This document shows positions 1 through 64,000 of a DNA stretch of 64,000 nt, one piece after another (position 1 is the first letter of the stretch; the number at the start of each line of letters is the position of its first letter). The DNA lies in IMG/VR virus record IMGVR_UViG_3300043446_004613, positions 1 through 64,000 of that record, one strand, 5' to 3'. A model generated the notes under the pieces. The model was not told where the DNA came from. It saw only the letters and a list, made by a program, of their open reading frames with translations, and did no database searches. Made by a program: the position numbers and the translations under genes.

Positions 1-462
1 ATGCACGCCATAGCTGAATACGAAGACTACCTGATCGAGGTTGATCGCCTCATCGAAGCCTGTACCTGCGACTGGTGCGGTGACGTGGCGGAGAAGCCGA
101 TCAAGAAGGAGTGGCTCTGCCGGAAGACCAAGAAGGATACGGTCAAGCATTACAAGTACTGGCGCGTATGCGCTAAATGCCTTTTTGCGGTGAACGTAAG
201 CAGGATGTACAGCAAGATGGTGTTTGATCTGACCGACATCCTCTCAGTTCAACCCATGAGCGTACCTTCCGGCCAGTTATTCTACATGGACTTTGTCCAT
301 ACGGCGCGGGAACCGATTGAGCGGGTAGTGCGACAAGCCATGCCGGGTGTAGACGCACGAGTCACGCGCATCGACGGGCAGAACGGCGAAATCCAAGTGG
401 ATGTAGAAAGCATACCGCCCAAGACGGCGGAGTACATCACTATCGACTACACTATCCCGTGA
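1..462 (+). CDS. Hypothetical Cys-rich protein carrying a gp23-like major capsid fragment and a tail-sheath-like C-terminus (may be 5'-truncated)
   Basis: CxCxxC and CxxC; DILSVQPMSVPSGQLFYMDF resembles the gp23-family motif; the C-terminal GEIQVDVESIPPKTAEYITIDYTI resembles a sheath C-terminus. Confidence 0.6.
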   Translation: MHAIAEYEDYLIEVDRLIEACTCDWCGDVAEKPIKKEWLCRKTKKDTVKHYKYWRVCAKCLFAVNVSRMYSKMVFDLTDILSVQPMSVPSGQLFYMDFVHTAREPIERVVRQAMPGVDARVTRIDGQNGEIQVDVESIPPKTAEYITIDYTIP

Positions 463-913
463 TCCCAGCCTGCTTGTAGGTCAGTTTGACCAGACCGGCG
501 TCGATGAGACGCTTACGATTGATCAGGTGCTGCGGGCGGACATCCAGCTTGTTTTCACCCATGTACTTCACGGCGAATCCATTCGTGACCAGTTCCTCAT
601 TGAGCACCTTGCCGGTCTTGGGATGGATGACCTCGCCCAGCAGGCGGCCAAACTTTTCGTTGTCATCGTTTAGCTTGTGCGTGCGCAGGACGATCCAGTT
701 GTCCGCGCTCTCGATGAAGTGTTTCACGAAATCCTTGCTGGCCAGCCCGAAGACCTTCTCAACGGCATCAGCGGTGCGACTTTCCGGCGTATCGATACCT
801 AGCAAGCGCACCTTCTGGTCGGCAAGGCGCACGTTGAATCCAAGGTCGATGTCGACTTCAATCGTATCGCCATCCACCACTTTGTTTACTTTCGCGTTGT
901 ATTCGTAAGGCAT
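452..913 (-). CDS. Thermonuclease (SNase-like nuclease)
   Basis: KVVDGDTI..D, VRLLGIDTPE and KFGRLLG motifs. Confidence 0.9.
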   Translation of the reverse strand: MPYEYNAKVNKVVDGDTIEVDIDLGFNVRLADQKVRLLGIDTPESRTADAVEKVFGLASKDFVKHFIESADNWIVLRTHKLNDDNEKFGRLLGEVIHPKTGKVLNEELVTNGFAVKYMGENKLDVRPQHLINRKRLIDAGLVKLTYKQAGITG

Positions 914-927
914 GAACTACATACATG

Positions 928-933
928 TAGTTA
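928..933 (+). promoter_or_regulatory. TAGTTA putative late-promoter motif
   Basis: 4 nt upstream of GTG 938; lies within an 8-bp inverted repeat at 915-932 between divergent genes. Confidence 0.55.
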
Positions 934-937
934 AGGC

Positions 938-1282
938 GTGAGCGCGAATATCATCGTAAACCGGCTACTTGAAAGCGATCTCGACGCACCGTCACCGGAC
1001 GTTAGTCCAGCGGAATTGGTCGCACCGAACTATAGACCTAAGCCGCGATCCAACGTCAGCCGGTTTGCAGAACCTTACCTTGAATTGAACGGCAGACTTG
1101 GTGAAGGCAAAGGTTTGACGCTGTCGTCCTATCTGGGCACGCAGCTATCCTTCAGCACCATCGCGAGCTACGGTAAACAGTACAAACTAGCACTTCAGCG
1201 GGCGATGGATGATTACGTCAATACCGGTTTAGCCCGTCAAGGTCGCTCCAGTCGTGGCGGCGTAGCTTACTACCCTGTCTGA
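938..1282 (+). CDS. Putative head-packaged protein with LLE tag
   Basis: Starts MSANIIVNRLLE|SDLDAP; TAGTTA upstream. Confidence 0.6.
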   Translation: MSANIIVNRLLESDLDAPSPDVSPAELVAPNYRPKPRSNVSRFAEPYLELNGRLGEGKGLTLSSYLGTQLSFSTIASYGKQYKLALQRAMDDYVNTGLARQGRSSRGGVAYYPV

Positions 1283-1304
1283 GCTTCCACAGTTACGCTT
1301 CAAC

Positions 1305-1541
1305 TCATTTACGCCGACTGTAGCTGACGCGCATGCTTGTGATGTACGGACGGCTGATCTCCGGGTCAACGGTGTAGCCTTCCGCTTCAAGGCGAGCGCG
1401 AGCTTCGGCGATGGCGCTGGCCTCATCCTCGAACGGAACGTAGTCCTGCACCACCGGCCCGCAGTAGCCCATGCGGCTGCCGAACAGGGCGATCTTGCCG
1501 TCGCTGATGGCGATCTGGGCTTCTTTGATTTCAGTACTCAT
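1305..1541 (-). CDS. Hypothetical protein
   Basis: ORF track; fits minus-strand gene packing. Confidence 0.5.
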   Translation of the reverse strand: MSTEIKEAQIAISDGKIALFGSRMGYCGPVVQDYVPFEDEASAIAEARARLEAEGYTVDPEISRPYITSMRVSYSRRK

Positions 1542-1656
1542 ATAGGTAAGTGTTTACATTGTACCCACCACCCGGTCGGCTCTTGGGTTACCTGCGTGAA
1601 CCCGTCCAGCGCAGCTAAACGCTCCATCTTCTGTTTTTCGTCGTAGGGCGTAGGTA

Positions 1657-1896
1657 TCAGCTGGGACGGATTTTATCCTTGGACAGATTCATCTGAGCGG
1701 CCACAGCCTGTACGGCGGCGTTCAGTTTGTGCGGTGTGATCTTAGGGTTGCCGTCGTTAGCGACCTGACAGTAACAGAGCAAACTCATCCCGCTCAGCAT
1801 AGCGGCGATGATCTCGCTTCTATGTTCCGGCGCGATCGGCGCGGTGTTGGCGTATTTGTTTACAGCGTCCGTGATTTGTTGTTCAAGGCTATTCAT
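1657..1896 (-). CDS. Hypothetical protein
   Basis: ATG at 1896 overlaps the upstream stop (ATGA coupling). Confidence 0.5.
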   Translation of the reverse strand: MNSLEQQITDAVNKYANTAPIAPEHRSEIIAAMLSGMSLLCYCQVANDGNPKITPHKLNAAVQAVAAQMNLSKDKIRPS

Positions 1897-2321
1897 GCAA
1901 GGTAGGCGAGCGCGAGTGCGTTGCAAAGTAGGTGGAGAGTGTTGTCGGTAATGATCAGCAACCAGATGCGCATCCAGATCGGCTTGATGTCGGACTTCAG
2001 CTTAGGCTTACCTTCCCATACGGGACAGACTTCCTCGTCGTAATAGCCGGTCATGCGGCACTCGTTCCACGGATAGTAACCGTTCGGCCCGATATGGTTC
2101 TTGGCCCAGATGACGCAGCGGGCCAGCCCGAAGCGGTCGATCAGGAAATGCGTGCCGTAGATGGCGAGCAAAGCCCACACCGAGTGGGTAAGCAGGATGA
2201 ACGGTAACGTGTAACAGAGACAGTGGACAGCGCAGGCTAGCGTGCTGTTGCGCTTGTTGGCTGCCATCCAATCGGACTGAAGAATGTAATCTCCGACGAG
2301 GTGGGCGATGAGTTGGTTCAC
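1893..2321 (-). CDS. DUF3307-like membrane protein
   Basis: HLVGDYILQSDWMA..K, HCLCY, THFLID and DNTLH motifs. Confidence 0.8.
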   Translation of the reverse strand: MNQLIAHLVGDYILQSDWMAANKRNSTLACAVHCLCYTLPFILLTHSVWALLAIYGTHFLIDRFGLARCVIWAKNHIGPNGYYPWNECRMTGYYDEEVCPVWEGKPKLKSDIKPIWMRIWLLIITDNTLHLLCNALALAYLA

Positions 2322-2509
2322 GTGTTCTTAGGTTTAATCCACGGGTGGTCGGTGTATCTCCAGTTGGTCATTGTGCGCTTCAACGCGCCACAGTCTGGAC
2401 ACCAATACACAACAACTGTACCCATGCCTTCCATAGAACTGCCTACATCAACTTTGTTGGTATGCTTGCAGCTGGGTCGTTGCGTAGGCTTTTTGGTGAG
2501 ATCGCTCAT
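2318..2509 (-). CDS. Small Zn-ribbon-like protein
   Basis: CxH...WCPDCG; start chosen downstream of the promoter motif. Confidence 0.5.
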   Translation of the reverse strand: MSDLTKKPTQRPSCKHTNKVDVGSSMEGMGTVVVYWCPDCGALKRTMTNWRYTDHPWIKPKNT

Positions 2510-2527
2510 GACGTAATCAGACTGAAG

Positions 2528-2557
2528 TGTATACACTTTGGCTTCTGATCCGTCAAC
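2528..2557 (-). promoter_or_regulatory. Early sigma70-like promoter (GTTGAC...TGTATACA)
   Basis: Matches the motif recurring at about 10 operon heads. Confidence 0.6.
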
Positions 2558-2565
2558 AAATTATT

Positions 2566-3180
2566 TCAATCTGTGGGGTAGAACGTGCGGTGCAGCCGAC
2601 GCATCTCGTCGGGGCTGAGGTGATGACCGGTCACCATGTCGTTCCGGGGATGGGGCAACGGCTTGTTCTCATGCTGCAAGCGCGGCGTCCAATAGAACTT
2701 GGCCTTGTTCTTCCGGCCCACCTCGCAGGCCCAGCCATCGTCGCAATCCGGGCAAGGTGTACGCGGCGGTGTCTTTACCATGCAATCGACCAGCCGTCGG
2801 CTGAACATCAGTCCGGCTCCGCCTGTGCTCCACTGATGCTCGGACATGATGTCACCGCCGATCATCTCCATTCCCGGCTGCCAGAACAGACTATCGAACC
2901 GTGCCGGTACGGCATAGGTGTCGTCGTCAACCCGGAACATGTAGTCGAACGTGAAATTGGCTGCCGCATAGCTGACTGCTGCGTGCATTTTATGGGGAAG
3001 CGCTTCGTAGTTGTCCTCCACGTACAGCTGGACTGTATTCGGCTCGTCGACCTTAGCGCCGTGCCCGACGTAGAACAGCGGCGTCATGTCTGGCAGCAGC
3101 TTGGTCAGCCACGTCTCCCGCTGCGCGGCCCGCCGGTCGGCGTTCTTGACGCAGGAGGCGATGAGGATCAGATAACGCAT
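2566..3180 (-). CDS. Glycosyltransferase, GT31/Fringe-like
   Basis: R.AQRETW, DNYEALPHK, FRVDDDTY (DxD) and GGAG motifs. Confidence 0.8.
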   Translation of the reverse strand: MRYLILIASCVKNADRRAAQRETWLTKLLPDMTPLFYVGHGAKVDEPNTVQLYVEDNYEALPHKMHAAVSYAAANFTFDYMFRVDDDTYAVPARFDSLFWQPGMEMIGGDIMSEHQWSTGGAGLMFSRRLVDCMVKTPPRTPCPDCDDGWACEVGRKNKAKFYWTPRLQHENKPLPHPRNDMVTGHHLSPDEMRRLHRTFYPTD

Positions 3181-3287
3181 TGCAGAAAAGCCAGCAGGAT
3201 CAAGAGCATGCCGATGCCCGCGCAAAGCAGAACGATGAGGATGCTCTGGCGGCGGGAGGGCCGGTTGTAGGAGCGTTCGTATTCCAT
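3168..3287 (-). CDS. 39-aa single-TM protein (not in ORF track)
   Basis: MEYERSYNRPSRRQSILIVLLCAGIGMLLILLAFLQCVI; TAGTTA 7 nt upstream. Confidence 0.5.
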   Translation of the reverse strand: MEYERSYNRPSRRQSILIVLLCAGIGMLLILLAFLQCVI

Positions 3288-3319
3288 GTTCTATTAACTA
3301 ACAGAACAGTATTTAGCGC

Positions 3320-4048
3320 ATGATCGTCGCTGTTGGAAACATGAATCGGGGAGTCGATCCCGTCCTGCTGCACCACTTCTACAAGCATTACACGGAGTGG
3401 GGCGTGAGTCGCTTTTACTGGGGTGTATACAGCGGTCGTGACAATCCTCACTGGGACTTGCTGGCTGACTGCTCAAAAGCGTACGACGCGGTGCTGATCC
3501 CGTGGATGGACGGTGTGTTCGAGAACAACAAGGACTTGGCTTTCTTCAACCATGTCCGGCAGCAGCTTGGCCCGGATGACTGGTACGTTCCGCACGACAC
3601 GGATGAGTTTGTCGTCGTACCGGGATACCGTAACTTAAACGACGTAGTAGCGGCTTGTGCCAAGGAGAGCGCGTCATGGGTCACCTCGGAACTGGTCGAC
3701 CGGATAACGATGAACGGTACGATCCCACCGGCTTTGACTATGGAGCCTTCCATCTGGCAGCAGTTCCCGCGCATCGGTACTGTGACCAAGCGGATTCAAC
3801 AATCGTGGACAGTCAAGGTAGCGCTGGCGCGATCAGACATTGCTGTCACCTCGGGTCACCATAAGATTGTCGGGAGCGCGATCCCGTTCAAAAAGACGGC
3901 GCAAACGCATCACTTCAAATGGTATGGTAACCTCTATGAACGCGAAGCGCAGAAGCTCTTGGGTTACGTCCAACAAAAGAAGCCGTGGATCACAGAGATC
4001 GCACGGCTTTTGACGTATATGAACTTGAACGATGGTCGCGTTACTTAG
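3320..4048 (+). CDS. Glycosyltransferase family 2-like (Glyco_tranf_2_4 type)
   Basis: HY..WGV..F, WYVPHDTDEF, GHH and HHFKW motifs. Confidence 0.75.
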   Translation: MIVAVGNMNRGVDPVLLHHFYKHYTEWGVSRFYWGVYSGRDNPHWDLLADCSKAYDAVLIPWMDGVFENNKDLAFFNHVRQQLGPDDWYVPHDTDEFVVVPGYRNLNDVVAACAKESASWVTSELVDRITMNGTIPPALTMEPSIWQQFPRIGTVTKRIQQSWTVKVALARSDIAVTSGHHKIVGSAIPFKKTAQTHHFKWYGNLYEREAQKLLGYVQQKKPWITEIARLLTYMNLNDGRVT

Positions 4049-5108
4049 CTGCCGGTAGCATGGTTTTTTGGCCTAACGGCGCGTGCTTCGGCGGAATAAG
4101 GTCGAGCAGTTCCCAGTAGTAGTCAACCACCGCGATACACTCACCCATGCGCGGTTGCCAACCTTCAGGAAGCCCGCGACTGGCGGCATACGCGTTGATG
4201 CAGTGCTTCGGCACAAAATTGTCGCCTAGCAGCTTGTCGGTATTCGCTAACGGAGTGTGGAGTACGAACCCAGCCTGAACAAACGCAGACAGTCCGAATT
4301 TCTTCGCTTCAGGCTGAACGGTGATAAAGTAAGAACCCTCTGATTCAGTCAGTTTGATACCGAGTTCAAGACGATCCAAGTGGCGTAAACGGATAAGACC
4401 GGTGGGCGGTGCAACTTTGTACGGACGACCCATCCAAGCAGTATATTCGTTTAATGCTTGAATGAGCTTGTGCTGCCGATTAGCAGCCAGTTTTGACCAT
4501 GCAAAGCAGAGGAAGGTCAAAGACCACATGGTAGCGTCATTCGCGGCGAAGTAAGTTTTCTTACGGGCGTTACGATTTCCAAGTATCGTGAACAACGTAG
4601 TCAGGTACTTGATGCGACCTTGTTCGCCAGATTGCATCCACTTACAAGACGCCGCACGTACTTCAGGCGTCGTTGCCGTTCTCTTGGGTGCTCTCGGCTT
4701 TAACGTTTCGAACGGCGCATCCGGCGCACTCTCTGACGCAACGACAGGCTCAGGTGCGGCAGGTGCGGCAGGTGCGGCAGGCGCGGAGCTTTCCGCGAGC
4801 GTATCAAACTGAGGAACAGGTGGCCGCTCGTTCAGTGCTAAAACACGCGCACACCCCGGCATAGGCACAGTCGGCGTGTTTATGTTTACCAGTTCTTGTG
4901 CGGCTGATGATGCAGCCCGATCGAAGTCGGCAAGGATACTCTGCAAGCGGTCGATCTTGCCTTCGAGCTTGCCGATGTCCTGATCGTACACCTTGATCTT
5001 TTCTTCAGCAGCCTGCTTTAGACTCTGGATGCCGAGAATGTTTTGTTTCGCCAGTTCAATTTCGGTTTGAACGGCCTTTTGTTGTTTGTCTAATGATAGG
5101 TTCATCAT
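4041..5108 (-). CDS. Hypothetical protein with N-terminal coiled coil and PAA linker
   Basis: 355-aa ORF; heptad-rich N-terminus; (PAA)n repeat. Confidence 0.65.
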   Translation of the reverse strand: MMNLSLDKQQKAVQTEIELAKQNILGIQSLKQAAEEKIKVYDQDIGKLEGKIDRLQSILADFDRAASSAAQELVNINTPTVPMPGCARVLALNERPPVPQFDTLAESSAPAAPAAPAAPEPVVASESAPDAPFETLKPRAPKRTATTPEVRAASCKWMQSGEQGRIKYLTTLFTILGNRNARKKTYFAANDATMWSLTFLCFAWSKLAANRQHKLIQALNEYTAWMGRPYKVAPPTGLIRLRHLDRLELGIKLTESEGSYFITVQPEAKKFGLSAFVQAGFVLHTPLANTDKLLGDNFVPKHCINAYAASRGLPEGWQPRMGECIAVVDYYWELLDLIPPKHAPLGQKTMLPAAK

Positions 5109-5317
5109 AATTCGTTAATGTTTAGAACGGCAATTCGATCGGATTTGCTCAAGCCCTTCAGGTACGTTTTACGCCAGCGTACGTCGAGGCTGTTATACTC
5201 TTCCCGCAGCCGCTTGATCCGGGTGCTGTCCCAGTCAGGATCGGTGCGCTCATAGCCACCACCAACGCCGCCACGGTTACTGCCGCGTGCGCGGCTGCTG
5301 CTATTTATTTTAGGCAT
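5105..5317 (-). CDS. Hypothetical protein
   Basis: Overlapping operon packing. Confidence 0.5.
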   Translation of the reverse strand: MPKINSSSRARGSNRGGVGGGYERTDPDWDSTRIKRLREEYNSLDVRWRKTYLKGLSKSDRIAVLNINEL

Positions 5318-5570
5318 ACCAGCTTATGTTGGTTCCGTGGTTTTTGTCGCGGAGTTCGATGGACTTTTTCATGTCGCTGCGGATGGCCCGCAGGGCCTGC
5401 TCAGCAGACATGCAACGGGCGTACCACTCCTTGTTTTCATCACGTAGCGCGTTCAGCTTTTTGGCCATAGCTTTGTTCTGCTGGAGCAGGTCGGCACGCG
5501 TGGCCGCTAGCTGTGGATGCAGCCGGAGCACGAGCCAGTGAACAAAGCGTTGAAGGTTACTCTCTTTCAT
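5310..5570 (-). CDS. Hypothetical coiled-coil protein
   Basis: Operon packing. Confidence 0.55.
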   Translation of the reverse strand: MKESNLQRFVHWLVLRLHPQLAATRADLLQQNKAMAKKLNALRDENKEWYARCMSAEQALRAIRSDMKKSIELRDKNHGTNISWYA

Positions 5571-6202
5571 CAGTTATCCTCCGGTTCGTCACCTGATATT
5601 TTCTTGATCTCTTCAGCGTGCTTTTCATAGACAGCGGCTGCGGCTTCGTGAAGCGTAGGTATATCAGCGCCTTCCGCCATTAACTTTTTGACGATAGTGG
5701 CAAGCTCGGCACGTGCTGCGGCAGGCAAGCGCACGCCAAGCACGCGGCCCGACCCGAACACACCGTCGGTTCTGTCAGTCAGTTTGTCCGGCCAGTTTGC
5801 GATGTATTTGGCTGATTCGATACCGTGCAACTTCAGCTGTTCAGCATTGTCTACAAGCACCTTGTTCCAGCGCTCAGTCGTAGGTTTGTCGAAGAGGTAG
5901 CTCATACCCAACGGAACGGCGTTCATCACGTCAAGCAGGTGAACTTCAAAAACCATCCAGCCACGATGGCGGGTTACGACAGCCGGAATTTTATCGACGC
6001 CGAACACGATGAGGTGTCCTTCCGCTGAGGTGACCGCCGTATCGCCAGCGCCAGTGAGCGCGTACCCGATCAGATCGTCAAACTCCGGCGTGTCACGTTC
6101 ACATTGGTTGTTGCACTCTTCACAGTTGTCTTTGCACTCATCGTGCGGTGACGTTTTATCCATTCTTGCCATACGTATTCCTAGAGCCAAAGGCGAACAC
6201 AC
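5570..6202 (-). CDS. Hypothetical protein
   Basis: 210-aa ORF; true start may be slightly downstream. Confidence 0.6.
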   Translation of the reverse strand: MCSPLALGIRMARMDKTSPHDECKDNCEECNNQCERDTPEFDDLIGYALTGAGDTAVTSAEGHLIVFGVDKIPAVVTRHRGWMVFEVHLLDVMNAVPLGMSYLFDKPTTERWNKVLVDNAEQLKLHGIESAKYIANWPDKLTDRTDGVFGSGRVLGVRLPAAARAELATIVKKLMAEGADIPTLHEAAAAVYEKHAEEIKKISGDEPEDN

Positions 6203-6363
6203 TCGCCGATGGTGGGGTGTTTGTGGACTTCGGTGTGTTCCACGGTTGTCTCAAAAATCTCAAACTTCTTCTCAGGAAGAACAGAGTGGGTGCAGGTGAC
6301 TTCGATGTCACCATGCTCCTTCTTGATGCGGCGCAGTTCGCGCATGAGGGCACTGATTTTCAT
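6181..6363 (-). CDS. Hypothetical protein
   Basis: MKISALMRELRRIKKEHGDIEV is a typical small phage protein N-terminus. Confidence 0.55.
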   Translation of the reverse strand: MKISALMRELRRIKKEHGDIEVTCTHSVLPEKKFEIFETTVEHTEVHKHPTIGECVRLWL

Positions 6364-6376
6364 TTTTATGCGTAGC

Positions 6377-6892
6377 TTATCTGGTCGGTTGACTGCGTTT
6401 ACGGGTTACAACTTCCTCAACCTCAATTAAAGTACTATTAGGGCACACAGCGTGCGCTGCTTCAGCTTTCGCCTTTACGCGGTATACGTAGCCCTTTTTA
6501 CGTAGTTCCTCTGGGTATACAACGATGAAAAAACGGCGTTTATGCTCACGGGTAACCTGCTTTGGCAGGCTGTCGCACGTTTTCCACGTCGTGCACAGTT
6601 CCTTGCTTACAGGGCATGTCAGTTCGCCGACGCGTCTGACGACACCCTGCTTCTCTAGCTCACACAGCCGCGCCACCGTATTGTTGCGATAGCCATCTGG
6701 AAATGTATACATGGACAGAACAAGCTTAGATATTTCATTATGCGTCAACCCAAGGTCTGGACGCTCTTCCTCATGCTTCCAGAGCGCAGAGTAGACCTGC
6801 CAGCGTCGCTCTGACAGCGTGCCGTCATACGTTATCTTCTGATACGTTTCAATGCTTGCTCGACTCATTGGTATTTCAAGATTACTTCCCAC
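6377..6892 (-). CDS. Winged-helix DNA-binding protein
   Basis: LT..EI...ARLCELEKQGVV pattern. Confidence 0.55.
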   Translation of the reverse strand: MGSNLEIPMSRASIETYQKITYDGTLSERRWQVYSALWKHEEERPDLGLTHNEISKLVLSMYTFPDGYRNNTVARLCELEKQGVVRRVGELTCPVSKELCTTWKTCDSLPKQVTREHKRRFFIVVYPEELRKKGYVYRVKAKAEAAHAVCPNSTLIEVEEVVTRKRSQPTR

Positions 6893-6941
6893 TTCGTGCC
6901 TTCCTTATTATCGCGGGCAGTTCGTTGCCATAATTAAACGC

Positions 6942-7706
6942 CTACTCAGCTACAGAATTCCACGTCCATCCGTGCCACGAGCCTTTTGCATGTTTATTAT
7001 GCGGAGACAGTTGCGAAAGTCCTCCCTGCGCTCGTGTACGACCAAATCTGTTAACGACACCAAGTTCATACTCAGTGAATAGCTCAGAGTGGTTTCGGAT
7101 AAAGTGGGCCAAATTCCGAAACTGGTACGTAACATTTGAAGGAGAACGTAAAAACCAAACTATGGCGCGGTTGTTTGTTTCAAATCTGCCTGTAAGCGGA
7201 CTGATGGCTCTTGCTGCCTCAGCTAGTTCGTGCCAGTTGCTTTTTTCACGGGCGTCGGCGGCGACTTTGGAAGACTTCAGGGATTGCGCAATACGTGCCG
7301 CTCTTTCTGGAGTAGCATTTATTTTAGCGTACTTTGCCTGCGTTTGACGTAAGCGCTCTTTTTCAGCTTCTGAGTGTGGCGTTTTCCGTAATACGCGACC
7401 CGAAAGTACCTTTGAAAGATGTGCTTTTCGATCAGCCGTCAAAGGGCCGCGTACAATTCCAGTTAGGGCCGCGCTAATTTTGGGAGCAGCTTTAAGATAG
7501 GCGCTTTTCGGCGTTGGCTTTCTGGTTCCACTGGCCCACTTCGCTTTCAGTGCAGCCGATAGCTTAGCACGCTGCTCAGGAGAGATGCTACGTGTTTTAC
7601 TTTCTAGTGCAGTAGCAGAGCAAACGGCTGAATTTACTTGTCGCTCGTCCACCATAGCATGAGGGCTGGTTTCTTGTTGGGTCATACCTGTTTTAGTCAC
7701 TGACAT
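6942..7706 (-). CDS. NUMOD3-repeat DNA-binding protein (homing-endonuclease-derived, no nuclease domain seen)
   Basis: SPEQRAKLSAALK, TADRKAHLSKVLSGR and HSEAEKERL repeats; C-terminal SP...Y.F.NL..F. Confidence 0.65.
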   Translation of the reverse strand: MSVTKTGMTQQETSPHAMVDERQVNSAVCSATALESKTRSISPEQRAKLSAALKAKWASGTRKPTPKSAYLKAAPKISAALTGIVRGPLTADRKAHLSKVLSGRVLRKTPHSEAEKERLRQTQAKYAKINATPERAARIAQSLKSSKVAADAREKSNWHELAEAARAISPLTGRFETNNRAIVWFLRSPSNVTYQFRNLAHFIRNHSELFTEYELGVVNRFGRTRAQGGLSQLSPHNKHAKGSWHGWTWNSVAE

Positions 7707-7989
7707 CTTTGATGCTTACAACTACACAACAACCAGCGTGCCACGCCGTTTCAACACAGCAATCTACGTCAGTCGGACGCACCTTTATGGCTTCATGGAT
7801 GTCCTTGTTATAGCTTCTAGGCACATAGCCGATCTGGACACCATCTTTGAGGACAGCGACAGCCCGAGCATCGTACGTGTTTTGCGGCTCAAGTGTGAGC
7901 GTGAGCCGATCACCGCGTTTAACTTGCGCGGTGCTAAACTGAGTTTGTTTATGGCTGATGCCAACGACTTGAAAATTGAACGTTTTCAT
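7693..7989 (-). CDS. HIRAN domain protein
   Basis: VVGISH...L.LEPQNTYDARAVAV...IGYVPR. Confidence 0.85.
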   Translation of the reverse strand: MKTFNFQVVGISHKQTQFSTAQVKRGDRLTLTLEPQNTYDARAVAVLKDGVQIGYVPRSYNKDIHEAIKVRPTDVDCCVETAWHAGCCVVVSIKDVSD

Positions 7990-7992
7990 CTG

Positions 7993-8268
7993 TTATTGCG
8001 CAGCTTTTAAGGTTACTTCCCACTTCGCGCCTTCCTTGTTCTCGCGGGCCGGGCGCAGCTTATCAGCCAACTTCTGTGTGAATTCCCAGTCCGGCAGCCG
8101 TACCTTGCCATCACGTTTGACAAGACGAAGACTCTTCCGGTCAAAGTCGATCACACGCACGATGGTAAGGGTATCCACGTGGCACAGTTCATTTTGATCG
8201 TCACGTTGGAAGATCAACACACGATCGCCTTGCAGGGCGAGCATGTCAGCGGGAGATGTGATATTCAT
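7993..8268 (-). CDS. Hypothetical protein
   Basis: Operon packing. Confidence 0.5.
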   Translation of the reverse strand: MNITSPADMLALQGDRVLIFQRDDQNELCHVDTLTIVRVIDFDRKSLRLVKRDGKVRLPDWEFTQKLADKLRPARENKEGAKWEVTLKAAQ

Positions 8269-8497
8269 AAGTTGCTTGGGCTTGAGCCAGAATTAGGTCA
8301 AACATAGCGAAATCAATTTTGTCGGTAGTCGTCTGCACGTATTGGAGCCAAGTGAGCGGACTGCTCACTTGCACGTCTGTCATCGGATAACCGGCTCGAC
8401 ATAGATCATCAATGTATACAACAAGCTGTCTCTTCAGCACTTCCTTTGGCGTTGCCAGTTCGTCGATATAGCGGTCAATGTCCGCGTCCAGATTCAT
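8246..8497 (-). CDS. Hypothetical protein
   Basis: Start reassigned to MNLDAD. Confidence 0.45.
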   Translation of the reverse strand: MNLDADIDRYIDELATPKEVLKRQLVVYIDDLCRAGYPMTDVQVSSPLTWLQYVQTTTDKIDFAMFDLILAQAQATYEYHISR

Positions 8498-8816
8498 CAC
8501 ATGATGCGCTCTGCTTGTTCCAGTTACGGCACCAGTCAATCCGGTTACGTTTGCACAGCCAGATGGCATGGAAGCCGACGAAGTTTATCCAGAGCAGCAG
8601 GCCGGAGATGCTGGCACCGAACAGCGCTCCACCGTAGTTTTGCCAGCGGTAGCAGCGCCAAGCGAGGTACAGGAACAGGCACAGCGTAGGCACCAGCATG
8701 ATCCATGCGATGCTGTGGACGCGAGCAAGCATGATGGTTGTGTGCCACTCTATTGCCGGACGTCCGCCGATCGTCGTCCGATAGAGCGGCGGGTTGTTGA
8801 TGTTGTTTTTGTTCAT
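8475..8816 (-). CDS. Membrane protein (2 TM)
   Basis: Two hydrophobic segments. Confidence 0.55.
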   Translation of the reverse strand: MNKNNINNPPLYRTTIGGRPAIEWHTTIMLARVHSIAWIMLVPTLCLFLYLAWRCYRWQNYGGALFGASISGLLLWINFVGFHAIWLCKRNRIDWCRNWNKQSASCDESGRGH

Positions 8817-8819
8817 AGA

Positions 8820-9185
8820 TCAACGCTTTTTCACGGACGCGAGCACCGCATCCAGTTGTTCATTGTGGTACGACCAGCGCGGTTGATCCTCAAACTTCAT
8901 ACGCTCGGCATGGAACTGCGCCTGATGCCAGAGTTCCTGATTGCGCAAGTTCCAGTGGTAGCTGCGGTAGTTGATCCAGCCGATCAAGACGTTGACCAGA
9001 ACACTCAGCACACTGTCGTCGGTCACAGGTAGCAGCCAAAGTTGCGCACTGGCCCAGCCAAACATCAGCAGGCACGCTCCTCCAAAAGCGTACGACATCA
9101 GACGGGCACGACGAGCCGCTTTACGGATTTTGCAGGTAATGGCAGCCCAGCCAGCAGCCGATTCCGCGTCAGCCCAGACACTCAT
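8820..9185 (-). CDS. Membrane protein (2 TM)
   Basis: Two hydrophobic segments. Confidence 0.55.
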   Translation of the reverse strand: MSVWADAESAAGWAAITCKIRKAARRARLMSYAFGGACLLMFGWASAQLWLLPVTDDSVLSVLVNVLIGWINYRSYHWNLRNQELWHQAQFHAERMKFEDQPRWSYHNEQLDAVLASVKKR

Positions 9186-9613
9186 GGAACCTCCGGTCTG
9201 TTGGCGTTGCGGTCGAGGGCGGCCAGCATCTCAGCCATGTTCTGGCACAGCTGCCAGCGGGCAGCTAGGTAGGCTTCACGACGTGTAGCATACATTATGC
9301 CGCAGCCTTGAGACGACGCTTCCGTCGTACTGCCTACACTGTGATAGTGTCCGCTTGAGCAGCCTTTGCTGACACAGCTGCCGACGCTCATGGACAGGCT
9401 TCCGTTGGCAAACCAGCCGACGAGTACACTGCCTTTGGCGTAGCGGTCTTTGAATTTGGCGGAGATGAGTTCGATGATCTCTTCGCTTGTATACGGAACC
9501 GGCTTAGGCTCATTCGGCCAGCAAAGCGCACGCTGAAGTTCCAGCTGGCGCTGCTGTGCGTTGAATTCATCTTGTGCCCATTTGGGCAGCTTTTGGAGTT
9601 TAGCGGGTGTCAT
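9182..9613 (-). CDS. Hypothetical protein
   Basis: KLPKWAQ N-terminus is common in phage proteins. Confidence 0.6.
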   Translation of the reverse strand: MTPAKLQKLPKWAQDEFNAQQRQLELQRALCWPNEPKPVPYTSEEIIELISAKFKDRYAKGSVLVGWFANGSLSMSVGSCVSKGCSSGHYHSVGSTTEASSQGCGIMYATRREAYLAARWQLCQNMAEMLAALDRNANRPEVP

Positions 9614-9903
9614 GATTTTGCTTTGCAGCGGTTCATCGCTTCAATCGCGGAATATTTCGGGGTGTGTTCACCGTTAGCTTTGACCGGGTCTTCGGTGAAC
9701 GGTACGATCTTGTAATCAATGCTCCGGCTACCTTCACACTGCCAGACAATCGTCAAAGCATAGCGGGCCAGTTCCATGTCGCGGTAGCAGGTAACGCCTT
9801 TGGCGGTGCCGACCCACCAGCCTTCATGGTGTCTGAGCGCGAACCAGCCGGGCCGGTTGACAGCGATCTTGGCCGCTAGTTCAGGTGGGATGTGATCGGA
9901 CAT
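9610..9903 (-). CDS. Hypothetical protein
   Basis: First gene after the early promoter. Confidence 0.55.
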   Translation of the reverse strand: MSDHIPPELAAKIAVNRPGWFALRHHEGWWVGTAKGVTCYRDMELARYALTIVWQCEGSRSIDYKIVPFTEDPVKANGEHTPKYSAIEAMNRCKAKS

Positions 9904-9911
9904 AGTGATGT

Positions 9912-9939
9912 TGTATACGAAGTAGGTTTCATCGTCAAC
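9912..9939 (-). promoter_or_regulatory. Early sigma70-like promoter
   Basis: GTTGAC-N-CGTATACA with upstream CATTTAGTTCAAATTT. Confidence 0.6.
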
Positions 9940-9951
9940 ATTAAATTTGAA

Positions 9952-10353
9952 CTAAATGATCGGCGTGCTCGTGATCGTAAAATCAAGTTCCGGCCCCGCC
10001 ATGCGCTCCCAGATCACAACACCTTCAGTCCTGTCGACTTCGGTTATGGATACTCCCGGACTGACGTACACTGAATCGTGAATAATTGCAGCGTTCGATT
10101 GCCGCAACGCGGCTGAGAGCAAATTGTCAGCTTGAATTGCGTACATCCGCTGGAGGGCTTGGTCTGCTTCATAACTCCAAGTAGCCTTCAGCTTGCGCGG
10201 GGCAGGTTTAGGTGGAACGTACGTATCAAGCAAATCAGCCACGTATCCGGCGGACGGGTCATCCGACAAGCCGACAGCGTGCTCAGTCCACGTCTTACTC
10301 AAGCGGGCGTGCAGACGGCGCTGGCATGTAACGTGTTTCTTATGGCTATTCAC
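9952..10353 (-). CDS. Paralog A: shared N-domain plus gp23-like capsid fragment
   Basis: GLSDDPSAGYVADLLDTYVPP followed by RKLKATWSYEADQALQRMYAIQADNLLS. Confidence 0.6.
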   Translation of the reverse strand: MNSHKKHVTCQRRLHARLSKTWTEHAVGLSDDPSAGYVADLLDTYVPPKPAPRKLKATWSYEADQALQRMYAIQADNLLSAALRQSNAAIIHDSVYVSPGVSITEVDRTEGVVIWERMAGPELDFTITSTPII

Positions 10354-10573
10354 GGCGGCGGTTCTTAATTACGACAAACGTCTTGCATGCAGACTCATTT
10401 GGCAGAAAGCTGATCACTGCGTCAGGTGGGAAGCCGTCCATCAGTGAAAATGTGACCGGCGGCCTGAGATCATCCAGCAAGTCTAAAACGTAGCACTCAT
10501 CCGGGTTTTCCCGGACGCTGTCGTCCAAGTTGCGCCACTTGCGCTTAACGTCAGTACTGCGTTTCAGGTTCAT
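10346..10573 (-). CDS. Paralog B: shared N-domain
   Basis: SVRENPDECYVLDLLDDLRPP. Confidence 0.55.
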   Translation of the reverse strand: MNLKRSTDVKRKWRNLDDSVRENPDECYVLDLLDDLRPPVTFSLMDGFPPDAVISFLPNESACKTFVVIKNRRRE

Positions 10574-10883
10574 CAAGATCAACTTCTAGTATTGAGCGGT
10601 AACGGGCTGCGTGTTCCCGCAGTGCTTGCTCAGCTGTATCCAGTCCCGCATTAAAAACCTGCTGTCCCAGTTGCGTGCTGCTCATGCCGTACAGAAGGCC
10701 GAAATTCAGAATCTTGTTCAGCTGATGATACGCATCTTTCGGCGGCTTCAGCGTATCAAGCAGTTCGGCGACGTACGTTTCGTCCGGGTCGTCCTTGATG
10801 CCATAGCCAAAGCGCGTCCAGTGCTGGCGCATCCGAGCGCGGAACATAGTGCGCTTATCGCGTCTTTGTCTACGAGTTGACAT
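10551..10883 (-). CDS. Paralog C: shared N-domain plus PolA motif-B-like fragment
   Basis: GIKDDPDETYVAELLDTLKPP followed by KILNFGLLYGMSSTQL. Confidence 0.6.
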   Translation of the reverse strand: MSTRRQRRDKRTMFRARMRQHWTRFGYGIKDDPDETYVAELLDTLKPPKDAYHQLNKILNFGLLYGMSSTQLGQQVFNAGLDTAEQALREHAARYRSILEVDLDEPETQY

Positions 10884-10893
10884 ATTAAAAAGC

Positions 10894-10987
10894 GAGCCTG
10901 CCTAATGCGCACTGCTGACGCGGTTCTGCTTCGCAGGGCGTTTAGAGTCAGGAAACCGCAAAAATTGACTCTGCATCAGGCAGGCTC
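10894..10987 (-). ncRNA. Structured RNA element (15-bp closing stem, two inner hairpins, possible pseudoknot)
   Basis: 10894-10908 pairs with 10973-10987; 10944-10950 pairs with 10966-10972; the loop segment 10954-10959 is complementary to 10920-10925. Confidence 0.5.
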
Positions 10988-11065
10988 AGATTGATCAACG
11001 TTCTACTTCGCGCTCATAGTCGATTTCCGCCATGAGTTGCGCTAACAAGGTGTCAGTGTAGTTGC

Positions 11066-11227
11066 TCACAGCGGTTTGCGGCGAAGGAGTCCACGAACGG
11101 TTGCAGCGGCCTGCTTGCTGGGATTCGCGAGTGCGTAAAGCGAGTGCTTCAGCCGGGCCATCGGTTTGGGGCTTTTGTTGTGCGCTTTGAGCTTGAGATC
11201 GTTAGGATTGAATTCGGTGACTTTCAT
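11066..11227 (-). CDS. Small basic protein
   Basis: Start MKVTEF downstream of the promoter. Confidence 0.5.
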   Translation of the reverse strand: MKVTEFNPNDLKLKAHNKSPKPMARLKHSLYALANPSKQAAATVRGLLRRKPL

Positions 11228-11249
11228 GGTGTTTAGCTTTCGTAGACGT

Positions 11250-11277
11250 TGTATACAATTTTTCAAGTGCCGTCAAC
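11250..11277 (-). promoter_or_regulatory. Early sigma70-like promoter
   Basis: GTTGAC-N14-TGTATACA. Confidence 0.6.
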
Positions 11278-11285
11278 TTTATTCG

Positions 11286-11873
11286 TCAATTAGCTTCTGA
11301 AGATAGCTGAACAATCCGCTTCTTGAGCGTATCAAGGCGCGGATCAGTCGCGGTCATGCCCATCTCGCGGTTGATGAATTCGTAAAGCGCTGTGTTCTCG
11401 GCACGCATCCGATTCACCAGTTCCGGTACTTTGAGCATGATAGGTGAATCCATCAGTGAACCGTCATCGGCAGTACAGGCTTCGTCGCCAAACGGATAAG
11501 CAATCCGCTTCAATAGCCCGAAGTAGTAGTCGGAGTTGCGACCGTACTGCTGGGCTGTTTCTTCCCAGCGAGCCGATTTTTCTTCCAGCTGCCGGATCAG
11601 ATCGTCACGCTTATGGAAGCCGCACAGGTAAGCCACAGTCAGGTCAGGGTCTTCTTCACGGGTAACGTGCTCGTAGTCGGTCGCAAAGAGCTTGGCAACC
11701 TCGCGCCAAGCCACGACCTGTTTGAGCTTCTTCTCGTCCGATACAAAGTCTTTCCACGCTGGCAGTGGATCACCGTTGAAGGCTTTGCCGCCGACTGCTT
11801 CACAGTACTTCGTGTACATCTTCTCCGCCATCTCGTCGACTTGCCGGAGGTATTTGGTGTCGATGGCACTCAC
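11286..11873 (-). CDS. Hypothetical protein
   Basis: 195 aa; YC..VGG.AFNGDPLP.W motif. Confidence 0.65.
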   Translation of the reverse strand: MSAIDTKYLRQVDEMAEKMYTKYCEAVGGKAFNGDPLPAWKDFVSDEKKLKQVVAWREVAKLFATDYEHVTREEDPDLTVAYLCGFHKRDDLIRQLEEKSARWEETAQQYGRNSDYYFGLLKRIAYPFGDEACTADDGSLMDSPIMLKVPELVNRMRAENTALYEFINREMGMTATDPRLDTLKKRIVQLSSEAN

Positions 11874-12043
11874 GCGGTGATTTCTTTTGTTTCAATAACG
11901 CGGATGAAAGGTGTTTCCACCACGGTGAGCAGCTTAGTGTCCGGGTAGCGGTCGCGCTGATCAGCTTGAGCGCACTCCAGACGGCGGTAAACGTGCCCGG
12001 TTTTACCGGACTCTGGCGGGTAGACAAGGATGTGATATTCCAT
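11870..12043 (-). CDS. 57-aa hypothetical protein (not in ORF track)
   Basis: MEYHILVYPP...; CTGTTCT motif 9 nt upstream; stop overlaps the next start. Confidence 0.45.
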   Translation of the reverse strand: MEYHILVYPPESGKTGHVYRRLECAQADQRDRYPDTKLLTVVETPFIRVIETKEITA

Positions 12044-12277
12044 ACGGCATTAAGAACAGATGTTGATGATAATGACGGCGATCAAAGAACCGACGGCGAA
12101 GAAAATGACCGTGGCAGCAAATTCAGCGATGGCGTTTGGATTTAGCACGGGGTTTACGTTTGGCGGCGGCAGCAAGAATCTCAACGTCACTCAGCACTTT
12201 ACGTTGTCGGGCGAGTTCATCGGCATCGATGCCGCAGAAGTGCATAATGACTTTGTCGTCTTTAGCGGATGTTTTAT

Positions 12278-13243
12278 TCATAGCGATTTGAGCAGTGTTA
12301 CATAGCGGTCAACAAACGTTTCAAGTCGACGTTCCTGCACCAATGTACGGTGCGCGTAAAGGCGGTCAATGCCGGTCGAAAGCGCAAGTGCTTTGTCGAT
12401 TACTTCCGGCAGGTCAGACCAGTCAGGCTTGCAGTAGAATACCGTTTTATCAGGTATGAAAGCTTCCGAACTGACTTCGGAAAAAGACGTATCAGGTTTG
12501 ATCAGGATACACATTGAGAGCAGAGCCTCAAAATCCCGGTAACACGTTTCGCCAAAACCCCACGGTGACACGCAGATTTTAGCCTGAATCATGCGTTTAG
12601 CGTACGCGTTCCAACTTGCCGGAGGTTTTCCTGACTTACCCAAGCAGGCATCCACGCGAAGGTTTTTGATTTCAGCCAGTTTCTGCATCAACAGGCTTCG
12701 ATGCGCAGTAAGCGACGACGTGCCTGCGAAGAAAATGTCAACGGGACGTTGTTTAACGCTAGGGCCACGCTTCGCCAGTTCGCTTTGACCGTACTGCTCG
12801 CTGCGACTGACCTGCTGAAGCATGCCGAAATGTACAAGTGATCGTATCTTGTGATACAGCGAGAGGACGGTTTTTTGGTAGCTGCCAAAATCCGGCTTAG
12901 TCAGAAGATCAGCGTGGCGCTCACGTACCCACTGATTTTCTGCCATACCTTTGTAGCCTTCAGGAGTAAACTTGGAGTATTTGTCGTACGATAAGACGTT
13001 AGACTGGCTCAATACATCAGTAACGACTAAAGCGCCGCTGTCGCACAGATGCGCCACGACGGTCGGTCGCGTATACGTAGCGGAGGGCCGCTTACAAATA
13101 ACGATGTCAAGGTCAGCCGCAGTTTCCGGCGCGGGATTGATGTTCAGCTGAATTCCACGAGCATCGAATAAACACAGACTGCGCTCAAAAAGGCTCAAAT
13201 ACAAGCTCAGCTGAATGTCTCTAGCGTATACGTTTATGCGCAT
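12278..13243 (-). CDS. GT-B glycosyltransferase
   Basis: DIFFAGT..R..L and SPWGFGETCYRDFEA...C.LIKP motifs. Confidence 0.75.
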   Translation of the reverse strand: MRINVYARDIQLSLYLSLFERSLCLFDARGIQLNINPAPETAADLDIVICKRPSATYTRPTVVAHLCDSGALVVTDVLSQSNVLSYDKYSKFTPEGYKGMAENQWVRERHADLLTKPDFGSYQKTVLSLYHKIRSLVHFGMLQQVSRSEQYGQSELAKRGPSVKQRPVDIFFAGTSSLTAHRSLLMQKLAEIKNLRVDACLGKSGKPPASWNAYAKRMIQAKICVSPWGFGETCYRDFEALLSMCILIKPDTSFSEVSSEAFIPDKTVFYCKPDWSDLPEVIDKALALSTGIDRLYAHRTLVQERRLETFVDRYVTLLKSL

Positions 13244-13830
13244 TTTTGGTAAACAGTGTAAAGACAAGCTACACGTGGCACTAGGCACATCGATTTAGTC
13301 TCACTAGGCAACGGCTCAGTCCAGTTCTGACGGAGGATCAGATAGCCTTTCGGCACAAGATGCGTGGCCATGTCCTCGATAAAGTATATCCAGTCATCGG
13401 CTGTCCAGCCCTTACTGTAGACAATACGGATGGATGTAATCGCAGCGTAAGTCCCGTTCAGTTCCAGCGGTGTTTGGGCCTTAACGGCGGCGATCTGTGT
13501 ATCAGCTATGCCGCAAGTTTCGCGGATAATCTGGAATCGTGGATCAGGCACATCAACCCCGGTAACCGTGCAACCTTTTAGCTCGCGCAACAGCCATAGC
13601 GTATAACCGGGGCCGCAGCCGATGTCACATACACGGCTGCCGTCACGGATGAACTTGGCAAGGATTTGGTGATCTTTTAGGTATTCGTCGTAAATCGATG
13701 TCCTCCAAGCCGTAGGGTCTACCCACTTGTCTACAACGTAGTCTTGCTGCACATAGGCAGCCCGCGCTTTGGCAACAATAGACAGGAAGGCACAGCGTAT
13801 GTCGTGCGTCATGACTCTAACTAGCGACAC
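13234..13830 (-). CDS. Class I SAM-dependent methyltransferase
   Basis: VCDIGCGPG, VTGVD and L.PKGYL motifs. Confidence 0.85.
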   Translation of the reverse strand: MSLVRVMTHDIRCAFLSIVAKARAAYVQQDYVVDKWVDPTAWRTSIYDEYLKDHQILAKFIRDGSRVCDIGCGPGYTLWLLRELKGCTVTGVDVPDPRFQIIRETCGIADTQIAAVKAQTPLELNGTYAAITSIRIVYSKGWTADDWIYFIEDMATHLVPKGYLILRQNWTEPLPSETKSMCLVPRVACLYTVYQKCA

Positions 13831-14048
13831 AACGGCATAAGTCCACGCTGCTTCAGAAAGGTCGAACTACTGACAAGAGCTTCCTGTAGCTTGTTCGCTC
13901 TGAGACTTTCAACGCAGACGTGCAGGGCAGTCCGGGTTGCTTGAAGTTCGGCGGCTAGATCGGCGGCGTTGTTTTCGGCGTTGTACGCCCGGTGCAAGGT
14001 GTTGGCGAGCCGTTCGCGCAGTTCAGTACTGTTGTCAAAGTTATTCAT
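13821..14048 (-). CDS. Hypothetical coiled-coil protein
   Basis: Operon packing. Confidence 0.5.
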   Translation of the reverse strand: MNNFDNSTELRERLANTLHRAYNAENNAADLAAELQATRTALHVCVESLRANKLQEALVSSSTFLKQRGLMPLCR

Positions 14049-14286
14049 GACCAGTCAGGCGGTCGACGAGGTTAGCGATGTCTTTGACGGTTTTGCACTC
14101 ATCTGCCTCACCATCAGTGATCTCGATGCGGTAGTGGTCTTCGATGGCCATAAGTGCTTCCAACCGGTCAAGTGAGTCGGAGATAACGTCGGCAAACAAG
14201 GCGTCATCGGCGATGCGTTCCGGTTTGCCGCTGATGTCGCATGAATGTACGGCGATGATTTCTTTAATGCGCTCGATGGTCTTCAT
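14041..14286 (-). CDS. acpP: Acyl carrier protein
   Basis: 81 aa, acidic; DSLD phosphopantetheine Ser motif; IED.Y.IEI.D.EA...TV.D. Confidence 0.85.
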   Translation of the reverse strand: MKTIERIKEIIAVHSCDISGKPERIADDALFADVISDSLDRLEALMAIEDHYRIEITDGEADECKTVKDIANLVDRLTGHE

Positions 14287-14918
14287 GCTTGTTTAGAACT
14301 TGCTGTTTCGTGTTTGGCGATAAAGTCACGTGTTTCCTGAACGTTGATTTCCAGAGCCTTTAAGCGTTGCGACAACGGCACCTGCGTATCATCCGGTAGC
14401 ACGAAGCCGCCCAGTAAGCGCAAAGCTTCCGCAAGAACGGCCTTGTCTAAAATGGTCACGACCTGATTCAACGCGTCGCGGTCGGCAGCCTGTTCGGGCG
14501 TCAAGTCGTAGCCGTCAGCTTTCCTGATCTCTTTGTACAGGTTGCTGAGCGAATCGAATAACTCACGGCGGACAAGCACGTAGTCGATCCCGTCAGTAGT
14601 AGTATCGGCATCGACCGGGCCGCCGTTCAAGGCGAGAATGGTGCTGACGATCTGGTTGTAGCTGTGACAGTGGGACGCTTTCTGAAAACTTGCCCGAGCG
14701 AGCGCCGGTAAATCAAGCGGTAGCGCTGTGTCGTGTTGACCGAGCGCATTTTTGATCTGGTGCAGCACGCTGGTGTACTCGCTGCGGATGCTGTCCAGCT
14801 GCTCCTGAATCTTGGTAGCCGCTGTAAGCATGTCAACGTCACCCGCTTTAAGCTGGGCGATCAGCCGTCCGATCTCTTTGTCTTGGGGTGCGTAGGAAAT
14901 AAGCATAACATCAGCCAT
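14283..14918 (-). CDS. Hypothetical helical protein
   Basis: 211-aa ORF. Confidence 0.6.
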   Translation of the reverse strand: MADVMLISYAPQDKEIGRLIAQLKAGDVDMLTAATKIQEQLDSIRSEYTSVLHQIKNALGQHDTALPLDLPALARASFQKASHCHSYNQIVSTILALNGGPVDADTTTDGIDYVLVRRELFDSLSNLYKEIRKADGYDLTPEQAADRDALNQVVTILDKAVLAEALRLLGGFVLPDDTQVPLSQRLKALEINVQETRDFIAKHETASSKQA

Positions 14919-15192
14919 TCAGTTTGTACCGGGTCAGCCAGTACGGGTCTTTCTCGCGGCGCGGTTCGACCGCGATCTTCTTTTTGTTCCGCAGCGAACT
15001 GACAACGTTCATGCTTACATTTTTGGTTTCGCCGCCTTTGCACAGGCCATCCTTCTGCAACCACGTGCGCGGATTCAATCCGTTGTTCAGGCCCAGTTCC
15101 CAGCCTTCGCGCATGTGCTGAAGGATTGCTTCGCCATTAAGAACGGCGCGTTTAACGATACCAACGCGTACATTTTGCTCGGTCATGCTCAT
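14911..15192 (-). CDS. Hypothetical protein
   Basis: Operon packing. Confidence 0.55.
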   Translation of the reverse strand: MSMTEQNVRVGIVKRAVLNGEAILQHMREGWELGLNNGLNPRTWLQKDGLCKGGETKNVSMNVVSSLRNKKKIAVEPRREKDPYWLTRYKLNG

Positions 15193-15195
15193 AAG

Positions 15196-15471
15196 CTATT
15201 TGGTTGAAACTTCCCAGTCGAGGTAATCGCTCTTGATCAGCGCGATGCCTTTCTTGACGCAGTCACCCATCGTGTCCCACGAGTAAACATGAAGTTTGCG
15301 TGCGCCGAGAGTACCTTCCGCAGGCAGCGTACCCCAAGCGTCCCAGCGGCAGACATCCCGATAGGCTACTTCCAGATTACTGTTCTGGTATATCATGTGC
15401 GCCTCGAACAGCGCACCTGTCTCCCGACAGAGCACTGTAGCTAGGCGTTCGCGTGTGGTTGGCTTGGGCAT
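15196..15471 (-). CDS. Hypothetical protein
   Basis: Operon packing. Confidence 0.55.
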   Translation of the reverse strand: MPKPTTRERLATVLCRETGALFEAHMIYQNSNLEVAYRDVCRWDAWGTLPAEGTLGARKLHVYSWDTMGDCVKKGIALIKSDYLDWEVSTK

Positions 15472-15473
15472 GG

Positions 15474-15863
15474 TCAGACGCTCTCGATGCTGACTGCATC
15501 TTTCGGCGTATAGGTGACTTTATACAGCTTGCCGTCGCGCACCATGTGGGCAATAACGGTGATACCGGACGGCAGCACCTGATAGTTGAAGCAGCTGCGC
15601 AGCGGCTGAAAACCTTCGTTCGCCAGTCTGGTGATCAGCATCTGACTGCGCTCAACAAACTTGTCGTAGTCGGCTTTTTCTTTTGCCGCTACCTTCTGTG
15701 CCTTAGCCTTAGCGTGGGCTTCGCGCTCCGCCGCCCATGCCATTTTCCAGCGGGCAAGCAAGCTGAGCTTTTTTGGCTGGGCGCTCGGGCCGGGATGCTG
15801 ATCACAGTTACCGTCGTGGTTATGGTCGCGGGAGCAGCATTGGGTTTTCTTTTCGGGATTCAT
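15474..15863 (-). CDS. Hypothetical protein
   Basis: CCxRDHNHDGNCDQH motif; start placed after the promoter. Confidence 0.55.
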   Translation of the reverse strand: MNPEKKTQCCSRDHNHDGNCDQHPGPSAQPKKLSLLARWKMAWAAEREAHAKAKAQKVAAKEKADYDKFVERSQMLITRLANEGFQPLRSCFNYQVLPSGITVIAHMVRDGKLYKVTYTPKDAVSIESV

Positions 15864-15874
15864 GTTGGTAATAC

Positions 15875-15903
15875 TGTATACACTGTTGGTATTGTCGGTC
15901 AAC
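15875..15903 (-). promoter_or_regulatory. Early sigma70-like promoter
   Basis: AAAATTT..GTTGAC-N15-TGTATACAGT. Confidence 0.6.
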
Positions 15904-15960
15904 TGTAAATTTTAATAGTCGCGCTCAGGCTTGAATTTAGGCGCAGTCGGCTTCCATTTG

Positions 15961-16341
15961 TCAGCACCTTCCAAACAGAAAACGTTCGCAGGCGAGCAAC
16001 TGAGGTGCCCATTCCAGATAGGCACCTTTCAGCGCGGCATCGCACAAGAACATCTCGTAGTCGCCGACGTGGTAGGCGTTCACATTCAGCACCTGATCCA
16101 TGTCGACAACCTGATTGCCAAATCCAAGATGCTTTTTAGTGTCATGCGGTGACTGGTAATAGTAGTTCGGCTTGTTCGGCACCGGACGGCTGTAATCGAT
16201 GCGCCAGTCGGTATTCACTTTTTCACCCAAGTCCCAGCGCAGCGTGACTTTCTTACGGTCTTTGCTGATCTTGGAGACGGTGCAGAACAACGGGCGTCGA
16301 GCAGCATCGCAGCGCATGGGTGATGCTCCAAATTTGCTCAT
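15961..16341 (-). CDS. Hypothetical protein
   Basis: ORF track. Confidence 0.55.
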   Translation of the reverse strand: MSKFGASPMRCDAARRPLFCTVSKISKDRKKVTLRWDLGEKVNTDWRIDYSRPVPNKPNYYYQSPHDTKKHLGFGNQVVDMDQVLNVNAYHVGDYEMFLCDAALKGAYLEWAPQLLACERFLFGRC

Positions 16342-16586
16342 ACTGCTGCACCTTTCTTGGCGATTAGCTTCTGCATGTATTGCTGCCGGAAAGCAAAGCC
16401 ATAGGCGTTGGTAAGGATACTGACGTGATAATTCCGAAGCTTGAGGCCATCCAATGTGACTTCATCGAGGGCGTCTAGGAGAGCTTTGCCGCTTAAACGC
16501 TTTTTGCCGCTCGCAACATGGGTAAATCCCAAGCGCACAGCTGCGTTGATGTAATTCTCCAGTGCTGCGTTGTCGTCTAAAGTCAT
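16338..16586 (-). CDS. Hypothetical protein
   Basis: First gene after the promoter. Confidence 0.5.
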   Translation of the reverse strand: MTLDDNAALENYINAAVRLGFTHVASGKKRLSGKALLDALDEVTLDGLKLRNYHVSILTNAYGFAFRQQYMQKLIAKKGAAV

Positions 16587-16594
16587 GGCCAAAC

Positions 16595-16622
16595 TGTATA
16601 CACAAGGTCTAAAGCAGTAAAC
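16595..16622 (-). promoter_or_regulatory. Early sigma70-like promoter
   Basis: GTTTAC-N14-TGTATACAGT with upstream CATTTAGTTAAAAT. Confidence 0.55.
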
Positions 16623-16684
16623 ACTATATTTTAACTAAATGCTTTACACGGCCAATCCACCAGCAGCACGCCAATCTTGAACTG

Positions 16685-16690
16685 TAGTTA
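16685..16690 (+). promoter_or_regulatory. TAGTTA putative late-promoter motif
   Basis: 7 nt upstream of ATG 16698. Confidence 0.55.
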
Positions 16691-16697
16691 GTAGTGC

Positions 16698-17114
16698 ATG
16701 AAAGGCGACACGATCAAATATAGCGAAGGCTACAAGTACCGCACGGAACAGACTTATACCGTCCAGACCGGGATTACCGGCTATTCGGTTTTTAATGCCT
16801 TTTACTCTCTTACCGCCAGCGGTCTGCTGACCATCGGCACCGGTTACGCATGGGACGGCCCAAGCGGCCCCTGCCCAGACTGGAAGTGTTTTCAGCGTTC
16901 GTCTCTGATCCATGATGTCCTGTATCAGATGATGCGCCGTGAACAGCTGCCGATCACCTGCTTTCACCCGGCAAATGTCGAATTCAAGGTCGCCAGTCTG
17001 GAAGACTGCAAGTTCTACGAGAAACCGGCGGTTTACATTGCATACGCGGCAGTCGAAAAATTCGGCATGCAGTTTGCCAAGGAACAGCCGGACATTATCC
17101 TGATTGCTCCGTAG
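16698..17114 (+). CDS. DUF1353-like protein
   Basis: GYAWDGPSGP...SLIHDVLYQ. Confidence 0.75.
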   Translation: MKGDTIKYSEGYKYRTEQTYTVQTGITGYSVFNAFYSLTASGLLTIGTGYAWDGPSGPCPDWKCFQRSSLIHDVLYQMMRREQLPITCFHPANVEFKVASLEDCKFYEKPAVYIAYAAVEKFGMQFAKEQPDIILIAP

Positions 17115-17151
17115 GCCAAGTAGTTAGAGCGCAGTAACACCGCAAAACGCT

Positions 17152-17610
17152 ATGATTTTTAACGACAATCCGATAACGACGTCCGTATTCAACGGCTATT
17201 GGATTACGACCGCCATCCTCGCTTTTCCAACTGGCACTAATAACAAAGGCTACATCCGCGCTGAATTCGCGCCGTACGATGGTACGCACGTACTTGCTTC
17301 AGGCGAGAAAGTGGAAAACATCTACCCGCTGACGGAAAAGATGACCGCCACGCCGTCACTGGCGGCAGCTGTCAATGCAGCCAAAGCGACCGCCACCCGT
17401 TTGTCCAAAAAGTCAGCTACCTGTACGCGCATCGGCGTAAGCGCTCCGGCTCCGGGTAAACAGGCGCGTGTTACGTTCATGTTTGATGACAAGAGCGTCT
17501 ATGCCGTACCGGATGCGTTCGACTTGATGACCAAGGACGCTGACTTTGCGTCAGTGTTCACGAACACAATGAACGAGATTGCCAAGCAGGCAGGTCTTCA
17601 GATTGGTTGA
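17152..17610 (+). CDS. Hypothetical protein, probably virion-associated
   Basis: TAGTTA at 17121-17126; located in the adhesin cluster. Confidence 0.6.
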   Translation: MIFNDNPITTSVFNGYWITTAILAFPTGTNNKGYIRAEFAPYDGTHVLASGEKVENIYPLTEKMTATPSLAAAVNAAKATATRLSKKSATCTRIGVSAPAPGKQARVTFMFDDKSVYAVPDAFDLMTKDADFASVFTNTMNEIAKQAGLQIG

Positions 17611-17690
17611 CTGCTGCTGACCTCAACAGCCCATGCTGACGGCGCACAGGTTGTTGGAACTAATAAACGGAAGCCGTAAAAAGATACGTT

Positions 17691-18014
17691 ATGAAACTGA
17701 CTTTAGACCACGTCAACGCGATTGAGACAGCAACCACAGCTTTCGGCGAAGCAGGCTTCAGCGCACTGCGCCGGGCAGTCGACCAGTACGACAAGATTTG
17801 CTGCGAGCAGTGCAAAGATAACTGGATGATCCGGCTGGCGAAGCTCAAACGCACCAACGAGGTGGCGTTTGCAAAAGTCTACGCCGTGCTGGAATCTGGA
17901 AAGCAACAGCAGCTGGACACGTTTATCGCCCAATACGCCGGAACAGACCTGCCGGAACCTGTCGAAGAGAAGAAGCTGAGCGAATTGATCGCTTCTGGCG
18001 CAGTAACCCTTTAA
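17691..18014 (+). CDS. Hypothetical protein
   Basis: ORF track. Confidence 0.55.
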   Translation: MKLTLDHVNAIETATTAFGEAGFSALRRAVDQYDKICCEQCKDNWMIRLAKLKRTNEVAFAKVYAVLESGKQQQLDTFIAQYAGTDLPEPVEEKKLSELIASGAVTL

Positions 18015-18028
18015 CAAAAAAAAAGATT

Positions 18029-18769
18029 GTGCAACGCTACGCATCAAACACATACCTACCCGGCTATCCCGGCGTGCGCATAATCCGTCGGCTCGACCCT
18101 CCGCCGCCGCAGGCTTCACCCTACATCCGGCCCAATGCCAGCATCTTCATGGCAGGTACTCCGCCGGAAGATTATATCTGGCAGAACAACACGCCGGACT
18201 TTTACGAGTACGTATCGCTGGATTTGTACACGTCGGGAATCGCAGAACCTTACAGCTTGGTGTGCTATGTTTCCGCGCTTCGGAGTAACTCCTACTTTTC
18301 AGACGCCGAACTGATAGCGCTGAGCTTTCCAAGTTTGACGTATATTGGTGATAACGTGTTCTTTGAAGGAAGTAACCTTGAGTCGCTTGATATGCCGAAT
18401 CTGGTTGCTTGCGGCGACATCACTTTTGATATTACCAGCACAAAACTTACCAGTGTGGTGCTGCCTTCGCTTGTTCAACCACCTACGATATTCGCTATCT
18501 CAAACAACTATAACGGACTGGAGACAATCAGTTTGCCGAGTTTGCAGGCTACCGACTACTGGTACCGAGCGCTGTTTACAGAGAATTCGCTTACGCAGGA
18601 GTGTGTTGATGCTTTGCTTGCCCAGTGGGTCAGCATCGGTCAAGACTTCGGCGAACTCTGGCTGTGCTACGGCAGCAACGCCGCACCTTCTGTCCAAGGA
18701 GAAATCGACGCCCAAACGTTGCGTGATCGTGGCATGCTTGTTTACACCAACCCTGATCACCTGCCATAA
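18029..18769 (+). CDS. LRR/receptor-L-like beta-solenoid protein
   Basis: Repeats L.SL..P.L; C-cap LTQECVDALLA...L.DRG..V.TN. Confidence 0.7.
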   Translation: MQRYASNTYLPGYPGVRIIRRLDPPPPQASPYIRPNASIFMAGTPPEDYIWQNNTPDFYEYVSLDLYTSGIAEPYSLVCYVSALRSNSYFSDAELIALSFPSLTYIGDNVFFEGSNLESLDMPNLVACGDITFDITSTKLTSVVLPSLVQPPTIFAISNNYNGLETISLPSLQATDYWYRALFTENSLTQECVDALLAQWVSIGQDFGELWLCYGSNAAPSVQGEIDAQTLRDRGMLVYTNPDHLP

Positions 18770-18770
18770 C

Positions 18771-19496
18771 ATGCAAAACTCACCCTACAGCTGGAGTCCA
18801 GAAACAATCGATTTTGCCGGTGCAGCCGGTTGGAATCTTGATACTGAGGGCAGTGGTATTGTAAACCTGCTTTATATTCCAACGACGCTTCGTTATCTGT
18901 ACTTCTATGGACAAAACAGTCTTGAGTCGTTTGAGGCACTTAACCTTGTACACGTAACGGATGGACTCTACATCTACTCAAATTCAGCGCTCACTACGAT
19001 TGCATTGCCCGAGCTTGTACTGGTAGAGGGTTATTTTGAACTTGATGCCTGTCCTTTGGTGACATCGCTAAGTTTGCCAAAGCTCGTAAGCGTCTACGAC
19101 TTCTACGTCTACGTCTCAAACGTGACAACGCTAAGTTTGCCAGAGCTTACTGAATCGCCGAACGAGTTTTCTGTCACCAGCTGTCCGAGTCTAACTTCGG
19201 TTGACTTACCGAAACTTACGACGTGCGACGCTTTTTACCTGAGCTATAATCCAGCACTGACCACGCTGAACGTTCCAGAGCTTGTTCCCAACAGCTGGTT
19301 CTATTTCTCAGCGTACGGCAGCGCTCTTTCTTCTGAATCCGTAAATGCCGTGCTGGCCCGCTGCGTAGCTTCGCTTGCTTGCGTTTCAGGTATTATGGAC
19401 TTCAGTGGCGGCACGAATCAGCTGCCGACAGGTCAAGGCTTGATCGACATGCAAACGCTTATCGATCGCGGTGTAGCAGTCAACATAAACACCTAG
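18771..19496 (+). CDS. LRR/receptor-L-like beta-solenoid protein (paralog)
   Basis: LTTL.LPEL repeats; same C-cap; start reassigned to MQNSPY. Confidence 0.7.
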   Translation: MQNSPYSWSPETIDFAGAAGWNLDTEGSGIVNLLYIPTTLRYLYFYGQNSLESFEALNLVHVTDGLYIYSNSALTTIALPELVLVEGYFELDACPLVTSLSLPKLVSVYDFYVYVSNVTTLSLPELTESPNEFSVTSCPSLTSVDLPKLTTCDAFYLSYNPALTTLNVPELVPNSWFYFSAYGSALSSESVNAVLARCVASLACVSGIMDFSGGTNQLPTGQGLIDMQTLIDRGVAVNINT

Positions 19497-19508
19497 GCGG
19501 ACTGTACC

Positions 19509-19946
19509 ATGACCGCGCCACAGCAGATTGTAGGACGGCTTCTTGAAGACGAAGTAAATCCGCAAGATTACATCGACGCACTGCCATTCAGTTTAGAAAT
19601 AAATCGTCTCGTCAAAGGGATCATGCGTGAAGCGCCGTACTGCATGGACGTGCCAGAAGAGAAGCAGAATTTTCTTAACTGGCTGGATAACAATTCGCAA
19701 TTATTACCGGACTTGGAGCGAGCCAAGGACATCATAACGGCGAATCAGTCGTGGTGCTTTGACAACGTCGAAGACGTAGCCCTGTTCATTTCGATGCTGA
19801 CCGGTAAAGTCCATACCGAAAATCCGTGCGAGCGCTGCGATGGTACCGGGGATGATCCAAATGATGTCGGCTACCTGTGCCCAGCGTGCTACGGGTGGGG
19901 CTACCAGCTTATCTCCGATCTCGGCTCCAAGGAACCTACACAATGA
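19509..19946 (+). CDS. LLE-tagged protein with DnaJ-type Zn finger
   Basis: IVGRLLE|DEVNPQDYID; CERCDGTG and CPACYGWG. Confidence 0.65.
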   Translation: MTAPQQIVGRLLEDEVNPQDYIDALPFSLEINRLVKGIMREAPYCMDVPEEKQNFLNWLDNNSQLLPDLERAKDIITANQSWCFDNVEDVALFISMLTGKVHTENPCERCDGTGDDPNDVGYLCPACYGWGYQLISDLGSKEPTQ

Positions 19947-20347
19947 AACCTAGATCAATCATATCCCGGATGCTTGAGGACGAAGAAGTCGATCGCTACG
20001 TCGACCAGTTGAAGTCCAGACCGAACATCAAGGATGTATTCGCAGCACTGGAAGCTGCGTTCGGTTTGGTAGACGGTTGGTGGCAGTACGTCAACGACCG
20101 CTGGCACGGCGGCCCGGTGCTAGTTGTGCTCGGAATCCCGACAACAAATACCGAAGACGTAAACGCTACGGCGATTGAGACACTGAGTCCGTTCGGTATT
20201 AAACCAGTAGACGTCTCGTATGACTTAGAGTTTGAGCAACTTTCCGTGTTTCTGCCGTTGGACAGTATCAACGCACCACCGCCAAAAACCAAAGAAGAGG
20301 CGGAAGAGGCTGACCTGTTCAGCGGTCGAGAGGAAGAAGGTAGTTAG
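19943..20347 (+). CDS. LLE-tagged protein
   Basis: MKPRSIISRMLE|DEEVDRYVD. Confidence 0.6.
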   Translation: MKPRSIISRMLEDEEVDRYVDQLKSRPNIKDVFAALEAAFGLVDGWWQYVNDRWHGGPVLVVLGIPTTNTEDVNATAIETLSPFGIKPVDVSYDLEFEQLSVFLPLDSINAPPPKTKEEAEEADLFSGREEEGS

Positions 20348-20355
20348 ACTGGAAC

Positions 20356-21003
20356 ATGAACATTCCGGTCACATACGTACCCGATCCACTCAAAGTGGAC
20401 GGCGGAGGAACGGTAGTGCCTCAAGCGCTGCCGAGCGCAGACATGCCTATCACCGTAATACCTGCGCCGGTCTTGCCTCCCGTGCCGCTTCCGCAGTTCT
20501 CGTGTACGTTGGTACCTGATCCGAACAAAGTCGATGGCGGTGGTATCGTCGAACCGCAGCCCGAACCTGTCTCCAACATTCCGGTGACCTATGTCCCTCC
20601 GCGTTCGACCACACTGCCGACAGTTTACTTCACAGCCGCGCCGACAAGCGGTGAAGCTCCGTTGAGTGTCGTGTTCACAAACGAAAGTACGCTAGGCGTC
20701 TATTTCACGTGGGATTTTGGTGATGGCACAACCAGTAACAGCGTATCGCCGACACACATCTATACCGGAACAGGTACGTACACGGTTGAATTAGCCGGTA
20801 TCGATGCAAGCGGTACGACGTACTACACCCGCGAGAACTACATCGCAGCAGTGAACAGCGCACCGCCAGCCCCGGTTGCTGACTTTACTGCTACGCCGTT
20901 AACCGGCGATGCTCCTTTGAGTGTTACGTTTACCAACCTGAGTACGAACGGAACGTACTTCACATGGGATTTCGGCGACGGCACCATCGTCAATAATCCT
21001 TGA
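20356..21003 (+). CDS. Pro-rich protein with 1.5 PKD domains
   Basis: PDP.KVDGGG twice; F.A.P..G.APL.V.FTN.S...WDFGDG twice; TAGTTA at 20341. Confidence 0.8.
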   Translation: MNIPVTYVPDPLKVDGGGTVVPQALPSADMPITVIPAPVLPPVPLPQFSCTLVPDPNKVDGGGIVEPQPEPVSNIPVTYVPPRSTTLPTVYFTAAPTSGEAPLSVVFTNESTLGVYFTWDFGDGTTSNSVSPTHIYTGTGTYTVELAGIDASGTTYYTRENYIAAVNSAPPAPVADFTATPLTGDAPLSVTFTNLSTNGTYFTWDFGDGTIVNNP

Positions 21004-21015
21004 CTACGCGCTACC

Positions 21016-22758
21016 ATGAATCCGACTCACCTCTATATCAGCGCTGGAACGTACACGGTCGTACTCACAGCTACCGGCCCTAGCGGAACCAGTACAAAAA
21101 CACGCACGAATTACGTTGTGGTCGCTGAACCGCCAGTGATCTACTGGAAAGGTATAAATTCGGACTGGAACGATCCGAATAACTGGTATCTAGATTCAGC
21201 TGGTACAGTTCCGTCGCCGTATGCCCCTTGGCTTGCTTCTGACGCTCACTATCTAGCTTCAGACTTGGCGCTGTGTGATTCAGCCATTGAAACGCCCGGA
21301 ATCACGAGCGTTTTAAGTGCTAATGTTACCGGTACGTGCAACCTGCACGTTGAGCTTAGTGGTGGTTCTGTATACAGCGGTAAATGGCAGAGCAACGATT
21401 TTTACGCTTACAGCGGATCAATTTACGGAGGTATGTACGAGTCGCTGTTGTTCGTCGATGGCGCTACGATTTATTCAGGTACGTTCAACTCGGAAGTTAA
21501 TTTAAGCAGCGGTGAAATATACGGCGGCACCTTCAACGGAATCGTATACACATCCGGTGAAATCTACGGTGGTACGTTTAACGATTACGTAGAAAACTCA
21601 AATAACATTTGGGGTGGAACATTCAACTCTGATTTCGTAAACGGCAGCGGCAGCTTCGTGTATGACGGCAATTTCAACGGTGCCGTCACCAATAACGCAG
21701 GTGCCGGATTCTACGGTGGATTTGTTACATCGTCCTCGTTTACAAACTACGGTACCGTATCTGGGCCTGATGTAGATTATCTGAGCATCACTGTAACAGC
21801 GTTGATGAACTATGGCTTCATTTGGGGAGGCTACTGGGCGATGACCAGTATATCGACGGAAAGCGGTGAAGTACATGGTGGCACTTTCTTGACGGCGGAT
21901 GCTAGTTTTACCGTATACAATACCGACTTCAGTTCGCAGGATTATCCGCTCGTATCAGACGGAGGTACTATCTACATCGATCTAGCAACATGCCTCAATG
22001 CCTACGATCCGACATTTCCGTTTAGCGGCATAAATGGAGGTCAAGTCGTATTAGTCGAACCGCCTAACGGGTTGCTCAATTCGCTGGAAGCTTACTGGAC
22101 ATTCAGCGCACCACCCGTAAACGGAGTCTATTATTACGATGTTACCGGTAACCACACGCTCGATGTAGCCGCTAATCAGCCATCAGATGCAACAGGTATT
22201 GTCGATACCGCGCTTGTTTTTGGACAAAACAGCCCTGATTACTTGGTCGGCGACGCTATCTTTGTCGGTATGGACTACGGGCACGACGCAGTGACAATCA
22301 ACTATTGGGCACAGTACCAGTCGACGATTATCGATAGCTCGTCGGCAGCTTATCAGCTATTAAACGTTGACCAGAACTCAGGTATTGCTACTTATCAAGC
22401 GTACTGCGACCCATCCGGTGATTTTGGATACTTCAAAAATGACGAAATCGGAACCGTTAACCTCAACGGCGATGTCTATGATCGCTGGATAATGTTTACA
22501 GCCGTTCGCTTATACATTGACAATAATGGCGGATACTGGCTGTTCTACGTTGATGGTGCTTTGGTGCTTGAAGGCTACGATAACGGCATATACAGTTACA
22601 CATCTACGCACTACTTAGGAAACGATTCATCTGAAGGTTATGGTTGGATTGGTTCTGTCTGCGGCTTAGGGATATGGTCAACAGCACTGAGCGTAACGCA
22701 GATAAATCAGCTGTACAACAACGGCAATGGTTTGTCGTACTCGCATTTTACTACTTGA
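21016..22758 (+). CDS. Virion adhesin/tail-fibre-like protein: half-PKD, beta-helix (IYGGTFN repeats) and LamG/ConA domain
   Basis: NPTHLY..AGTYTV.LT; GGTFN repeats; AYW.F...W.M.T.V...YVDG...IWS.ALS..QI.QLYNNGNG. Confidence 0.8.
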   Translation: MNPTHLYISAGTYTVVLTATGPSGTSTKTRTNYVVVAEPPVIYWKGINSDWNDPNNWYLDSAGTVPSPYAPWLASDAHYLASDLALCDSAIETPGITSVLSANVTGTCNLHVELSGGSVYSGKWQSNDFYAYSGSIYGGMYESLLFVDGATIYSGTFNSEVNLSSGEIYGGTFNGIVYTSGEIYGGTFNDYVENSNNIWGGTFNSDFVNGSGSFVYDGNFNGAVTNNAGAGFYGGFVTSSSFTNYGTVSGPDVDYLSITVTALMNYGFIWGGYWAMTSISTESGEVHGGTFLTADASFTVYNTDFSSQDYPLVSDGGTIYIDLATCLNAYDPTFPFSGINGGQVVLVEPPNGLLNSLEAYWTFSAPPVNGVYYYDVTGNHTLDVAANQPSDATGIVDTALVFGQNSPDYLVGDAIFVGMDYGHDAVTINYWAQYQSTIIDSSSAAYQLLNVDQNSGIATYQAYCDPSGDFGYFKNDEIGTVNLNGDVYDRWIMFTAVRLYIDNNGGYWLFYVDGALVLEGYDNGIYSYTSTHYLGNDSSEGYGWIGSVCGLGIWSTALSVTQINQLYNNGNGLSYSHFTT

Positions 22759-22759
22759 T

Positions 22760-23002
22760 ATGAACATGAACATTGTAAACGTAATCCCAAAAGCTGTGGA
22801 AATCGTTTCGGCACGTACTGAAACGTTCAGCACCATTAAATGGACGACGCTCGACGACGCTTTTAACTCCAAGCTGTTGATCATCGTCAACGGTCAAATC
22901 CGTATAACTGTTACGGGCCAAGACTACATCAGCCTCGGTGACTGGACAGATGCTACGATCAAGCAGCTGGTTTTAACGCGCTTGGGTCTTACGGAAGCGT
23001 AA
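22760..23002 (+). CDS. Small tail-fibre-associated protein
   Basis: GQDY..LGDWTD...LGL; follows the fibre-like gene. Confidence 0.55.
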   Translation: MNMNIVNVIPKAVEIVSARTETFSTIKWTTLDDAFNSKLLIIVNGQIRITVTGQDYISLGDWTDATIKQLVLTRLGLTEA

Positions 23003-23058
23003 GGACGAGTAAGTTCTGAAGCCTGATAGCGCCCTGACTGCTTAAAGCAGCGGTCAGG

Positions 23059-23226
23059 TCATCCCGCGCTGCCCATTTCTGCCTCGGTCTTGACCCATTC
23101 GGCACCGTTCTCATCGACGATGACGTACATGCCGTTTTCAAGGACAACATCGCCTTCCGGGGTTGTAACGGTAACAGGATCGCCGTCATGCTTGATGACT
23201 TGGCATTTGGATAGGTCAAGAGCCAT
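23059..23226 (-). CDS. Hypothetical protein
   Basis: VTTPEG...G.YVI motif. Confidence 0.45.
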   Translation of the reverse strand: MALDLSKCQVIKHDGDPVTVTTPEGDVVLENGMYVIVDENGAEWVKTEAEMGSAG

Positions 23227-23230
23227 AAAA

Positions 23231-23626
23231 TCAAAGGTCACGCTGCCGCCTAACGTCATACACCTCGTAGCTGTACTTGAAACCCATGCGTTCAGCCACT
23301 ACCCACATCGGATCGCAGCTGCCGTTCTTGGAACGTTCGCGCTTGATGTACCCGTTATCTTCCAGCCACTGGGCAGCTGTCCACTGGAACTGATCACCGT
23401 AACCGTATTCCATCGGTGTTGTGTGGACAAGCTTGTCGTTAACGTAGATGTCTGCGACGTGATAGGTGTTGCCATACGTGCGCTGGAACCAGCGCCGACC
23501 GACTACGTGAATGGAGTCGATCTTATGGTGTTTGTTCTCGATCTCGTGATAGATGAACGCCATCGGATCATTCGGATCAAACGAATCATCTTCCAGCAGT
23601 GTTTTGGCAATAGTGCTCGCGTTCAT
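23231..23626 (-). CDS. LLE-tagged protein
   Basis: MNASTIAKTLLE|DDSFDPNDP; RWF..TYGNTYH...YGYGDQ domain. Confidence 0.65.
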   Translation of the reverse strand: MNASTIAKTLLEDDSFDPNDPMAFIYHEIENKHHKIDSIHVVGRRWFQRTYGNTYHVADIYVNDKLVHTTPMEYGYGDQFQWTAAQWLEDNGYIKRERSKNGSCDPMWVVAERMGFKYSYEVYDVRRQRDL

Positions 23627-23829
23627 CTTAAAGCAAGGCCGCCGAGGCCCTTGATCAGTTCCTCTATTACATACGGAAGATCAAGCGGGTCTAGCGTCAT
23701 AGCCCGGTGCCCGCTGGCCGTGACGTAGTAGCTCAAGCGCTGACCATTGAACGGTGTGACGTAAATCCAGCCCTCACAACAGGCAATCTTGGTCTTACGG
23801 TTGCGTGAAATCGGCGGGGTCATACTCAA
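23623..23829 (-). CDS. Hypothetical protein
   Basis: Operon packing. Confidence 0.45.
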   Translation of the reverse strand: MSMTPPISRNRKTKIACCEGWIYVTPFNGQRLSYYVTASGHRAMTLDPLDLPYVIEELIKGLGGLALR

Positions 23830-24070
23830 CTAGCTGGCCGGACGTTTCCGGGTTCATTGAAACGAAGCACTCCGCCATGCCTAACTGCCAAGCGACTTCT
23901 GACGGATAGAGAAACTGCGCGGAAAGAAGCTGTTGGATGACACGGCTTGTCGCGCCCGGCTGCTCACTGTCCTGTACCAATGTCACACTGGGAGTCGATG
24001 AAGAATAGCGCAAGGCCGGGCGATTGCGCAGCAGTGCCTTGTTGACGGCGGTTTGGCGGGTGACAGTCAT
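23795..24070 (-). CDS. Hypothetical protein
   Basis: Operon packing. Confidence 0.4.
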   Translation of the reverse strand: MTVTRQTAVNKALLRNRPALRYSSSTPSVTLVQDSEQPGATSRVIQQLLSAQFLYPSEVAWQLGMAECFVSMNPETSGQLVEYDPADFTQP

Positions 24071-24249
24071 ATACGTTTCACTTTGTGGGCATCGACTTGC
24101 AACCAGACTTCGCCACGGGCCGGATTGCGTACGAGAACGCTCTCCTGACTGTGACTATCGACTTTGACTACGTAGCCACGCTCGCGCCCACCGGTAGAGC
24201 TTTCGTATTCGACCGGGTCGCCGGGTTGTAGAGGTTGCGGCTTGTTCAT
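24067..24249 (-). CDS. Small SH3/KOW-like protein
   Basis: LQPGDPVEY...G.VVKV. Confidence 0.5.
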   Translation of the reverse strand: MNKPQPLQPGDPVEYESSTGGRERGYVVKVDSHSQESVLVRNPARGEVWLQVDAHKVKRI

Positions 24250-24252
24250 AGC

Positions 24253-24567
24253 TTAATTACGGCTCCAGTTGTCACTGATACCCGGCATACGCTCTGTCAA
24301 TTTACCGGAACCAGCATCGGCAGCGGTGAGCACGGTGGCATTTGAAGCCGCAGCGTACTCGGTTGTGTAGCCCAGATGCTGGCAGACAATCGTGATGCGA
24401 TCATACATGTCATCCTTTGGGCCGCTGGTGCAGACCAGCTTTTTGTCGGTATGGTTTATCCGCCAGATGCTGCCGTTCATCGGGATGATCCAAGTCCCGC
24501 CGTTGTTGATGCGGGCGATATGCGAACGCGTCCATTCAATATCAGATGCGCGAGGTTTCCAGTTCAT
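24253..24567 (-). CDS. Hypothetical protein
   Basis: First gene after the promoter. Confidence 0.55.
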   Translation of the reverse strand: MNWKPRASDIEWTRSHIARINNGGTWIIPMNGSIWRINHTDKKLVCTSGPKDDMYDRITIVCQHLGYTTEYAAASNATVLTAADAGSGKLTERMPGISDNWSRN

Positions 24568-24575
24568 GTGGACAC

Positions 24576-24603
24576 TGTATACAGCATCGATTAGAGCGTC
24601 AAC
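24576..24603 (-). promoter_or_regulatory. Early sigma70-like promoter
   Basis: CATTTAGTAAAATTTTAGGTTGAC-N14-TGTATACAGT. Confidence 0.65.
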
Positions 24604-24624
24604 CTAAAATTTTACTAAATGTGC

Positions 24625-27600
24625 TCACGGCTCAAAACGCATGGCGCTGAGCACTTCATCGTACCATTTGCTGTAATGGATACCGATCCGCTCGATCACT
24701 TTTGCCTCTTCTTCTGGCGGGACACTGCTGGCCGCACAGCGCTCAAGGGCTGAGTCGAGATCACGAAGCATGGCCGCCGCGCTGTTCGGTGTCTCACAGT
24801 TGACGTCCTGAGCCGCGTTGAGCCAAGTCTTGTCGCGATAGTTGTACACCCGCACAACAGCTTCTACAGTGTTTCCGCCAAACAGCCAGAGATGGATGGC
24901 GTGCTGATTTCCGTCCGGCGCTTTGATGCCTTTGATCCAGCTGCGCGTCATTGCCGACTCGGTGTTGTTGAAGATAAAAACTTCATGTTTTTCACCGTTC
25001 TTGGGTACGCTCCAACCAAGCCGCTGAAGCTCTGTCAGCAGCGGATTCGCATCCAAGTTGCCGATAATTCCTTCGGGATCGTCAGGATCAGAAGATTCAG
25101 CTACCGGCCCTTTGGCCAGCGCTTTAGCACGGGCTTCTAGTGCGTCAATGCCGTTGATTAAATCGTAAAATGACAGGCTGTGCTCGTGCTCCATATCGCG
25201 CCAAGCCATACCATCAGCCAGCCAGAACGTGACATCGTAGATCGTATTCGCGTCGTCTGTTGCTATGGAGCCGCGACGGCTGATACCGAGCATTACCTCG
25301 CGCTGACGTCCGCTGAGTTCATTTCGCGGCCCGCAGAATATCTTGTAGATGAGATCAGCTTCGCGGGTGTAGCCGCGCTGTTTTAGCATGTCGCGCAAGT
25401 TCAGTAGGTGCTCAGCCCCCTCAGCAGATGGTTCATCAAATGATTCTGCGTTCTCGACGATGCGCGGTTGCGTCCAACGCTTTATGCAGGCGTTCAATGT
25501 ATCCGCCAGTTGTGGCAGGTCGCAGGTAACTTCAAAATGTGTCGGCATGTACGCCGAGTCGAAGAAGTACGCTAAGTAGATGTGATAGGCGTACTCGCCA
25601 GCCGCTGGTTTTGTGCGGCGGTCACGATCCACGTAAATGTAGCGAGCCGGATCGTTCTTGCCACGGCCCTGATAAATCAGTTTTTTCCACTCAAGCGTAA
25701 AGCGATCATCATAGTAGCGCACCGGCTCGAACCCAAGCCGAGTAAGCAGCGCACTGGCTTCCTCTTCCTGCGAAAATTGCTCCTTGTAGCGTTCAAGGTC
25801 GCCAGTGTCATCGACGTCAGCAGCGCTCTCTTCGACGGCTTCTTCGTAATCTGCCGGGAATAGTTCAGCGGAGCGCTGGTACACGAGCGATCGGATGTGT
25901 TCAGCCTCCGGGCTTTCGTAGGAGATGTCGTTGTTGTCGATGTACTGGGAGGACACTTCAGATGCAAGTTCGTCCGCCCGGCGCGGCGTGAGATCACCGC
26001 GTTTGTTCGCCTGTCGGTCAAATTCAGCAACGGCCTGCTGGGCCAGCAGCTTGTACGCGTTAGCCACTTCGGCTGCGTAGGCATCAACACTGGCCTGTGC
26101 GTCTACATCCTCACTTTCCGTGACGCTCACCTCTGGAGGCACAGTGAAGTACAAACCGAAATCGCCATCGCTGAACGGAGCGTAAAACTCGAATTTACGT
26201 GCTTGAGGGCATGCAGAACGGATAGCCAGTACACCGTCTTTTTTGGCTTTATCCGCAATAGCGTCATACTCTTTGTCCGGCATATCATACGTAAGTTCAA
26301 GCGGACTGTTCCACTCCATAAGATATATCGTGCTGGGAGTCGGGTTGCTTTCACTGTTCGGCGGAAACGCCGCTCGGCAGTAAACATACTCGTAGCCTGC
26401 TTGTTTCAGGTTACCGGCAGCCTCTTTCAGCGAAAATGCAACGGGAAGTTTGTCGATGTAGCCAGCTACATCGTCATCAGGAAGCTCAAAGCTTTCACGA
26501 ACCGGCTTGCGCGGAAAACGGACAAGTTCGTCACGCATGCTCGTGTCCCAGCGGCGAATTTCTTCTTCAGGCTCGTCATGTAAAAAGGCTAGTGACTCGA
26601 TGTCCGTTTCCCACCCGGCATCACGCATTGTCTTGATCCACTTCTGGTGAAACTTAGACTTACTGCCTTCATCCGGTAACGCAGTACCGGTTAGCTTTGT
26701 GGAGGTCTGGTCGGCGAGTTCACCAAGCTTTGCCAGCCATTTCCGGGCTACACCGGCTTTGCGCATCGATTTTGGCACGTACAGGCGGTCTATGTGAAAC
26801 GAGTCTTTGTTCGGTGTACCGCTGATCTTAACCCCGTTAGGCAGCGTCCAGTGATAATCTATCTGCACGGTGCCAGCGTTGTCTATTTCCTCAGCGTCCG
26901 TGCGCGTGGCCATAGCGGACATGGCCTCAATAAAAGGACTCTGGTAAACACTCATCTGGCGCTGAATGAACGGCTCGGGATCATCTTCTGATTCTTTGAT
27001 GTGCGCAACCATGCCGGGATGTTCGTTGAATACATCGGCACGCTTAGACGCGACAGTTGTATTCTGACTGATGAGCCACTCTTTAGGCGGAGGCTCTGAT
27101 GGTTGGAACAGTCGCTCTACATCATCAACATCTGTCTGCGTGAAACGATAAACGCCGATACGTTGGTCAACCGCAAAACCCTTCAGATCAATCATCTCGA
27201 TATTGAAATTAGGATAACGGTCGATTCGATGGGTGATACGTGTCGGGTAATAGTAGCAAACACCTCTACGATCGAGCTTAGGTGCTACGTACCAGCGATT
27301 CAAAAACTTCTGCGCCCGCTTATATTCATCCTTGTTTACGACGTCAACTGGAACCTCTGTATCGACATATTCCTGCGCATTGACGTCATCTTCCTGCGAC
27401 TCGTAGGTATTCACGTAGTTCATCCGAGACTCAGGCGTCAGCTGTGCTTTTGAGATCAGAAGAGAAAAGCCGGTTCCGGTAACATGCTTCCACGGCTCCA
27501 TCTTAATTCTATACGATGTAAGCTTGTGATCGGTACAAAACTTTTCCAGCTGATTGCGGAAAAACTCAGTTTCAAGCGGCTTGCCGTTTTCATCTTCCGC

Positions 27601-28737
27601 CCAGTAGCTGAAACCTTCGACCATAACCCATTCGACATAGCTGCTGACACGCTTGTGCGCCAAGCCGTAGTTGGTCAAGTCGTTGAGCAAGTCACCAAGG
27701 TCATGGACGTTCTCGATGTAAGTGTCCGGCGCGTCCAAATCCGCACTCTCTTGTACCACGTCGTTCGTCATCTCAATGGTGCCTGTGATACCAGTGTACT
27801 CACGGAGCGCCGCACAAAACTTCTTGAAATGCGCCTTACAGGCAGGCATGTCTTCCACAGGCGGCGCTTCGTCCGTCCAGCCCCGGTCAGGCGCGTTTAG
27901 ATAGTAGCCGCCGTAAAGTTTCAATGTCGGCTTAGGGAGCGCACCAATGTCGACATCTTCTGGATACTCAGGAAACTCAACCGTAAAGCGCCAGCCTGAG
28001 TAAGAGTCGTCCTCGTGTCGCACGACATAGCTGTCAAAATCAACGTAATGATCATTCTGACCTGCGAAGGTGCGGGTCAGGATGCTTTTAGGATCGTTGA
28101 TTTCATGCAAAAAGTTGCTCAACTGATTGGGTGTCTTGAAATCCAGCGTATGGCTGTCGACGTAGTCCTGCGCATCGACGTCATCTTCAGACTCGATTAT
28201 GTTAAGCTTGAACCACTCTTTAAGCGCATCCGTGCCGGTAAATTCGATCGACACGTCCAAGACGCGTTTACCAAGCTCGCTGACAAACTGGTAAGGATCA
28301 ATGCGAGGCTTGAAGTCTTTGAAGAACGGCTCCAGTGTACCGCTTGTGGTGCTGAGCCATTCATCAGTGCAGTCGATGATCCGTTGCGCCATCTGGGTAT
28401 TGCGGGCCGGGGCGTCGTTGGATAGGTAAACACTGCATACACGTTCACCACTGTCACCGTGGCCCTCGTCATTTACGTATAGACCGGCGTTGGTCAGCAT
28501 CATGATGACGTTTGTTTCAATATTTTCAACATCGCGGGCCAGCTGATTCCAGTCGACGCCTATCTGCGCCTCAGCAGCGTTTTGTTGAATCGTGTCTTCA
28601 TCTGACGTGTGGATGTGACAGCCAAAGCGGATGCGTGATAGATCGCCGATCCGTGTTTTGGCTTTAAGCCACGACACGTACTGATCAGGATCATCAAAGT
28701 TGTTTACAACATTTCCGCCGTCATCCATAATAAACAA
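24625..28737 (-). CDS. 1370-aa modular polyprotein (about 10 cassettes, one GNAT-like)
   Basis: Nine x-x-E|S(N) acidic linkers; IDRLYVPKSMRKAGVA GNAT motif. Confidence 0.75.
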   Translation of the reverse strand: MFIMDDGGNVVNNFDDPDQYVSWLKAKTRIGDLSRIRFGCHIHTSDEDTIQQNAAEAQIGVDWNQLARDVENIETNVIMMLTNAGLYVNDEGHGDSGERVCSVYLSNDAPARNTQMAQRIIDCTDEWLSTTSGTLEPFFKDFKPRIDPYQFVSELGKRVLDVSIEFTGTDALKEWFKLNIIESEDDVDAQDYVDSHTLDFKTPNQLSNFLHEINDPKSILTRTFAGQNDHYVDFDSYVVRHEDDSYSGWRFTVEFPEYPEDVDIGALPKPTLKLYGGYYLNAPDRGWTDEAPPVEDMPACKAHFKKFCAALREYTGITGTIEMTNDVVQESADLDAPDTYIENVHDLGDLLNDLTNYGLAHKRVSSYVEWVMVEGFSYWAEDENGKPLETEFFRNQLEKFCTDHKLTSYRIKMEPWKHVTGTGFSLLISKAQLTPESRMNYVNTYESQEDDVNAQEYVDTEVPVDVVNKDEYKRAQKFLNRWYVAPKLDRRGVCYYYPTRITHRIDRYPNFNIEMIDLKGFAVDQRIGVYRFTQTDVDDVERLFQPSEPPPKEWLISQNTTVASKRADVFNEHPGMVAHIKESEDDPEPFIQRQMSVYQSPFIEAMSAMATRTDAEEIDNAGTVQIDYHWTLPNGVKISGTPNKDSFHIDRLYVPKSMRKAGVARKWLAKLGELADQTSTKLTGTALPDEGSKSKFHQKWIKTMRDAGWETDIESLAFLHDEPEEEIRRWDTSMRDELVRFPRKPVRESFELPDDDVAGYIDKLPVAFSLKEAAGNLKQAGYEYVYCRAAFPPNSESNPTPSTIYLMEWNSPLELTYDMPDKEYDAIADKAKKDGVLAIRSACPQARKFEFYAPFSDGDFGLYFTVPPEVSVTESEDVDAQASVDAYAAEVANAYKLLAQQAVAEFDRQANKRGDLTPRRADELASEVSSQYIDNNDISYESPEAEHIRSLVYQRSAELFPADYEEAVEESAADVDDTGDLERYKEQFSQEEEASALLTRLGFEPVRYYDDRFTLEWKKLIYQGRGKNDPARYIYVDRDRRTKPAAGEYAYHIYLAYFFDSAYMPTHFEVTCDLPQLADTLNACIKRWTQPRIVENAESFDEPSAEGAEHLLNLRDMLKQRGYTREADLIYKIFCGPRNELSGRQREVMLGISRRGSIATDDANTIYDVTFWLADGMAWRDMEHEHSLSFYDLINGIDALEARAKALAKGPVAESSDPDDPEGIIGNLDANPLLTELQRLGWSVPKNGEKHEVFIFNNTESAMTRSWIKGIKAPDGNQHAIHLWLFGGNTVEAVVRVYNYRDKTWLNAAQDVNCETPNSAAAMLRDLDSALERCAASSVPPEEEAKVIERIGIHYSKWYDEVLSAMRFEP

Positions 28738-28740
28738 AAG

Positions 28741-29052
28741 TTAGTCCCAAATTGAAGCCATGTTCCGTTTGAGGCGCTTTATGGCGGTGTCCACCTGAAC
28801 CTCGTCATCAAGTTCTTCACAGGCAATGCGGAGCAAGGCGCGGTTGATCACGTGATCGGGAATATTGCCGATCACGGATTGAGACAAAGCTCCGGCCTGT
28901 TGCGCCTGTTCCCGCAGGAATTTGGCATGATCGAGAATATCACGGACATCGGCGATAAGCCACGCGTCATTGGTGAAATGTTCCATGCCAATGGCGCTTG
29001 GGTCATCAAGAGCGTCGTTCTCGACCAGTTTACGGACATATAGCGAACTCAT
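28741..29052 (-). CDS. LLE-type tagged protein
   Basis: MSSLYVRKLVE|NDALDDP; TAGTTA at 29057-29062. Confidence 0.6.
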   Translation of the reverse strand: MSSLYVRKLVENDALDDPSAIGMEHFTNDAWLIADVRDILDHAKFLREQAQQAGALSQSVIGNIPDHVINRALLRIACEELDDEVQVDTAIKRLKRNMASIWD

Positions 29053-29066
29053 GTTCTAACTATCGT

Positions 29067-29537
29067 ATGGACACAGAAATTAACGTGGATGAGGTGATGC
29101 GCCTGCTTCGTGGCGGCGTCAAGGCTAAGAACACCAAAAAACGGTGGGAACGCATCTTTGAGATGTACCACGAGGGTAAGTCCTTCGAGGAGATCGCAGA
29201 ATGGTACGGGCGGAGTGAGTCGACTGTCCGTCGCCTGCTTAAACGGGCGGCGATTGAGCGTGCCAAACAGCCCGGATTCGCATGGCCGATCGATGCGTCT
29301 GGTCGTAAAATCTGCGACATCCCGCACCCAATGCCGTTAGGTCAACATCCCGGCGAGTGGGAACATCCACGTGCCCGTCCACTGCTCAGAAAGCGGTTTT
29401 TGAAGACATTTAATCCGAAGACGCGCTTGATTGAGCGTAGTAAGCCTAAAATAAAGCACATGTGGTGTCCGGTGTGCCGTCGCCCGTTTCAGCGTTCACT
29501 TACGTTGGCTGAAGTATTCTCGGCTGAAACGTCATGA
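29067..29537 (+). CDS. Sigma70 region-4-like HTH protein
   Basis: EGKSFEEIAEWYGRSESTVRRLLKRA; C-terminal CPVC. Confidence 0.7.
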   Translation: MDTEINVDEVMRLLRGGVKAKNTKKRWERIFEMYHEGKSFEEIAEWYGRSESTVRRLLKRAAIERAKQPGFAWPIDASGRKICDIPHPMPLGQHPGEWEHPRARPLLRKRFLKTFNPKTRLIERSKPKIKHMWCPVCRRPFQRSLTLAEVFSAETS

Positions 29538-29882
29538 AGACGGCGGCTGCCACTTTTCAATCTGCATGATGGCCGCGTTGTAGTCTTCATGGGTTCCTAC
29601 CCAGCGCCAGTACCACGTATCAGGGTAGGCGTAGCAGATGGCTCGATAGCGTCGACCGAGACGGATAGACCACCAGCTTTTAGCCCGAGTGAGCTTCTTA
29701 AACTCAAGGCTGGGATCGAAAGGATTGGCACGCCACTGGGCAAATACCTCACGGGCTAGGTTTTGCACATCGCTGGGCAGTTTTGACAGGAGCTTGTCAA
29801 ATTCGCGGCTGCGCTTGGAGGCTTTGCCTGCGACTACGACAGTGTCATCAAGAAGCAGGTTTACGATCAGGTTCGCGTTCAT
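29532..29882 (-). CDS. ParE/RelE-superfamily toxin-like protein with N-terminal tag
   Basis: F.KL...LP..VQ..A......NPF.PSL.FKKL...WSIR.G..YRA...WVGTHEDYN. Confidence 0.75.
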   Translation of the reverse strand: MNANLIVNLLLDDTVVVAGKASKRSREFDKLLSKLPSDVQNLAREVFAQWRANPFDPSLEFKKLTRAKSWWSIRLGRRYRAICYAYPDTWYWRWVGTHEDYNAAIMQIEKWQPPSS

Positions 29883-30015
29883 AGGTGTCTTCTGTCAATA
29901 CAGGCGGCAGCGGAAACAAGTCCTTCGCCTCACTCAGACGGGGCTGTTCCGGGGTCAAACCGAACGCTTCACATACGACTGCGTCCGGCACGTTGTTCGA
30001 CTGCTTTGTGCTCAT
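29848..30015 (-). CDS. Small hypothetical protein
   Basis: Follows the early promoter. Confidence 0.4.
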   Translation of the reverse strand: MSTKQSNNVPDAVVCEAFGLTPEQPRLSEAKDLFPLPPVLTEDTYEREPDRKPAS

Positions 30016-30023
30016 GGCCGTAA

Positions 30024-30050
30024 TGTACATACAAGCGTAATTCGGTCAAC
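30024..30050 (-). promoter_or_regulatory. Early sigma70-like promoter (variant)
   Basis: AAAATTTTAAGTTGAC...TGTATGTACATT. Confidence 0.5.
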
Positions 30051-30107
30051 TTAAAATTTTAATAAAAAGCTTGTGCGAAAAAGCGGATCATGCTGTTCTT
30101 TTAGTAG

Positions 30108-30437
30108 ATGTCAGCACAATCAACATTGTTGTCGCGGTTTCGCAGCCTGCTTGGTGTACAACCGCATGTCCACATCGAGCCTATACGCTCATGGCCGAAA
30201 GGCGAGCACACTATGACCACCACCATGTCTAATCCAACTGTCGAACAGATCAAAGAAGTCCACGCCGCCGTCGCCAACATCTATGGTGAAGGTTTTGCCC
30301 GGAAAAACCCAGCAGTCGTCGCCCAGTTCATGCAGGCGCTCGCCACCGATAAGTTGGCGACCGAAGTCGGCGCTGTTCGTGCAATGCTTGAAGCAGGGAC
30401 AGGTGGAATCAACGTTGCACTCGAACATTCAGCGTAA
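30108..30437 (+). CDS. Hypothetical protein
   Basis: YGEGFARKNPAVVAQFM motif; CTGTTCT upstream. Confidence 0.55.
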   Translation: MSAQSTLLSRFRSLLGVQPHVHIEPIRSWPKGEHTMTTTMSNPTVEQIKEVHAAVANIYGEGFARKNPAVVAQFMQALATDKLATEVGAVRAMLEAGTGGINVALEHSA

Positions 30438-30664
30438 TGAAGTGGCCGGAACCAGCCTCATACCAGCTGTTTGATGGTACGAACTGCGGGAATGTGCTCG
30501 TGATCCGTGGCCGGGTAGTTCATACTACCTGTGACGCGTTCAAGCGCTTTTTAGGGCGCAAGTTCGACGCGGTTCCGCTGGAATTCAAAGCGGGTAGTTA
30601 CAACGATGGCTGTCAATCCGAGCAATCTGAAGAAAAGCACGCCGATACCGGAAGACCCAACTGA
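30437..30664 (+). CDS. Hypothetical protein
   Basis: TAATG coupling with the upstream gene. Confidence 0.4.
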   Translation: MKWPEPASYQLFDGTNCGNVLVIRGRVVHTTCDAFKRFLGRKFDAVPLEFKAGSYNDGCQSEQSEEKHADTGRPN

Positions 30665-33503
30665 CATCTCACAAGATGCGTTGGATACGGTATTGGATCG
30701 CGTTACTACCGTATGCTACCCGAAAGGAACTCGGGTTCGTATCTCTTCAAAAGTCCCGTCGCAGCGTCTGCGCGGAAAGACCGGCACAGTTACCGGCGCA
30801 TCCCAAACCATGTGCTGGGTGGCTATCGACGATTTTGTCGCTGCTGGTGACCCCGATCCATTTTACTTCGTGGATTCAGACGTTGAGCCGCTGAACGAAG
30901 CAGAAACTACAGACGCTCCAGAGAACTATTTGCCGAGCAACGATTACATCAGCGTGCTGGGCAACCTCGGCTACAAGTTTAACGGCTGGCGCTGGGAGAA
31001 GCTGCTGCCTTTTGGCCCTGCCACGCTGTTCATTTCGGTCAAAGACAACAGCAGCGAACTGTTTGGTGCTCAGGCTTTCATCGATGTCCGCTACGTCAGA
31101 TACGGCGTGTGTGAACGGGTGCAGAGCATGAGCGTGGATGTCTACGACGTTGTAGACGTGTTGCGCCAGATCGAACAGTTTGCGCTCAGCGGTGATGTTC
31201 AGACCTTTACCGACAAGCTCAAGGCCGCCAAGTTTAGCGACATACCCGTGACGGAACCAAACCGGCTGTTGAATCTGTTTGGCGAGTCGATCATGGAAGC
31301 TATCGACCCGGATGACCCGGAGAGCTACATCGATACGCTAAAGCAGCACGAAAGCGTGATTGATGCTTTCGTGCAGAAGGGCTGCACACTAAGTCGGCGC
31401 ATGTCTGCCGACCGTCCGAGTTATGAACTAGGGCTGATCCACGAACCAGACAAGACAAAGCCTTGGGTCTATTACACCGTGGTGCTTGAACCTGACAGCC
31501 CGACACGGTGGAACGTTTATGCAGGCGGTTACCGAGAATACACTGACTCACCTGATGACACTTACAGTCAAGGTTTTGACATCGACGGCACATGTTCGAT
31601 TGATGTCACTGCCCCGCTTGAGCCGCAGGTAGCCTCAATTCTAGCTGAAATCACAAAGCACGACGGCGAACTCAAGGATCGCGCTGTAGACGAGTCCGCA
31701 CCAGATAATCTCGACGCCACACCGGAGACTATCCAGCACGTCGTTGATACGACAGTCCTGATTCCTGATGAGAGCGATCCAAGTTCAGAAGACTGTCGCG
31801 AGTGCAAGGAACACGGCGGTGCGCCGGAAGGTGACAGACCATTCAAAGGTGATAACCTGTGCTGGGATTGTTACCGGCATCTGTATCCTGAGCCTGATGC
31901 AGAAGATGACGCCGTAGTTGAGAGTACTGAAACATGCCCTGATTGTGCCGGATCGGACGGTCGGCAAATCAATGGTACGTGGTACGTCAGCAGTCCTTGT
32001 GATGACTGCGGTGGTAGCGGCTTTGATGCGTCTGTCGATGGAGAATGTGCCCACTGTAAAGGTGTAGGTGAGCTACCCTGCTGTCGCTGTGAAGGTACAG
32101 GCAGCATAGCAGAATCAGTCGAGAAAGACCCCGACGTTGTAGATTACACGACGTACGCAGATAGCACACCCGACTTCAACTTTGTCCAGCTGATTGATCC
32201 GCAGAAAGTGCGCAAGCTGCTGCTCTCTTTTGGTTACCGGGCCGTCAACCTATCGCGCAGTCCGCGCACAACCGGTCTATGTGGGAGCGCGATCCCGAGG
32301 ACGCAAGAACGCCAGCAGGCGCTACAACGTGAAGAGCATCACGAAGAAGCGTACTTTCGCCATCACCTTGAACAAGGGTTGTTGAAACTTTACCCCAATC
32401 AGGCCGAGGAAGTATACAAGCCATTTGTCGGTAACATCTACAAGCTGTACCACAGTGTCATCATACATGTCTGGTGCATGGCGGAAAAACAGGCGATCTA
32501 CTTCGACATCCTGCCGGTCGACTCCAACATCTGGAAAAAAGGTAAGCGCACGCTTCCGTCTGATGACGTAAGTCGCTACGTGCGTGAAACTGAATCGGAG
32601 GACGATCCGCAGACTTACGTCGATGCCGCTAAACCGAACGTATACACTCTCTACGGACAAGTGGAGAACTACGACGCGCCGGTTGCACTGGGCGTGTTTA
32701 CCAGCTTACAGGCTGCGGTCGACCGTGCTCGCGAGCGGGATGCCTACGCAGAATTCGCTACCGTATGGGCGGACGAAGAGGTCATCAACTCGCTTGAAGA
32801 CTGGGATAAGCCGACCGTAAAAGCGGTACGCTACAGCGGCGTCAAGTACCTCATCACTCCAAACTGGCAAGTGATCCGCTCAGAAACACCTGACCGTATC
32901 ATCAGCGGTGTGCGCTACAGCAATCCTCCCGTGCAGGAAAGTGCAGACGATAACGTTGATCTCGACGCAGAGCAGTACGTTCAAACCACGGCAAATATAG
33001 ATGAATTCCTATCTGGCCTAGGCTGGTCACGGGATGCCGGATCATCGTACTACCGCAAACGGTTCCAGCTGCCTACCATTTACCGACTCGGTGGCCTTGT
33101 TTTTACAGCTATTGAGTTCATTCTAGCTGTTGATCTGGAAAACGATCTGGCTGCACCGTGGTTGACCCTCTACTTTGACAACGAGCAGGGGAATAATCTC
33201 ATGTCGCGTTCGTGGCGACTTCCGATGCAGGAAGTGAAGGGTGAAACTGAAGACGATGAGGATTGGTTAAACCGTGATGTCACGCTTCGGCGCTTCGCAC
33301 ACGCGCTTCCAAGTGTCATCGCTAACGTTGACTGGCCGCGTACGAATAAGCGGCTTGCCCGCGAGATCGAACAGGACATCCAGCCAACCGCAGCTGTCAT
33401 GGGACGTCACCTTACGCTTAAAGCCAGCAGCCGCGTGGAGCAGGCTGTGCAAGAACTAATCGATTGCCTCAGCCACAAGGCAAAAACACTCTACGGTACT
33501 TAG
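30606..33503 (+). CDS. 965-aa modular polyprotein (KOW/SH3-like, Zn-finger and DnaJ-CXXCXGXG cassettes)
   Basis: Seven [VIL]-x-E linkers; TAGTTA at 30595-30600. Confidence 0.75.
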   Translation: MAVNPSNLKKSTPIPEDPTDISQDALDTVLDRVTTVCYPKGTRVRISSKVPSQRLRGKTGTVTGASQTMCWVAIDDFVAAGDPDPFYFVDSDVEPLNEAETTDAPENYLPSNDYISVLGNLGYKFNGWRWEKLLPFGPATLFISVKDNSSELFGAQAFIDVRYVRYGVCERVQSMSVDVYDVVDVLRQIEQFALSGDVQTFTDKLKAAKFSDIPVTEPNRLLNLFGESIMEAIDPDDPESYIDTLKQHESVIDAFVQKGCTLSRRMSADRPSYELGLIHEPDKTKPWVYYTVVLEPDSPTRWNVYAGGYREYTDSPDDTYSQGFDIDGTCSIDVTAPLEPQVASILAEITKHDGELKDRAVDESAPDNLDATPETIQHVVDTTVLIPDESDPSSEDCRECKEHGGAPEGDRPFKGDNLCWDCYRHLYPEPDAEDDAVVESTETCPDCAGSDGRQINGTWYVSSPCDDCGGSGFDASVDGECAHCKGVGELPCCRCEGTGSIAESVEKDPDVVDYTTYADSTPDFNFVQLIDPQKVRKLLLSFGYRAVNLSRSPRTTGLCGSAIPRTQERQQALQREEHHEEAYFRHHLEQGLLKLYPNQAEEVYKPFVGNIYKLYHSVIIHVWCMAEKQAIYFDILPVDSNIWKKGKRTLPSDDVSRYVRETESEDDPQTYVDAAKPNVYTLYGQVENYDAPVALGVFTSLQAAVDRARERDAYAEFATVWADEEVINSLEDWDKPTVKAVRYSGVKYLITPNWQVIRSETPDRIISGVRYSNPPVQESADDNVDLDAEQYVQTTANIDEFLSGLGWSRDAGSSYYRKRFQLPTIYRLGGLVFTAIEFILAVDLENDLAAPWLTLYFDNEQGNNLMSRSWRLPMQEVKGETEDDEDWLNRDVTLRRFAHALPSVIANVDWPRTNKRLAREIEQDIQPTAAVMGRHLTLKASSRVEQAVQELIDCLSHKAKTLYGT

Positions 33504-33506
33504 AAT

Positions 33507-34220
33507 ATGCAGCTGAGCGAAGGTTTTAAGCAGCCAGAGAATTTTGACCCCGTAGCGGACGGTTCCGGGTGGGTCATGTATGCCGGTGCGAATGATTGGG
33601 AAGTCGGCACCACGGCAGTCAGCGTCATTTTTCCGAGCGACGAACAGAATCAGCGTGTCTGGATGACCGTCAAGCAGCGCTTCGACGGCGATGCCGAAGC
33701 ACCGGTTAAAGAGCATCCCGCGATCAAGGAGCATGGCGATAAGGCATGGCGTACGTGGAAGCGCGAAGCGATTGCCGCCTACCGTAACAAGAACAACGGG
33801 ACGCGCACATGGATGGACGCCTTCAAAGCGGCGTTGAAAACCAAGGCCATGAGTCCTTACGTCAAGGACTGGGGTATTGAGCGTACCAAGTGGGATAACG
33901 TCAAGGAGCACGCAGGGGTGATCGTCGCCAAGCTTTTGGAATCGGATGTCGATGATCCGTCGCCTAACCCCGACGAGATTGACCGACTTCTGCCGACCAA
34001 GACTTTCACCATGAAAGGCAGTAGCTTGCTGCATGCTCCCGGCCTGATTGATTTTGCCAAACGGCGCTGGCGCGAGCGCAGCCGTAAAGCTAAGCAGAAC
34101 GCGCTCGACATCTTGAAGGCATGGCAGCTACCACAAGAGGACGCCGAAGCGATTCTCAACGGAAAAGCAACGATAGAGACGCAAGGCGACGATGCCGTCG
34201 TGACCATTCAAAAGTATTAA
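33507..34220 (+). CDS. Two-cassette LLE-tagged protein
   Basis: Internal IVAKLLE|SDVDDPSPNPDEID; TACTTA at 33497-33502. Confidence 0.65.
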   Translation: MQLSEGFKQPENFDPVADGSGWVMYAGANDWEVGTTAVSVIFPSDEQNQRVWMTVKQRFDGDAEAPVKEHPAIKEHGDKAWRTWKREAIAAYRNKNNGTRTWMDAFKAALKTKAMSPYVKDWGIERTKWDNVKEHAGVIVAKLLESDVDDPSPNPDEIDRLLPTKTFTMKGSSLLHAPGLIDFAKRRWRERSRKAKQNALDILKAWQLPQEDAEAILNGKATIETQGDDAVVTIQKY

Positions 34221-34228
34221 AGGATTTT

Positions 34229-34256
34229 GTTGACTTAGTCACGGTGTTTGTATACA
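34229..34256 (+). promoter_or_regulatory. Early sigma70-like promoter
   Basis: ATTTTGTTGAC-N14-TGTATACA. Confidence 0.6.
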
Positions 34257-34265
34257 CATAAGCCG

Positions 34266-34784
34266 ATGACGGACACTGAACTGCAAATTGAACGCGCAAC
34301 TTGGGTCGTAAAGCTCAAGGGCGACATCATCAGCGCCGGTTTCCTTGTAACTGAATCTTCCACCGCCACGCAGACACTGATCACCATAAATCATCCTTCT
34401 GTTCCACACTGGAATAGCGAAATGATTGTTGAATCCGTACGTGGACGTAACCGCATCCTGCTGGATAGATCATCTTTTAGTACATGTAGCGACAACAACC
34501 GGCATAAAATTCGTGAGTATGTCAAGCTGACGATGGTGCTTTACCGGTTCAAGGAGGACAGCGCAAAAATGTGGTCAGAACGGCAGGACAAAGAAATCGG
34601 TAACCTGTCAGAGATTCCGGGTATCGATGCACAAATCATCACCAGCGGCCCGAACAAGGGCTGCTACAGTATAAAACTATCACCGGGCAACCCGCTGGAA
34701 CGTCTGACTCTGGATCAGTACAAGGCGTTGCACGTATTCATCATAGGACTCCAAAAATGCTCCCTTACAATCCAGAAAGTCTAA
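34266..34784 (+). CDS. Hypothetical protein
   Basis: First gene after the promoter. Confidence 0.55.
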   Translation: MTDTELQIERATWVVKLKGDIISAGFLVTESSTATQTLITINHPSVPHWNSEMIVESVRGRNRILLDRSSFSTCSDNNRHKIREYVKLTMVLYRFKEDSAKMWSERQDKEIGNLSEIPGIDAQIITSGPNKGCYSIKLSPGNPLERLTLDQYKALHVFIIGLQKCSLTIQKV

Positions 34785-35143
34785 GCGCAATGCGTGAACG
34801 CGTACAGCACGCGATTGATCGTGTATACGACGCTACCAGTCAGTTTGATACGCTTCGTCCCGGAGAACAGCGCGAGAACGTGTTTGATTTTGAAGATGGT
34901 GTGCGTGCTATCATCTCCATCGACAGTGTAAAAGATAATCCTTTCCTTCACTGCTCTTACAGCCTCAGTTCAGAGTCAAAGTTGACGATGTGGCAGTTCG
35001 TCGACCACGTGGAAACAATTCCAAACCAGCTGTGGCCGGATACTGTTTTGACGCTGATGCACTGTTTTGCGACTCAGCGTGCTTTCCACTTCATCTACAG
35101 CATCCCGCAGGCGTGGAAAAATCACCTGACCTGCGTGGTCTAG
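34757..35143 (+). CDS. Hypothetical protein
   Basis: VFDFEDG.R.IIS...LH.S.S motif. Confidence 0.6.
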   Translation: MLPYNPESLSAMRERVQHAIDRVYDATSQFDTLRPGEQRENVFDFEDGVRAIISIDSVKDNPFLHCSYSLSSESKLTMWQFVDHVETIPNQLWPDTVLTLMHCFATQRAFHFIYSIPQAWKNHLTCVV

Positions 35144-35150
35144 CTTTGCA

Positions 35151-35807
35151 GTGAACAACGTCAACACCGCTTCTCGGTACGATGACATCGACTCACCGTC
35201 GGTGGTTATCCCACGTGTCATGGATGTCGAAGGCATGTTGAAACGCATGGGGTTCAAACAGTTTCCGGGCGAGCACCGTTGGAATAACAGCGCATGGATC
35301 AACAACGTGCCTCTATTTGGCGGCGGCTGCCCTGCCCGCATTGGTGTGCGGAACATCAGCCACATGGGTATTTCTGCCACACTATCGGATTCGTGGAACA
35401 ACCTGTCACTTAGAATAAGGTTCGGTTACCCGGTGAGTAAACCTAGAAAATCCAAGATAATTCTAGGTTTTAAGGAGATGCTTGACGGAGTAAGCAAACA
35501 CTACTCTCTGACTGATGACGATTACCTGCTGAAGTTTGAGCGCTTGATGACTAAGGTGATCGGTAATTTCAGCACAAAACGCCTTAGCCTTTATGAAGCT
35601 GTAGATTCAGAAGGTGGTATCGCTTTGTATAAGCACGTTCCGTGCTGGGAGGCTTTACCGCGTGCGCTAGAGTGTGCTCTAGGTGACCTTAGTGAACCGG
35701 CTGATCCTGATCGCTGGTTTGGGCTTGATCCGGTAAAGCCTGTGAAGCGAGCAGAACGCTCTACGGCTCTTCTGCCTGCAACCCGCCGGGGACTTGTAAC
35801 CAGATAG
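35151..35807 (+). CDS. Hypothetical protein resembling a stand-alone polyprotein cassette
   Basis: DDIDSP...MLKRMGF.....W. Confidence 0.55.
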   Translation: MNNVNTASRYDDIDSPSVVIPRVMDVEGMLKRMGFKQFPGEHRWNNSAWINNVPLFGGGCPARIGVRNISHMGISATLSDSWNNLSLRIRFGYPVSKPRKSKIILGFKEMLDGVSKHYSLTDDDYLLKFERLMTKVIGNFSTKRLSLYEAVDSEGGIALYKHVPCWEALPRALECALGDLSEPADPDRWFGLDPVKPVKRAERSTALLPATRRGLVTR

Positions 35808-36468
35808 CTTTATTCCTGATTACGGCATTACAGGCGTCGTAGTTGCACCGTACCTTTTTGTAAAGCGCTGCGGGCTTGAACCCAGTGCCGGTCGAAATCC
35901 AAGTTTCATAGTAGCTGCGGGTAACCGTATCGGGCCGTTCGGGCGCTTGAATGGTTCGGATGTAGCTTGCACTAGCCCACCAGAAGTTACCGGAAAAGAA
36001 CTGACCGTTGAAATTTATGCCGCAGCAGTTGGCAGCACTTAACCGGCGCAGGCACGTTTGATAATCGGTAAGGCAGGCAAAATTCATCAGATCGCGCCAG
36101 CCTTTGACGCCAGCAGCACTAGGACGTGTTAAACCTGTCTCAGACACTACACCTTTTGAGTGGAAATATAGAACACGAGCGTCATGTAGTAAGCAGTAGT
36201 CGTGAAGCAGCTTTAGCGTAGGGTACTCGAACTTGTTGCCTCTACCAGAGTGTATACGCAATTTATCGTAGCCGCTAAACATCTGGCCGAATTCCACTAA
36301 AGCAGAGGCGTCTTTTGCCTGAACCCCGCAGACTACTGTCGAAGCTTCGTCATACAGACCGCTCTCTTGCATTAAACGGAACTGTTCAGAGACTATTTCT
36401 TTCCAGTTGTTTACAAGATACACGTGGTAGAAAACAGCAATAGGCTCATGTATACTCAGGCTTATCAT
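35761..36468 (-). CDS. Putative glycosyltransferase-like protein
   Basis: FEYPTL, VLYFHSKG, WR..M and FSGNFWWA...YI motifs, as in large-virus glycosylation clusters. Confidence 0.6.
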   Translation of the reverse strand: MISLSIHEPIAVFYHVYLVNNWKEIVSEQFRLMQESGLYDEASTVVCGVQAKDASALVEFGQMFSGYDKLRIHSGRGNKFEYPTLKLLHDYCLLHDARVLYFHSKGVVSETGLTRPSAAGVKGWRDLMNFACLTDYQTCLRRLSAANCCGINFNGQFFSGNFWWASASYIRTIQAPERPDTVTRSYYETWISTGTGFKPAALYKKVRCNYDACNAVIRNKAIWLQVPGGLQAEEP

Positions 36469-38419
36469 CTGGAAAATTCTTCAGATTTACGGAAAGGTTA
36501 ACGTACCAACGCGGGTACGTCTTGTCTGCTGCTTCACCTACCCAAAGTTTGGAAGACGTGACTTTCATCACCCCGTTTTCTTCCAGCCATTGGATAACGA
36601 ACGCTTTGAATCGCCGGGCAAAGTCGTCCTTATCGTACGGAAAATAGAGGGTCGCTGTGACTAAGCCACCCTTGCCGCTGATGTCGATCGCATCGTAACG
36701 TACGCCGGTTGGGTGCCACTTCCAGAGCGCTTCGCAGACGTCTTTATCCCAGTCGGTTTGAGCCACCACCTGCGAGATCACGCTATCTGGATCGTCAAGG
36801 CTCTCTCCCATCGCTAGTGCCGACTTGAACGTATTGAACTCAATCGTTGGATTCTTACGCAGAACCCCGATGATCTTCACGCTACCCATCTGAACAAATC
36901 CTTTGTCCTCTAGCCACTGTTCAACGTAGTCAACAAGTTGCTTACGCCAGTCAATAAAACCGTAGCGACCATTCTGCATACCAGTCAAACGCGGCAAGCG
37001 TAGGCTTTCGTCGCGCTGGCATTGAAGTGTCCAATGGTACGCCCCTTTTAGAGCCATGAACGGTTCGCGATGGACTGAAACGCTACTGTAAAACGGCGTG
37101 AGCATCCGGCGCAGTTCACCTTCCAAGCGCTCGTACTTGGGCTGTTTGCTGTCATCTTCGGGATGAATGTAGGCAGTGACATCGTCAACATCTTCGGACT
37201 CGTTCACGTAAGGAAAAGAGTCTTCAAATTTAGAGACATCGACGTAAAGATAGATTGGAGCTTCCAGCTGGCTTGCTTGTACAAGAGTGGTCGCTGCTAT
37301 GCCGTTTGTGCGTAAGGCGCTGAAGACTGCTGGACTTTTAATGTTCAGCGGAAACCGGTACGTATTGAGCGGCATCATGCTGGTTTGCTCGCGCTTGCGC
37401 TTGTACAGCATCGCATGTCGAAAAGCGTCGGCCTGCTGATAAGGCGTCAGAGCTACCCACAGCGCAGCCGCGTCATTAACGGTAGTGATTACATTAGACT
37501 GATTAGGGTTTATAGCGCGGAAATCGATGCGGATTTGACCCCGAAAGCTGTTCAAAAAACTACCCAGAGTTGCATCCGGTGAATCAACATCCAAACTCTC
37601 GTAATTGTAACCTAAATACTTATCGGGCGTCAGCTTCAGCTTACGCTTGCTTTCAAGCTCGCGGCGGATAAAGGCCCGAACTTGATCCATTGCGTTGTCC
37701 GCAACTTTCCAAACGTCAATACCGCCATACAGATCAAGGCCGCCCGGTGACCACCAAGGCCCGCCGTCCGTAGGCCGTTCCATAAGTGTGGACGCGTAGT
37801 AGCTGGATACAAACTGACCTTCATCGAATTTCGTGATGTCGTAAAAATCGACAAGAGGCTTAGGTTTGCCTTCGGCGTAGCTATCTTTCCAATGGAGCAC
37901 AACACGGAATTTCCGCTTATCGTACGCTGTGCCGGGTGCTTCGTTCGTCACTTCGATGGAAGGTTCGTAATCTTCCAGAAAAGCACTTGGATCATCCAAG
38001 TCCTCCGACTCGCGCACCGGACGACCTGTTTTAGCGACGTGGATCGCTAGGATGAACTCAAGGGCTTCGTCAAACGACTTGCACGCCTTGGATTCACTGT
38101 CGCGGAATCCGGCAACAGCCACCCACGGGTAATCCTGCCAGTTTTTACGCGCCTCTTCGGACGGAGCATCCGCAGCATCTGTCGTGTAAATTTCACCAAT
38201 GAACGTTTGGTAACTTTGCGTACCAAATGTTATCTCGTTTGGCTTACCGGCAGGAGCAGGTGTTCCGGGTACCTTTCTGTAGACGTTCCAGTGCTGACCT
38301 TCCTGTTCTAATTCAATGTCTGGATAGCGCGTTTTGGCCAAACGATCGATTTCGCCCAACGGGTCAAAATCATCGTCGGCGCTCTCAAGGATGCGGTTTG
38401 CAAGTATACGTCCAGTCAC
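36446..38419 (-). CDS. 657-aa modular polyprotein (5 cassettes)
   Basis: N-terminal LANRILE|S plus four E|S acidic linkers; TACTTA at 38424-38429. Confidence 0.75.
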   Translation of the reverse strand: MTGRILANRILESADDDFDPLGEIDRLAKTRYPDIELEQEGQHWNVYRKVPGTPAPAGKPNEITFGTQSYQTFIGEIYTTDAADAPSEEARKNWQDYPWVAVAGFRDSESKACKSFDEALEFILAIHVAKTGRPVRESEDLDDPSAFLEDYEPSIEVTNEAPGTAYDKRKFRVVLHWKDSYAEGKPKPLVDFYDITKFDEGQFVSSYYASTLMERPTDGGPWWSPGGLDLYGGIDVWKVADNAMDQVRAFIRRELESKRKLKLTPDKYLGYNYESLDVDSPDATLGSFLNSFRGQIRIDFRAINPNQSNVITTVNDAAALWVALTPYQQADAFRHAMLYKRKREQTSMMPLNTYRFPLNIKSPAVFSALRTNGIAATTLVQASQLEAPIYLYVDVSKFEDSFPYVNESEDVDDVTAYIHPEDDSKQPKYERLEGELRRMLTPFYSSVSVHREPFMALKGAYHWTLQCQRDESLRLPRLTGMQNGRYGFIDWRKQLVDYVEQWLEDKGFVQMGSVKIIGVLRKNPTIEFNTFKSALAMGESLDDPDSVISQVVAQTDWDKDVCEALWKWHPTGVRYDAIDISGKGGLVTATLYFPYDKDDFARRFKAFVIQWLEENGVMKVTSSKLWVGEAADKTYPRWYVNLSVNLKNFPDDKPEYT

Positions 38420-38423
38420 AGAA

Positions 38424-38441
38424 TAAGTACCTACGTAGTTA
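38424..38441. promoter_or_regulatory. Back-to-back TACTTA(-)/TAGTTA(+) motifs
   Basis: 4 and 7 nt upstream of the divergent starts at 38419 and 38449. Confidence 0.6.
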
Positions 38442-38448
38442 GAACATA

Positions 38449-39003
38449 ATGAATAAGAAAGCAGCCCAAATTGTAAGCAACCTTCTTGAGTACGGTGTCG
38501 ATCCCGACGCGCCCCGTCCGGGCGGCCCGGAAGACCCGTGGCGTCAGTCCAGCGGCCCGCTGCCGCCGTTCACCGTAAAAGCCCGCCCCGGTCACGAAGA
38601 TGAAGTGATTGACGAGATTCCAGCAGAAGAAGATGAAGCTCCGGTCAAGCCTGCACCAAAGCCTAACAAGCACTTGGGGCGCTTCAACATCACTTTTCCG
38701 CCGTCAATGGAATCGGTGCCAAGTGCCCGCTCTTTGCTGCATGAACTGGGCGGCCACTACTGCACCACGTGCCGCAAGCCGACGGAAGGCTCATTCGACC
38801 CCAAGAGCAAAAAGGTCGTCTGTAAACACTGCGGTAACGAACTTGTCTATCCCAAGTCTTCGTCACTTCGTTCACGCGAGGTCGTTCACGGAAAATCTGC
38901 CAATGAATCGTTGAAGAAAGCCTGCTGGAAAGGTTACGAGGCTGTCGGCACCAAAAAGAAAGGCGGGCGCACGGTGCCAAACTGCGTCCCGAAAAAGAAA
39001 TGA
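38449..39003 (+). CDS. LLE-tagged protein with Zn ribbon and CWKGY...VPNCVP module
   Basis: IVSNLLE; CTTC..CKHC; ACWKGYEAVGTKKKGGRTVPNCVP as in T4-like phage proteins. Confidence 0.7.
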   Translation: MNKKAAQIVSNLLEYGVDPDAPRPGGPEDPWRQSSGPLPPFTVKARPGHEDEVIDEIPAEEDEAPVKPAPKPNKHLGRFNITFPPSMESVPSARSLLHELGGHYCTTCRKPTEGSFDPKSKKVVCKHCGNELVYPKSSSLRSREVVHGKSANESLKKACWKGYEAVGTKKKGGRTVPNCVPKKK

Positions 39004-39254
39004 AGACTATTCTTACCGCCGCTGTAGCGCTGACCTTGCTGATCTCAGCAGGCTGCGCATCACACAACGCTGTCCTTGAGACAGACGGCAAGTACCTGTA
39101 CCGGCTGGCTAGTGCCAAGCCCGGCGAGGTAAAGCTGTACGTGCGCGTAGGTTCGGAGTCAAAAACGAATCGCTACTACATGAAGACGCTGGAGTCAGAG
39201 ATTCACACAAACCAGCTTCCCATGTTCCGGTCAACGCCGTGGCCTATTGAATGA
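39000..39254 (+). CDS. Lipoprotein
   Basis: Signal peptide plus ISAGC lipobox. Confidence 0.6.
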   Translation: MKTILTAAVALTLLISAGCASHNAVLETDGKYLYRLASAKPGEVKLYVRVGSESKTNRYYMKTLESEIHTNQLPMFRSTPWPIE

Positions 39255-40486
39255 TGGAAACGCGCCACCAGCGCCTCATGGCGATATTGACGCCACTTCA
39301 GCGAGTCATGCTCGATCTGGACGTGGCCGTCACTGGTGTACCGATAGAGCAGGCCGTCACGCAATACCACCATTACCCGAAAACGGTTGAAGACTGGCTC
39401 AACGAACCCGGCGGTAACCCGGAGTGGTACTTGTCTGACGGAGGGTATAGCCGGATAATCTGGATGCCCTACGCGGATAACGTGAACGACAACCACCTAT
39501 TTTTGACAGACAACAGCACGACTAAAGCAAAAGCTCGCTGGGAGAACGCGCTGACTCAACGCAAAGCTGCCTTAAACCTGCTTCACGCTGAACTAGGCAG
39601 ACTAGAAGAAAGCAGTGATGACGATCCAAATACTTTCCTAACGCATTACCGGCCACTTCCGACGGTCAGGCTGCATACCGGCGAGGTTGTTCCAAAGTAC
39701 TGGCGGTGCTTAGACACCATTTGGTACTGCGGTGGTCAGGATGACGATGACTGTATACGTGAAGATGAAATCGTAACTGTCGATCCTAGTGAATATGAAA
39801 GTTTCAGGTTCAAGGCCGACGAGTTGGCGTTCAACGAGCACGCTTCACGCTACGGCCCGTGGAACCGGGATGACTTTGAACCGCTGACGTTGGAAGAGAT
39901 TGACGCTATGAACTTAAAAGAGTCAACTGAACGTCCTGAATTTAAGCCCGGTGCTTTTGGTCGCCCCAAGCGCAAAGACCCGCGCTATCCGACTGATTTG
40001 CGCTATCCTAACGATCCGCACGCACAGGTAGTTCATGAGCTTGGCGGCAAGCTGGTTTACGCGCCGCTTCCGTCACGCGCCAAGTGGAACGCCATGCTTG
40101 CAGCCTACGCACCCGGCTGTGGCTCACCAACACCCTATCCCGGCACCGGCGGCACCGCCCCATGCGGTTCTAAGGTGGAAGGTAAACTGTTTCTGTGCCC
40201 GCACTGTGAGTCATCAAACCTAACAACGGAATCGATCACGAGCGTGCTCTGCGAAGATGGCGCTTCACCTTTCAGCAAGCAGCGCGTCAAGCTCCAGTAC
40301 CGGCCCTATACGTTCGGAGAGGATTGGAAATGGTTTTGGGTGCTACTGCCGGAAGACGGACGGGCTGCGCTGGCTAACGGCGAAGCTGACACGCGGGCAG
40401 CTGCCTCAGTGCAGGCACGGCTAAAGGCACGTCAACTGCGTATGATCGTTGATAAGGTCGAGGTTGTTTTCTCGCACAAAGACTAA
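39251..40486 (+). CDS. 411-aa modular polyprotein
   Basis: LEE|SSDDDPNTFL, LKE|S and TTE|SITSVLCED linkers. Confidence 0.65.
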   Translation: MMETRHQRLMAILTPLQRVMLDLDVAVTGVPIEQAVTQYHHYPKTVEDWLNEPGGNPEWYLSDGGYSRIIWMPYADNVNDNHLFLTDNSTTKAKARWENALTQRKAALNLLHAELGRLEESSDDDPNTFLTHYRPLPTVRLHTGEVVPKYWRCLDTIWYCGGQDDDDCIREDEIVTVDPSEYESFRFKADELAFNEHASRYGPWNRDDFEPLTLEEIDAMNLKESTERPEFKPGAFGRPKRKDPRYPTDLRYPNDPHAQVVHELGGKLVYAPLPSRAKWNAMLAAYAPGCGSPTPYPGTGGTAPCGSKVEGKLFLCPHCESSNLTTESITSVLCEDGASPFSKQRVKLQYRPYTFGEDWKWFWVLLPEDGRAALANGEADTRAAASVQARLKARQLRMIVDKVEVVFSHKD

Positions 40487-40827
40487 GTCAGCAAGTCGGT
40501 ATCGGCACTGAACTGAACAGTACGGTTCACTTTGCCTTTAACCTCTGGGCCGGGAACCACAGAGAGCTTTCGAGCCGATAGTCCGTGAAGCTCCAGCAAT
40601 GCTTCGATTTCAGCCTTTGCTTTCAAGTACGTGGTGTTGTTGTGGATCACTTTGAAGTGTACAAGCTGACCCTGCGGGCGCGGCCACGCTGTTCCATACT
40701 GATCATGGAGATCGATGATAAAATCCGCTAGGTTGGCTTCTTGTAAAATCACAGCATAACTACGGCCATGTTGGAGGCTACGGCGTATTTTGGCTGCGAG
40801 AGGTCGATCTTTAGGTCGACTAGCCAA
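40483..40827 (-). CDS. Hypothetical protein
   Basis: ORF track. Confidence 0.45.
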   Translation of the reverse strand: MASRPKDRPLAAKIRRSLQHGRSYAVILQEANLADFIIDLHDQYGTAWPRPQGQLVHFKVIHNNTTYLKAKAEIEALLELHGLSARKLSVVPGPEVKGKVNRTVQFSADTDLLT

Positions 40828-41312
40828 GAACCATCCATAAACACGTAGTGCGGGCGAGCGAAAGCTTCAAACACAGCACGGATTACCCCGCTTTTATTGT
40901 AGTTGTAGTCGTGACCGCCGATGTAGCGCCGAGTTTTGCTACTCCACGCTTGGATGTCAGCAACAATATTTTCATACTTATGGCTGGCATCGATGTAAAC
41001 AAGATCAAATGACTGTGCGGCAAACGTTGCGGCGGCATCCGTAGACTTTGCCTTAACTTTGCGCATTTTTGGGTGAATATTTAGGTCAAATAGCATCTCT
41101 GCATCGTCCTTGTTGCTCCAAGAATCAACGCAAGTAACAGAACGAACACGATCACATGACGCAAACAAGTTGGCAGACTCTCCGATCCATGATCCGACTT
41201 CTACGATGTCTAGTTCAGTTCCTTCAAGGCGCTCAATCAGATCAAGAAGTCCGCAGCGTCCACGTTGACCGCCACGTTGCAGTTTCAGCTTAGAGTCTGA
41301 CTTGATTATCAC
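40749..41312 (-). CDS. Methyltransf_24-type SAM methyltransferase
   Basis: VEVGSWIGES, DLVYIDASHKYE..D and GHDY motifs. Confidence 0.85.
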   Translation of the reverse strand: MIIKSDSKLKLQRGGQRGRCGLLDLIERLEGTELDIVEVGSWIGESANLFASCDRVRSVTCVDSWSNKDDAEMLFDLNIHPKMRKVKAKSTDAAATFAAQSFDLVYIDASHKYENIVADIQAWSSKTRRYIGGHDYNYNKSGVIRAVFEAFARPHYVFMDGSWLVDLKIDLSQPKYAVASNMAVVML

Positions 41313-41316
41313 AGCA

Positions 41317-42618
41317 CTATTGTTGATTAGACGGCACTTCGCAGCGGTGTGACCCGGTTTCTATGTCATCGTGTGAAATTAGCTTACCACAATTTTCGCA
41401 CGGATACGTAGGTGTTGAGTCGAGATGTCTGTACTCCAGCTTATGTCCGTTAGGGCACTCGTAGCAGTCGAGATCGTCAGGGTCACCGGCTTCAATACCG
41501 TCGAAACCTGCGCGTAGATAGCTGAAATCATTCAGCAAGCTACCTGTTTCGCCGCAAGCAGGGCAGCGAACAATAGGAAAACTGACACCACCGTCTACGT
41601 CTGGCTCAACAAATTCCAGTCTATGCGGAACTTCAAGCGTCCTTACGTCAATATTTTCAATATCACGCTCGCTAGGATCGTCAATATCTTCCAACAAGCC
41701 TGAACGGTAGACAGCTTCTTTCAATTTTGTATACGTCGCCGCATCAAAAGCGTCGCCAACATCAAGGGTAAGCGCTGCTACCGGCATTTTTGAGCGAAGA
41801 TGATCCAAAATATCCAGAGGGACGCCGCGCAATCGTAGAGCATCCCAGTCAATGTCTGCTCCGGCTTCGAGCACGTGTCGGTTTTCCTTCAGTGCCGGTA
41901 GAATAAGGCTTTCATAGCGCCACATTGCGTCTGAAACGCGCAAAAGGCACTCTAAAACCGGGGTAAGCTGCCGTCGATTGTGCGCTCTTTCCAGAGCCGA
42001 GCTAGTGCTCTCAAAAATTTTAGCCGTGATGCTTGCTGCTTTAGGTAGATTTTCGGCTAGGCGTTTGGCAAAGGCAGGTGCCGCAGCGCCGGTTAACCGG
42101 ATATGGTGACCGTAAACTGCATCTGGAGCTTGAAGAACGTTGCTTGTGGGGTAACCAAGTGCTTCGGCTTCCTCAATCAACTCTTCAACGATGCCGCCGA
42201 CGTCGTGTACACGGCTCGCTGCTGCCGCGATGGCGAGGCGGTCGGTACCGTTCAAGCTGCCCAGTGCGTTTACAGGCGTCCATTCGACCTTAGTGACGTC
42301 ACCACCACCCGGTTTGGCCTTGGTGTTAGGTTCAACGATGGCGTAGTAGAGCGTGACCGGCAGTTTCCGCGCCGCATGGCTGGCCAAAAAGAGCGGTTGA
42401 GGGTCGACATCCATGCCTGTCTCTTCTCTGACTTCACGCTTGCAGGATTCGACACCTGATTCGGCACCGTTGGCATGACCTCCCGGTATGCTCCAACGTC
42501 CGATTTCATCGGCAACCAGTGCAACTTCCAGTCTGTCGTTTGTTTTGCGCAGGACAACGCATAGGTACGATTGATCGTCCGTATCGGTCATCTTCTGGAT
42601 CAAAGCTTCTGCGCTCAT
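41317..42618 (-). CDS. Nudix hydrolase plus degenerate dTMP-kinase-like domain plus Zn-finger cassette
   Basis: GGH....ES....KREVREETG Nudix box; LL..SD.......ILPALK...VL; LLE|DIDDP; CPAC, CPNGH and CENC. Confidence 0.75.
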   Translation of the reverse strand: MSAEALIQKMTDTDDQSYLCVVLRKTNDRLEVALVADEIGRWSIPGGHANGAESGVESCKREVREETGMDVDPQPLFLASHAARKLPVTLYYAIVEPNTKAKPGGGDVTKVEWTPVNALGSLNGTDRLAIAAAASRVHDVGGIVEELIEEAEALGYPTSNVLQAPDAVYGHHIRLTGAAAPAFAKRLAENLPKAASITAKIFESTSSALERAHNRRQLTPVLECLLRVSDAMWRYESLILPALKENRHVLEAGADIDWDALRLRGVPLDILDHLRSKMPVAALTLDVGDAFDAATYTKLKEAVYRSGLLEDIDDPSERDIENIDVRTLEVPHRLEFVEPDVDGGVSFPIVRCPACGETGSLLNDFSYLRAGFDGIEAGDPDDLDCYECPNGHKLEYRHLDSTPTYPCENCGKLISHDDIETGSHRCEVPSNQQ

Positions 42619-43751
42619 ATCATGTAAAGGTCTATGGTGGTAGAACCGGTTACCGTGAATGTGTAAGGGTTCGAGGTGATCGTTACACCGTTGATGATCC
42701 AGTGATCAAACTGCCACGACAACGCCCCTACGATCTGTGCCGTCAATACCGCAGTAAATGCGTTTGAAAACGCTGTTGCATAGAGGCCGCCGTTTCGCAA
42801 AATCTCTAAATCCCACACACTACCGCCATGAGTATCGGTTAGATTGCAGTAGTCAGCTATTACGTTAGCGGTTTGGCTGTCCGTCGATGGGGTATAATGA
42901 TCAAATGTCCCTAGTGTATAGTATGGACTAGAAGCGCTGTACAGGTACAAGGCTGTTCCATATTTTCCGATTCCGTCTACGTTTGAAACGTTACGTATAC
43001 GAGCATTGATGCAGGAGGCAAGAATGACGTTATACGAACCCAGTTCAGCGAGCATCGAAGCGTAGGTCAGGCTGTGACCGGGAAGGGTATTAGGCCCTTG
43101 ACGGTCAGAATCAGTCACCAGTACGAACACGACGGCGGCTCCGACTCTGAACGTGTATGGGCCGTGCCCTGTAGCAGTATCACCTGCACCAGTCAGTGCA
43201 GCGTCCATCGCTTGGTAACCATCTTCAATGTTACCGAGAGTATTAAGGTTAAGCGCAGCTGCTTGTAGCTGAACAGCTGTTCCCCAATCACCGGTTCCAA
43301 CGACAAGTTTGTAGGCACGATCAGAATTAGTGGTGCTGGCATATCCCATGAGCGCGTACTTGTTTTGCGTTACTGTTCCAATTCCAGCCGCTAAAAGAGC
43401 AGCTTCCAGCTGACTCGGCATTGTTGTAAGCCAACTGTGCTCAGTTGACATAGAGCCAGACTCGTCGACTAGAAACACAATATCGACGTAATTGTCACCA
43501 GCCGGTTTTGGCTCACCGATAGCTGTCAGCGTGACGGATGTACCGGCAGGGTATTCACCCAACCCGGTTACGACCGCAGAATCTGTCGGATGAATTGTTG
43601 CGGTCAAAACGTACGTGGGATTGTACGCTGTGATGTAGTTCGTTTTAACAACCGTATCCGTGTTGTAGCGCCCAACGCCTGTTAGCGACACGGTGAATAT
43701 ACCAGCGGCGCTGTACGTGTGGATCGGATTTCTGTCGTGACTGGTTGACAT
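42615..43751 (-). CDS. Half-PKD plus vWA domain inserted in an InlB-B-repeat-like domain
   Basis: NPIHTYSAAG.FTVSL; DIVFLVDESGSM MIDAS; EDG; VLVTD. Confidence 0.8.
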   Translation of the reverse strand: MSTSHDRNPIHTYSAAGIFTVSLTGVGRYNTDTVVKTNYITAYNPTYVLTATIHPTDSAVVTGLGEYPAGTSVTLTAIGEPKPAGDNYVDIVFLVDESGSMSTEHSWLTTMPSQLEAALLAAGIGTVTQNKYALMGYASTTNSDRAYKLVVGTGDWGTAVQLQAAALNLNTLGNIEDGYQAMDAALTGAGDTATGHGPYTFRVGAAVVFVLVTDSDRQGPNTLPGHSLTYASMLAELGSYNVILASCINARIRNVSNVDGIGKYGTALYLYSASSPYYTLGTFDHYTPSTDSQTANVIADYCNLTDTHGGSVWDLEILRNGGLYATAFSNAFTAVLTAQIVGALSWQFDHWIINGVTITSNPYTFTVTGSTTIDLYMI

Positions 43752-43754
43752 AAG

Positions 43755-46400
43755 TTAATCGCCAAAGTCCCAAGTCCACGAAGCGCCGCCTCCGTTGGTT
43801 GAGAGGTTTGTGAAATTGACTACCAAAGGTAGTGTGCCTGCGGTCGGCGCGGCCACAAAATCAACGTCAAGGTACGGGATCGGCACTGCGTCAGACGGCA
43901 GCGTGAAACCCAAGCACTCAGGCATCCAGAACTCCGCCTGAGCAACGTAAAGTCCGTACTGAACCATCCAAGGCTGGCAGGTAACGACAATCGGTACGGA
44001 CTGGGCCGTATCGTACGCTGCCAGTACGGTGTCGGTGGCGTCATCGTAGTACAGTCCACGAGGCATCAGTACGGGTTTGCCGACATGGCCTGCTTGACTG
44101 AGCTTGAACGCTCCGACCTGCGCTACTGAACCGCCAGAGTAGTCTGTACCGGCAGACACGACGCCGTAGAACTTCTGTCCGTCAGTGTACGTCGTACCGT
44201 TGTACGTTACCGGCCCGACTGTCACTTCGTACTGATGTCCAGCGGTAATGCCGTCAGTAGGAATAGACGGCATTGAGCGTAAACGCGGATTGTAGATTTC
44301 GCAGAAGGCCATCCAGTTTTCGGTGCTCTCGTTTGACCAGACCGAACCGGTACCGCTAAATGTGGGTACGTCCGTACCGTAGGCTTTGACCGCCATCGTG
44401 TAGCCTTGCTGGATAGCCCGCTCAGCCCGATCAAGACATTCCTGACGCCAACCCTGAAAGCCTGCACTTAGCGGGGTAGTGTCGTACTCGTACATGCGCT
44501 GAACCTGAATCTGCTCGATGCGTACGGGCAAGGAAGGCTCATCGGTATAGTTCAGCACAAGGCTCTGTGCGCCGCTGCTCGAGGAAGCGACGGAGAACTG
44601 CCAACGGAATACGGAGGGCGTACGGTTTTCACCGAGAGCGTCCATCACGGCGTGGCTGCCTGCAAATGTACCGCTGATTGCGTAACGTCCGTACTGGGCC
44701 TTGCTCTCAAACACCAGCTTGCGGATATGCAACTGGCCTGTACCGCCTGTCCACTGGATAGGGTATTGGAACTGGCCGTTGTCGCGTACATCCATGACGG
44801 CAATCGGGCTGGTTACAACATCACCGTTCTGACCGCTAAAGGGAAGCGGCGCTACGTTCTGAACAACCGGTACAGCTTCAGAACCGGTTGCGATGTAATC
44901 CGCTTTGACGCGGAAGCCTGTTGTTTCGCCCGAGATATTGGTGTACTCCATCCACGTGTAGTACGGGCCTGCCGGAAGCGAAACGAGAAAGTTTATGGCA
45001 CTTTGGCGCACACTGCTATCCGTTGCACCGTACTGCGAGTACGTCGTGACAGCAGAAGTACCGGCAAACACCTCTCCGGGCAGATACAGTGATCCGCTGT
45101 AGTAAATGCCGTCACCGCCATCGACCATGTACAACTTGTCAGCAATACTGCCGCTTGGCACGTTGATCTCAAAGGTAGCGCCGCCGAGTGTACCGGTCGT
45201 ACTGGAGATGTTGGCGATACCTGCAAGCTCTACCCGGCCATTCGGCTGGGCGAGCACGCTCAACCGGTACGCGCCCGGCGTTACCGACCCGTCCAGCGTG
45301 ATGTCCATGACGGCTGGTACGGTGAAGCTGGCGCAGTCGTACTGCATCACTCCGCCGTAGACAGCGTCATTATTGGTGTAATTCAGGTACATCTCAGTGT
45401 CCTGCAAACCGACGCCCTTCGGCGCAAGCTGCCCAGCTTTGCCGCGCCAGTACTGCGCGTCTTTACGGTCAGGAATTTGCGTGAGAGTTTCAACGGTTTG
45501 ACCTACCTCGATACCCGGAATCGCTAGAGCATAGATTTGCGGAACATGTACTTCGTCCACACGTTCGCGCTGCCACTGGAGCGTCTTTTCGGCGATGTTG
45601 TAGATGATCTGATTTGCGCCGGGGAGCGCTGGTTCGGTCTGAAATACCCGGTGTGTACCGTCATCGTTGATGAGCGCGTAAATGTCCGGCTCACGCTGTA
45701 CCGTCCCGTACGATTCAATCTGGGTGTACAGACGGAGAGCGTGCTCAAATGGATTCTTCAGCACCTGACATAACTGGGCCACGTAACCGGCCAGCTGGTT
45801 ATCGCGGTCAGCGAGATTGCGGTCAGGTGTCTTGAAAAGATCGCGATTAAGAGGCAACGCCGGATTTATGTCGGCGCGGGCAGGCGTGCCTTCGCCCAAT
45901 GACCAGATGCTGGTGGATGGGATGATGGTGCCGGTTGCGTCTGAAAGCGGAATAGACGGATCGGCAAATGTAGCGTTGCAGGCCCGCGCCAGCACTTCGT
46001 ACACGATAGCGTCACGGCCATAAAGGTCAGCATCAGCGTAGCGGGCAGCGTCGTACGGGACGCTGACATTCGTGACGTGCCGCAGCTGAGTATTGAGTTG
46101 ACCAGCTTGATCCTCTGAAAAAGGCAGATTTGTTTCCGCCGGGCCTTGTAAAGTCGGCTTCAGTACGGAGTAGTTCCAAACGTCGCCTACTTGAACGGAT
46201 ACCTCAACGACAGCAGCGCCGACCATTAGGTCGCGGTAAGCCAGCTGACGGTCGCGCTGCTGGTACACCTTGGCGTCAAACGGCAGGTCAGGATTGACCG
46301 GCGCGAGGGTGCCGCTCAACGGTGCGACGTGCGTACCGGATTCCCATTTGATGGTGTTCCGTAACGCGAGTACTAAAGCGCTCTCTAGCTGATCAGACAT
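43755..46400 (-). CDS. Large virion structural protein ending in half-PKD
   Basis: 881 aa, beta-rich; C-terminal DF.AAPTAGTLPLVVNFTNLST...WTWDFGD*. Confidence 0.7.
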   Translation of the reverse strand: MSDQLESALVLALRNTIKWESGTHVAPLSGTLAPVNPDLPFDAKVYQQRDRQLAYRDLMVGAAVVEVSVQVGDVWNYSVLKPTLQGPAETNLPFSEDQAGQLNTQLRHVTNVSVPYDAARYADADLYGRDAIVYEVLARACNATFADPSIPLSDATGTIIPSTSIWSLGEGTPARADINPALPLNRDLFKTPDRNLADRDNQLAGYVAQLCQVLKNPFEHALRLYTQIESYGTVQREPDIYALINDDGTHRVFQTEPALPGANQIIYNIAEKTLQWQRERVDEVHVPQIYALAIPGIEVGQTVETLTQIPDRKDAQYWRGKAGQLAPKGVGLQDTEMYLNYTNNDAVYGGVMQYDCASFTVPAVMDITLDGSVTPGAYRLSVLAQPNGRVELAGIANISSTTGTLGGATFEINVPSGSIADKLYMVDGGDGIYYSGSLYLPGEVFAGTSAVTTYSQYGATDSSVRQSAINFLVSLPAGPYYTWMEYTNISGETTGFRVKADYIATGSEAVPVVQNVAPLPFSGQNGDVVTSPIAVMDVRDNGQFQYPIQWTGGTGQLHIRKLVFESKAQYGRYAISGTFAGSHAVMDALGENRTPSVFRWQFSVASSSSGAQSLVLNYTDEPSLPVRIEQIQVQRMYEYDTTPLSAGFQGWRQECLDRAERAIQQGYTMAVKAYGTDVPTFSGTGSVWSNESTENWMAFCEIYNPRLRSMPSIPTDGITAGHQYEVTVGPVTYNGTTYTDGQKFYGVVSAGTDYSGGSVAQVGAFKLSQAGHVGKPVLMPRGLYYDDATDTVLAAYDTAQSVPIVVTCQPWMVQYGLYVAQAEFWMPECLGFTLPSDAVPIPYLDVDFVAAPTAGTLPLVVNFTNLSTNGGGASWTWDFGD

Positions 46401-46402
46401 AG

Positions 46403-46834
46403 TCAGTAATAAAATTTGGCAGCACCGCTGGCGGCGATTGCTAGATCAATGTTGCTGGTGTTGTTGCTGACGACCACCGCGTAAATTCCGGGAGTTTCAA
46501 TAACGCATGGAGCGAACGGATTCACAGTACAGCTGGATTCGGTGACACCTGCGAAAGCCAGCGGGCTGGTGATTGGCGGATAATTGACACTGGAAGCGCG
46601 GTAGATTCCGACAGAGCAGCTACCCAACGCACTGTTCAAGTATGCAGGCGTGACACCGGGCGTCAGCACGGCAATCAGTGAACAAGTCAATGACCGGATG
46701 ACAAGGCGCTGATTAAGCCCAAGCTCGTAGCGGCACACGACCATCTGCTTGCCGCTGCGCACTTCGGTTTGCGCGAAGGCCATCGGCAGGTCAAATACCC
46801 GATTAAACCGGTTAGTTGTGATGAATCCGTTCAT
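46403..46834 (-). CDS. Putative virion structural protein (paralog of 46831-47319)
   Basis: Shared N-terminus (T.N..N.V.D.P.A...T..R.G) and TPG.Y...S.N...ID.....SG.A. Confidence 0.65.
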   Translation of the reverse strand: MNGFITTNRFNRVFDLPMAFAQTEVRSGKQMVVCRYELGLNQRLVIRSLTCSLIAVLTPGVTPAYLNSALGSCSVGIYRASSVNYPPITSPLAFAGVTESSCTVNPFAPCVIETPGIYAVVVSNNTSNIDLAIAASGAAKFYY

Positions 46835-47319
46835 GCGCTGTCTAGTTCAAGGCGGGCACTGCCGCTCACAGAAATACGAAAATCGATCGATGTCGTGAGC
46901 GGGATGACCGGCGACGTATCAGTGGACGGCTGCATATTACTGGAAATGATCCAAGAATACACGCCGGGAGTTGTCAGTAGCACAGCGGACGACGGATCGC
47001 GAGTGTAGACACCGAGGTCATAAGCGACCAGCACGTCCAGACCGCCAGCGGCACCGGGTGAGCCGGTGATGTAATCGCGCCGGAGGGCTAGATAAGCTAA
47101 TCCGAGGTTGCCGTAGATCAAGTTACCGCTGGTGATGTTTGCCGTGTTTACGGTCGAGCCGGAGATGGCGATGTTGGCCATTCGGTAGCTCAGGCGCATC
47201 GGTGCTTCGATTTTGACCGTAGCAGCAACAATCCAGTCGCCCATGCGCAAGTCAGTCGATGACAGCGCGATTGGAATATCAACCACGTTGTTCAGCTGGT
47301 TTTCAGTTAAGTAGGCCAT
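46831..47319 (-). CDS. Putative virion structural protein
   Basis: Paralog of the adjacent gene. Confidence 0.65.
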   Translation of the reverse strand: MAYLTENQLNNVVDIPIALSSTDLRMGDWIVAATVKIEAPMRLSYRMANIAISGSTVNTANITSGNLIYGNLGLAYLALRRDYITGSPGAAGGLDVLVAYDLGVYTRDPSSAVLLTTPGVYSWIISSNMQPSTDTSPVIPLTTSIDFRISVSGSARLELDSA

Positions 47320-47322
47320 AAA

Positions 47323-48438
47323 TTAAACAGCAGGCGGTCGCTTCACGATCGCGTTCCAAATTTGCTTTTCCTGCTCTTCGGTAAAGCCGTGCAGGTGGTA
47401 CGCTAACTCTGTCTCCACCCCCGTGCGGTAATCCTGACTTACGCCGTCGGAATACCATACGCCGACGTGAAAGTGACTGGATGACTGGCGCGTCGCGCAT
47501 TCTTTCTTTAAGAACTTGATCGCTTTATCGGCGGCAGTGATACCTTCAGAATAATCAAATTCATCCGGCTCCATGCTGACACCTTCCTCGTCTATCCAAC
47601 CCGTTTCTTCATAATCTCCGTTCGCCGCACTTTCGGGGCTTACTTTATAGTACGAAATAGTGATACGCGGGCCGGGTAAATCTGGCATGCTGGCGACAAA
47701 CTCAGCCGGGTCGTCGGGATCAGCGCTCTCGCCGATAAATGAATCGACATGCCAGCTTGAAGCCAGTCCGCGCAGCGGCTCACACAGACGCATGAAGTCA
47801 TCTAGGTACGCCTGACGGGATTTGCGCCGCTTCATCATAACACATACCTGTTTGGCAACAGCGTAGACGGCGTCCCGACGCGGGATGTAGTCCGCATCGC
47901 TCTCGAACGGCACTATGACAACAGCGTCACCGTAGTATCCGACCGTGAAGATCAATTTCAATTCGCCACCCGCGACATAGTCACGTGGATTACCGGTATT
48001 ATGATTCGTGTGGGACGAAAGCCGGAACTCGTTGTAGCGCGTACCGTAGTCAATGAGCAGCCGCCAGCTTTCGCTTCCGTAGTGCCCGCGTGAGTATTCT
48101 TCCTCCTCCATACCCCAGTTGGAAGGTAGTTCTAGGTCGTGAATATAGTCAATCGGGCTGACGTCTTCTTCCGACTCGCCAAGGTTATTCGGATGCAGCG
48201 GGTCAAACCAGATGCCGCAGTCGCCGCAATCAACCAAGCCTTCATCATCCGGCTCGGTCACCTTAGTGCTCTTGCATGCCGGGCAGTGACCGGGAAAAAT
48301 CCGGTCAAGGGCGGCCTGCGGATCGAACGCATCGACCGCGTTGTCGAGCAAACTGCGCACAACGTCGCGAGCTTCAGCAATCGTCACCGAACGCTGAATC
48401 GAAGCTAGAAAATCGAGATTGGCAGGTGTCTTAGACAT
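47323..48438 (-). CDS. 371-aa modular polyprotein (3 cassettes)
   Basis: VVRSLLD; LGE|SEEDVSPIDYI; IGE|SADPDDPAEFV; Zn ribbon. Confidence 0.7.
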   Translation of the reverse strand: MSKTPANLDFLASIQRSVTIAEARDVVRSLLDNAVDAFDPQAALDRIFPGHCPACKSTKVTEPDDEGLVDCGDCGIWFDPLHPNNLGESEEDVSPIDYIHDLELPSNWGMEEEEYSRGHYGSESWRLLIDYGTRYNEFRLSSHTNHNTGNPRDYVAGGELKLIFTVGYYGDAVVIVPFESDADYIPRRDAVYAVAKQVCVMMKRRKSRQAYLDDFMRLCEPLRGLASSWHVDSFIGESADPDDPAEFVASMPDLPGPRITISYYKVSPESAANGDYEETGWIDEEGVSMEPDEFDYSEGITAADKAIKFLKKECATRQSSSHFHVGVWYSDGVSQDYRTGVETELAYHLHGFTEEQEKQIWNAIVKRPPAV

Positions 48439-48754
48439 TCAAGATACCTTCGGCAGCCAGCCGTGTTTTGGTTGGGATACGGAGTTCAGTACCTTCCGGC
48501 ACCGCCACTAACGGGTCGATGATGTTGTTTACACTCGCGATGACCCACCACAGCGCCGGAGTGTTGTAGAAAGAGTTGGCCAGCAGGTCTAGGCGCGGCA
48601 CACCAGCAGAAGGCATCACCCAAAGCTCGTCCGTGTAATTCTGGACGACTGCGGGGTGCATAAGGCCAAACACGACGTTTTCACCACCCAAGTCATAGAC
48701 CGGGGTCTTTGAAAACATCGAGTACTGCGGTAGTTCTATGCGTTGACCAGCCAT
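48431..48754 (-). CDS. LysM-like baseplate wedge/tail protein
   Basis: RLDLLA..FY..P.LWWVIA.VNNI.DP....G..LRIP; TAGTTA at 48761-48766. Confidence 0.8.
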   Translation of the reverse strand: MAGQRIELPQYSMFSKTPVYDLGGENVVFGLMHPAVVQNYTDELWVMPSAGVPRLDLLANSFYNTPALWWVIASVNNIIDPLVAVPEGTELRIPTKTRLAAEGILNV

Positions 48755-48767
48755 ACGCTTTAACTAC

Positions 48768-50945
48768 CTAAGCCCTGAATACCTTAGTGCTGGTGTACCC
48801 TTTGCTTGGTAACGGGATGTCCACAGGCGGTGCTTCCGACGACAACTGCACCTGTTGGCCGGTGTAAAGTGTCGGAGAATTCTGGCTCATGATCGTCATT
48901 TTCTCATCCGCGTTGACCGCGTTGAAGAAAGCTCCGGCGGCGGCGTCGGTTGTATCTTTTGACCCGTCTGGCGGATGATCGAACTTCTTATCCATCTCCA
49001 GCAGGTTTTCCGCCTCACGGATCATCTGAGGATTGCGGTGCAGCCGGATGCGGTGTTCTTCAAATCCGGCACGCCAAGCAGTATACACTGACTTGTCCCG
49101 GTCGAGTGACAGCTTGTCGGTAGCAAAGTTTTTAGCCTGAAGTTCCTGAAGGGGAAGTTCGGACTGGTACATGTCCGCCGTAATCAACCCGAAGCGGTAT
49201 CCGCAGACGTCGCGGAGCCAGAAGAAAAAGTCGCGTATCTTGGCGATGCTGATCGGCTTGTTCTGCCCGGCGCAGATTGTCAGGATGAAATCATATTCAA
49301 CGACAAGCCGGTAATCGGAAAAAGGCTGACCGTCGCGTACCAAGCCGTCGACCTTCTGGCTGCCTGCAAGATGGCAGATCGCCACCCCGGCCAGTGTTTG
49401 GGTCGCCAAGTCGATGTGCGCATAACGAAGCGCCTGCGGGTGACGGATCGGTTGGATACGTGAGGATACGCGGGTTAGAAACGTCTTGTGGTTCAGGTAG
49501 TCCCACGCGTGCTTTTTGTCCTCCATGCTCAACGGAATGTGACCGACACCGGGCATGAGCGGATCAGGCACCTTCTCTTCAACCGATACCGCTAGGCAGT
49601 GCTCGATGTCGATTAGGCTTGGGAATAAGCGGTGAGCACCTCCAACGCTGATACCTGACAGGTTTTGCAGCTGCGCTTTGCAGTTACGCCGAAAAGCTTC
49701 GATGTAAAACTTAGGCACCAGTTCCGTCCGTGCGCCGTTAGGCGGCTCTTCGTGGATGTCGGTTCCTATCTTGGAGCCGTCTTCTTTATACCAGCCGCTC
49801 AACATGTACGGCTCCATGTTTTTCAAGCCATACGCGACACGGAACCAGTGATGATCCGGGCCGATACCCGGTAGTGCGTGCCGTTTGATCTTGTAGACGG
49901 CGTTGCGGATGACCAGCTGACTGACCTCTTCTTCGGCGACGCCGGGAGCCAGTGTGCGGTTGTTGATTTCGCGCACGCGATTAGCTTCGTCGATTTCGGA
50001 TACAACCTTTTCAGTGAAGCTCGATTCGTCCGCCGCTGAAGAGGCGATGATGGAGAGCGCCGGAAGAAACGTGGCTACCTTCTGGAAACGGTTGGCGATA
50101 CGTGTGCGCACTTGATCGTAAAGCTCGTACGCTTTCAAGTCCGGGTCTTTTTCCAGACGGAAGTTACCTTCGTCCAGCCCGATACCGACAAGGTTACGAC
50201 CCAGCACGTGCTGGCCTTTTGAACCGGCAGTCAGCCAGATACGCGAGCTTCCGCCGTCAGGCAGGGTATGCTGCATCGGGATGCGGTAGCTGCTGTAATC
50301 GCTTTCCGGGTCAAACCCGCAGATTTCGATGAAATAGGCGCTATCAGCCATGAAGCTCATCGCGGTACCAAACGCGGTATCTTTCACAGCTTCTTTCGTA
50401 ACGGACAGCAGGTTGTATACGATATTGGAGTTACGGTTCAGACCGAAATAGTTCTGCGGATTCTTCAAGAGCGTAGACAGCATCAAACGGTACAGAATCA
50501 GCGTCACCATGATGACAGTCTTTCCGATACCGAGTGATCCGGTGATGACCATGTTATGGATTTTGCTCTCCAAATCCATGTGTTCGTTCAGCAGGCTTAT
50601 CCATGCAGGCCACATGCCTTCGTTTTCACCGGGCACGTGTCGCCACGTCTTTCCGAGGTAAAAATCGTCTTCAATGAACTCCTTGATCGTTGGCGGTTTT
50701 CGGATGTAGTCGAAGTGCCACAGCTGCTGGATCACCGCTTGATCCATCCGCTGGTTCTTGGCAGCCGCTTCCAGCATAGCCTTAGCAATACCTTGCAGGC
50801 GCTGCCATTCAAGGTCGGTCAGCGACGGATCACGCCTATCAAAGATAAACGGGCGCTCGCCTGCCAAGACTTGCTCAGCATGCCGTTCGGCGCGTTCCGT
50901 GGGCATAGGGTGAACCACGGTTTTCTTCTCGTTCGTACCAGTCAT
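48768..50945 (-). CDS. terL: Terminase large subunit
   Basis: Walker A GSLGIGKT, Walker B GIGLDE, RNaseH-like HIDLA, TADMYQS and DHPPDGSKDTTDA. Confidence 0.9.
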   Translation of the reverse strand: MTGTNEKKTVVHPMPTERAERHAEQVLAGERPFIFDRRDPSLTDLEWQRLQGIAKAMLEAAAKNQRMDQAVIQQLWHFDYIRKPPTIKEFIEDDFYLGKTWRHVPGENEGMWPAWISLLNEHMDLESKIHNMVITGSLGIGKTVIMVTLILYRLMLSTLLKNPQNYFGLNRNSNIVYNLLSVTKEAVKDTAFGTAMSFMADSAYFIEICGFDPESDYSSYRIPMQHTLPDGGSSRIWLTAGSKGQHVLGRNLVGIGLDEGNFRLEKDPDLKAYELYDQVRTRIANRFQKVATFLPALSIIASSAADESSFTEKVVSEIDEANRVREINNRTLAPGVAEEEVSQLVIRNAVYKIKRHALPGIGPDHHWFRVAYGLKNMEPYMLSGWYKEDGSKIGTDIHEEPPNGARTELVPKFYIEAFRRNCKAQLQNLSGISVGGAHRLFPSLIDIEHCLAVSVEEKVPDPLMPGVGHIPLSMEDKKHAWDYLNHKTFLTRVSSRIQPIRHPQALRYAHIDLATQTLAGVAICHLAGSQKVDGLVRDGQPFSDYRLVVEYDFILTICAGQNKPISIAKIRDFFFWLRDVCGYRFGLITADMYQSELPLQELQAKNFATDKLSLDRDKSVYTAWRAGFEEHRIRLHRNPQMIREAENLLEMDKKFDHPPDGSKDTTDAAAGAFFNAVNADEKMTIMSQNSPTLYTGQQVQLSSEAPPVDIPLPSKGYTSTKVFRA

Positions 50946-51225
50946 TGATTGTAAAGCCTTTGTCGGTCAGCAGGTATACCAGCTTCGGCTTGGGAAGTCC
51001 GGGTATCATACGAAATGTGTTTGTACGCCGCAGCATCCCACGTTTTACCAAGAAGCTCAGCTTCATAGCTGCCAGCATCTGCATCGATCGAACGGGTTTG
51101 TGCGGCCACATTATCGCAGCGAACTCCCGAGCCGATAGCTGCACGTGCTGTGCAATTATCCGTAGTGTTTTTATGACAAACGGAGTGCATGGATAAGGTA
51201 TTCTTGGATCGCGACGTCTACACAT
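50875..51225 (-). CDS. Winged-helix protein
   Basis: SAREFA..MWP...L..LVKRG.L...Y.LTDKG. Confidence 0.55.
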   Translation of the reverse strand: MCRRRDPRIPYPCTPFVIKTLRIIAQHVQLSAREFAAIMWPHKPVRSMQMLAAMKLSFLVKRGMLRRTNTFRMIPGLPKPKLVYLLTDKGFTINDWYEREENRGSPYAHGTRRTAC

Positions 51226-51664
51226 TCCAGTTGTTCAGTAACGCTTTTTGTTCAGCAGCGCGGCGTTCGGCCTCGGAACGAAACAGATAAACCGCACACT
51301 GGCCTGCATATACTTTGGCTAACTCGCCCAGCGCAGGTAAAATCTTTGCGCCGTTCACCAGCTGCCAGCTGTAGTGGCTGGTGAAAGCGATAGCTAGTTC
51401 GTATACGTGGTAGTCGCGCAGAGCACGCACCGCACGTTCACCTGCTGTATACGTCAAATAGGGCAGCACGTCGTTGCTTTTCTGCGTCGATTTCTTCGAC
51501 GTTCCGAGCATGAGCATGTGCTGGTCGAACCAAGTATCGGGCGGAAACGTCTCGACACGGTTTGGCTCTTCAAGGGAATAGCCAACCATCTGGCCGTCCA
51601 TGAAATGGAACCAGAGGCTGGTTGTGCTTCCAAAGCCTGCCAAACATTCTTTGCTTGCTGTCAT
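51218..51664 (-). CDS. Hypothetical protein
   Basis: CCGTTCT motif upstream. Confidence 0.55.
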   Translation of the reverse strand: MTASKECLAGFGSTTSLWFHFMDGQMVGYSLEEPNRVETFPPDTWFDQHMLMLGTSKKSTQKSNDVLPYLTYTAGERAVRALRDYHVYELAIAFTSHYSWQLVNGAKILPALGELAKVYAGQCAVYLFRSEAERRAAEQKALLNNWNV

Positions 51665-51683
51665 TACAACAAAGAACGGAAAA

Positions 51684-52523
51684 TCAGGTCGTATGCGCGG
51701 GAGTTACTTCAATTTTCGCAGGAGCCGTGTCTTCCTCGAAATCTTCCGGCGGGTCTGGTGGCGGTTCTGGTGGAACAGCTTGGGCCAGCTGCGCATCAAG
51801 CTGCTTCTGGAGCTTGTGCAACGTCTTACGGATGATTTCGCGACCTTGCGGCGTTGTGCCTTCCCACATCTTTTTGGACTCTTCGTCGGAAACCTTACGA
51901 GCCGAATCCGCTTTTTCAAGAGTCGAGTTGATGTCTACAGCTTTAGCGTTTGAATCGATAGAATCCATCAGCTTAGGCAGGTCTTCGTTTACGGTGCGCC
52001 ACAACACGATCGACTCACTGGTGGAAATCTTGCCGTACGTGGAAGCGTTGTTGATGGCTCGCAAAGACCGGTCACGCACCGTCAGGTAGGTTTGAACAGC
52101 TTCAAGATCAGAGTAGAGCTTCAGTGTCTTAACGATGTCGACCTTTTCCAGCACGCCGGTAGCGATCAGCTTCAAGAACGGTACGGCCTTCTCGATGCTT
52201 TCTCCGGTGATGAACGCGTTCAACGCGTGCTTGAGATGCTCATTGACGACGCTCGGAGGCTCCGGCGGCGGTATCTTAGGATCAAGCGCCGCCTTGGCGA
52301 TGACATTATTCAGTACGTCGTCAGGTGACGTAGGCAGGACAAGAGAAGGCGTGCCCATCTCAGCCTTGCGGGCAGAGATTACTTCGCAGTTCGTCCCAGA
52401 CATTTTAACTTCCGGCGGTTTAACCTCCGGTGCGGCGATGTCTTTTGTAACCGCTGGCTGTTTAGGCTTGCGGGTTTTTGGTCTTGGGTGAACTTTCGGT
52501 TTTTGCTTATCCGCGTCAGCCAT
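51684..52523 (-). CDS. Hypothetical helical protein (terminase small subunit candidate)
   Basis: Position upstream of terL only. Confidence 0.45.
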   Translation of the reverse strand: MADADKQKPKVHPRPKTRKPKQPAVTKDIAAPEVKPPEVKMSGTNCEVISARKAEMGTPSLVLPTSPDDVLNNVIAKAALDPKIPPPEPPSVVNEHLKHALNAFITGESIEKAVPFLKLIATGVLEKVDIVKTLKLYSDLEAVQTYLTVRDRSLRAINNASTYGKISTSESIVLWRTVNEDLPKLMDSIDSNAKAVDINSTLEKADSARKVSDEESKKMWEGTTPQGREIIRKTLHKLQKQLDAQLAQAVPPEPPPDPPEDFEEDTAPAKIEVTPAHTT

Positions 52524-52711
52524 TAGCCACAGAGGTTCTGTTTGACTGCGGCGCGGCGATTTTCAGGAACCGGCTGGCCGTTGCTTTCAGCAAGCTGGTT
52601 GCGCTTGGCTGCTTCAGACGCAGCTTCGTGCTGCGATACCGGGGCAGTCACACGCTGTCCATTTTGGATGACGACGAATTTACCGTCTGTCGGGTTGTTT
52701 ACGTTTTCCAT
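52523..52711 (-). CDS. Hypothetical protein
   Basis: CTGTTCT upstream; TAATG coupling. Confidence 0.55.
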   Translation of the reverse strand: MENVNNPTDGKFVVIQNGQRVTAPVSQHEAASEAAKRNQLAESNGQPVPENRRAAVKQNLCG

Positions 52712-52783
52712 ACAGGTCTATAGAACAGAATATCGCGGTTACTTTGGGCCATCAACAGCGAAGACCCTCACAGTAGTTACAGC

Positions 52784-53035
52784 GTGAACGCGACACCGCT
52801 TGATATGTTCAGAACCAAACCCGCCGTTGATACGGAGGATTTGGCCTTGTCGTTCATTGAGGAAGAAGTCGGACGTTTCGACTGGGTCAACAACTGGCCT
52901 AAGATAAAGGAGTCAGGTAATGCCCGCTGGCGCGTGCAGAACTGGCTGGACGCCTTGGGAGTCGAACACAGCGCCGACGAGATTGTTTCCTACTTGGATA
53001 AGCTCGTGGCCGAGCGGACAGGTCGTTGGCTCTGA
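52784..53035 (+). CDS. Hypothetical protein
   Basis: TAGTTA at 52774-52779. Confidence 0.55.
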   Translation: MNATPLDMFRTKPAVDTEDLALSFIEEEVGRFDWVNNWPKIKESGNARWRVQNWLDALGVEHSADEIVSYLDKLVAERTGRWL

Positions 53036-53058
53036 CCGGGTCGCCTCATCCGTAAACA

Positions 53059-53514
53059 ATGACGAAAAGACTAACTCCGCTGGGGCTGGCGCTATTGCTG
53101 GCCGTAACCCTCGTTCCAATCACCGGCTGTGAAACCACACAAGACGCGGTTCAACGTGCGCAGATCATTGACGATACAGCCATTCTGTTGCGTAGCGCTG
53201 CTCGTAACGGCGCGATGCTGGCAATCGAAGATCACCCGGAATCAGCAAAGTACTTTGAACTGGCGCGTGCAGTCATTGCCGATTTTGCCACAGGCACGGA
53301 CTATTCACCTGATGCGTTCAAAGCGGCCATGCAGGCAAATATCAAGCAGTTGAACGACAAGTGGGTTAAGTTTGGCGTATACAACGTCACTGACTTGTAC
53401 GAGCTTTACTATGGTCGCTATGTGCGCGATCAGGTCAACGGTAACGTTGTCGCGAATAAATTCCTGAACGCTATTCAGGAAGGCTTTAAGCAGGCGCTAG
53501 AATCTAAGCCGTAA
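53059..53514 (+). CDS. Lipoprotein
   Basis: Signal peptide plus ITGC lipobox. Confidence 0.7.
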   Translation: MTKRLTPLGLALLLAVTLVPITGCETTQDAVQRAQIIDDTAILLRSAARNGAMLAIEDHPESAKYFELARAVIADFATGTDYSPDAFKAAMQANIKQLNDKWVKFGVYNVTDLYELYYGRYVRDQVNGNVVANKFLNAIQEGFKQALESKP

Positions 53515-53537
53515 GTATACAGCACTGGCTATTGACG

Positions 53538-54365
53538 CTAACTGCTGGCGCTTACAGGACGACAGCAGTTAGCGTCGATATGGTGGGAATCACTCACCAC
53601 TGTCCATTTTTTGTGGTCAATGATGTGCTTGATGTACGGTTGGTATTCTGCGCTTGGCCGATTGTTGTTTTTACCCTTGCACTGAATGATACCGCCATCG
53701 TGTACTTCGAGCGTCACGTGCGGTTTGTTGTGCAGGTCACGCAGGCTGTAGTAGTCGTAGTTTTCAGCCGTACGGAAGCGGTTAAAATAGGTGCCATTAC
53801 CGATGCAATGGTTCATAAGGCGACCTTCGCGCTCAAACTGAAGTGTGCTGACCAGCTTAACCCAGCTGATGTGATCGTCGTAGCGGAAAATCGTAACGGG
53901 CTTGTCGGTCACATAATTCCATACGTTTTCCGATACATCCTTATACCAGAGGATAGAAGCATCAACCGCAACAGGGAAAGCGATGCGGTCAAGACGGCGC
54001 AACCGTGTATCGGTCGGCTTTAAGCTGTTAAACCAGATGACGATAATGTCCAAGCACTGCCACAGGTTGCGGCGGCGAACTTGAATCGGGTCAAACCAGT
54101 ATATCAGCTGTCCGGCAGCGAGACTGCTTACTGCCCATGCAGGAAGACTAGCAGCAGGAAAGTATTTGTAGGCCGAGTCTTCTTTTTCAAAGCGCTCGTC
54201 GTCAGTCAACAGCCGGTAATTGGCGTTTACGTCCTTTTCCGGCAATTTGCTGATGATGTGATTACGTGCTACCGACATGACCCAGCGGCTGGCCGGTTCA
54301 TGTACGCAGCGGGCCGCGTAGCGGCGAAGTTCGCGTTCAATGTCAGCGACGTTGAGTACATTCAT
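53538..54365 (-). CDS. PcfJ-like domain protein
   Basis: EG..MNHCIG..Y, YSLRD...PHVTLE and QCKGKNN motifs. Confidence 0.8.
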   Translation of the reverse strand: MNVLNVADIERELRRYAARCVHEPASRWVMSVARNHIISKLPEKDVNANYRLLTDDERFEKEDSAYKYFPAASLPAWAVSSLAAGQLIYWFDPIQVRRRNLWQCLDIIVIWFNSLKPTDTRLRRLDRIAFPVAVDASILWYKDVSENVWNYVTDKPVTIFRYDDHISWVKLVSTLQFEREGRLMNHCIGNGTYFNRFRTAENYDYYSLRDLHNKPHVTLEVHDGGIIQCKGKNNNRPSAEYQPYIKHIIDHKKWTVVSDSHHIDANCCRPVSASS

Positions 54366-54372
54366 GCCGGAA

Positions 54373-54402
54373 TGTATACATTACGGCAGGCAGCCAGTTC
54401 AA
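54373..54402 (-). promoter_or_regulatory. Early-type promoter (variant)
   Basis: AAAATTTTACTTGAAC...TGTATACATT, 7 nt before ATG 54365. Confidence 0.5.
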
Positions 54403-54434
54403 GTAAAATTTTATGATGACTGTTAAAAACGTGT

Positions 54435-55691
54435 CTACGCAGGCTGAGGCTGACCGATAACGCCACGCAAACGAGCTTCACCTTGATTACCGTTACGATA
54501 TGCCTGAACAGCGCGGGCAAGTTCGCTGCTGCCGCGTTTAAGCAATTCCATAGGGAAACGCTGCGCATCAGCAAAAAGAGGCGCGACATTGCGGGCTTCT
54601 TCCGCAGTGATCTGGCTGTTGTAAGGATTGCGCACCTGTCCTGACTCGAAATGCGCCAGCACATAGGGACGGTCGTTTCGATCGGCAAAATAAAGTGGGC
54701 CTTGGTTTGCGTAAGTGTCCGCATGGCTACCTTTAGTACACCAAGTAGGCCAGTACCCTTCACCGTTTTCAGCGGGTGTTAGATTGCCCATTCGCCACAA
54801 CGCAGCGTCAACAGCACGACGGCTGAACGCTTTGACTGTTTCCGGGAAAATGGTTTTGCGCAACGTATATTCGCCATGCTGTGCAATCGTCTTGCCGTCT
54901 TTGGTGAACACCCACGGCTTTTCTTTCACTTCAACCGTGAAGTCAGCTGACTTTTTAAGGACGTCACGGAAACCGGCAACATCGTCGGCTTTCATGCCTT
55001 TGAGGCGGTCAAGCAGAGCATCCGCTTCCTGACCGTTGATGATCTCAACCTGCTCTTCACGGTTCATGGTCGCCATGTTCTTGTTGCGGTTGTTCTGATA
55101 GAAATTTGACAACACCGCCTGATAATTCAGGAAATTAACGACATTGTTTAGCCTAATGAAAAGCTCACGGCGGCGTGTTTGGATTGGATCAAAATGATGC
55201 AGTTCCTTCTCGTCGTTTCCTGCTGCCGTCATCCACGGCTGGAGTTCGCTCTTGGTCGGCGGTTCGCCAAAAGCACGCTTGGCTTTAGCCTTGGTCGGCT
55301 TGAATTTTTGGAACGACTGCTCGATGTCTTTCTGCACGACTGGCTCGTGCAGCGCCGTCGTGTAAGTGCGCTTCTCAGGATCGTACTCTTCGCGCACAGG
55401 CAGCGGGCTTTTCGGTGATTCAGATTCCGGCTTTCCGTGCGCCATCCAACCGCCCTTCGGAGAGTAGTAATACTTGCTTGAACCATGAGGGCGAGGCTCG
55501 GCTTTCGCCACATACGGTTCTTTAAGGAGACGGTCAATGTTTACAAGAAAATAGCGGGGTACGCGCTTGAACCATCCCTGAGCGCGTGGGTCGCTGAGCT
55601 TGGCAGCAAGCTTGTTGATCTCGTTATCAATGTCTTTGACGTTGATCACGTTCAATTCCAGCAGCAAATCGACAAGTATATTAGCGTTCAC
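54435..55691 (-). CDS. LLE-tagged paralog of the PcfJ-like protein
   Basis: Start reassigned to GTG 55691 (MNANILVDLLLE), TAGTTA 4 nt upstream; shares NV.DI..E and FDPIQ.RRR.L; TWCT..Y..QGPLY. Confidence 0.7.
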   Translation of the reverse strand: MNANILVDLLLELNVINVKDIDNEINKLAAKLSDPRAQGWFKRVPRYFLVNIDRLLKEPYVAKAEPRPHGSSKYYYSPKGGWMAHGKPESESPKSPLPVREEYDPEKRTYTTALHEPVVQKDIEQSFQKFKPTKAKAKRAFGEPPTKSELQPWMTAAGNDEKELHHFDPIQTRRRELFIRLNNVVNFLNYQAVLSNFYQNNRNKNMATMNREEQVEIINGQEADALLDRLKGMKADDVAGFRDVLKKSADFTVEVKEKPWVFTKDGKTIAQHGEYTLRKTIFPETVKAFSRRAVDAALWRMGNLTPAENGEGYWPTWCTKGSHADTYANQGPLYFADRNDRPYVLAHFESGQVRNPYNSQITAEEARNVAPLFADAQRFPMELLKRGSSELARAVQAYRNGNQGEARLRGVIGQPQPA

Positions 55692-55706
55692 GCAGTAACT
55701 ACTGAT

Positions 55707-56165
55707 ATGATTGATAGTTCCACGTTTGATGCTCGGTTGAATACCTGCCGGGCCTGTGAATTTTGGCGCGGGGTATGCGTAAAAGGGCACGCTTTGCGGG
55801 GCGACCTAGGCTGTCCCGACAAGAAGTTTGAGGGCATAAATGGTGCCGGTTACGTAGTAAGCCTGCCTTTTGCAGAACGGCAGCTACCGGCAGTAAGCGC
55901 GTCAGGCTGCTGCGGTTCGGTAGCGGAGCAGGAGATAAAACCAATGTCGTGGCGACAGGTTTGGGATCATTTTACAGCGTCGATGAAGACGTGGTCAGCT
56001 TCTGGGTTTGAGCTTGCCGACAATAGCTTGTATCTGCACCGCTTGAGCGTTTGCCACAACTGTCCTAAAAGCCAGTACCAGTGGTATCAATGTCGTCAGT
56101 GTAAATGCCTTGTTTACACAAAAACAAAGTTGAGTACAGAAAGCTGCCCGCTTGGTTTCTGGTAG
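55707..56165 (+). CDS. Cys-rich protein with two metal-binding modules (DUF6171-like)
   Basis: R...C..C...C..C.C....K......CP...W. Confidence 0.65.
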   Translation: MIDSSTFDARLNTCRACEFWRGVCVKGHALRGDLGCPDKKFEGINGAGYVVSLPFAERQLPAVSASGCCGSVAEQEIKPMSWRQVWDHFTASMKTWSASGFELADNSLYLHRLSVCHNCPKSQYQWYQCRQCKCLVYTKTKLSTESCPLGFW

Positions 56166-56173
56166 TTAAAAGC

Positions 56174-56533
56174 ATGAAGTTTTACACATTTGCTGCTGTC
56201 ATCGCCGCGCTCGTTGTAGCGGCCATCTATTCCCACAACTGGGACTTGGCTATCAGCATCGTAACGCCAGTCATCGTTACGTCTATCGCGAAATACATCC
56301 CAAAACTTCCTAAATGGGCGCTTCCCGTGAGCACGCCGCTGATCGGAATGGTGCTCGGTATCGTGCTGGATAAGCTCGGAGCAGCTAGTCTCAGCTGGTT
56401 CGATACCGCCAAAGCTGGTGCGCTGGCGGTTTTTATACGTGAATCTTGGAACCAAGCTGTCACAAAGCAGATGGCTGAGCCTGACGCGCCTGCCCAAGTT
56501 CCCACCGTCACTTCGTCAGGTAGCAACGGCTGA
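56174..56533 (+). CDS. Multi-TM membrane protein, holin-like
   Basis: 3-4 hydrophobic segments; TAGTTA at 56163-56168. Confidence 0.55.
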   Translation: MKFYTFAAVIAALVVAAIYSHNWDLAISIVTPVIVTSIAKYIPKLPKWALPVSTPLIGMVLGIVLDKLGAASLSWFDTAKAGALAVFIRESWNQAVTKQMAEPDAPAQVPTVTSSGSNG

Positions 56534-57166
56534 AGTCAATATGCCATTGATAAACGTAAGCTGGTAGTGGGTTTGGCCGTTACGCGAATCACCGGCCCAA
56601 ACTGTGTATGTTCCGCTGAGGCCTATGCTCAATCTATTCATGGCTTGTTGAGCTACAGAACCAGCAGAAGTTGCAGTTACCTGTGCTTGTTGAGCTAAAT
56701 TCGTACCGGTAACAGCAATCTCATAAGCGGACTGAGCTAAATTCGTACCGGTAACAGCAATCTCATAAGCGGACTGAGCTAAATTCGTACCGGTAACAGC
56801 AATCTCATAAGCGGACTGAGCTAAATTCGTACCGGTAACAGCAATCTCATAAGCGGACTGAGCTAAATTCGTACCGGTAACAGCCAGTTCGTAGGCCAAG
56901 TCAGCGGTTGTTGTTCCGTTACTATCGCACGACGAGTACTCGTAAAGCAGCGACAGGATCGACCACTTGGATGACGTCTGCGGATTCTCGTTGGTGTTGT
57001 CTACAACGCAGATGTACATGGCACTACCGTAAGTGACAACGTCCATCTGGGATGCGCTGTATGCGGTAGAACCTGACCAAAGGCCGGTGTAGTTGTAATC
57101 ACCGACGTTGTCGACGTAACGCGTGGTCTTACTCGCGTCTGCAAAGCTGTATACACAGATGTTCAT
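56516..57166 (-). CDS. Fibre-like protein: CBM5/12-like domain plus 14-aa coiled repeats
   Basis: W...TAY....V.Y....Y.C......P.....W; (LAQSAYEIAVTGTN)n; FINGIL C-terminus. Confidence 0.65.
   Translation of the reverse strand: MNICVYSFADASKTTRYVDNVGDYNYTGLWSGSTAYSASQMDVVTYGSAMYICVVDNTNENPQTSSKWSILSLLYEYSSCDSNGTTTADLAYELAVTGTNLAQSAYEIAVTGTNLAQSAYEIAVTGTNLAQSAYEIAVTGTNLAQSAYEIAVTGTNLAQQAQVTATSAGSVAQQAMNRLSIGLSGTYTVWAGDSRNGQTHYQLTFINGILTSAVAT
56691..56884. repeat. 42-bp perfect tandem repeat, about 4.6 copies
   Basis: Unit tgagctaaattcgtaccggtaacagcaatctcataagcggac. Confidence 0.95.
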
Positions 57167-57324
57167 AAGCGCTGGAAAATCAATACAAGGTTGTTTAGGT
57201 GTACGAAAGTAGACGCAAGCGTATAACCAGCTACGGCGTTAATGTGGCACAGATCAGCAATCGCTTTATCAAGCTCAATTCCTGTCTTAGCCATATCGAT
57301 GCGTTGGACAACTACGTCGGTCAT
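57163..57324 (-). CDS. 53-aa protein (not in ORF track)
   Basis: MTDVVVQRIDMAK...LVLIFQRL; ATGA overlaps at both ends. Confidence 0.6.
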   Translation of the reverse strand: MTDVVVQRIDMAKTGIELDKAIADLCHINAVAGYTLASTFVHLNNLVLIFQRL

Positions 57325-57890
57325 TGGATAGCTCCTGTGCCTTTCAAAGCAGATTTGACGGTTTCAAGCTTAACCATCGAGGTATTGGCTTCCATCAGGA
57401 ACGCTACGAAATCGGCATATCCTGCCTGCTTAGCCGCCTCGTCAAATTTGGCGCGGTCAGTTGCATTTTTGTAGGCGTCAGACAGTTCGGCCTTGCTGGA
57501 CAGCGTCGAGGTGTTTACCGCAGGTATGCTATTCACTGATGAGGTAACGGCTTTGGCTACCGCCGGATCAAGCGCTCCATCAGCATCCTTGGCAAACATC
57601 AGCACGGACTGCTCAACCGCTTTCCGGCCTACCGCCATGCGTTGGTATAGGCCGCCATTGCCGGTGACGTTCCGGTAGTTGATCTCTGTGATCACGTCCG
57701 GGCCGTTGGTCGGTACGAGCGCAAATTCATTGCGGGCGTAGCCGAACTTCAGCTGATACATCTGAGTGCTTGGATTTTGAGACAGGTCAAAGCCAAGCAC
57801 AGTCTGGGTGCTGACCATCACTTTATTCTGAAGGGCTGAACAGCCGATCAGAAGCGCTGCGCCAACGCATGCAATCGCGGTTTTTACCAT
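57321..57890 (-). CDS. Lipoprotein
   Basis: LIGC lipobox. Confidence 0.7.
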   Translation of the reverse strand: MVKTAIACVGAALLIGCSALQNKVMVSTQTVLGFDLSQNPSTQMYQLKFGYARNEFALVPTNGPDVITEINYRNVTGNGGLYQRMAVGRKAVEQSVLMFAKDADGALDPAVAKAVTSSVNSIPAVNTSTLSSKAELSDAYKNATDRAKFDEAAKQAGYADFVAFLMEANTSMVKLETVKSALKGTGAIQ

Positions 57891-57891
57891 G

Positions 57892-58137
57892 TTACTTAAA
57901 ATCTTGAAACACGTAGCGGGTTTTTACTTCAGTGACCTCACTGGTTGCGTACCCGACGACACAGTTCACGGTAGGCTTTGTTAAAAAACCAAAACCGACG
58001 ACAGTCGTTTTTGTATTCACTACGTCGTACTGATTCGTTTTAATATCCGTCCAGCCGATGCCGACGATAGGCAGGCAGCGCTTGGAGGCGCACCCGCATA
58101 TAAGCAGGGATGCAGCACATATCAAAATCAGTCTCAC
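57892..58137 (-). CDS. Lipoprotein
   Basis: ICGC lipobox; TACTTA upstream. Confidence 0.6.
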   Translation of the reverse strand: MRLILICAASLLICGCASKRCLPIVGIGWTDIKTNQYDVVNTKTTVVGFGFLTKPTVNCVVGYATSEVTEVKTRYVFQDFK

Positions 58138-58141
58138 AACC

Positions 58142-58156
58142 TAAGTACGGTAGTTA
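58142..58156. promoter_or_regulatory. Back-to-back TACTTA(-)/TAGTTA(+) motifs
   Basis: 4 and 5 nt from the divergent starts. Confidence 0.6.
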
Positions 58157-58161
58157 TCTCG

Positions 58162-58578
58162 ATGAAACGCGTGTACACAGACAATCGGATGCCCGGTGTT
58201 GAGATCGTGAACCACGGAAAGGCCGTGTTTGAGGTCTATAAAGACAACCGACTCCACTCAGCTTTTGACTCGTATGAGCGCCCAGACGGCACGGTAACCG
58301 AAGAGTTTGCTTTCCGCCGTGCGACCAAATGGTTTGACCGTGTCTGTGAAACCGGCGAATTCAAGCGTGTTCAGATTCCAGACGATCTGGATCATACGGA
58401 TATTCTCAACTCAGCTGAGAAGGCTACTTCTCGTCAGATTGACGCGCTCATGGCGCAGGAAAAAGCTGAAACCGATCCCAACCGGAAAAGTCAGCTGCGG
58501 AAACGCTTATTGCAGATGATGGCGCAAGAAGAGTCATTGGCTGAATCCGTCGTCAGCCATCTACTCGAAGAGCGCTGA
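58162..58578 (+). CDS. Protein with C-terminal LLE tag
   Basis: Ends LAE|SVVSHLLEER. Confidence 0.6.
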   Translation: MKRVYTDNRMPGVEIVNHGKAVFEVYKDNRLHSAFDSYERPDGTVTEEFAFRRATKWFDRVCETGEFKRVQIPDDLDHTDILNSAEKATSRQIDALMAQEKAETDPNRKSQLRKRLLQMMAQEESLAESVVSHLLEER

Positions 58579-58777
58579 GTTTTTCAAGAAACGCGGCATA
58601 CGCACTGGCAGGTATAATAACGGAACTGCGTGTTCCACCGGTAAACTCGGTGATCCTAATAAAGCGTCCGCGATGATTTTCTTTAAGCGCGAACGTTAGC
58701 GTCTTGCGGTCAACCACAAGCTCCAGCACTTCCAAAGTGTGCTCTTGAGCGCTGTATTTATGCTGTTTACTCGACAT
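58553..58777 (-). CDS. PUR-family (DUF3276-like) ssDNA/RNA-binding protein
   Basis: RKT..F.LKEN.RGRF.RITE..GG.R..IIPA. Confidence 0.8.
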   Translation of the reverse strand: MSSKQHKYSAQEHTLEVLELVVDRKTLTFALKENHRGRFIRITEFTGGTRSSVIIPASAYAAFLEKLSALRVDG

Positions 58778-58796
58778 AAGATAAATACACCAAAAC

Positions 58797-59399
58797 ATGA
58801 AACAAATAGCCCTAGTATGCGTTGCAGCGATTTCACTGGTCGGCTGTACAACCTCAACCAAGAAAGTGGGTAACGTCGGCAGCACCGAATTTTACTCACT
58901 TCATTCTGGCAACTTTGACGGGCCTAACTTTACGGCGCTGGTCAGCAAGAACGCGGACGGTACCGTGGTCGTGAACTACGTATTCGGCAGCGCTGGTATC
59001 GGTTCATCCATCGTGTCCGCAGGCGGCCAGATTGCATCTTCAGCGGCTATGGGTGTATCGATGCCGCGCAGCGGAGACAACATCAGCGTAAACGGAGGCA
59101 CTGTAAACACCACGGCCAACGGCGGCAGTTCAACATCGTCATCAACATCAAGCAGCCACAGTTCAAGCCACAACAATAACTCAAACAACAGCAGTGCAAC
59201 CGGCGGTGCCGGTGGCTCTGGTGGCAACGGAGGATCAGGCGGTGCCGGTGGCTCTGGTGGCAACGGAGGATCAGGCGGTGCCGGTGGCTCTGGTGGCAAC
59301 GGCAATGGCGGTAATGGCAATGCAGGCGGCAATGGTAACAACGGTATTGGAAACGGTACCGATCCACAGCCTCCCGGCAACCCACCTCAGAACGATTAG
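58797..59399 (+). CDS. Gly/Ser-rich lipoprotein
   Basis: LVGC lipobox; GGAGGSGGNGGS repeats; C-terminal GNNGIGNGTDPQPPGNPPQND. Confidence 0.7.
   Translation: MKQIALVCVAAISLVGCTTSTKKVGNVGSTEFYSLHSGNFDGPNFTALVSKNADGTVVVNYVFGSAGIGSSIVSAGGQIASSAAMGVSMPRSGDNISVNGGTVNTTANGGSSTSSSTSSSHSSSHNNNSNNSSATGGAGGSGGNGGSGGAGGSGGNGGSGGAGGSGGNGNGGNGNAGGNGNNGIGNGTDPQPPGNPPQND
59202..59302. repeat. 36-bp tandem repeat, about 2.8 copies
   Basis: Unit ggcggtgccggtggctctggtggcaacggaggatca. Confidence 0.9.
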
Positions 59400-59926
59400 T
59401 GTTGTATCACGTGGCCCGGAATAGCGTGTCCGTGCTCGTCAAAGTATAGGCCGACTGTAGGCGGTACGATTGACGGACGATTTTCGTTAGCTACCGGCGC
59501 GGACTGAATGACTAAGATATTCGTAGTCACTACCGGCTGGAATAGCTGCACAACATTTGTAACCGTTACAGTGTGCGCTTCTACCGTTACATTCGTTATG
59601 TACGACATCACTGTATTCGTGGTGTAAACAGTTACGACGTTGGTTGATACGGTTGCCGCGCTAGGCACCGGTTTAAGTAGATCGGTTAGTGCGGTTAAAG
59701 GCAGTCCGTGGGTTCCTAGAAGCCATGAAAGTAGGCCGGTACCGAGCGCACCGGCAAGGCTACCGAGCAGCCGTTTAGGACTGGATGTGATCCAGAGCCA
59801 AAGACGTTTGATCCGCCGGAAAAGGAACTGCCAGAGATTGATTATGCTGTCCAGAAGCGCGTTGATGCGCGGGCAGACGAATGGACAAATTTGTTTACGC
59901 CGATTTGCAAGCCAGTTAAGGATCAT
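59396..59926 (-). CDS. Membrane protein with TN/V-rich beta segment
   Basis: One TM followed by TNVVTVYTTNTV... Confidence 0.55.
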   Translation of the reverse strand: MILNWLANRRKQICPFVCPRINALLDSIINLWQFLFRRIKRLWLWITSSPKRLLGSLAGALGTGLLSWLLGTHGLPLTALTDLLKPVPSAATVSTNVVTVYTTNTVMSYITNVTVEAHTVTVTNVVQLFQPVVTTNILVIQSAPVANENRPSIVPPTVGLYFDEHGHAIPGHVIQH

Positions 59927-60333
59927 TGCGGTTCTTGTGGTTTATACAGGCGAGTCACAGTCCAGTTCTCTGGGCTGCTCCACATATATGTCCACGAACT
60001 CGCGCCAACATAACTACCGTTGCTGTCGTAACCGGTCACGCTGACCAGCGTTTTGTCGTAACACGGTTCCAGCGAAAAGTGCGGCATGCTGTACAATCCG
60101 TACTGATTATACCCGTAAGCCGGGCCAGACGGAAAATAGCTGTTACTGTTTTTGACCACCATAACACAGCCATTCGTCAGATCGCACACGTAGTCGCCAT
60201 TTTGGTAGACTTTAAGCGTGTAACCGCTGTTGTTTACCAGCGTCGACTTTGGCAGTTCCAGCACGGTAGACGTATACTTGAATGAAGCGCATCCAGTCAG
60301 CAGGACAAGCGGCAGTAGCAGTAGTGTTTTCAC
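59923..60333 (-). CDS. Lipoprotein
   Basis: GTG start MKTLLLLPLVLLTGC. Confidence 0.65.
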   Translation of the reverse strand: MKTLLLLPLVLLTGCASFKYTSTVLELPKSTLVNNSGYTLKVYQNGDYVCDLTNGCVMVVKNSNSYFPSGPAYGYNQYGLYSMPHFSLEPCYDKTLVSVTGYDSNGSYVGASSWTYMWSSPENWTVTRLYKPQEPQ

Positions 60334-60530
60334 CGACGAACCTTTCCAGTGCCTTGGCACATGTCGCACGTATGCGGCGTGTCGCCGTAGCGTGCCATGA
60401 CCTCAGTAGAATAACGGCCTTCTCCGGCGCACTGAGGGCAGCGCCGACGGAAGGGCCAGCCGGTTAGTTCCCACATGACCCACATGCGGAACCGGTCGCG
60501 TAAATTTGAGATGGTGTAGCTGATGTTCAA
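60330..60530 (-). CDS. Small DnaJ-type Zn-finger protein
   Basis: CPQCAGEG and CDMCQGTG. Confidence 0.6.
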   Translation of the reverse strand: MNISYTISNLRDRFRMWVMWELTGWPFRRRCPQCAGEGRYSTEVMARYGDTPHTCDMCQGTGKVRR

Positions 60531-60979
60531 GAATGGTGTTTATGCTCGATGTCGACCACGGCCCCAGCTAAGCGCTGCGACTTTGCAGCCAGCCGGATGC
60601 GCCGGTCTGCCGCCGCGATTGCCCGACGTTCGCGACTGACTTTGAGTTTTTCTTTGCGTTCACGCGCACGCTCAAGCTGGGCACGCAGAGCGCGGTTACG
60701 GAGTCCCCATGCGTAGATGTCCTTCAGATTTAAGCGTACTTCTTGCCGCGTGCCTTTGGGGTAAAGCACCAGCTGGTCAACGGCGACAAGACCGACAACA
60801 AGTTTGCGGTGTTTATCACGGCCATACTGGCCTCCGAGCGTGTCGCGGGTTTGACGCCAGACATCGCTGGTAGCGACTTTGGTTTCAGGAGAGCCTTCAG
60901 CCGTGCGTTTGATGGTAAGTTTGCCGTTCGGGCCTTTGACCCGGACAGCGATAATTTTGGTTTTGCCGATCTCAATCAT
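60527..60979 (-). CDS. Hypothetical basic protein
   Basis: Start placed after the early promoter. Confidence 0.55.
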   Translation of the reverse strand: MIEIGKTKIIAVRVKGPNGKLTIKRTAEGSPETKVATSDVWRQTRDTLGGQYGRDKHRKLVVGLVAVDQLVLYPKGTRQEVRLNLKDIYAWGLRNRALRAQLERARERKEKLKVSRERRAIAAADRRIRLAAKSQRLAGAVVDIEHKHHS

Positions 60980-60988
60980 GCCGCATAG

Positions 60989-61016
60989 TGTATACAGCGG
61001 CATATAACGAGTCAAC
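60989..61016 (-). promoter_or_regulatory. Early sigma70-like promoter
   Basis: AAATTTTGGTGTTGAC-N14-TGTATACACT. Confidence 0.65.
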
Positions 61017-61024
61017 ACCAAAAT

Positions 61025-61321
61025 TTAATTATCCTCAAGCAGCACAGCAACAATCGACTGGGCGGACTCGCGCATGGACTTTTCACCACGACACTTCCAC
61101 TTCTTACGGGAAAGTGCGTTGGGGCTGTTGGGATCGTTGCGCCAGTTGCCCTTGATGTGTGCGGAGCGTGCGCAGTAGGCGTCACCCTTGCTCGTGCCGG
61201 GACGGATGCGGTCGCCGCCGTCCTTGGCCTTACCAGCCTGTCCGTAGCGGACAGTCTTAGTGCGACCTGTTTCCGGGTTTTTGACGACTTTCTTAAAACG
61301 TTTTTTGACGGTGTCAGCCAT
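61025..61321 (-). CDS. DUF6321-like basic protein with C-terminal LLE tag
   Basis: KTVRYGQAG...YCARS...SRKKWKC; ends MRE|SAQSIVAVLLEDN; TAGTTA upstream. Confidence 0.65.
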   Translation of the reverse strand: MADTVKKRFKKVVKNPETGRTKTVRYGQAGKAKDGGDRIRPGTSKGDAYCARSAHIKGNWRNDPNSPNALSRKKWKCRGEKSMRESAQSIVAVLLEDN

Positions 61322-61327
61322 AGCGCT

Positions 61328-62155
61328 CTAACTACGTATGGCCGATAATATTTTAATCACCCGGTCGATAATGTCCGCATCACCCGAGGTGGCGTAATCA
61401 TCTGCGTAGAGGACGTCGCAGATACGGTTATAGGCTGCCGTGGTCAGGCGACGCTCACCGTTTCGAGCAGGATATTCCGGCGAATTGGTGTAGTACTCCA
61501 GTTCGCGCAGGCGCTCGGCAATACGGCCCAGTCCGGCGACAGCATCGTCACGTCGATCGAGCGTGGATTGCCGACTTAAACGGCGCAGCTTTCGGGCAAT
61601 GACTTTCAAAAGCTGGATTATTTCCTGCCGAGCTTCGGCGTTATTCAGCGCTATTGCGTTCCAGCTTTCCGCGTTTCTTTTGGCTACGGAATCAGCAAAG
61701 TCACTTACGTAGTTCTCAGCGTCCACTTCATCTTCCAACAAGGTATTAGCCAATGACTCGACGTTGAAACGTTTACGTATGCCAGAAACGTGCTCCTGCT
61801 CTTTGGCAATCTCCATATCGCGACGCTCCGCGTATTTTTGGGCTAAGCGCTGGATAGCGGTTTTTATCGTAGCCTGTATACCGGCGGGCAGCTTGGCGGC
61901 ATGCAGCTTGCCGCCGATAAGACCGACGAAAGCTTCGTAAGCTTGCTCCGGCTCCAGTTCAAGGATGCGTTCAACAGTGGCCGGTTTAACTTCGACCTGC
62001 TTGCTTCCGAGATAGTTGTACAGCGCCTGTAGCACATTATCCGGGCGATCATCACGATCCAGCGCCTGTTTGAGCGCAAGGTACTGTGGCGTCCAAATAC
62101 CTGTTGGATTTGTCGGGCCGGACAAATCGCTAAAATTGGCAGCAAAAGCTTTCAT
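61328..62155 (-). CDS. Two-cassette LLE-tagged protein
   Basis: NVE|SLANTLLE|DEVDAENYVSD; TAGTTA at 62162-62167. Confidence 0.65.
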   Translation of the reverse strand: MKAFAANFSDLSGPTNPTGIWTPQYLALKQALDRDDRPDNVLQALYNYLGSKQVEVKPATVERILELEPEQAYEAFVGLIGGKLHAAKLPAGIQATIKTAIQRLAQKYAERRDMEIAKEQEHVSGIRKRFNVESLANTLLEDEVDAENYVSDFADSVAKRNAESWNAIALNNAEARQEIIQLLKVIARKLRRLSRQSTLDRRDDAVAGLGRIAERLRELEYYTNSPEYPARNGERRLTTAAYNRICDVLYADDYATSGDADIIDRVIKILSAIRS

Positions 62156-62164
62156 CTGGTGTAA

Positions 62165-62353
62165 CTACCAGTTCAGCGCATCTTCGTACTTGCGCATCAA
62201 CTGCTCGATATAGCCGCGTTCATCGTCAGTGTAATGCTCCTTGTCGAGGCTTTTAGCTATAAATTGCTGTTCAGATTCGGTCAACTCAAGCTCTGAGTCG
62301 GAGAGCTTTATCAAAAAGTTGCCGCGAATCTGGTCGGTGTCGTAGTAGCTCAT
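62165..62353 (-). CDS. Hypothetical protein
   Basis: Operon packing. Confidence 0.55.
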   Translation of the reverse strand: MSYYDTDQIRGNFLIKLSDSELELTESEQQFIAKSLDKEHYTDDERGYIEQLMRKYEDALNW

Positions 62354-62868
62354 TTTCGGATACTGCCGCTAATGTAGGACTTCAAGCCCGGTTTTTGGCG
62401 AACGTACATCTGATCTGTCACTGGCCGCCAGACCCGCAACTTAAAGCGGTGCTCAACCCGATTCCACATATCATCAAAAGGCGGCGTGCTGGCAGGATCG
62501 GTGTACTGCTTCGCCCATTCAGTCATGCGCCCGCGTGCGTAAGGTGAAACCCACATGGCGTGTGTACCCCATGATCCGGTTGGCCCGCAGCGACAAAGCA
62601 CGCCGATGTACACAAGATCGTGATCGTGACAGTGCTTCAGTGGGGCTAGAAAGTTATCGGCAACAATCAGGCAGTCATCCTCGAAAACAAGAACGTCTTC
62701 GTCTGGAGCTAGGCTATTGTAGATGCCGAAATGACTGCGGCGACAGCCTTCCCGGCCATCATCCATCATCACGGCAGGCCAGATTTGAGCGTTCGCACGT
62801 TGCACCAGTTGCTGCACCATGTCGGAACGCTCAGTACACTTAGTATCGTGTATAACGTACGTTTTCAC
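62350..62868 (-). CDS. Glycosyltransferase family 25-like
   Basis: YVI....ER, GC..SH, LVFEDD and GTHA motifs. Confidence 0.75.
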   Translation of the reverse strand: MKTYVIHDTKCTERSDMVQQLVQRANAQIWPAVMMDDGREGCRRSHFGIYNSLAPDEDVLVFEDDCLIVADNFLAPLKHCHDHDLVYIGVLCRCGPTGSWGTHAMWVSPYARGRMTEWAKQYTDPASTPPFDDMWNRVEHRFKLRVWRPVTDQMYVRQKPGLKSYISGSIRK

Positions 62869-62889
62869 AGGGTCTTCGATGTGACGTCG

Positions 62890-63126
62890 TCAAGACCAGT
62901 CAATAACGCACGGGCCGATGGCGTATACAGCCACTTTAGCTTTACGCTCTTGCGCGTCTGCGATGTAGGCAAACACGTCGGCGGATTTAAGCACAACACA
63001 CACCGGCTCATCACCCGGCGCAATACCTGTGTAGTCTTTGGCTATAAATCCGTTGGCTTCGCACATGCGCCAACGTGAAAGATCAGCGGCGGCGGCACTC
63101 AGTTTATTTTCAGTTTCTTTGTTCAT
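62890..63126 (-). CDS. Hypothetical protein
   Basis: Start MNKETEN with CTGTTCT 7 nt upstream. Confidence 0.55.
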   Translation of the reverse strand: MNKETENKLSAAAADLSRWRMCEANGFIAKDYTGIAPGDEPVCVVLKSADVFAYIADAQERKAKVAVYAIGPCVIDWS

Positions 63127-63311
63127 GTTTGATAGAACAGCATCTGGTTGATTTATTTCGTGCTTGTCAATGATTGACGTCAGGTTGAGCCATGAACGCG
63201 GCACCCTCGGCAGTTTTCATCCAGCGATCTAACCGGCTAAAATAGACCGGCACTTTCAACGGACGCTGAGGACGCTTAACTTTACGAAAAAATTCGCGCT
63301 CTGTTAGAGGT

Positions 63312-63986
63312 TTACGCTTGCGGGACATTTTCCACCTCCGGGGCGTTGATCAAGACCGGTTCGATCCAAGTCAAACGTTTTGGTGACGCATCGTTCCAAG
63401 GCTTCGGGCCGAAGGGTTGATTACGCATGTGGCCGCGCCGCCAGTGCATGCGAGGAGATGCGTGAGCGCCGGGTGCTCCTGAACTTTCGACACGCTGCGC
63501 CTTGTAGTCCCAACCGATGCAGTTCGGCTGCCAAAGTGCTTCCTGTTCAATCGCACCTTTACGGTTGCGCTTTTCCGGGCGCTGCAAGGCTCCAAGCTTG
63601 ATGACATGAGGCCGGGCAGTCATGGCCAACAACAGCTTGATCGCAAACATCTGAACTTTTGCGTTGAACTGCTTATCTTCGGCGTCGGTCGGAAAGCCGT
63701 CACGGCATGCGTTTAGCGTATCCGGTGAAAGTTGCTCTTCAAGATACGTTGCATCTTCAAACGGAGCGCTATCCATGTCGCGGATGTTCATGTGCGTCGG
63801 AAAACTTCCGACATAGTCCATAGGAATAGCGCCGTCGTTTCCAACCACGATACTGACAATATTGATGCGCTCTGACTGGTTATCGATCTTGTTGAGCGCG
63901 TCCAGCGGGATGTCACAGGCAGGCATGTTTTTAAGGCACTGCGGATAAATGCCGATCGGACTGCGCGTAACGCTGATAAATGGCAC
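63312..63986 (-). CDS. Conserved phage protein (SPRxHWRRGH motif); may extend beyond the window
   Basis: HASPRMHWRRGHMRNQ..G...WIEPVLIN. Confidence 0.65.
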   Translation of the reverse strand: MPFISVTRSPIGIYPQCLKNMPACDIPLDALNKIDNQSERINIVSIVVGNDGAIPMDYVGSFPTHMNIRDMDSAPFEDATYLEEQLSPDTLNACRDGFPTDAEDKQFNAKVQMFAIKLLLAMTARPHVIKLGALQRPEKRNRKGAIEQEALWQPNCIGWDYKAQRVESSGAPGAHASPRMHWRRGHMRNQPFGPKPWNDASPKRLTWIEPVLINAPEVENVPQA

Positions 63987-64000
63987 GGCATAGCCAAAGT

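Follow-up and report, generated by a model that had tools for sequence, protein, structure and literature searches.

An uncultivated freshwater jumbo phage joins domain-sized modules into long proteins with one standard 18-residue junction, which also sits at the start of many small proteins and looks like a cutting and packaging signal for the phage's T4-type head protease, although support for that role is only indirect. The junction (aliphatic-x-Glu, then Ser/Ala, an Asp-rich stretch, Pro, x-x, Tyr/Phe, Ile/Val) occurs at least 29 times in this 211-kb genome. It was first noticed in the window considered here, that is, the whole 64,000-nt stretch spanning positions 1 to 64,000 of IMG/VR record IMGVR_UViG_3300043446_004613, where a first-pass annotation made from sequence alone described five otherwise unrelated long ORFs divided by a common linker. 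It proposed that these were effector polyproteins loaded into the prohead, cut into 30 or more proteins by a prohead protease and delivered with the DNA. The observation of a shared linker is confirmed and proves to be wider than originally described; the interpretation placed upon it is partly supported.

The junction and its distribution

Translation of the five ORFs showed the linkers at the positions originally listed, and a hidden Markov model built from 22 of them hit only these five ORFs strongly in the 275-ORF proteome. In a wider alignment of 29 instances, P1 is Glu in 29/29 and P3 is Leu, Val or Ile in 25/29, with exceptions such as Thr in N-T-Y-E|S and R-E-T-E|S and Asn in Y-N-Y-E|S. 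P1' is Ser in 19 and Ala in 3, the three acidic columns are Asp in 20-21 of 29 and almost never Glu, Pro is present in 20/29, Tyr/Phe in 20/29 and I/V/L/M in 28/29. A loose regular expression finds 24 matches in the proteome against 3.8 +/- 2.1 in residue-shuffled proteomes (maximum of 10 in 200 shuffles), whilst [VIL]-x-E-S occurs at 4.8 per 1000 aa in the five ORFs against 1.0 elsewhere. Among 1.84 billion representative proteins, a profile of the junction finds 28, of which three look like unrelated repeat proteins and nearly all the others are multi-copy proteins up to 2343 aa long.

Several details of the first-pass annotation required correction. The motif is not confined to five ORFs, as it also occurs in seven others within the window (described below) and in at least six ORFs outside it. 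Several of the listed sites (VVE|S, LKE|S, VDE|SAPD and IVE|NAES) are bare x-E-S with little or no acidic tail and score weakly. The domain labels are also weak: searches of the five ORFs against Pfam and PHROGs gave only sub-threshold hits, to a DnaJ zinc finger (E 0.002) and KOW (E 0.09), and Pfam found no GNAT, which is supported only by a language-model look-alike search. That the five ORFs are otherwise unrelated does hold at the sequence level. All-against-all BLASTP of 30 segments found no shared domain family apart from one weak pair, and our first impression of a repeated HicA-like module was therefore not supported at that level.

At the DNA level the linkers use varied synonymous codons, including both Ser codon families, and the median longest shared exact run is only 6 nt. 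The motif is therefore kept by selection on the protein and not by recent DNA repeats. This bears on the possibility that the junction is merely a favoured flexible spacer, a neutral scar of domain fusion spread by module shuffling and without signal function. Modules do shuffle at junctions, and acidic, Pro-rich linkers are common spacers. However, conservation at the protein level despite free synonymous codon choice, columns that are invariant or near-invariant across homologues of 39-47% identity, and occurrence at N-termini, where no spacer is needed, make this the least likely of the explanations considered.

Modular proteins and their small, tagged counterparts

In the five long ORFs the junction separates modules of roughly 100-190 aa. 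The largest (24625..28737, minus strand) encodes 1370 aa, although it is on record as a 1367-aa protein (P0132) that starts three codons further in, at the ATG at 28728. It comprises about 10 modules separated by 9 junctions, with Glu at residues 182, 330, 446, 582, 748, 874, 970, 1098 and 1214; module 583-748 is probably GNAT, and homologues of 1070-2191 aa carry different module sets. An alignment of its first 470 residues, built with MAFFT for modelling, was misaligned, with module-3 fragments pulled onto module 1. The 965-aa protein (30606..33503, plus strand) has junctions at Glu 98, 231, 503, 663 and 778 and weaker sites at 363 and 439, with two small zinc-finger modules at 364-503; homologues of 1054 and 1282 aa gain or lose whole modules.

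The 657-aa protein (36446..38419, minus strand) begins with an N-terminal leader plus junction at Glu 12, followed by internal junctions at Glu 137, 274, 407 and 539, with Glu invariant in 11 homologues. In an AlphaFold2 model of this protein the four internal junctions coincide with segments of pLDDT below 50 (132-151, 277-294, 400-427 and 533-554) lying between folded domains, as the first-pass annotation had set as a test. A Foldseek search of the model against the PDB gave nothing at E <= 0.001, so that an ‘effector’ role for the modules, resting as it does on weak domain calls, is mostly unproven. One module of this protein (residues 275-407; 37199..37597, minus strand) has been inserted exactly at a junction, with the junction duplicated; it is absent from all 10 homologues, and its relatives sit in the 1370-aa family of other phages.

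The 411-aa protein (39251..40486, plus strand) has a junction at Glu 120 and weaker sites near residues 234 and 325, and relatives encode its first and last modules in two separate genes of 282 and 190 aa. In the 371-aa protein (47323..48438, minus strand), with junctions at Glu 88 and 237, the middle module is absent from the 316-aa homologue, which has a different N-terminal module. Thus, relatives keep the junctions, but whole modules are gained, lost and swapped, and genes split or fused, exactly at them.

The junction also follows an 8-13-residue N-terminal leader (I-V-x-x-L-L-E) in about ten smaller proteins, which the first-pass annotation did not see and which provide the best argument for a T4-like targeting signal. 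A regular expression for the leader matches 13/274 N-termini against 1/231 control windows; leaders end in L-L-E, I-L-E or L-V-E, and the same leader is seen across the clade. In the window, leader plus junction is found in a 114-aa protein (938..1282, plus strand; Glu 12), in a 145-aa protein (19509..19946, plus strand; Glu 13) with a C-terminal DnaJ/Anti-TRAP-like zinc finger that falls below the Pfam cut-off, and in a 103-aa protein (28741..29052, minus strand; Glu 11) that heads the transcription unit of the 1370-aa gene, from which it is separated by a 3-nt gap. A 184-aa protein (38449..39003, plus strand), which heads the unit containing the 411-aa gene, has the N-terminal leader (Glu 14) and a D-P-D-A-P stretch.

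Other tagged proteins combine modules. A 237-aa, two-module protein (33507..34220, plus strand) has a leader-like junction at Glu 145 (33930-33983), and only its C-terminal module is shared with relatives. A 433-aa NUDIX hydrolase (41317..42618, minus strand) has a leader-like N-terminus and a junction at Glu 310 (41647-41700) preceding a zinc-ribbon module; two relatives' 313-aa NUDIX proteins lack this module, whilst a third relative (457 aa) carries a different C-terminal extension. A 275-aa protein (61328..62155, minus strand) has an internal junction at Glu 141 (61691-61744). Tagged proteins of the genome include Phage_lysozyme, NUDIX, 2H-phosphoesterase and probable GNAT domains, which are the sort of enzymes that phages are known or proposed to package.

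The head protease, its scaffold and the capsid protein

The genome encodes a T4 gp21-family prohead protease (Peptidase_S77; E 1.5e-19, 67 bits, above the cut-off) in ORF 127484-129178, fused to a coiled-coil scaffold. The capsid protein is gp23-like, with Pfam Gp23 recognised in relatives and 25-29% identity to T4-like capsid proteins; a search for an HK97-type protease found none. The rule cited in the first-pass annotation, that gp21 cuts after Glu in L/I-x-E, is correct, and Asp at P1 blocks processing (PMC9026906), whilst the related SPN3US protease prefers Ser at P1' (PMC10052503). The junctions match this chemistry, with an invariant Glu even though the neighbouring acidic columns are almost exclusively Asp or non-acidic.

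The same site is found in the expected substrate. The protease-scaffold protein has six [VIL]-x-E-S, or 10.6 per 1000 aa against a background of 1.0, and its scaffold part has the highest density of this site among long proteins. Seven h-x-E-S/A sites in the scaffold part are kept in 87-116 of 116 homologues, two of them as conserved islands in variable stretches, and the protease starts with L-I-E at residue 7, as T4 gp21 has L-I-E at residue 9. The capsid protein is less informative: its N-terminus gave no clear conserved site, and the candidate site is not conserved in one relative. The acidic half of the junction, which the first-pass annotation called a docking motif, is absent from the scaffold and capsid-protein sites. 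It is thus not a general requirement of the protease or needed for the presumed cleavage, and T4 has nothing like it.

These last features leave room for a possible but unlikely alternative, in which the junction is an uncut, short linear docking motif recruiting each module or small protein to a phage or host hub (for example a core or portal protein, or a cytoplasmic factory), with the long ORFs acting as intact, multivalent beads-on-a-string proteins. The acidic/aromatic half is the most distinctive part of the motif, and the 1370-aa protein has lost the Glu of its N-terminal leader but keeps the acidic motif. Junctions are disordered, as such motifs are, and the N4 virion RNA polymerase is an example of a giant protein packaged uncut (PMC5512222). 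Conversely, Glu-only at one position within an Asp-only acidic context points to a Glu-specific protease rather than to charge-based binding, the position after a short N-terminal leader mirrors the T4 targeting and processing signal (PMC9026906), and fission of the same modules into separate genes shows that they do not need to be covalently linked.

Gene context and relatives

The tagged genes share an upstream GTAGTTA signal with sheath, portal, baseplate wedge and adaptor genes, and this signal is absent upstream of the polymerase, ligase, helicase and SbcD genes. GTAGTTA lies 11 nt before the start codon of the 114-aa gene, and ATAGTTA 11 nt before the ATG of the 103-aa gene. The signal may be a translation signal rather than a late promoter, it also precedes a radical-SAM gene, and PHROG annotation of genes with the two upstream motifs was too sparse to define expression classes firmly. 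A probable large terminase gene (48768..50945, minus strand) lies directly upstream, on the same strand, of the block holding the 371-aa and NUDIX genes. This identification rests on P-loop, Walker A and Walker B motifs read in the sequence and an Atlas look-alike score of 0.99 to MJ0330_N / TerL-like clusters, as neither the Pfam terminase families nor a PDB sequence search recognised the ORF.

It remains conceivable, though improbable, that these are cytoplasmic polyproteins cut by the head protease outside proheads, or by another phage or host Glu-specific protease, to give equimolar sets of small proteins during infection. The region has many small accessory ORFs on both strands, no homology to any known virion protein was found, and the acidic tail is unlike the basic T4 internal proteins. 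Against this, no second protease was found in the five ORFs or their neighbours, gp21-type proteases are active inside the prohead core (PMC9026906), and the upstream signal is that of the structural genes.

Searches of INPHARED phages with the 1370-aa protein (tblastn, 50,697 phage records), an 881-aa protein (tblastn) and 5 kb of sequence (megablast) found no match, and IMG/VR yielded only one true relative locus. The only public runs found to contain the sequence are freshwater DNA metagenomes, with no RNA run among them.

A putative cargo tag for the prohead

We consider it somewhat more likely than not that the junction is a two-part signal used by a clade of uncultivated jumbo phages to load accessory proteins into the prohead and release them there, in effect an expanded T4-like capsid-targeting and processing system whose cargo is concatenated into polyproteins. 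In this view the first part (an aliphatic residue, any residue, the invariant Glu, then Ser or Ala, preceded at N-termini by a short helix) would be a substrate site for the gp21-type protease and at N-termini would work like the 10-residue T4 capsid targeting sequence. The second part, the Asp/Pro-rich stretch ending in Tyr/Phe and Ile/Val, would stay on the new N-terminus, where it probably keeps the site extended and accessible and may also bind a prohead-core partner. Single-module proteins would carry the signal once, whilst the long ORFs would be chains of cargo units, cut into about 30 separate domains in this genome. As every unit has the same junction, whole modules could be inserted, lost or moved between proteins without loss of function. 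Our analysis establishes the motif and its restriction to this clade, its position between folded domains, module exchange at junctions, the presence of the protease and the conserved scaffold sites; cleavage, presence in the virion, packaging, delivery into the host and any role for the acidic half are inferred, the last being a guess.

A bolder form of this reading, which we hold more tentatively and judge rather less likely than not, is that the portable, clade-specific tag turns any domain into capsid cargo, with an injected arsenal stored as concatenated cassettes that the head protease separates inside the capsid and that move freely between polyproteins and single genes. This would be the functional counterpart of an RNA-virus polyprotein, but inside a DNA phage head. 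If the cargo reading is right, the junction provides a sequence rule that predicts, from the genome alone, which proteins of a whole clade of uncultivated jumbo phages are packaged and delivered with the DNA, giving a ready list of about 30 candidate host-takeover or anti-defence domains per genome, most with unknown folds. It would also show a way for phages to evolve such arsenals by cassette exchange at a standard junction, and offer a compact tag that could be tried for loading foreign proteins into T4-type capsids, as the T4 targeting sequence already is. Even if packaging fails as an idea, a strictly conserved 18-residue junction found in only about 25 protein clusters out of 1.84 billion needs an explanation.

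Comparison with known systems

The closest known system is that of the T4 capsid targeting sequence, the internal proteins (IPI-III, Alt) and gp21. Both have a gp21-family serine protease and a gp23-type head, a short N-terminal leader ending in aliphatic-x-Glu on otherwise unrelated, fast-evolving accessory proteins, a scaffold with many such sites and an L-I-E near the protease's N-terminus. What differs here is that the signal also occurs internally, up to at least 9 times per protein in this genome and 11 in relatives, making putative polyproteins, that a conserved Asp/Pro-rich tail with an aromatic residue follows the Glu, and that the protease is fused to the scaffold. The searches described above showed no sequence homology to T4 IPI, IPII, IPIII or Alt, and the proteins are acidic rather than basic.

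Polyvalent proteins of phages and conjugative elements (Iyer et al. 2017, PMC5512222) are also long proteins of mosaic, fast-changing architecture; they combine 2-15 unrelated domains, are predicted to travel with the DNA and be released by proteolysis, and include lysozyme and other conflict enzymes. They are associated with the portal-terminase packaging system, and here a portal gene is present in the genome alongside the probable terminase gene. The modules of the present proteins are unrelated to each other, but only weak or indirect domain calls were obtained (GNAT, zinc fingers, NUDIX plus zinc ribbon). Polyvalent proteins usually carry known effector domains and their own peptidase domain, most often a zincin-like metallopeptidase, and have no standard junction. 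Here, no peptidase family (such as the zincin-like, assemblin-like or LonC hub domains) was found in the five ORFs at E up to 0.1, the junction is uniform and matches a trans-acting head protease, and folds are mostly unknown. In polyproteins of eukaryotic RNA viruses one ORF is divided, as proposed here, by repeated sites for a single viral protease into separate functional proteins. In contrast, this is a double-stranded DNA phage with ordinary gene expression, in which the putative polyproteins are accessory rather than the replication core and the presumed cutting takes place inside the capsid.

In the giant phages phiKZ, 201phi2-1 and SPN3US (gp175/gp245) a diverged gp21-type protease cuts after Glu, many internal head proteins are delivered to the host, and propeptides are cut at several sites (PMC10052503, PMC9026906). 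The present phage shows no multisubunit RNA polymerase or other phiKZ marker among the genes examined, and those phages do not have a repeated standard junction between domain-sized modules or an acidic P' motif. Their cleavage sites (A/S/G-x-E) have a small residue at P3, and cleavage removes N-terminal propeptides of 20-254 residues, whereas the junctions described here are mostly aliphatic at P3 and the leaders are only 8-13 residues long.

Genome and clade

The window is the first 64 kb of a single 211,113-bp virus record that IMG/VR classes as linear, whose completeness is estimated by CheckV at 93%, and which is found in freshwater DNA metagenomes. The phage is a myovirus that encodes a tail sheath, baseplate wedge, portal, head-tail adaptor, DNA polymerase and NAD ligase, together with a gp23-type capsid protein that is 25-29% identical to those of T4-like cyanophages and Bacillus phage SP-15, and whose relatives carry Pfam Gp23. 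No close relative was found among 50,697 deposited phage genomes. Its protease-scaffold protein, however, has more than 387 homologues on metagenomic contigs of up to 246 kb, and the phage therefore represents a large uncultivated clade. In a 228-kb relative (L015:7796-9271) only a 201-aa Gp23 fragment was called downstream of an intact N-terminal reading frame, and this capsid gene may be interrupted, as in Bacillus phage SP-15, whose match came in two pieces flanking an endonuclease.

A standard junction in five long proteins and beyond

The linkers that a first-pass annotation had read in five long ORFs are present in the translations, and that observation holds. A profile built from 22 of them hits only those five ORFs strongly among the 275 ORFs of the genome, and once instances found later were added, the resulting alignment (A2) comprised 29 junctions. 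Counted back from the presumed cut, the third residue is Leu, Val or Ile in 25 of these and the next position is variable, whereas Glu follows in all 29. Beyond it lie Ser in 19 and Ala in 3, three acidic columns that are Asp in 20-21 and almost never Glu, Pro in 20, two variable residues, Tyr or Phe in 20 and finally an aliphatic residue in 28. A loose regular expression returns 24 matches, against 3.8 +/- 2.1 in shuffled proteomes. The junctions are encoded with free synonymous codon choice, including both Ser codon families, and share only about 6 nt of exact DNA; the pattern is therefore kept by selection on the protein. That the junction is no more than an inert spacer we regard as very unlikely. 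The segments between junctions are mostly 96-187 aa long, with a median near 130, and show no detectable similarity to each other except for one weak pair.

The motif is nonetheless wider than the five ORFs of the first-pass annotation. It also sits at the very start of small proteins, after a leader of 8-13 residues with the pattern I-V-x-x-L-L-E, and this leader pattern occurs in 13 of 274 N-termini against 1 of 231 control windows. Within the window these proteins are ORFs 938, 19509, 28741 and 38449 (named by their first coordinate), plus the 657-aa modular protein itself; outside it they include ORFs 75150, 86492, 87142, 109515, 126396, 132003 and 143887. Internal copies occur in ORFs 33507, 41317, 61328, 132497 and 191200. 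The 1370-aa modular protein departs from this arrangement: its mechanical ORF starts at a TTG (window 28729-28737), the protein collection records a 1367-aa form that starts at the ATG three codons further in, and its N-terminus, unlike that of its orthologues, has the acidic half of the tag but no leader Glu.

Tagged proteins with a recognisable domain are a NUDIX hydrolase, a protein with a C-terminal Phage_lysozyme domain (E 6e-11) and the first of two leader-bearing proteins outside the window with 2H phosphoesterase-type matches. This first one (genome 194157-195473) is a 2',5' RNA ligase-type 2H phosphoesterase (2_5_RNA_ligase2, E 5e-12) with a sub-threshold Acb1 (anti-CBASS) hit at E 0.008, whilst the second (ORF 87142, genome 87142-87552) has only a sub-threshold tRNA-ligase CPD-type hit at E 1.8e-4; they are possible degraders of cyclic-nucleotide signals. 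Module 583-748 of the 1370-aa protein resembles viral GNAT acetyltransferases, but only in a language-model search (score 0.91).

Module exchange among relatives

When a profile of A2 was searched against 1.84 billion representative proteins, 28 were found with E below 0.001, of which three look like unrelated repeat proteins. The rest are mostly long proteins, up to 2343 aa, with 4-11 matched stretches, plus several of 331-640 aa, and many begin with the same leader. The consensus across the clade is sharper than in this genome: aliphatic-x-E-S/A-x-D-P-D-D-P-x-x-Y/F-L/I/V.

Ten homologues of the 657-aa protein (39-47% identity) keep the junction Glu at the same four borders, with all four invariant, but whole modules between such borders come and go. 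The window protein has one extra 133-residue module inserted exactly at a junction, which is thereby duplicated, and one homologue has an extra zinc-ribbon module inserted at the first junction. The relatives of the module inserted in the window protein lie in the second position of the 1370-aa family in other phages, and a module has therefore moved between different polyproteins. Homologues of the 965-aa modular protein are 1054 and 1282 aa long, with different sets of modules between conserved ones. The NUDIX protein has a C-terminal zinc-ribbon module, attached through a junction, that the 313-aa proteins of two relatives lack, whereas the 457-aa protein of a third carries a different C-terminal extension. 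The 411-aa modular protein corresponds, through fission or fusion, to two adjacent genes in relatives, the second of which begins with a leader. Such fission of modules into separate genes is one of the two main observations that count against the most serious rival reading, in which the junction is a docking motif that is never cut; we consider that reading unlikely, though less so than the other alternatives.

Relatives L012 (12268-15713) and L013 (12304-15404) carry two tail-fibre-like genes (409 and 624-739 aa, with repeats rich in Ala, Gly, Thr and Asn) between the homologues of the 657-aa and 965-aa genes, where the window has unrelated small ORFs. In a further relative (L016:3934-5604), just upstream of its protease-scaffold gene, four tandem paralogous small genes each start with a leader-like sequence followed by E-T-G-I-P-D-Y-S; they sit next to the head morphogenesis genes, which recalls the T4 internal-protein genes.

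Predicted structure of the 657-aa protein

AlphaFold2, applied to the 657-aa protein with its 11-sequence alignment, gave a modest model (mean pLDDT 62), whose low-confidence segments 132-151, 277-294, 400-427 and 533-554 are exactly the four internal junctions. They lie between predicted alpha/beta domains of pLDDT 70-90, and residues 2-12, the leader, form a predicted helix. No module matched a solved structure.

A gp21-type protease with matching sites

ORF 127484-129178 has a Peptidase_S77 (T4 gp21) domain (E 1.5e-19) fused to a long coiled-coil, scaffold-like part. It contains six [VIL]-x-E-S, or 10.6 per 1000 aa against a background of 1.0, which is the highest density among long proteins. 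In 116 homologues of 53-78% identity, seven aliphatic-x-E-S/A sites in the scaffold part are kept in 87-116 sequences, and two of them are conserved islands in otherwise variable stretches. The protease starts with L-I-E at residue 7, conserved in 114 of 116 homologues, where T4 gp21 has L-I-E at residue 9.

Published work provides the points of comparison. T4 gp21 cuts after Glu in L/I-x-E, the first 10 residues of IPIII are a capsid targeting sequence, and Asp at the last position of that sequence blocks processing but not targeting; this device may let T4-like phages load varied proteins (PMC9026906). The related SPN3US protease cuts after A-x-E and prefers Ser at P1' (PMC10052503). The Glu-only position of the junction within an Asp-only context, the aliphatic P3 and the Ser or Ala at P1' fit this chemistry, and the asymmetry between Glu and Asp is the other main observation that counters an uncut docking motif.

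Upstream signals and expression context

The 7-mer GTAGTTA is 29-fold enriched just upstream of start codons. With its variants GTACTTA, ATAGTTA and GTATTTA, it lies at an almost fixed 11-16 nt before the start codon of about 30-46 genes across the genome (in the window, for example, at 30588-30594, 38429-38441, 48761-48767 and 927-933). It precedes the sheath, portal, baseplate wedge, adaptor and tail-fibre-like genes; it or a one-base variant also precedes the 965-aa and 657-aa genes and ORFs 33507, 938 and 61328, and it also precedes the first genes of the units that contain the 1370-aa, 411-aa and 371-aa genes. It is not found upstream of the polymerase, ligase, helicase or SbcD genes. Between divergent gene pairs it forms palindromes (TAACTACGTAGTTA), and it is either a promoter giving nearly leaderless mRNAs or a non-Shine-Dalgarno translation signal. 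A probable large terminase gene lies upstream on the same strand as the block holding the 371-aa and NUDIX genes. This places the tagged genes with the structural genes, although that the signal is a late promoter is an inference. A reading in which these are cytoplasmic polyproteins appears improbable, more so than an uncut docking motif.

A second upstream motif, CTGTTCT(T/A), lies 13-15 nt before the start of another 17 genes across the genome (SbcC, a glycosyltransferase and others); in the window it lies upstream of 30108 and 11870-12043. It is often part of TAAGAACAG...CTGTTCTTA palindromes, and may mark a different expression class.

A putative targeting and processing system

The best-supported reading, which we hold to be somewhat more likely than not, is an expanded T4-like targeting and processing system, in which cargo units are marked by a Glu site and an acidic tail, and many are concatenated into polyproteins that the head protease would separate. 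The proposal in the first-pass annotation, that these are cargo polyproteins loaded into the prohead and cut after Glu, is supported only in part. What the analysis itself establishes is the junction, its conservation, the exchange of modules at it and the presence of a gp21-type protease whose scaffold carries like sites; cleavage and a location in the virion are inferred from sequence alone, as is any role for the acidic half, which is absent from the scaffold and capsid sites. Other features sit uneasily with the model: P3 is not always aliphatic, the 1370-aa protein has lost its leader Glu while keeping the acidic half, and one candidate capsid-protein site is not conserved.

In this view the system works like T4 CTS/gp21 cargo loading and like the processing of ejection proteins in phiKZ-type phages, and it resembles the polyvalent proteins of Iyer et al. 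(PMC5512222) in its mosaic architecture. It differs from these three in that one standard junction is repeated up to 11 times per protein, the conserved acidic/aromatic P' half has no counterpart in them, there is no embedded peptidase and there is no homology to known cargo proteins. We therefore treat it as a variation on these known systems and do not assign it to any named family.

Split PKD domains

Elsewhere in the window, two PKD domains (43749-43760, minus strand, and 20990-21018, plus strand) are each split by an in-frame stop between consecutive ORFs in the same frame. In the first, the 881-aa ORF ends in W-D-F-G-D, followed by TAA and one codon and then the ATG of the 378-aa PKD/VWA ORF; in the second, ORF 20356-21003 ends inside a PKD domain, which continues in the 580-aa ORF 21016. 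This is either stop read-through or a domain rebuilt from two chains, and relative L012 has a similar pair of adjacent genes (882 and 369 aa, the latter with a weak PKD hit).

What the first reader, a model, noticed from the sequence alone, without database searches (positions are those of the whole stretch)
43620..43880. Second PKD split at the same structural point (site 2), suggesting split-PKD complementation as a connector for swappable adhesin tips
Seen: the 881-aa protein ends ..VNFTNLSTNGGGASWTWDFGD* and the next gene starts MSTSHDRNPIHTYSAAGIFTVSLTG (junction GAT TAA CTT ATG). Together they give a complete PKD with Met in place of the Gly of WDFGDG. Two independent splits just after WDFGD, with different stop codons and each placing an adhesin-type domain (LamG, vWA) downstream, argue against accident. 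Caveat: stop-N3-ATG spacing is common in this genome, so being in frame is not by itself evidence of readthrough.
Basis: partly seen in the sequence, partly recalled or inferred. Interest (0 to 1): 0.68.

Follow-up and report, generated by a model that had tools for sequence, protein, structure and literature searches.

The report
Conserved two-gene split PKD domain
In a clade of freshwater jumbo phages one small Ig-like (PKD) domain is encoded half at the end of one gene and half at the start of the next, exactly where close relatives have the two proteins fused, so the split domain most likely snaps an integrin-like adhesin head onto a large carrier protein.

Summary
Gene A (43755-46400, minus strand, 881 aa) ends in WDFGD-TAA. 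After a 3-nt spacer, gene B (42615-43751, 378 aa) starts with the other half of the PKD. The PKD model reads straight through the stop (40 bits). It is not an artefact or a recent accident. At least eight related metagenomic phage lineages keep the same junction, WDFGD-stop(TAA or TGA)-NNT-ATG. Both halves are under purifying selection (dN/dS about 0.2), like the rest of both proteins.

In two close relatives (62-63% identical) A and B are one polypeptide lacking exactly the split PKD. A's half is predicted unfolded on its own (pLDDT 32-46). A complex prediction gives weak support: ipSAE 0.50 against 0.01 for the best control.

Best reading (about 0.6): the halves co-fold in trans, after coupled translation. 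This tethers B, a MIDAS vWA head nested in a B-repeat sandwich, to A's C-terminus. Readthrough cannot be excluded, but nothing favours it.

"Swappable tips" is not shown: every split lineage carries the same vWA tip. Site 1 (TGA at 21001, same loop, 7 residues later) has no known relatives.

The parts
43911..46400 (-). Gene A, conserved core (residues 1-830) of a large uncharacterised phage protein family; contains a CBM6/35-like jelly roll at about residues 388-568
   Evidence: AF2 pLDDT about 88 over 1-830. VIA-align Z 12-13, rmsd 2.5, about 120 residues aligned to CBM6/CBM35. 937 family members at E<=1e-3, most of them ending about 22 aa after the QPWM motif.
43758..43895 (-). N-terminal half of the PKD domain (A residues 836-881; three strands ending in WDFGD)
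   Evidence: PF18911 match across the stop. Colinear with an intact PKD. pLDDT 32-46 when A is folded alone. dN/dS 0.23.
43755..43757 (-). Stop codon TAA of gene A, at the position of the Gly of WDFGDG
   Evidence: TAA or TGA in relatives.
43752..43754 (-). 3-nt spacer CTT (NNT in all lineages)
   Evidence: This is the generic junction type of this genome.
43620..43751 (-). Start codon of gene B and C-terminal half of the PKD domain (B residues 1-44; NPxHxY and the last strands)
   Evidence: pLDDT 49-61 in B folded alone. dN/dS 0.21. Met1 is kept in all full-length homologues.
42618..43619 (-). Remainder of gene B: a B-repeat-like beta sandwich (residues 45-85 and 346-378) with a vWA/MIDAS domain (about 86-345) nested in it
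   Evidence: Pfam VWA and Flg_new_2, both below cut-off. Invariant D96-x-S98-x-S100. Foldseek probability 1.0 to integrin beta headpieces and the pilus adhesin SpaC.
20356..21003 (+). Site 1 upstream gene (215 aa): proline-rich repeats, one intact PKD (20650-20844), N-half of a second PKD ending WDFGDGTIVNNP, stop TGA 21001-21003
21016..22758 (+). Site 1 downstream gene (580 aa): starts MNPTHLY (C-half of the PKD, 21016-21123), then GGTFN-type repeats and a Laminin_G_3-like C-terminus (about 22285-22707)
   Evidence: PF18911 reads through the TGA at 54.7 bits. PKD_4 covers residues 2-36. Laminin_G_3 E 1.2e-4, 22.7 bits, below the 27.6 cut-off.

Best explanation
The PKD domain is a natural two-piece domain that joins two separately made proteins.

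A and B are translated from one mRNA. B's ATG lies 3 nt after A's stop and has no Shine-Dalgarno sequence, which is the rule in this genome. B is therefore probably made by termination-reinitiation, next to the just-finished A (inferred).

A's last 46 residues (three strands ending in WDFGD) and B's first 44 residues (NPxHxY plus the remaining strands) cannot fold alone. They co-fold into one PKD beta sandwich (predicted, not shown).

This non-covalent joint holds B's integrin-beta-like vWA/MIDAS head at A's C-terminus. That is the same place where close relatives carry the head as a covalent fusion (shown by comparison). The head most likely binds a ligand through its metal site, i.e. it acts as an adhesin (inferred from fold and invariant residues).

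The split could have begun as a nonsense change at the Gly codon of an A-PKD-B fusion. It would have been tolerated because this loop is a permissive split point. That would also explain why site 1 is cut in the same loop (inference).
For: 1. Conservation. The junction WDFGD-stop-NNT-ATG-(S/G/A)TS.ERNP.H.Y is found in the window and in L004, L005/6, L007/8 and L009/10. Those loci were found through protein homology, not through the motif. It is also found in L065, L069, L071 and L073. The stop is TAA or TGA and the spacer varies.

2. Selection. dN/dS is 0.23 for the N-half and 0.21 for the C-half, against 0.18 for the A core and 0.23 for the vWA. Amino-acid identity is 0.63 in both halves. PKD-defining residues are invariant.

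3. Natural fusion. P0030 equals A 1-835 (63% identical) plus 2 aa plus B 45-378 (44% identical, E 1e-71). It lacks exactly the split PKD, in the same synteny. L076 is the same kind of fusion. P0030 groups with the split clade (SH-aLRT 99).

4. The PKD profile reads through the stop at 40 bits, and the halves are colinear with an intact PKD.

5. The halves are low-confidence when folded alone: pLDDT 32-46 and 49-61.

6. Complex prediction on A 826-881 plus B 1-48 scored ipSAE 0.50 against 0.01 for the best of 3 controls, verdict 'weak support'. That mark was reached by 58 of 80 solved complexes and 2 of 110 mismatched pairs. Scores of 0.60 or under came from only 7 of those 80 solved complexes and from both of the mismatches that passed. 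The runs agree in at least 98% of contacts and the partner's pLDDT is at least 79.

7. B has its own conserved Met, and the junction is the genome's ordinary coupled-gene junction.
Against: There is no experimental evidence. By the tool's own calibration, the complex prediction is only a weak pass.

The genes are in frame in every lineage, so a minor readthrough fusion cannot be excluded.

Neither A nor B is shown to be a virion protein. Pfam and PHROGs are blank for A and its neighbours. Fold matches to tail proteins have low TM scores.

No relative with an intact, unsplit PKD between A and B was found among the proteins and loci read, so the origin is inferred.
Confidence: 0.6

Rival explanations
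1. Stop-codon readthrough: a fraction of ribosomes read through A's stop and make an A-PKD-B fusion with a covalently intact PKD. This fusion is the functional form, alone or alongside trans-complementation.
For: A and B are in frame, with only one codon between stop and ATG, in all lineages. Site 1 is also in frame. TGA-C, seen in some lineages, is a leaky context in E. coli (general knowledge).
Against: The stop alternates between TAA and TGA, and the next base varies (C, A, G). The genome encodes no suppressor tRNA. All three stops end ORFs genome-wide (TGA 110, TAA 85, TAG 62), and 94% of the genome is coding under table 11. The junction is the genome's ordinary stop-N3-ATG type, 13 of 100 tight junctions. 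B's Met1 is conserved, which readthrough alone would not need. Junction spacings of neighbouring genes are equally conserved, so a kept frame is not informative.
Confidence: 0.15
2. Tolerated fossil: a nonsense mutation cut an ancestral fusion. The two halves no longer interact and serve only as floppy tails, and B works unattached or attaches to A by other surfaces.
For: An unrelated metagenomic multi-PKD gene (L068) shows that a plain TGA at the Gly of WDFGDG does occur by accident. Site 1 has no comparative support.
Against: Both halves keep PKD-specific residues, and their dN/dS of about 0.2 equals that of the folded domains, at dS above 1. The halves are present together or absent together: fused relatives lack both. 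The complex prediction is far above its controls.
Confidence: 0.15
3. Artefact or alternative genetic code: the stop is an assembly or sequencing error, or is read as an amino acid.
For: None beyond the in-frame arrangement.
Against: The same junction appears in independent assemblies from different samples and archives (ENA, Logan, JGI). At site 1, two runs from a single sample (possibly the window's own source) were assembled separately by Logan. Their contigs, at depths 26 and 18, show no difference at the junction. TAA and TGA are both used at the site and all three stops terminate genes. There is no suppressor tRNA.
Confidence: 0.02

Closest known systems
Fused homologues of the same family (P0030, L076; more distantly P0054, P0059, P0032, P0044)
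   Same: Same A core, same B-repeat/vWA head, same synteny (138-aa gene, then A, then NUDIX gene).
   Different: They are one polypeptide, with no PKD at all between core and head. The split clade has a PKD at that point, cut by a gene boundary.
Donor-strand complementation in chaperone-usher pili (general knowledge)
   Same: An incomplete Ig-like beta sandwich is completed in trans by another polypeptide, giving a stable non-covalent joint between subunits of an adhesive fibre.
   Different: In pili a single strand is donated, and a chaperone and an usher are needed. Here about half the domain (three strands each) comes from each partner, the domain is a PKD, and no chaperone or usher genes are evident.
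Naturally split inteins such as DnaE-N/DnaE-C (general knowledge)
   Same: Two genes each encode half of one small domain, and the halves co-fold with each other.
   Different: Inteins then splice themselves out and ligate the flanks. The PKD has no splicing chemistry and would stay as the joint. The two genes here are adjacent and translationally coupled.
'Genes in pieces' of T4-like phages, e.g. split NrdA or DNA polymerase in phage Aeh1 (general knowledge, not checked in the library)
   Same: A phage gene is cut in two and the products reassemble into a working protein.
   Different: Those splits are caused by an inserted homing-endonuclease gene and affect enzymes. Here the gap is 3 nt, nothing is inserted, and the cut lies inside an 85-residue Ig-like domain.
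Ig-like domains added to phage structural proteins by programmed frameshifting (Fraser et al. 2006, J Mol Biol 359:496, cited in PMC13370021; content from general knowledge)
   Same: An accessory Ig-like/PKD-type domain sits at the C-terminus of a large phage protein, next to an unusual translational junction.
   Different: There the recoding site lies before the Ig-like domain and is a -1 frameshift. Here an ordinary stop and an ordinary start lie inside the domain.

Membership tests
PKD domain (Pfam PF18911 / PF00801) | Profile match above the curated cut-off over the whole domain | tested here: met
   Met only when the two genes are read together: 40 bits (cut-off 27), profile 16-84 of 85, one TAA inside. 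A alone gives no Pfam hit, and B alone gives no PKD hit at E<=0.01.
PKD domain (Pfam PF18911 / PF00801) | WDFGDG motif and NPxHxY / GxYxVxL strands in colinear order | tested here: met
   The alignment with the intact PKD of the same genome is colinear. The Gly of WDFGDG is replaced by the stop codon.
PKD domain (Pfam PF18911 / PF00801) | A single folded beta sandwich formed from the two halves | tested here: inconclusive
   Complex prediction ipSAE 0.50 against best control 0.01, 'weak support'. No structure is available.
von Willebrand factor A domain with MIDAS | Profile match above the curated cut-off | tested here: not met
   PF00092 19.9 bits (cut-off 23.8); PF13519 18.6 bits (cut-off 27).
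von Willebrand factor A domain with MIDAS | vWA fold and the DxSxS metal-site motif | tested here: met
   Foldseek probability 1.0 to integrin beta I-domains, SpaC and a bacterial vWA. D96, S98 and S100 are invariant in 10 homologues. Model pLDDT is only 72.
Programmed stop-codon readthrough | A conserved leaky stop and context, or a suppressor tRNA | tested here: not met
   The stop is TAA or TGA and the following base varies. Only tRNA-Met is found in the genome.
Programmed stop-codon readthrough | Existence of the extended protein | not testable with these tools
   No RNA or protein data. The only runs holding the phage are DNA contigs.
Translational bypass (T4 gene 60 type) | Matching take-off and landing codons conserved across relatives | tested here: not met
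   The window has GAT ... GAC 24 nt apart. Relatives have GAA at the landing position.
Chaperone-usher donor-strand complementation | One missing strand supplied by the neighbouring subunit; chaperone and usher genes present | tested here: not met
   Here each partner supplies about half of the strands. The neighbouring ORFs searched gave no chaperone or usher Pfam hit: 46403-50945 and NUDIX 41317-42618, but not ORF 48431-48754. It works like this system but is not a member.

The most novel reading that the evidence does not exclude
Split PKD halves are a natural, general-purpose protein 'snap fastener' in these jumbo phages. The same genome uses two such pairs (site 1 carrying a LamG-like tip, site 2 a vWA tip). 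These pairs are either orthogonal or interchangeable, so adhesin tips can be exchanged between carrier proteins by moving a gene that starts with a C-half.
Probability: 0.15. Interest if true: 0.85.

Novelty: new variant of a known kind. Interest (0 to 1): 0.62.

Why it matters
Proteins joined by fragments of a single small domain are known from pili (one strand), from split inteins, and from engineered tools such as split GFP. A conserved natural half-and-half split of an Ig-like domain used as a joint does not appear in the literature searched.

If confirmed, three things follow:
- It gives a compact natural heterodimerisation tag of about 45 plus 45 residues.
- It shows that gene fission inside a domain can be stable over long divergence. 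A, B and both halves are only about 45-65% identical between lineages.
- It is a warning for annotation: 'truncated' domains at ORF ends in phage genomes may be halves of working domains, and the two ORFs should be treated as one functional unit.

It also pairs a large, completely uncharacterised family (937 hits at E<=1e-3) with a variable set of C-terminal tips.

Tried and rejected
- **Artefact or alternative code:** rejected.
- **Translational bypass** from the GAT before the stop to a GAC 24 nt downstream: the landing codon is GAA in relatives, so rejected.
- **Survey of IMG/VR** for WDFGD followed by TAA or TGA: 50 loci, none of them a PKD split. WDFGD-stop-N3-ATG gave 0 hits. The scan needs the exact motif, does not cover TAG, and may leave out the window's own record.
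- **Same pattern in JGI metagenomes:** 12 hits. Four belong to the same clade with the same vWA tip. One (L068) is an unrelated multi-PKD gene that looks like a plain nonsense mutation. The rest are chance matches.
- **Site 1 relatives:** there are no full-length homologues of the 580-aa protein or of the 215-aa protein's N-terminus.
- **What A is:** no hit came from Pfam, PHROGs, PDB sequence search or the ESM Atlas. Fold searches found only the CBM-like jelly roll, plus low-TM matches to phage tail proteins. Source databases give no names.
- **Neighbouring genes:** the window's large ORFs gave almost nothing in Pfam or PHROGs.
- **Other collections:** no relatives in prokaryote genomes and no similar DNA in GenBank phages.
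- **Not run:** cross-pairing of site 1 and site 2 halves, because complex prediction is capped at one job. I also did not fold a readthrough fusion, because nothing in the genome shows another code.
- **Errors:** one search failed because the relatives' records are not held, and because the alignment was too diverse.
Full report
**What the window is.** The window is the first 64 kb of a 211,113-bp IMG/VR virus record, estimated 93% complete. It comes from a freshwater metagenome. It has no DNA similarity to GenBank phages and almost no Pfam or PHROG matches. Under table 11 about 94% of the genome is coding. All three stop codons end ORFs (TGA 110, TAA 85, TAG 62). The only tRNA is tRNA-Met. 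Nothing suggests another genetic code, so none was used.

**The observation.** The genes lie on the minus strand.
- Gene A (43755-46400, 881 aa, P0001) ends in ...SWTWDFGD followed by TAA.
- The next three bases are CTT.
- Gene B (42615-43751, 378 aa, P0002) then starts MSTSHDRNPIHTY....

The Pfam PKD_4 model matches 43629-43832 across the stop at 40 bits, over profile positions 16-84 of 85. The N-half, an X at the stop, the spacer residue and the C-half were aligned with the intact PKD of the same genome. Every strand is present once and in order. The stop, not the Met, occupies the Gly of WDFGDG.

The genome has only three PKD domains, and two of them are interrupted. The other is site 1:
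- The 215-aa gene (20356-21003) ends WDFGDGTIVNNP followed by TGA.
- After 12 nt, the 580-aa gene (21016-22758) starts MNPTHLY.
- The PKD model reads through at 54.7 bits.

Site 1 is cut seven residues later than site 2, but in the same loop.

**Not an artefact and not recent.** B has eight full-length homologue clusters at 44-48% identity, plus one shorter fragment (P0012) that lacks the N-terminus. All eight full-length ones start M-(S/G/A)-T-S-x-(E/D)-R-N-P-x-H-x-Y.

I read the DNA upstream of four of them, from ENA and Logan assemblies of different samples (L004, L005/6, L007/8, L009/10). In each, an 874-883-aa A homologue ends in WDFGD, followed by a stop, three bases and ATG. The stop is TAA or TGA, and the spacer is CTT, ACT, GCT or CCT.

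A pattern scan of JGI metagenomes added four more contigs of the clade (L065, L069, L071, L073), again with the vWA gene downstream.

For site 1, two runs from one sample were assembled independently by Logan. Their contigs, at depths 26 and 18, show no difference at the junction.

**Both halves are under selection.** Across five lineages:

| Region | Mean amino-acid identity | dN/dS |
|---|---|---|
| N-half of PKD | 0.63 | 0.23 |
| C-half of PKD | 0.63 | 0.21 |
| A core | 0.67 | 0.18 |
| vWA domain | 0.55 | 0.23 |

Median dS is above 1 in each of these regions. The residues that stay invariant are the ones that define a PKD domain. Decaying remnants would not look like this.

**The natural control.** A belongs to a large uncharacterised family: 937 hits at E<=1e-3, 116 of them at E<=1e-30. 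Most members end about 22 residues after a QPWM motif. Others carry diverse C-terminal extensions.

Several members carry the B module as a covalent extension. The closest is P0030 (1178 aa):
- Its residues 1-835 match A 1-835 at 63% identity.
- Its residues 838-1178 match B 45-378 at 44% identity (E 1e-71).

P0030 is thus A plus B minus exactly the 46 + 44 residues of the split PKD. It sits in the same synteny: the 138-aa gene upstream and the NUDIX gene downstream. IMG/VR contig L076 (62% identical) is the same kind of fusion and has no W.FGD motif.

In core-only relatives the NUDIX-like gene follows A directly. In a quick maximum-likelihood tree, P0030 groups with the five split sequences (SH-aLRT 99), either nested among them or sister to them. 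Tip states change at least 12 times across 39 sequences.

So B is a C-terminal appendage of A. It can be absent, fused, or, in this clade, attached through a PKD that is cut by the gene boundary. The two halves occur together or not at all.

**Structure predictions.**
- A was folded with 46 homologues. The core is confident (mean pLDDT 88, pTM 0.78), but residues 831-881 score 32-46.
- B folded with 10 homologues has pLDDT 49-61 over its first 40 residues.
- The rest of B is a vWA domain nested in a B-repeat-like sandwich. This is the topology of integrin beta headpieces, which together with the pilus adhesin SpaC are its top Foldseek matches (probability 1.0).
- The MIDAS motif D96-x-S98-x-S100 is invariant. 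The Pfam vWA scores are below cut-off.
- A's core contains a CBM6/35-like jelly roll at about residues 388-568 (Z 12-13, rmsd 2.5, about 120 residues aligned). Matches to phage tail proteins in BFVD have low TM scores. Whether A is a virion protein is not shown.

**Complex prediction.** I used A 826-881 and B 1-48, each with its own alignment. The result was ipSAE 0.50 (three runs: 0.48-0.51) against 0.01 for the best of three controls, with the verdict 'weak support'.

By the tool's calibration, the mark was reached by 58 of 80 solved complexes and 2 of 110 mismatched pairs. Scores of 0.60 or under came from only 7 of the 80 solved complexes, and from both mismatches that passed. The runs agree in at least 98% of contacts, and the partner's pLDDT is at least 79. 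Taken alone this is weak. It does add to a guess that the comparative evidence had already made likely.

**Translation.** The in-frame arrangement is not evidence for readthrough.
- Among 100 tight same-strand junctions in this genome, stop-N3-ATG is the second commonest type (13). ATGA overlaps are the commonest (34).
- Most of those stop-N3-ATG junctions also have T before the start codon.
- Only 22 of 257 genes have even a 4-base Shine-Dalgarno match.
- Spacings at the neighbouring junctions are equally conserved among the relatives.

Other points also argue for an ordinary coupled gene boundary rather than a recoding signal. The stop alternates between TAA and TGA, its 3' neighbour varies, no suppressor tRNA exists, and B keeps its own Met. 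A T4 gene-60-like bypass (GAT to GAC, 24 nt) is possible only in the window and not in relatives. A low level of readthrough cannot be excluded without protein data.

**Most likely mechanism.** A and B are made in equal amounts from one mRNA, B by reinitiation next to the finished A (inferred). Their half-domains co-fold into one PKD sandwich (predicted). That joint holds the vWA head where relatives have it fused (supported by comparison). The head binds a ligand through its metal site (inferred). I put this at about 0.6. Readthrough as the functional route gets 0.15, non-interacting fossils 0.15, and artefact or recoding 0.02.

**What is not supported.**
- Every split lineage carries the same vWA tip.
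- No other tip was found behind a WDFGD-stop junction in IMG/VR or JGI metagenomes. Both scans needed the exact motif.
- The two split PKDs of this genome are 48% identical in DNA, with at most 7 identical bases in a row. They are not recent copies and are poor substrates for homologous exchange.
- Site 1's genes have no relatives. Its downstream protein is LamG-like only by a sub-threshold match.

One detail at site 1 may hint at a joint between halves of different origin. The N-half runs through '...NNP' and the C-half starts 'MNP'. The NP of NPxHxY is therefore present on both sides, and a plain nonsense mutation would not produce that. This is speculation.

Tips do vary greatly at the C-terminus of the A family, but as fusions.

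**Comparison with known systems.** The device works like donor-strand complementation in pili and like the association step of split inteins. It is a member of neither. Half a domain comes from each partner, no chaperone or usher was found among the neighbouring ORFs searched, and there is no splicing chemistry.

It resembles phage 'genes in pieces', but nothing is inserted between the pieces and the cut lies inside an 85-residue domain. It differs from Ig-like domains added by programmed frameshifts, because stop and start lie inside the domain.

Five searches of the paper library with differing term sets found no description of a split PKD or split Ig-like domain in phages. I rate it a new variant of a known kind (fragment complementation after gene fission), with interest 0.62.

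Noticed in passing
L004:1-2962 compared with window 48768-50945 (-): In the 228-kb relative, the gene at the position of the window's 725-aa gene has 998 residues and carries Hom_end_hint / LAGLIDADG hits, i.e. an intein. The window's copy has only a weak P-loop-like match (nSTAND3 / helicase, E 0.06-0.17) and no intein.
   Followed up: no
G000:C1:99969-100652 (outside the window): ARAGORN finds a tRNA-Met and, next to it, a tmRNA-like gene with a long tag peptide. These are the only such genes in the 211-kb genome. The tmRNA call was not verified.
   Followed up: no
window 42618-43619 (-): B's vWA domain is inserted inside a B-repeat-like (Flg_new_2) sandwich: the N-part is residues 45-85 and the C-part 346-378. 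This is the same nested topology as the integrin beta I-domain inside the hybrid domain. Relative P0120 has the sandwich without the vWA insert.
   Followed up: partly
whole genome G000: Only 22 of 257 ORFs have a 4-base Shine-Dalgarno match. Tight junctions are dominated by ATGA overlaps and by stop-NNT-ATG. This suggests a host with little Shine-Dalgarno use and heavy reliance on translational coupling.
   Followed up: partly
L068:4554-4577 (+), contig OFSA01000169.1: An unrelated multi-PKD ORF has TGA at the Gly of WDFGDG, followed in frame by a 49-aa ORF holding the rest of that PKD. It looks like a plain nonsense mutation or an error, and serves as an example of what an accident looks like.
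   Followed up: no
window 18029-19496 (+): Just upstream of site 1 lie two overlapping ORFs with similar C-termini. The longer one (18345-19496) has a weak BspA-type LRR_5 match, the other was not searched, and they are probably two tandem paralogues. Site 1 may therefore sit in a cluster of adhesin-like genes.
   Followed up: no
window 20356-20640 (+): The N-terminus of the 215-aa site 1 protein contains a proline-rich direct repeat (NIPVTYVP ... DP.KVDGGG.V.PQ, twice). It has no homologues in the 5.8-billion-protein collection.
   Followed up: partly
P0030 residues about 885-895; L076: In the fused relative P0030 the first Asp of the MIDAS motif is Gly (VGESGSM). L076 keeps Asp (VDCSGSM). 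The metal site may be lost in one fused lineage.
   Followed up: no

What the first reader, a model, noticed from the sequence alone, without database searches (positions are those of the whole stretch)
53538..55701. Natural control: PcfJ-like paralog pair, one early and untagged, one late and tagged
Seen: the adjacent genes share NV(L/I)NVxDIxxE and FDPIQxRRRxL. The 54365 copy follows a TGTATACA early-type promoter and starts directly at the shared domain. The 55691 copy follows TAGTTA and has MNANILVDLLLE prepended. Inference: duplication plus acquisition of tag and late promoter converted an early protein into a virion-delivered version, showing how cargo is recruited.
Basis: partly seen in the sequence, partly recalled or inferred. 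Interest (0 to 1): 0.62.

Follow-up and report, generated by a model that had tools for sequence, protein, structure and literature searches.

The report
Tagged and untagged phage paralog pair
Two neighbouring, related genes of an uncultivated freshwater giant phage differ by a conserved 12-residue N-terminal peptide that about twenty other proteins of the phage also carry and that looks like the capsid-loading tag of phage T4, so the pair is a natural with-tag/without-tag comparison, though packaging has not been shown.

Summary
The window is the first 64 kb of a 211-kb freshwater phage record. Genes 53538-54365 (275 aa) and 54435-55691 (418 aa), both on the minus strand, are full-length paralogs (profile-profile Prob 99.8%, E 9e-29). 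The alignment starts at residue 1 of the short copy and residue 13 of the long copy. The extra 12 residues (MNANILVDLLLE) are translated and conserved in about 60 homologs. The short family starts directly at MNVLNV.

The same peptide type (hydrophobic pair, two residues, L-L-E, with Glu at residue 10-14) heads at least 20 other proteins of this genome. The genome also encodes a T4 gp21-type prohead protease, a gp23-type capsid protein and a T4-type portal. My best reading is a T4-like capsid targeting sequence, cut after Glu12. That cut would leave a mature end matching the untagged paralog. This is inferred, not shown.

TAGTTA is a real motif lying 4-9 nt before about 45 starts, including sheath, portal and baseplate genes. 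The upstream signals of both genes are conserved in seven relatives. The labels "early" and "late", the direction of evolution and virion delivery all remain untested. The fold of the PcfJ domain resembles GNAT acyltransferases only weakly.

The parts
53538..54365 (-). Short, untagged PcfJ-like gene (275 aa, P0001). An in-frame TAA lies five codons upstream of the ATG, so no N-terminal extension is possible.
   Evidence: 80 homologs, nearly all starting MNVLNV
53640..53873 (-). Pfam PcfJ (PF14284) match in the short copy, aa 165-242. It lies within a C-terminal domain (about aa 150-272) whose model resembles the GNAT fold.
   Evidence: E 3.7e-8, 33.7 bits against a cut-off of 25
54024..54365 (-). 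N-terminal domain of the short copy (aa 1-114), shared with the long copy. It carries NVLNVADIERE and FDPIQVRRRNL.
   Evidence: N-terminal halves: Prob 99.7%, E 6e-27
54373..54380 (.). Palindrome TGTATACA, 7 nt before the short gene's ATG. It is a -10-like element of the genome's sigma-70-like promoter class.
54397..54402 (-). TTGAAC, a -35-like hexamer lying 16 nt upstream of TGTATACA. The canonical class has TTGACG at 13 nt, so this is an off-consensus member.
54404..54414 (-). AT-rich block ATAAAATTTTA just upstream of the -35-like hexamer (UP-element-like). It is conserved in relatives directly after the long gene's stop codon.
   Evidence: The consensus scan instead reads TAGACA-18-TAAAAT at 54437-54408.
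54435..55691 (-). Long, tagged paralog (418 aa from GTG 55691, P0002).
   Evidence: AlphaFold model with pLDDT 83.8
55656..55691 (-). The tag: codons 1-12, MNANILVDLLLE, ending in L-L-E. It has no counterpart in the short family. In the model it has low confidence and forms a detached helix.
55122..55655 (-). N-terminal domain of the long copy (aa 13-190), homologous to aa 1-114 of the short copy, with a conserved insertion of about 65 residues (about aa 52-118).
54492..54974 (-). Diverged PcfJ-like C-terminal region of the long copy (about aa 240-400). Pfam gives no hit, but it aligns to the short family's PcfJ region.
   Evidence: Prob 95.8%, E 7e-9; cross controls below 1%; some long-family members keep a Pfam PcfJ hit
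55696..55701 (-). TAGTTA, 4 nt before the long gene's GTG. It is one of about 45 such pre-start sites in the genome.
   Evidence: TAGTTA or TATTTA is conserved in all 7 relatives
55707..56165 (+). Divergent neighbour (DUF6171, 152 aa). Its ATG lies only 15 nt from the long gene's GTG, which limits how far the long gene could extend upstream.
   Evidence: the arrangement is conserved (the 'caatcat' string)

Best explanation
The two genes are ancient full-length paralogs of a PcfJ-like protein. Each has an N-terminal helical domain and a C-terminal domain with a GNAT-like fold. The pair is kept side by side throughout a clade of 200-250 kb freshwater myophages with T4-type heads.

The long copy carries a 12-residue N-terminal peptide that belongs to a family of terminal tags found on about 20 proteins of this phage. 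I propose that this peptide works like the T4 capsid targeting sequence. It would dock the protein into the assembling prohead core. The gp21-type prohead protease would then cut it off after Glu12 (L-L-E). The mature protein would begin at L13-N-V-I-N-V, the same point where the untagged paralog begins, and would be carried in the head and released into the next host with the DNA. The untagged copy has its own sigma-70-like promoter directly after the long gene's stop codon and would stay in the infected cell.

Shown: the paralogy, the translated and conserved tag, the tag family, the presence of the T4-type protease, capsid and portal genes, and the different conserved upstream motifs.

Inferred: capsid targeting, cleavage, delivery, timing and biochemical activity.
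For: Paralogy:
- Family profiles align with Prob 99.8%, E 9e-29, short residues 1-272 against long residues 13-401.
- The halves were tested separately, with negative cross controls.

The tag is real:
- About 60 long-family homologs start M-N-A-x-x-L-V-D-L-L-L-E, and about 75 short-family homologs start MNVLNV.
- The tag codons vary synonymously. Codon 13 is CTG or CTC in 5 of 8 genomes.

Tag family:
- In 22 proteins the motif places Glu at residue 10-14 from the Met.
- N-terminal enrichment has odds ratio 10.6, P 3e-10.

T4-type head machinery:
- Peptidase_S77 (gp21-type), E 1.5e-19.
- Gp23-type capsid protein, E 7e-32.
- Portal_T4, E 1.5e-16.
- The capsid protein has AIMLE|N at about residue 73, where T4 gp23 loses its 65-residue N-terminal piece (PMC9958956).
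- Tagged genes flank the protease-capsid module at 126396, 131524, 132003, 132599 and 133162.

Tagged proteins:
- They include a protein with a lysozyme domain and a 2H phosphoesterase.
- One is a small, very basic protein.

Association with the late-type motif:
- 19 of 23 tagged genes lie in gene runs headed by a TAGTTA-like motif and none in early-type runs (P 0.002).
- TAGTTA precedes sheath, portal, baseplate and fibre-like genes.

Literature on T4:
- T4 capsid targeting sequences are 10-20 residue N-terminal peptides, sufficient for packaging, and cut after Glu. The gp21 cleavage logo is of the L-I-E type (PMC9026906, PMC5694885).
Against: - No virion proteome, RNA data or isolate exists. 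The sample is a freshwater metagenome with DNA runs only.
- The tag has no sequence similarity to the T4 tag MKTYQEFIAE beyond the hydrophobic-x-Glu ending.
- Two proteins carry the peptide at the C-terminus (58162-58578 and 61025-61321). Three have it internally. A cut after Glu would not remove a C-terminal tag.
- The AIMLE site in the capsid protein sits in a protein that is 73-96% identical throughout, so its conservation alone says little.
- Structure prediction of the protease domain with the tag gave no answer.
- TAGTTA lies only 4-9 nt from start codons, and the genome hardly uses Shine-Dalgarno sites. It may therefore be a translation signal rather than a late promoter.
- No terminator lies between the two genes.
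- The short gene's promoter is off-consensus in this genome (TTGAAC, 16-nt gap) and uses TGGTTCTA in relatives.
Confidence: 0.55

Rival explanations
1. The terminal peptide is a docking helix for some other common partner, not the prohead. The partner could be a phage or host chaperone, a membrane or compartment, or a polymerase or clamp. The tagged copy is then simply routed to that partner inside the infected cell.
For: - The peptide occurs at either terminus and sometimes internally, as short linear docking motifs do.
- It is predicted as a free amphipathic helix followed by an acidic or proline-rich linker.
- Four tagged genes have no late-type motif in their gene run.
Against: - The Glu sits at residue 12-13 in most cases, and the ending is the hydrophobic-x-Glu type used by gp21-family proteases (PMC9026906).
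- The genome encodes that protease.
- Tagged genes cluster around the head module and associate with the motif that precedes structural genes.
- T4 Alt also has a C-terminal propeptide cut by gp21 (PMC9026906), so a C-terminal position is not foreign to the capsid model.
Confidence: 0.2
2. TAGTTA is a translation-initiation signal that replaces the Shine-Dalgarno site, not a late promoter. The two paralogs are then co-transcribed, or otherwise not separated in time, and the only functional difference between them is the tag and their diverged sequence.
For: - TAGTTA lies 4-9 nt before ATG or GTG, where a ribosome-binding site would sit.
- No conserved base lies upstream of it apart from G at position -1.
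- Shine-Dalgarno-like 4-mers precede only about 7% of starts, the random level.
- Many TAGTTA genes start with GTG.
- No terminator lies between the two genes.
Against: - The motif heads gene runs containing sheath, portal, baseplate and fibre-like genes. Most genes inside such runs lack it, which fits a promoter better.
- T4 late promoters are likewise a single short AT-rich element with no -35 (established knowledge of T4).
- Back-to-back palindromic copies sit between divergent genes (87562/87565 and 103667/103670).
Confidence: 0.3
3. The N-terminal peptide is a propeptide that keeps the protein inactive or unstable until it is cut, or a degron. It has no role in targeting.
For: - It ends in a protease-type site.
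- The tagged set includes potentially harmful activities: a lysozyme domain, a phosphoesterase, and a sequence that by eye looks RelE/ParE-like.
Against: - A free 12-residue helix with low model confidence, packed against nothing, is an unlikely inhibitor for 20 unrelated folds.
- The variant ending in Asp (29532-29882) and the C-terminal copies would not be cut. In T4, an Asp at that position blocks cutting but not targeting (PMC9026906).
Confidence: 0.1
4. There is no tag. The long gene really starts at TTG 55655, giving MNVINV like its paralog, and the upstream codons are untranslated.
For: - TTG at 55655 is a possible start codon, and it would make the two N-termini parallel.
Against: - The equivalent codon is CTG or CTC in 5 of 8 genomes.
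- Codons 3, 6, 9, 11 and 12 keep their residue through 2-4 different codons.
- About 60 independently called homologs start at the MNA codons.
- TAGTTA followed by 4 nt and a start codon is the commonest spacing in the genome.
- Glu at residue 12 fits the tag family.
Confidence: 0.02

Closest known systems
T4 capsid targeting sequence (the N-terminal propeptides of internal proteins IPI-III and Alt, cut by prohead protease gp21)
   Same: - It is a short N-terminal peptide (10-20 residues in T4, 10-14 here), hydrophobic, and ends in hydrophobic-x-Glu.
- It is shared by otherwise unrelated proteins.
- The phage has a gp21-family protease, a gp23-family capsid protein and a T4-type portal.
- One tagged protein is small and very basic, like the T4 internal proteins.
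- One variant ends in Asp. In T4, an Asp there still allows targeting but blocks cutting (PMC9026906).
   Different: - There is no sequence similarity to MKTYQEFIAE.
- About 20 carriers here, against a handful in T4.
- The peptide is also found at C-termini and internally.
- The protease is fused to a long C-terminal region rich in Lys and Glu.
- Packaging and cutting are untested here.
Propeptides of ejection and inner-body proteins of giant phages phiKZ, 201phi2-1 and SPN3US
   Same: - Many head proteins in a large myophage are processed after Glu by a gp21-related protease.
- Diverged paralogs there share conserved N-termini, for example SPN3US gp53 and gp54 (PMC5694885).
   Different: - Those propeptides are mostly over 100 residues long, and their motif is (S/A/G)-x-Glu (PMC5694885). 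Here the peptide is 12-13 residues with L-L-Glu.
- The capsid protein here is nearest to T4-type capsid proteins at only 25-29% identity.
PcfJ-like proteins (Pfam PF14284), named after a gene of the Enterococcus conjugative plasmid pCF10
   Same: - The short copy passes the Pfam threshold.
- Its nearest ESM Atlas clusters are PcfJ families from bacteria and phages.
   Different: - I found no function for PcfJ in the literature held here.
- The N-terminal domain shared by this pair is not part of the Pfam model.
- The long copy fails the Pfam model.
GNAT/MYST acyl-CoA N-acyltransferase fold
   Same: - All 50 best structural matches to the short copy's residues 150-272 are GNAT-type enzymes (Z 7.6-5.6, rmsd about 3 Å over about 100 residues).
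- Foldseek probability reaches 0.97.
- A conserved Q-C-K-G-x-N sits at a strand-to-helix turn. From my own knowledge, not tested here, that is where GNATs have Q/R-x-x-G-x-G/A.
   Different: - The scores are below the level at which the tool trusts a match (Z under 8; Foldseek E 0.06).
- Sequence identity is 3-14%.
- No sequence-profile hit to any solved structure was found.
- The long copy lacks the Gly of that motif.

Membership tests
PcfJ-like protein (PF14284) | Match to the Pfam model above its gathering score: short copy | tested here: met
   33.7 bits against a cut-off of 25, aa 165-242
PcfJ-like protein (PF14284) | Match to the Pfam model above its gathering score: long copy | tested here: not met
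   No Pfam hit. Homology to the short family's PcfJ region appears only by profile-profile comparison (Prob 95.8%, E 7e-9). Some long-family relatives keep a Pfam hit.
T4-type capsid targeting sequence | Short (10-20 residue) N-terminal peptide shared by unrelated proteins of one phage | tested here: met
   In 22 proteins the motif places Glu at residue 10-14. N-terminal enrichment P 3e-10.
T4-type capsid targeting sequence | Ends at a gp21-type site (hydrophobic-x-Glu, cut after Glu) | tested here: met
   L-L-E (or M-L-E, L-I-E, I-L-E) in every member by sequence. The cut itself was not tested.
T4-type capsid targeting sequence | The phage encodes a gp21-family prohead protease and a gp23-family capsid protein | tested here: met
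   PF03420 at 67.1 bits against a cut-off of 27. PF07068 at 107 bits against a cut-off of 24.4.
T4-type capsid targeting sequence | The peptide is necessary and sufficient for incorporation into proheads and is absent from the mature virion protein | not testable with these tools
   No isolate, proteome or RNA data exists. Complex prediction gave no answer.
T4-type capsid targeting sequence | Sequence similarity to the T4 peptide MKTYQEFIAE | tested here: not met
   By inspection of the aligned tags against the T4 peptide as printed in bioRxiv 10.1101/2021.01.19.427310. Only the hydrophobic-x-Glu ending is shared.
GNAT acyltransferase fold | Structural match of the domain to solved GNATs | tested here: inconclusive
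   Z 7.6 at best. All 50 rows are GNAT-type, but the scores fall below the tool's trust level. Foldseek E 0.06.
GNAT acyltransferase fold | Acyl-CoA binding and transfer | not testable with these tools
The motif Q-C-K-G-x-N is only suggestive.
Sigma-70-type promoter (short gene) | A -35 and a -10 hexamer at 16-18 nt spacing | tested here: inconclusive
   TTGAAC, then 16 nt, then TGTATACA. TATACA lacks the final T, so the consensus scan does not list it and instead lists TAGACA-18-TAAAAT at 54437-54408. The architecture is conserved in 7 relatives.

The most novel reading that the evidence does not exclude
The peptide of 12-13 residues (hydrophobic pair, two residues, L-L-E) is a portable capsid-loading tag used across a widespread clade of freshwater giant phages. 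It would pre-load twenty or more different proteins, among them a lysozyme-domain protein, a 2H phosphoesterase of the kind that degrades defence signals, and a PcfJ-like protein with an acyltransferase-like fold. These would arrive in the next host together with the DNA. The tagged/untagged paralog pair would record how a cytoplasmic protein and a delivered effector diverge from one gene. The phage would also run its genes from promoters placed directly at the start codons, with leaderless messages for both early and late classes.
Probability: 0.4. Interest if true: 0.72.

Novelty: new variant of a known kind. Interest (0 to 1): 0.58.

Why it matters
How phages choose which proteins travel inside the capsid is understood experimentally only for T4 and a few giant phages. 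Even in T4, how proteins are localised to the scaffolding core remains unknown (PMC9958956).

This case offers three things:
- a new, easily recognised tag with about 20 carriers;
- the matching protease in the same genome;
- a conserved pair of paralogs that differ by exactly the tag, at exactly the predicted cut.

That gives clear, cheap predictions: which copy is in virions, and where its N-terminus lies. It also gives a rule for listing candidate delivered proteins in a large uncultivated phage clade. More than 240 capsid-protein homologs were found, and the 120 best listed are 73-96% identical.

The work also gives the first hint of a fold for the uncharacterised PcfJ domain.

The limit is that everything rests on sequence. 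There is no isolate.

Tried and rejected
- **Close relatives in GenBank phages and IMG/VR:** none found for either protein.
- **PHROGs for the long copy and for ten large window proteins:** almost nothing.
- **Profile comparison with the built-in tool:** it failed, so I ran hhalign in the Python box instead.
- **Foldseek against PDB:** no match at E <= 0.001 for either model.
- **Profile search of solved structures with the short family:** no hit.
- **Complex prediction (protease domain residues 11-215 with residues 1-45 of the long copy):** no answer, score 0.00. This is evidence neither for nor against binding.
- **RNA evidence:** only two DNA runs of one freshwater sample hold the stretch, so I did not use read laying.
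- **Whole-record search of the genome that holds the tagged single-copy homolog P0148:** the record is not held.
- **Literature on PcfJ:** the term is swamped by C. elegans plasmid names. One unrelated mention of 'PcfJ-like' and none of PF14284.
- **Alternative start at TTG 55655:** rejected.
- **Longer ORF from GTG 55790:** rejected. It would overlap the divergent DUF6171 gene, is not conserved as protein, and the apparent S-S-Y conservation there is the TAGTTA motif read in frame.
- **Reading the AT-rich block as the -10 element (TAAAAT):** I considered this for the whole promoter class. No consistent -35 is found upstream of it in the other members, so I prefer the reading UP element, then -35, then TGTATACA.
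- **The large representative-protein search:** not used, because the word search already found about 150 homologs.
Full report
**What the window is.**
The window is the first 64 kb of a 211,113-bp virus record. CheckV rates it 93% complete and its G+C is 52%. The only public runs that hold the stretch are two DNA runs of one freshwater metagenome. A simple gene call gives 261 genes covering 92% of the genome.

The phage is a myovirus with a T4-type head.
- Tail sheath: PHROG 23, E 2e-40.
- Baseplate wedge proteins.
- Portal_T4: E 1.5e-16.
- gp21-type prohead protease: PF03420, 67 bits, in ORF 127484-129178.
- gp23-type major capsid protein: PF07068, 107 bits, ORF 129216-130679.

The capsid protein is only 25-29% identical to any capsid protein in GenBank phages. 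It has more than 240 homologs in metagenomes. The 120 best listed are 73-96% identical, and many sit on contigs of 200-250 kb. This is therefore an uncultivated but widespread clade.

**Checking the observation.**
Both genes lie on the minus strand.
- The short gene runs 54365 to 53538 (275 aa) and starts MNVLNVADIERE.
- The long gene, read from GTG 55691, runs to 54435 (418 aa) and starts MNANILVDLLLE, then LNVINVKDIDNE.
- Both contain FDPIQ-x-RRR-x-L.
- TGTATACA is at 54373-54380, 7 nt before the short gene's ATG.
- TAGTTA is at 55696-55701, 4 nt before the long gene's GTG.

**Are they paralogs?**
- BLASTP finds two collinear N-terminal segments (E 3e-5 and 1e-4).
- Within the phage's own proteome, each is the other's only hit.
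- The word search found 70 homologs of the long protein and 80 of the short one. Most are 40-60% identical, and they often come from contigs of matching length.
- In eight further contigs that I fetched around a long-family gene, the long gene is followed directly by a gene of 266-289 aa on the same strand, the size of the short copy.

Profiles of the two families align over the full length: Prob 99.8%, E 9e-29, short 1-272 against long 13-401. Tested separately, the N-terminal halves give E 6e-27 and the C-terminal halves Prob 95.8%, E 7e-9. The two cross comparisons give Prob below 1%.

So the pair is a full-length duplication. The long copy has acquired insertions (about aa 52-118, 190-240 and 300-315) and has drifted out of reach of the Pfam PcfJ model, which hits only the short copy. 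Some long-family relatives still carry a Pfam PcfJ hit.

**Is the 12-residue extension real?**
- About 60 long-family homologs, called independently, begin M-N-A-x-x-L-V-D-L-L-L-E-L-N-V-I-N-V.
- About 75 short-family homologs begin M-N-V-L-N-V.
- Across eight genomes, tag codons 3, 6, 9, 11 and 12 keep their residue while using 2-4 different codons.
- Codon 13, a TTG in this genome and hence a conceivable start, is CTG or CTC in five of the eight.
- The short gene has an in-frame TAA five codons upstream of its ATG, so it cannot be extended.
- The longer ORF from GTG 55790 would overlap the divergent DUF6171 gene, whose ATG is at 55707. It shows no protein-level conservation beyond the TAGTTA motif read in frame.

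The start at 55691 stands.

**The tag is a family.**
A search of all N-termini for a pattern taken from a few examples found the same kind of peptide on 22 proteins. The pattern is: Met, then 2-12 residues, a hydrophobic pair, two residues, then L/M, L/I/V and Glu. The Glu falls at residue 10-14, and an acidic or proline-rich stretch usually follows. Examples in the window start at 938, 19509, 19943, 23626, 38419 and 38449.

Using only the longest-ORF start, the pattern begins within residues 2-14 in 16 of 3,393 positions, against 27 of 60,492 positions elsewhere (odds ratio 10.6, P 3e-10). Many of the "elsewhere" cases lie just after a downstream start codon.

Exceptions to the N-terminal rule:
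- Two proteins carry the peptide at their C-terminus (58162-58578 and 61025-61321). The second is a 98-aa, very basic protein.
- Three have it internally.
- One variant ends in Asp instead of Glu (29532-29882).

In the AlphaFold model of the long protein (pLDDT 83.8), residues 1-15 have confidence below 50 and form a free helix ahead of a well-modelled body.

**What the tag most likely does.**
In T4, the internal proteins and Alt carry N-terminal peptides of 10-20 residues, the capsid targeting sequences.
- They are sufficient to load even foreign proteins into the prohead core.
- The gp21 protease removes them by cutting after Glu.
- In the ten-residue T4 tag, residues 4 and 7 matter for targeting and residues 8 and 10 for cutting.
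- An Asp at position 10 blocks cutting but not targeting.
- Alt is also trimmed at its C-terminus (PMC9026906, PMC9958956, PMC5694885).

The phage here has the same protease family. Its tag ends in L-L-Glu, the T4 type of site. Its capsid protein has A-I-M-L-E|N at about residue 73, where T4 gp23 loses 65 residues, and the Pfam capsid domain begins near residue 93. Five tagged genes sit next to the protease-capsid module.

Tagged proteins include one with a C-terminal phage-lysozyme domain (109515-110867) and a 2H phosphoesterase with a faint Acb1 match (194163-195473). These are plausible cargo, since T4 is known to pack and inject proteins such as IPI with its genome (PMC9958956).

A cut after Glu12 of the long protein would leave L-N-V-I-N-V, exactly in register with the short copy's M-N-V-L-N-V. 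I therefore read the tag as a T4-like capsid targeting sequence.

This is inference. Nothing here shows packaging or cutting. The one structural test I could run, the protease domain together with the tag, gave no answer.

**The upstream signals.**

*TAGTTA.*
- 37 of its 58 copies lie within 50 nt upstream of a called start (23-fold excess).
- In about 45 cases it sits 4-9 nt before an ATG or GTG, with G just before it and a preference for A-R-G-C after it. No other base upstream is conserved.
- It heads the genes for sheath, portal, a gp6-like baseplate protein, a fibre-like protein and a 2,127-aa protein.
- Related forms GTATTTA and GTAATTA occur in the same position.
- 19 of 23 tagged genes lie in same-strand runs whose nearest upstream signal is of this type, and none lie in early-type runs (P 0.002).
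- In seven relatives, the long gene is preceded by TAGTTA (five) or TATTTA (two), 4-5 nt before its start.
- The distant tagged homolog P0148 has GTAATTA 6 nt before its ATG.

*TGTATACA.*
- It occurs 40 times against about 3 expected.
- A dozen copies form a clear class: an AT-rich block, then TTGACG, 13 nt, TGTATACA, 8-11 nt and ATG.
- The short gene's copy is off-consensus (TTGAAC, 16-nt gap).
- In six of the seven relatives the same place holds an AT-rich block, TTGCG or TTGAC, 12-17 nt, then TGGTTCTA (once TAGTTCTC) and 6-7 nt to the start, directly after the long gene's stop. The seventh, L015, has a 500-nt spacer and a different proximal element.

So the two paralogs keep different signals across the clade. 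By analogy with T4 (established knowledge), early promoters have a -35 and late promoters are a single short AT-rich element. On that analogy, "early or middle" for the short gene and "late" for the long gene is reasonable.

Three cautions apply.
1. Shine-Dalgarno-like words precede only about 7% of starts, the random level. Both motifs sit where a ribosome site would be. The messages would then be leaderless, or the motifs act in translation.
2. No terminator separates the two genes, so late read-through into the short gene is likely.
3. There are no RNA data.

**What the protein is.**
PcfJ has no known function in the literature I could search. The short copy's model is confident (pLDDT 94).
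- Residues 150-272, which contain the Pfam match, resemble GNAT/MYST acyltransferases in every one of the 50 best rows of an exhaustive structural search (Z 7.6-5.6).
- The same fold type tops the Foldseek lists for both models.
- These scores are below the tools' trust levels, and no sequence-profile link to a solved structure exists.
- The short family has invariant H-C-x-G-N-G, S-L-R-D and Q-C-K-G-x-x-N. The last sits at a strand-to-helix turn. From my own knowledge, not tested here, that is where GNATs bind the pyrophosphate of CoA.
- The long family keeps only the Cys, a Pro and the Gln.

I take this as a lead. The short copy may be an enzyme. The long copy may have a changed activity or none.

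**Direction of evolution.**
In a tree rooted on two distant PcfJ-like proteins, the long family is one clade on a long stem (support 100). The short-type sequences form the rest. The tagged P0148 groups with the untagged, short-like P0146 and P0147 outside the long clade. However, the position of P0148 means the tag was gained or lost at least twice, and the root rests on a long branch. I leave the direction open.

**Verdict.**
- Shown: paralogy, the tag, the start and the distinct signals.
- Backed by several independent genomic features but unproven: the T4-like targeting logic.
- Untested: timing, delivery and the direction of evolution.

This is a new variant of a known kind of system. Its value is that the pair gives a sharp, testable prediction.

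Noticed in passing
whole genome G000; in the window e.g. 928, 16685, 20341, 30595, 38436, 52774, 56163, 58151 (+) and 13823, 29062, 48766, 61334, 62167 (-): G-TAGTTA lies 4-9 nt before about 45 start codons (ATG or GTG), with nothing else conserved upstream. Shine-Dalgarno-like words precede only about 7% of starts, the random level. Either the messages are leaderless or this is a non-SD initiation signal.
   Followed up: partly
G000, 40 sites; 13 in the window (2528, 3424, 6704, 8413, 11250, 15875, 16595, 21369, 24576, 34249, 54373, 57148, 60989): The palindrome TGTATACA is about 15-fold over-represented. About a dozen copies are promoter-like (AT-rich block, TTGACG, 13 nt, motif, 8-11 nt, ATG). 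More than 20 lie inside genes and are unexplained; a dimeric regulator's site is one possibility.
   Followed up: partly
window 58162-58578 (+) and 61025-61321 (-): Two proteins carry the tag-like peptide at the C-terminus (ending ...VVSHLLEER and ...IVAVLLEDN). The second is a 98-aa protein rich in Lys and Arg, reminiscent of T4's small basic internal proteins.
   Followed up: partly
window 29532-29882 (-): A 116-aa protein starts MNANLIVNLLLD, a tag variant ending in Asp. By eye its C-terminal half looks like a RelE/ParE-type toxin; I ran no family search on it. In T4, an Asp at this position allows targeting but blocks cutting.
   Followed up: no
G000 109515-110867 (+) and 194163-195473 (+): Two tagged proteins have recognisable domains. 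One has a C-terminal phage lysozyme domain. The other is a 2H/LigT phosphoesterase with a faint match to the anti-CBASS protein Acb1.
   Followed up: partly
window 33507-34220 (+) at aa ~145; window 61328-62155 (-) at aa ~141; G000 85298-86014 (+) at aa ~182: Tag-like peptides followed by acidic stretches occur inside three proteins. They could be internal cleavage sites or mis-joined gene calls.
   Followed up: no
G000 87552/87571 and 103667-103685: Divergent gene pairs share a palindrome, TAACTACGTAGTTA, so two TAGTTA motifs sit back to back with under 20 nt between the two start codons.
   Followed up: no
G000 127484-129178 (+): The gp21-type protease domain occupies only the first 200 or so residues of a 564-aa ORF. 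The rest is rich in Lys and Glu and may be a fused scaffold.
   Followed up: no
loci L014 (1620-2771), L016 (1754-2842), L017 (1-187), L020 (1-765): Relatives encode a sigma-54 activator (Sigma54_activat, AAA lid and HTH_8 domains) about 1.2 kb upstream of the paralog pair. The gene calls around the pair in this window show none there.
   Followed up: no
window 56516-57166 (-): A 216-aa protein holds five tandem copies of a 14-residue unit (AYEIAVTGTNLAQS).
   Followed up: no
proteins P0064, P0065, P0067; P0011, P0012, P0031, P0038, P0043, P0046-P0050: Some long-family homologs are 480-630 aa and carry an extra Pfam domain, either a DnaJ-type CXXCXGXG zinc finger or a Pfam-detectable PcfJ domain. 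The family's C-terminal architecture therefore varies.
   Followed up: no
window 52784-53035 (+), 53059-53514 (+), 56174-56533 (+): The genes around the pair look like late or lysis functions. One has a lipoprotein signal with Cys (53059), one is a small membrane protein (56174), and a holin family gene sits at the equivalent place in relative L022. The short gene's own promoter therefore sits inside a late-looking region.
   Followed up: no
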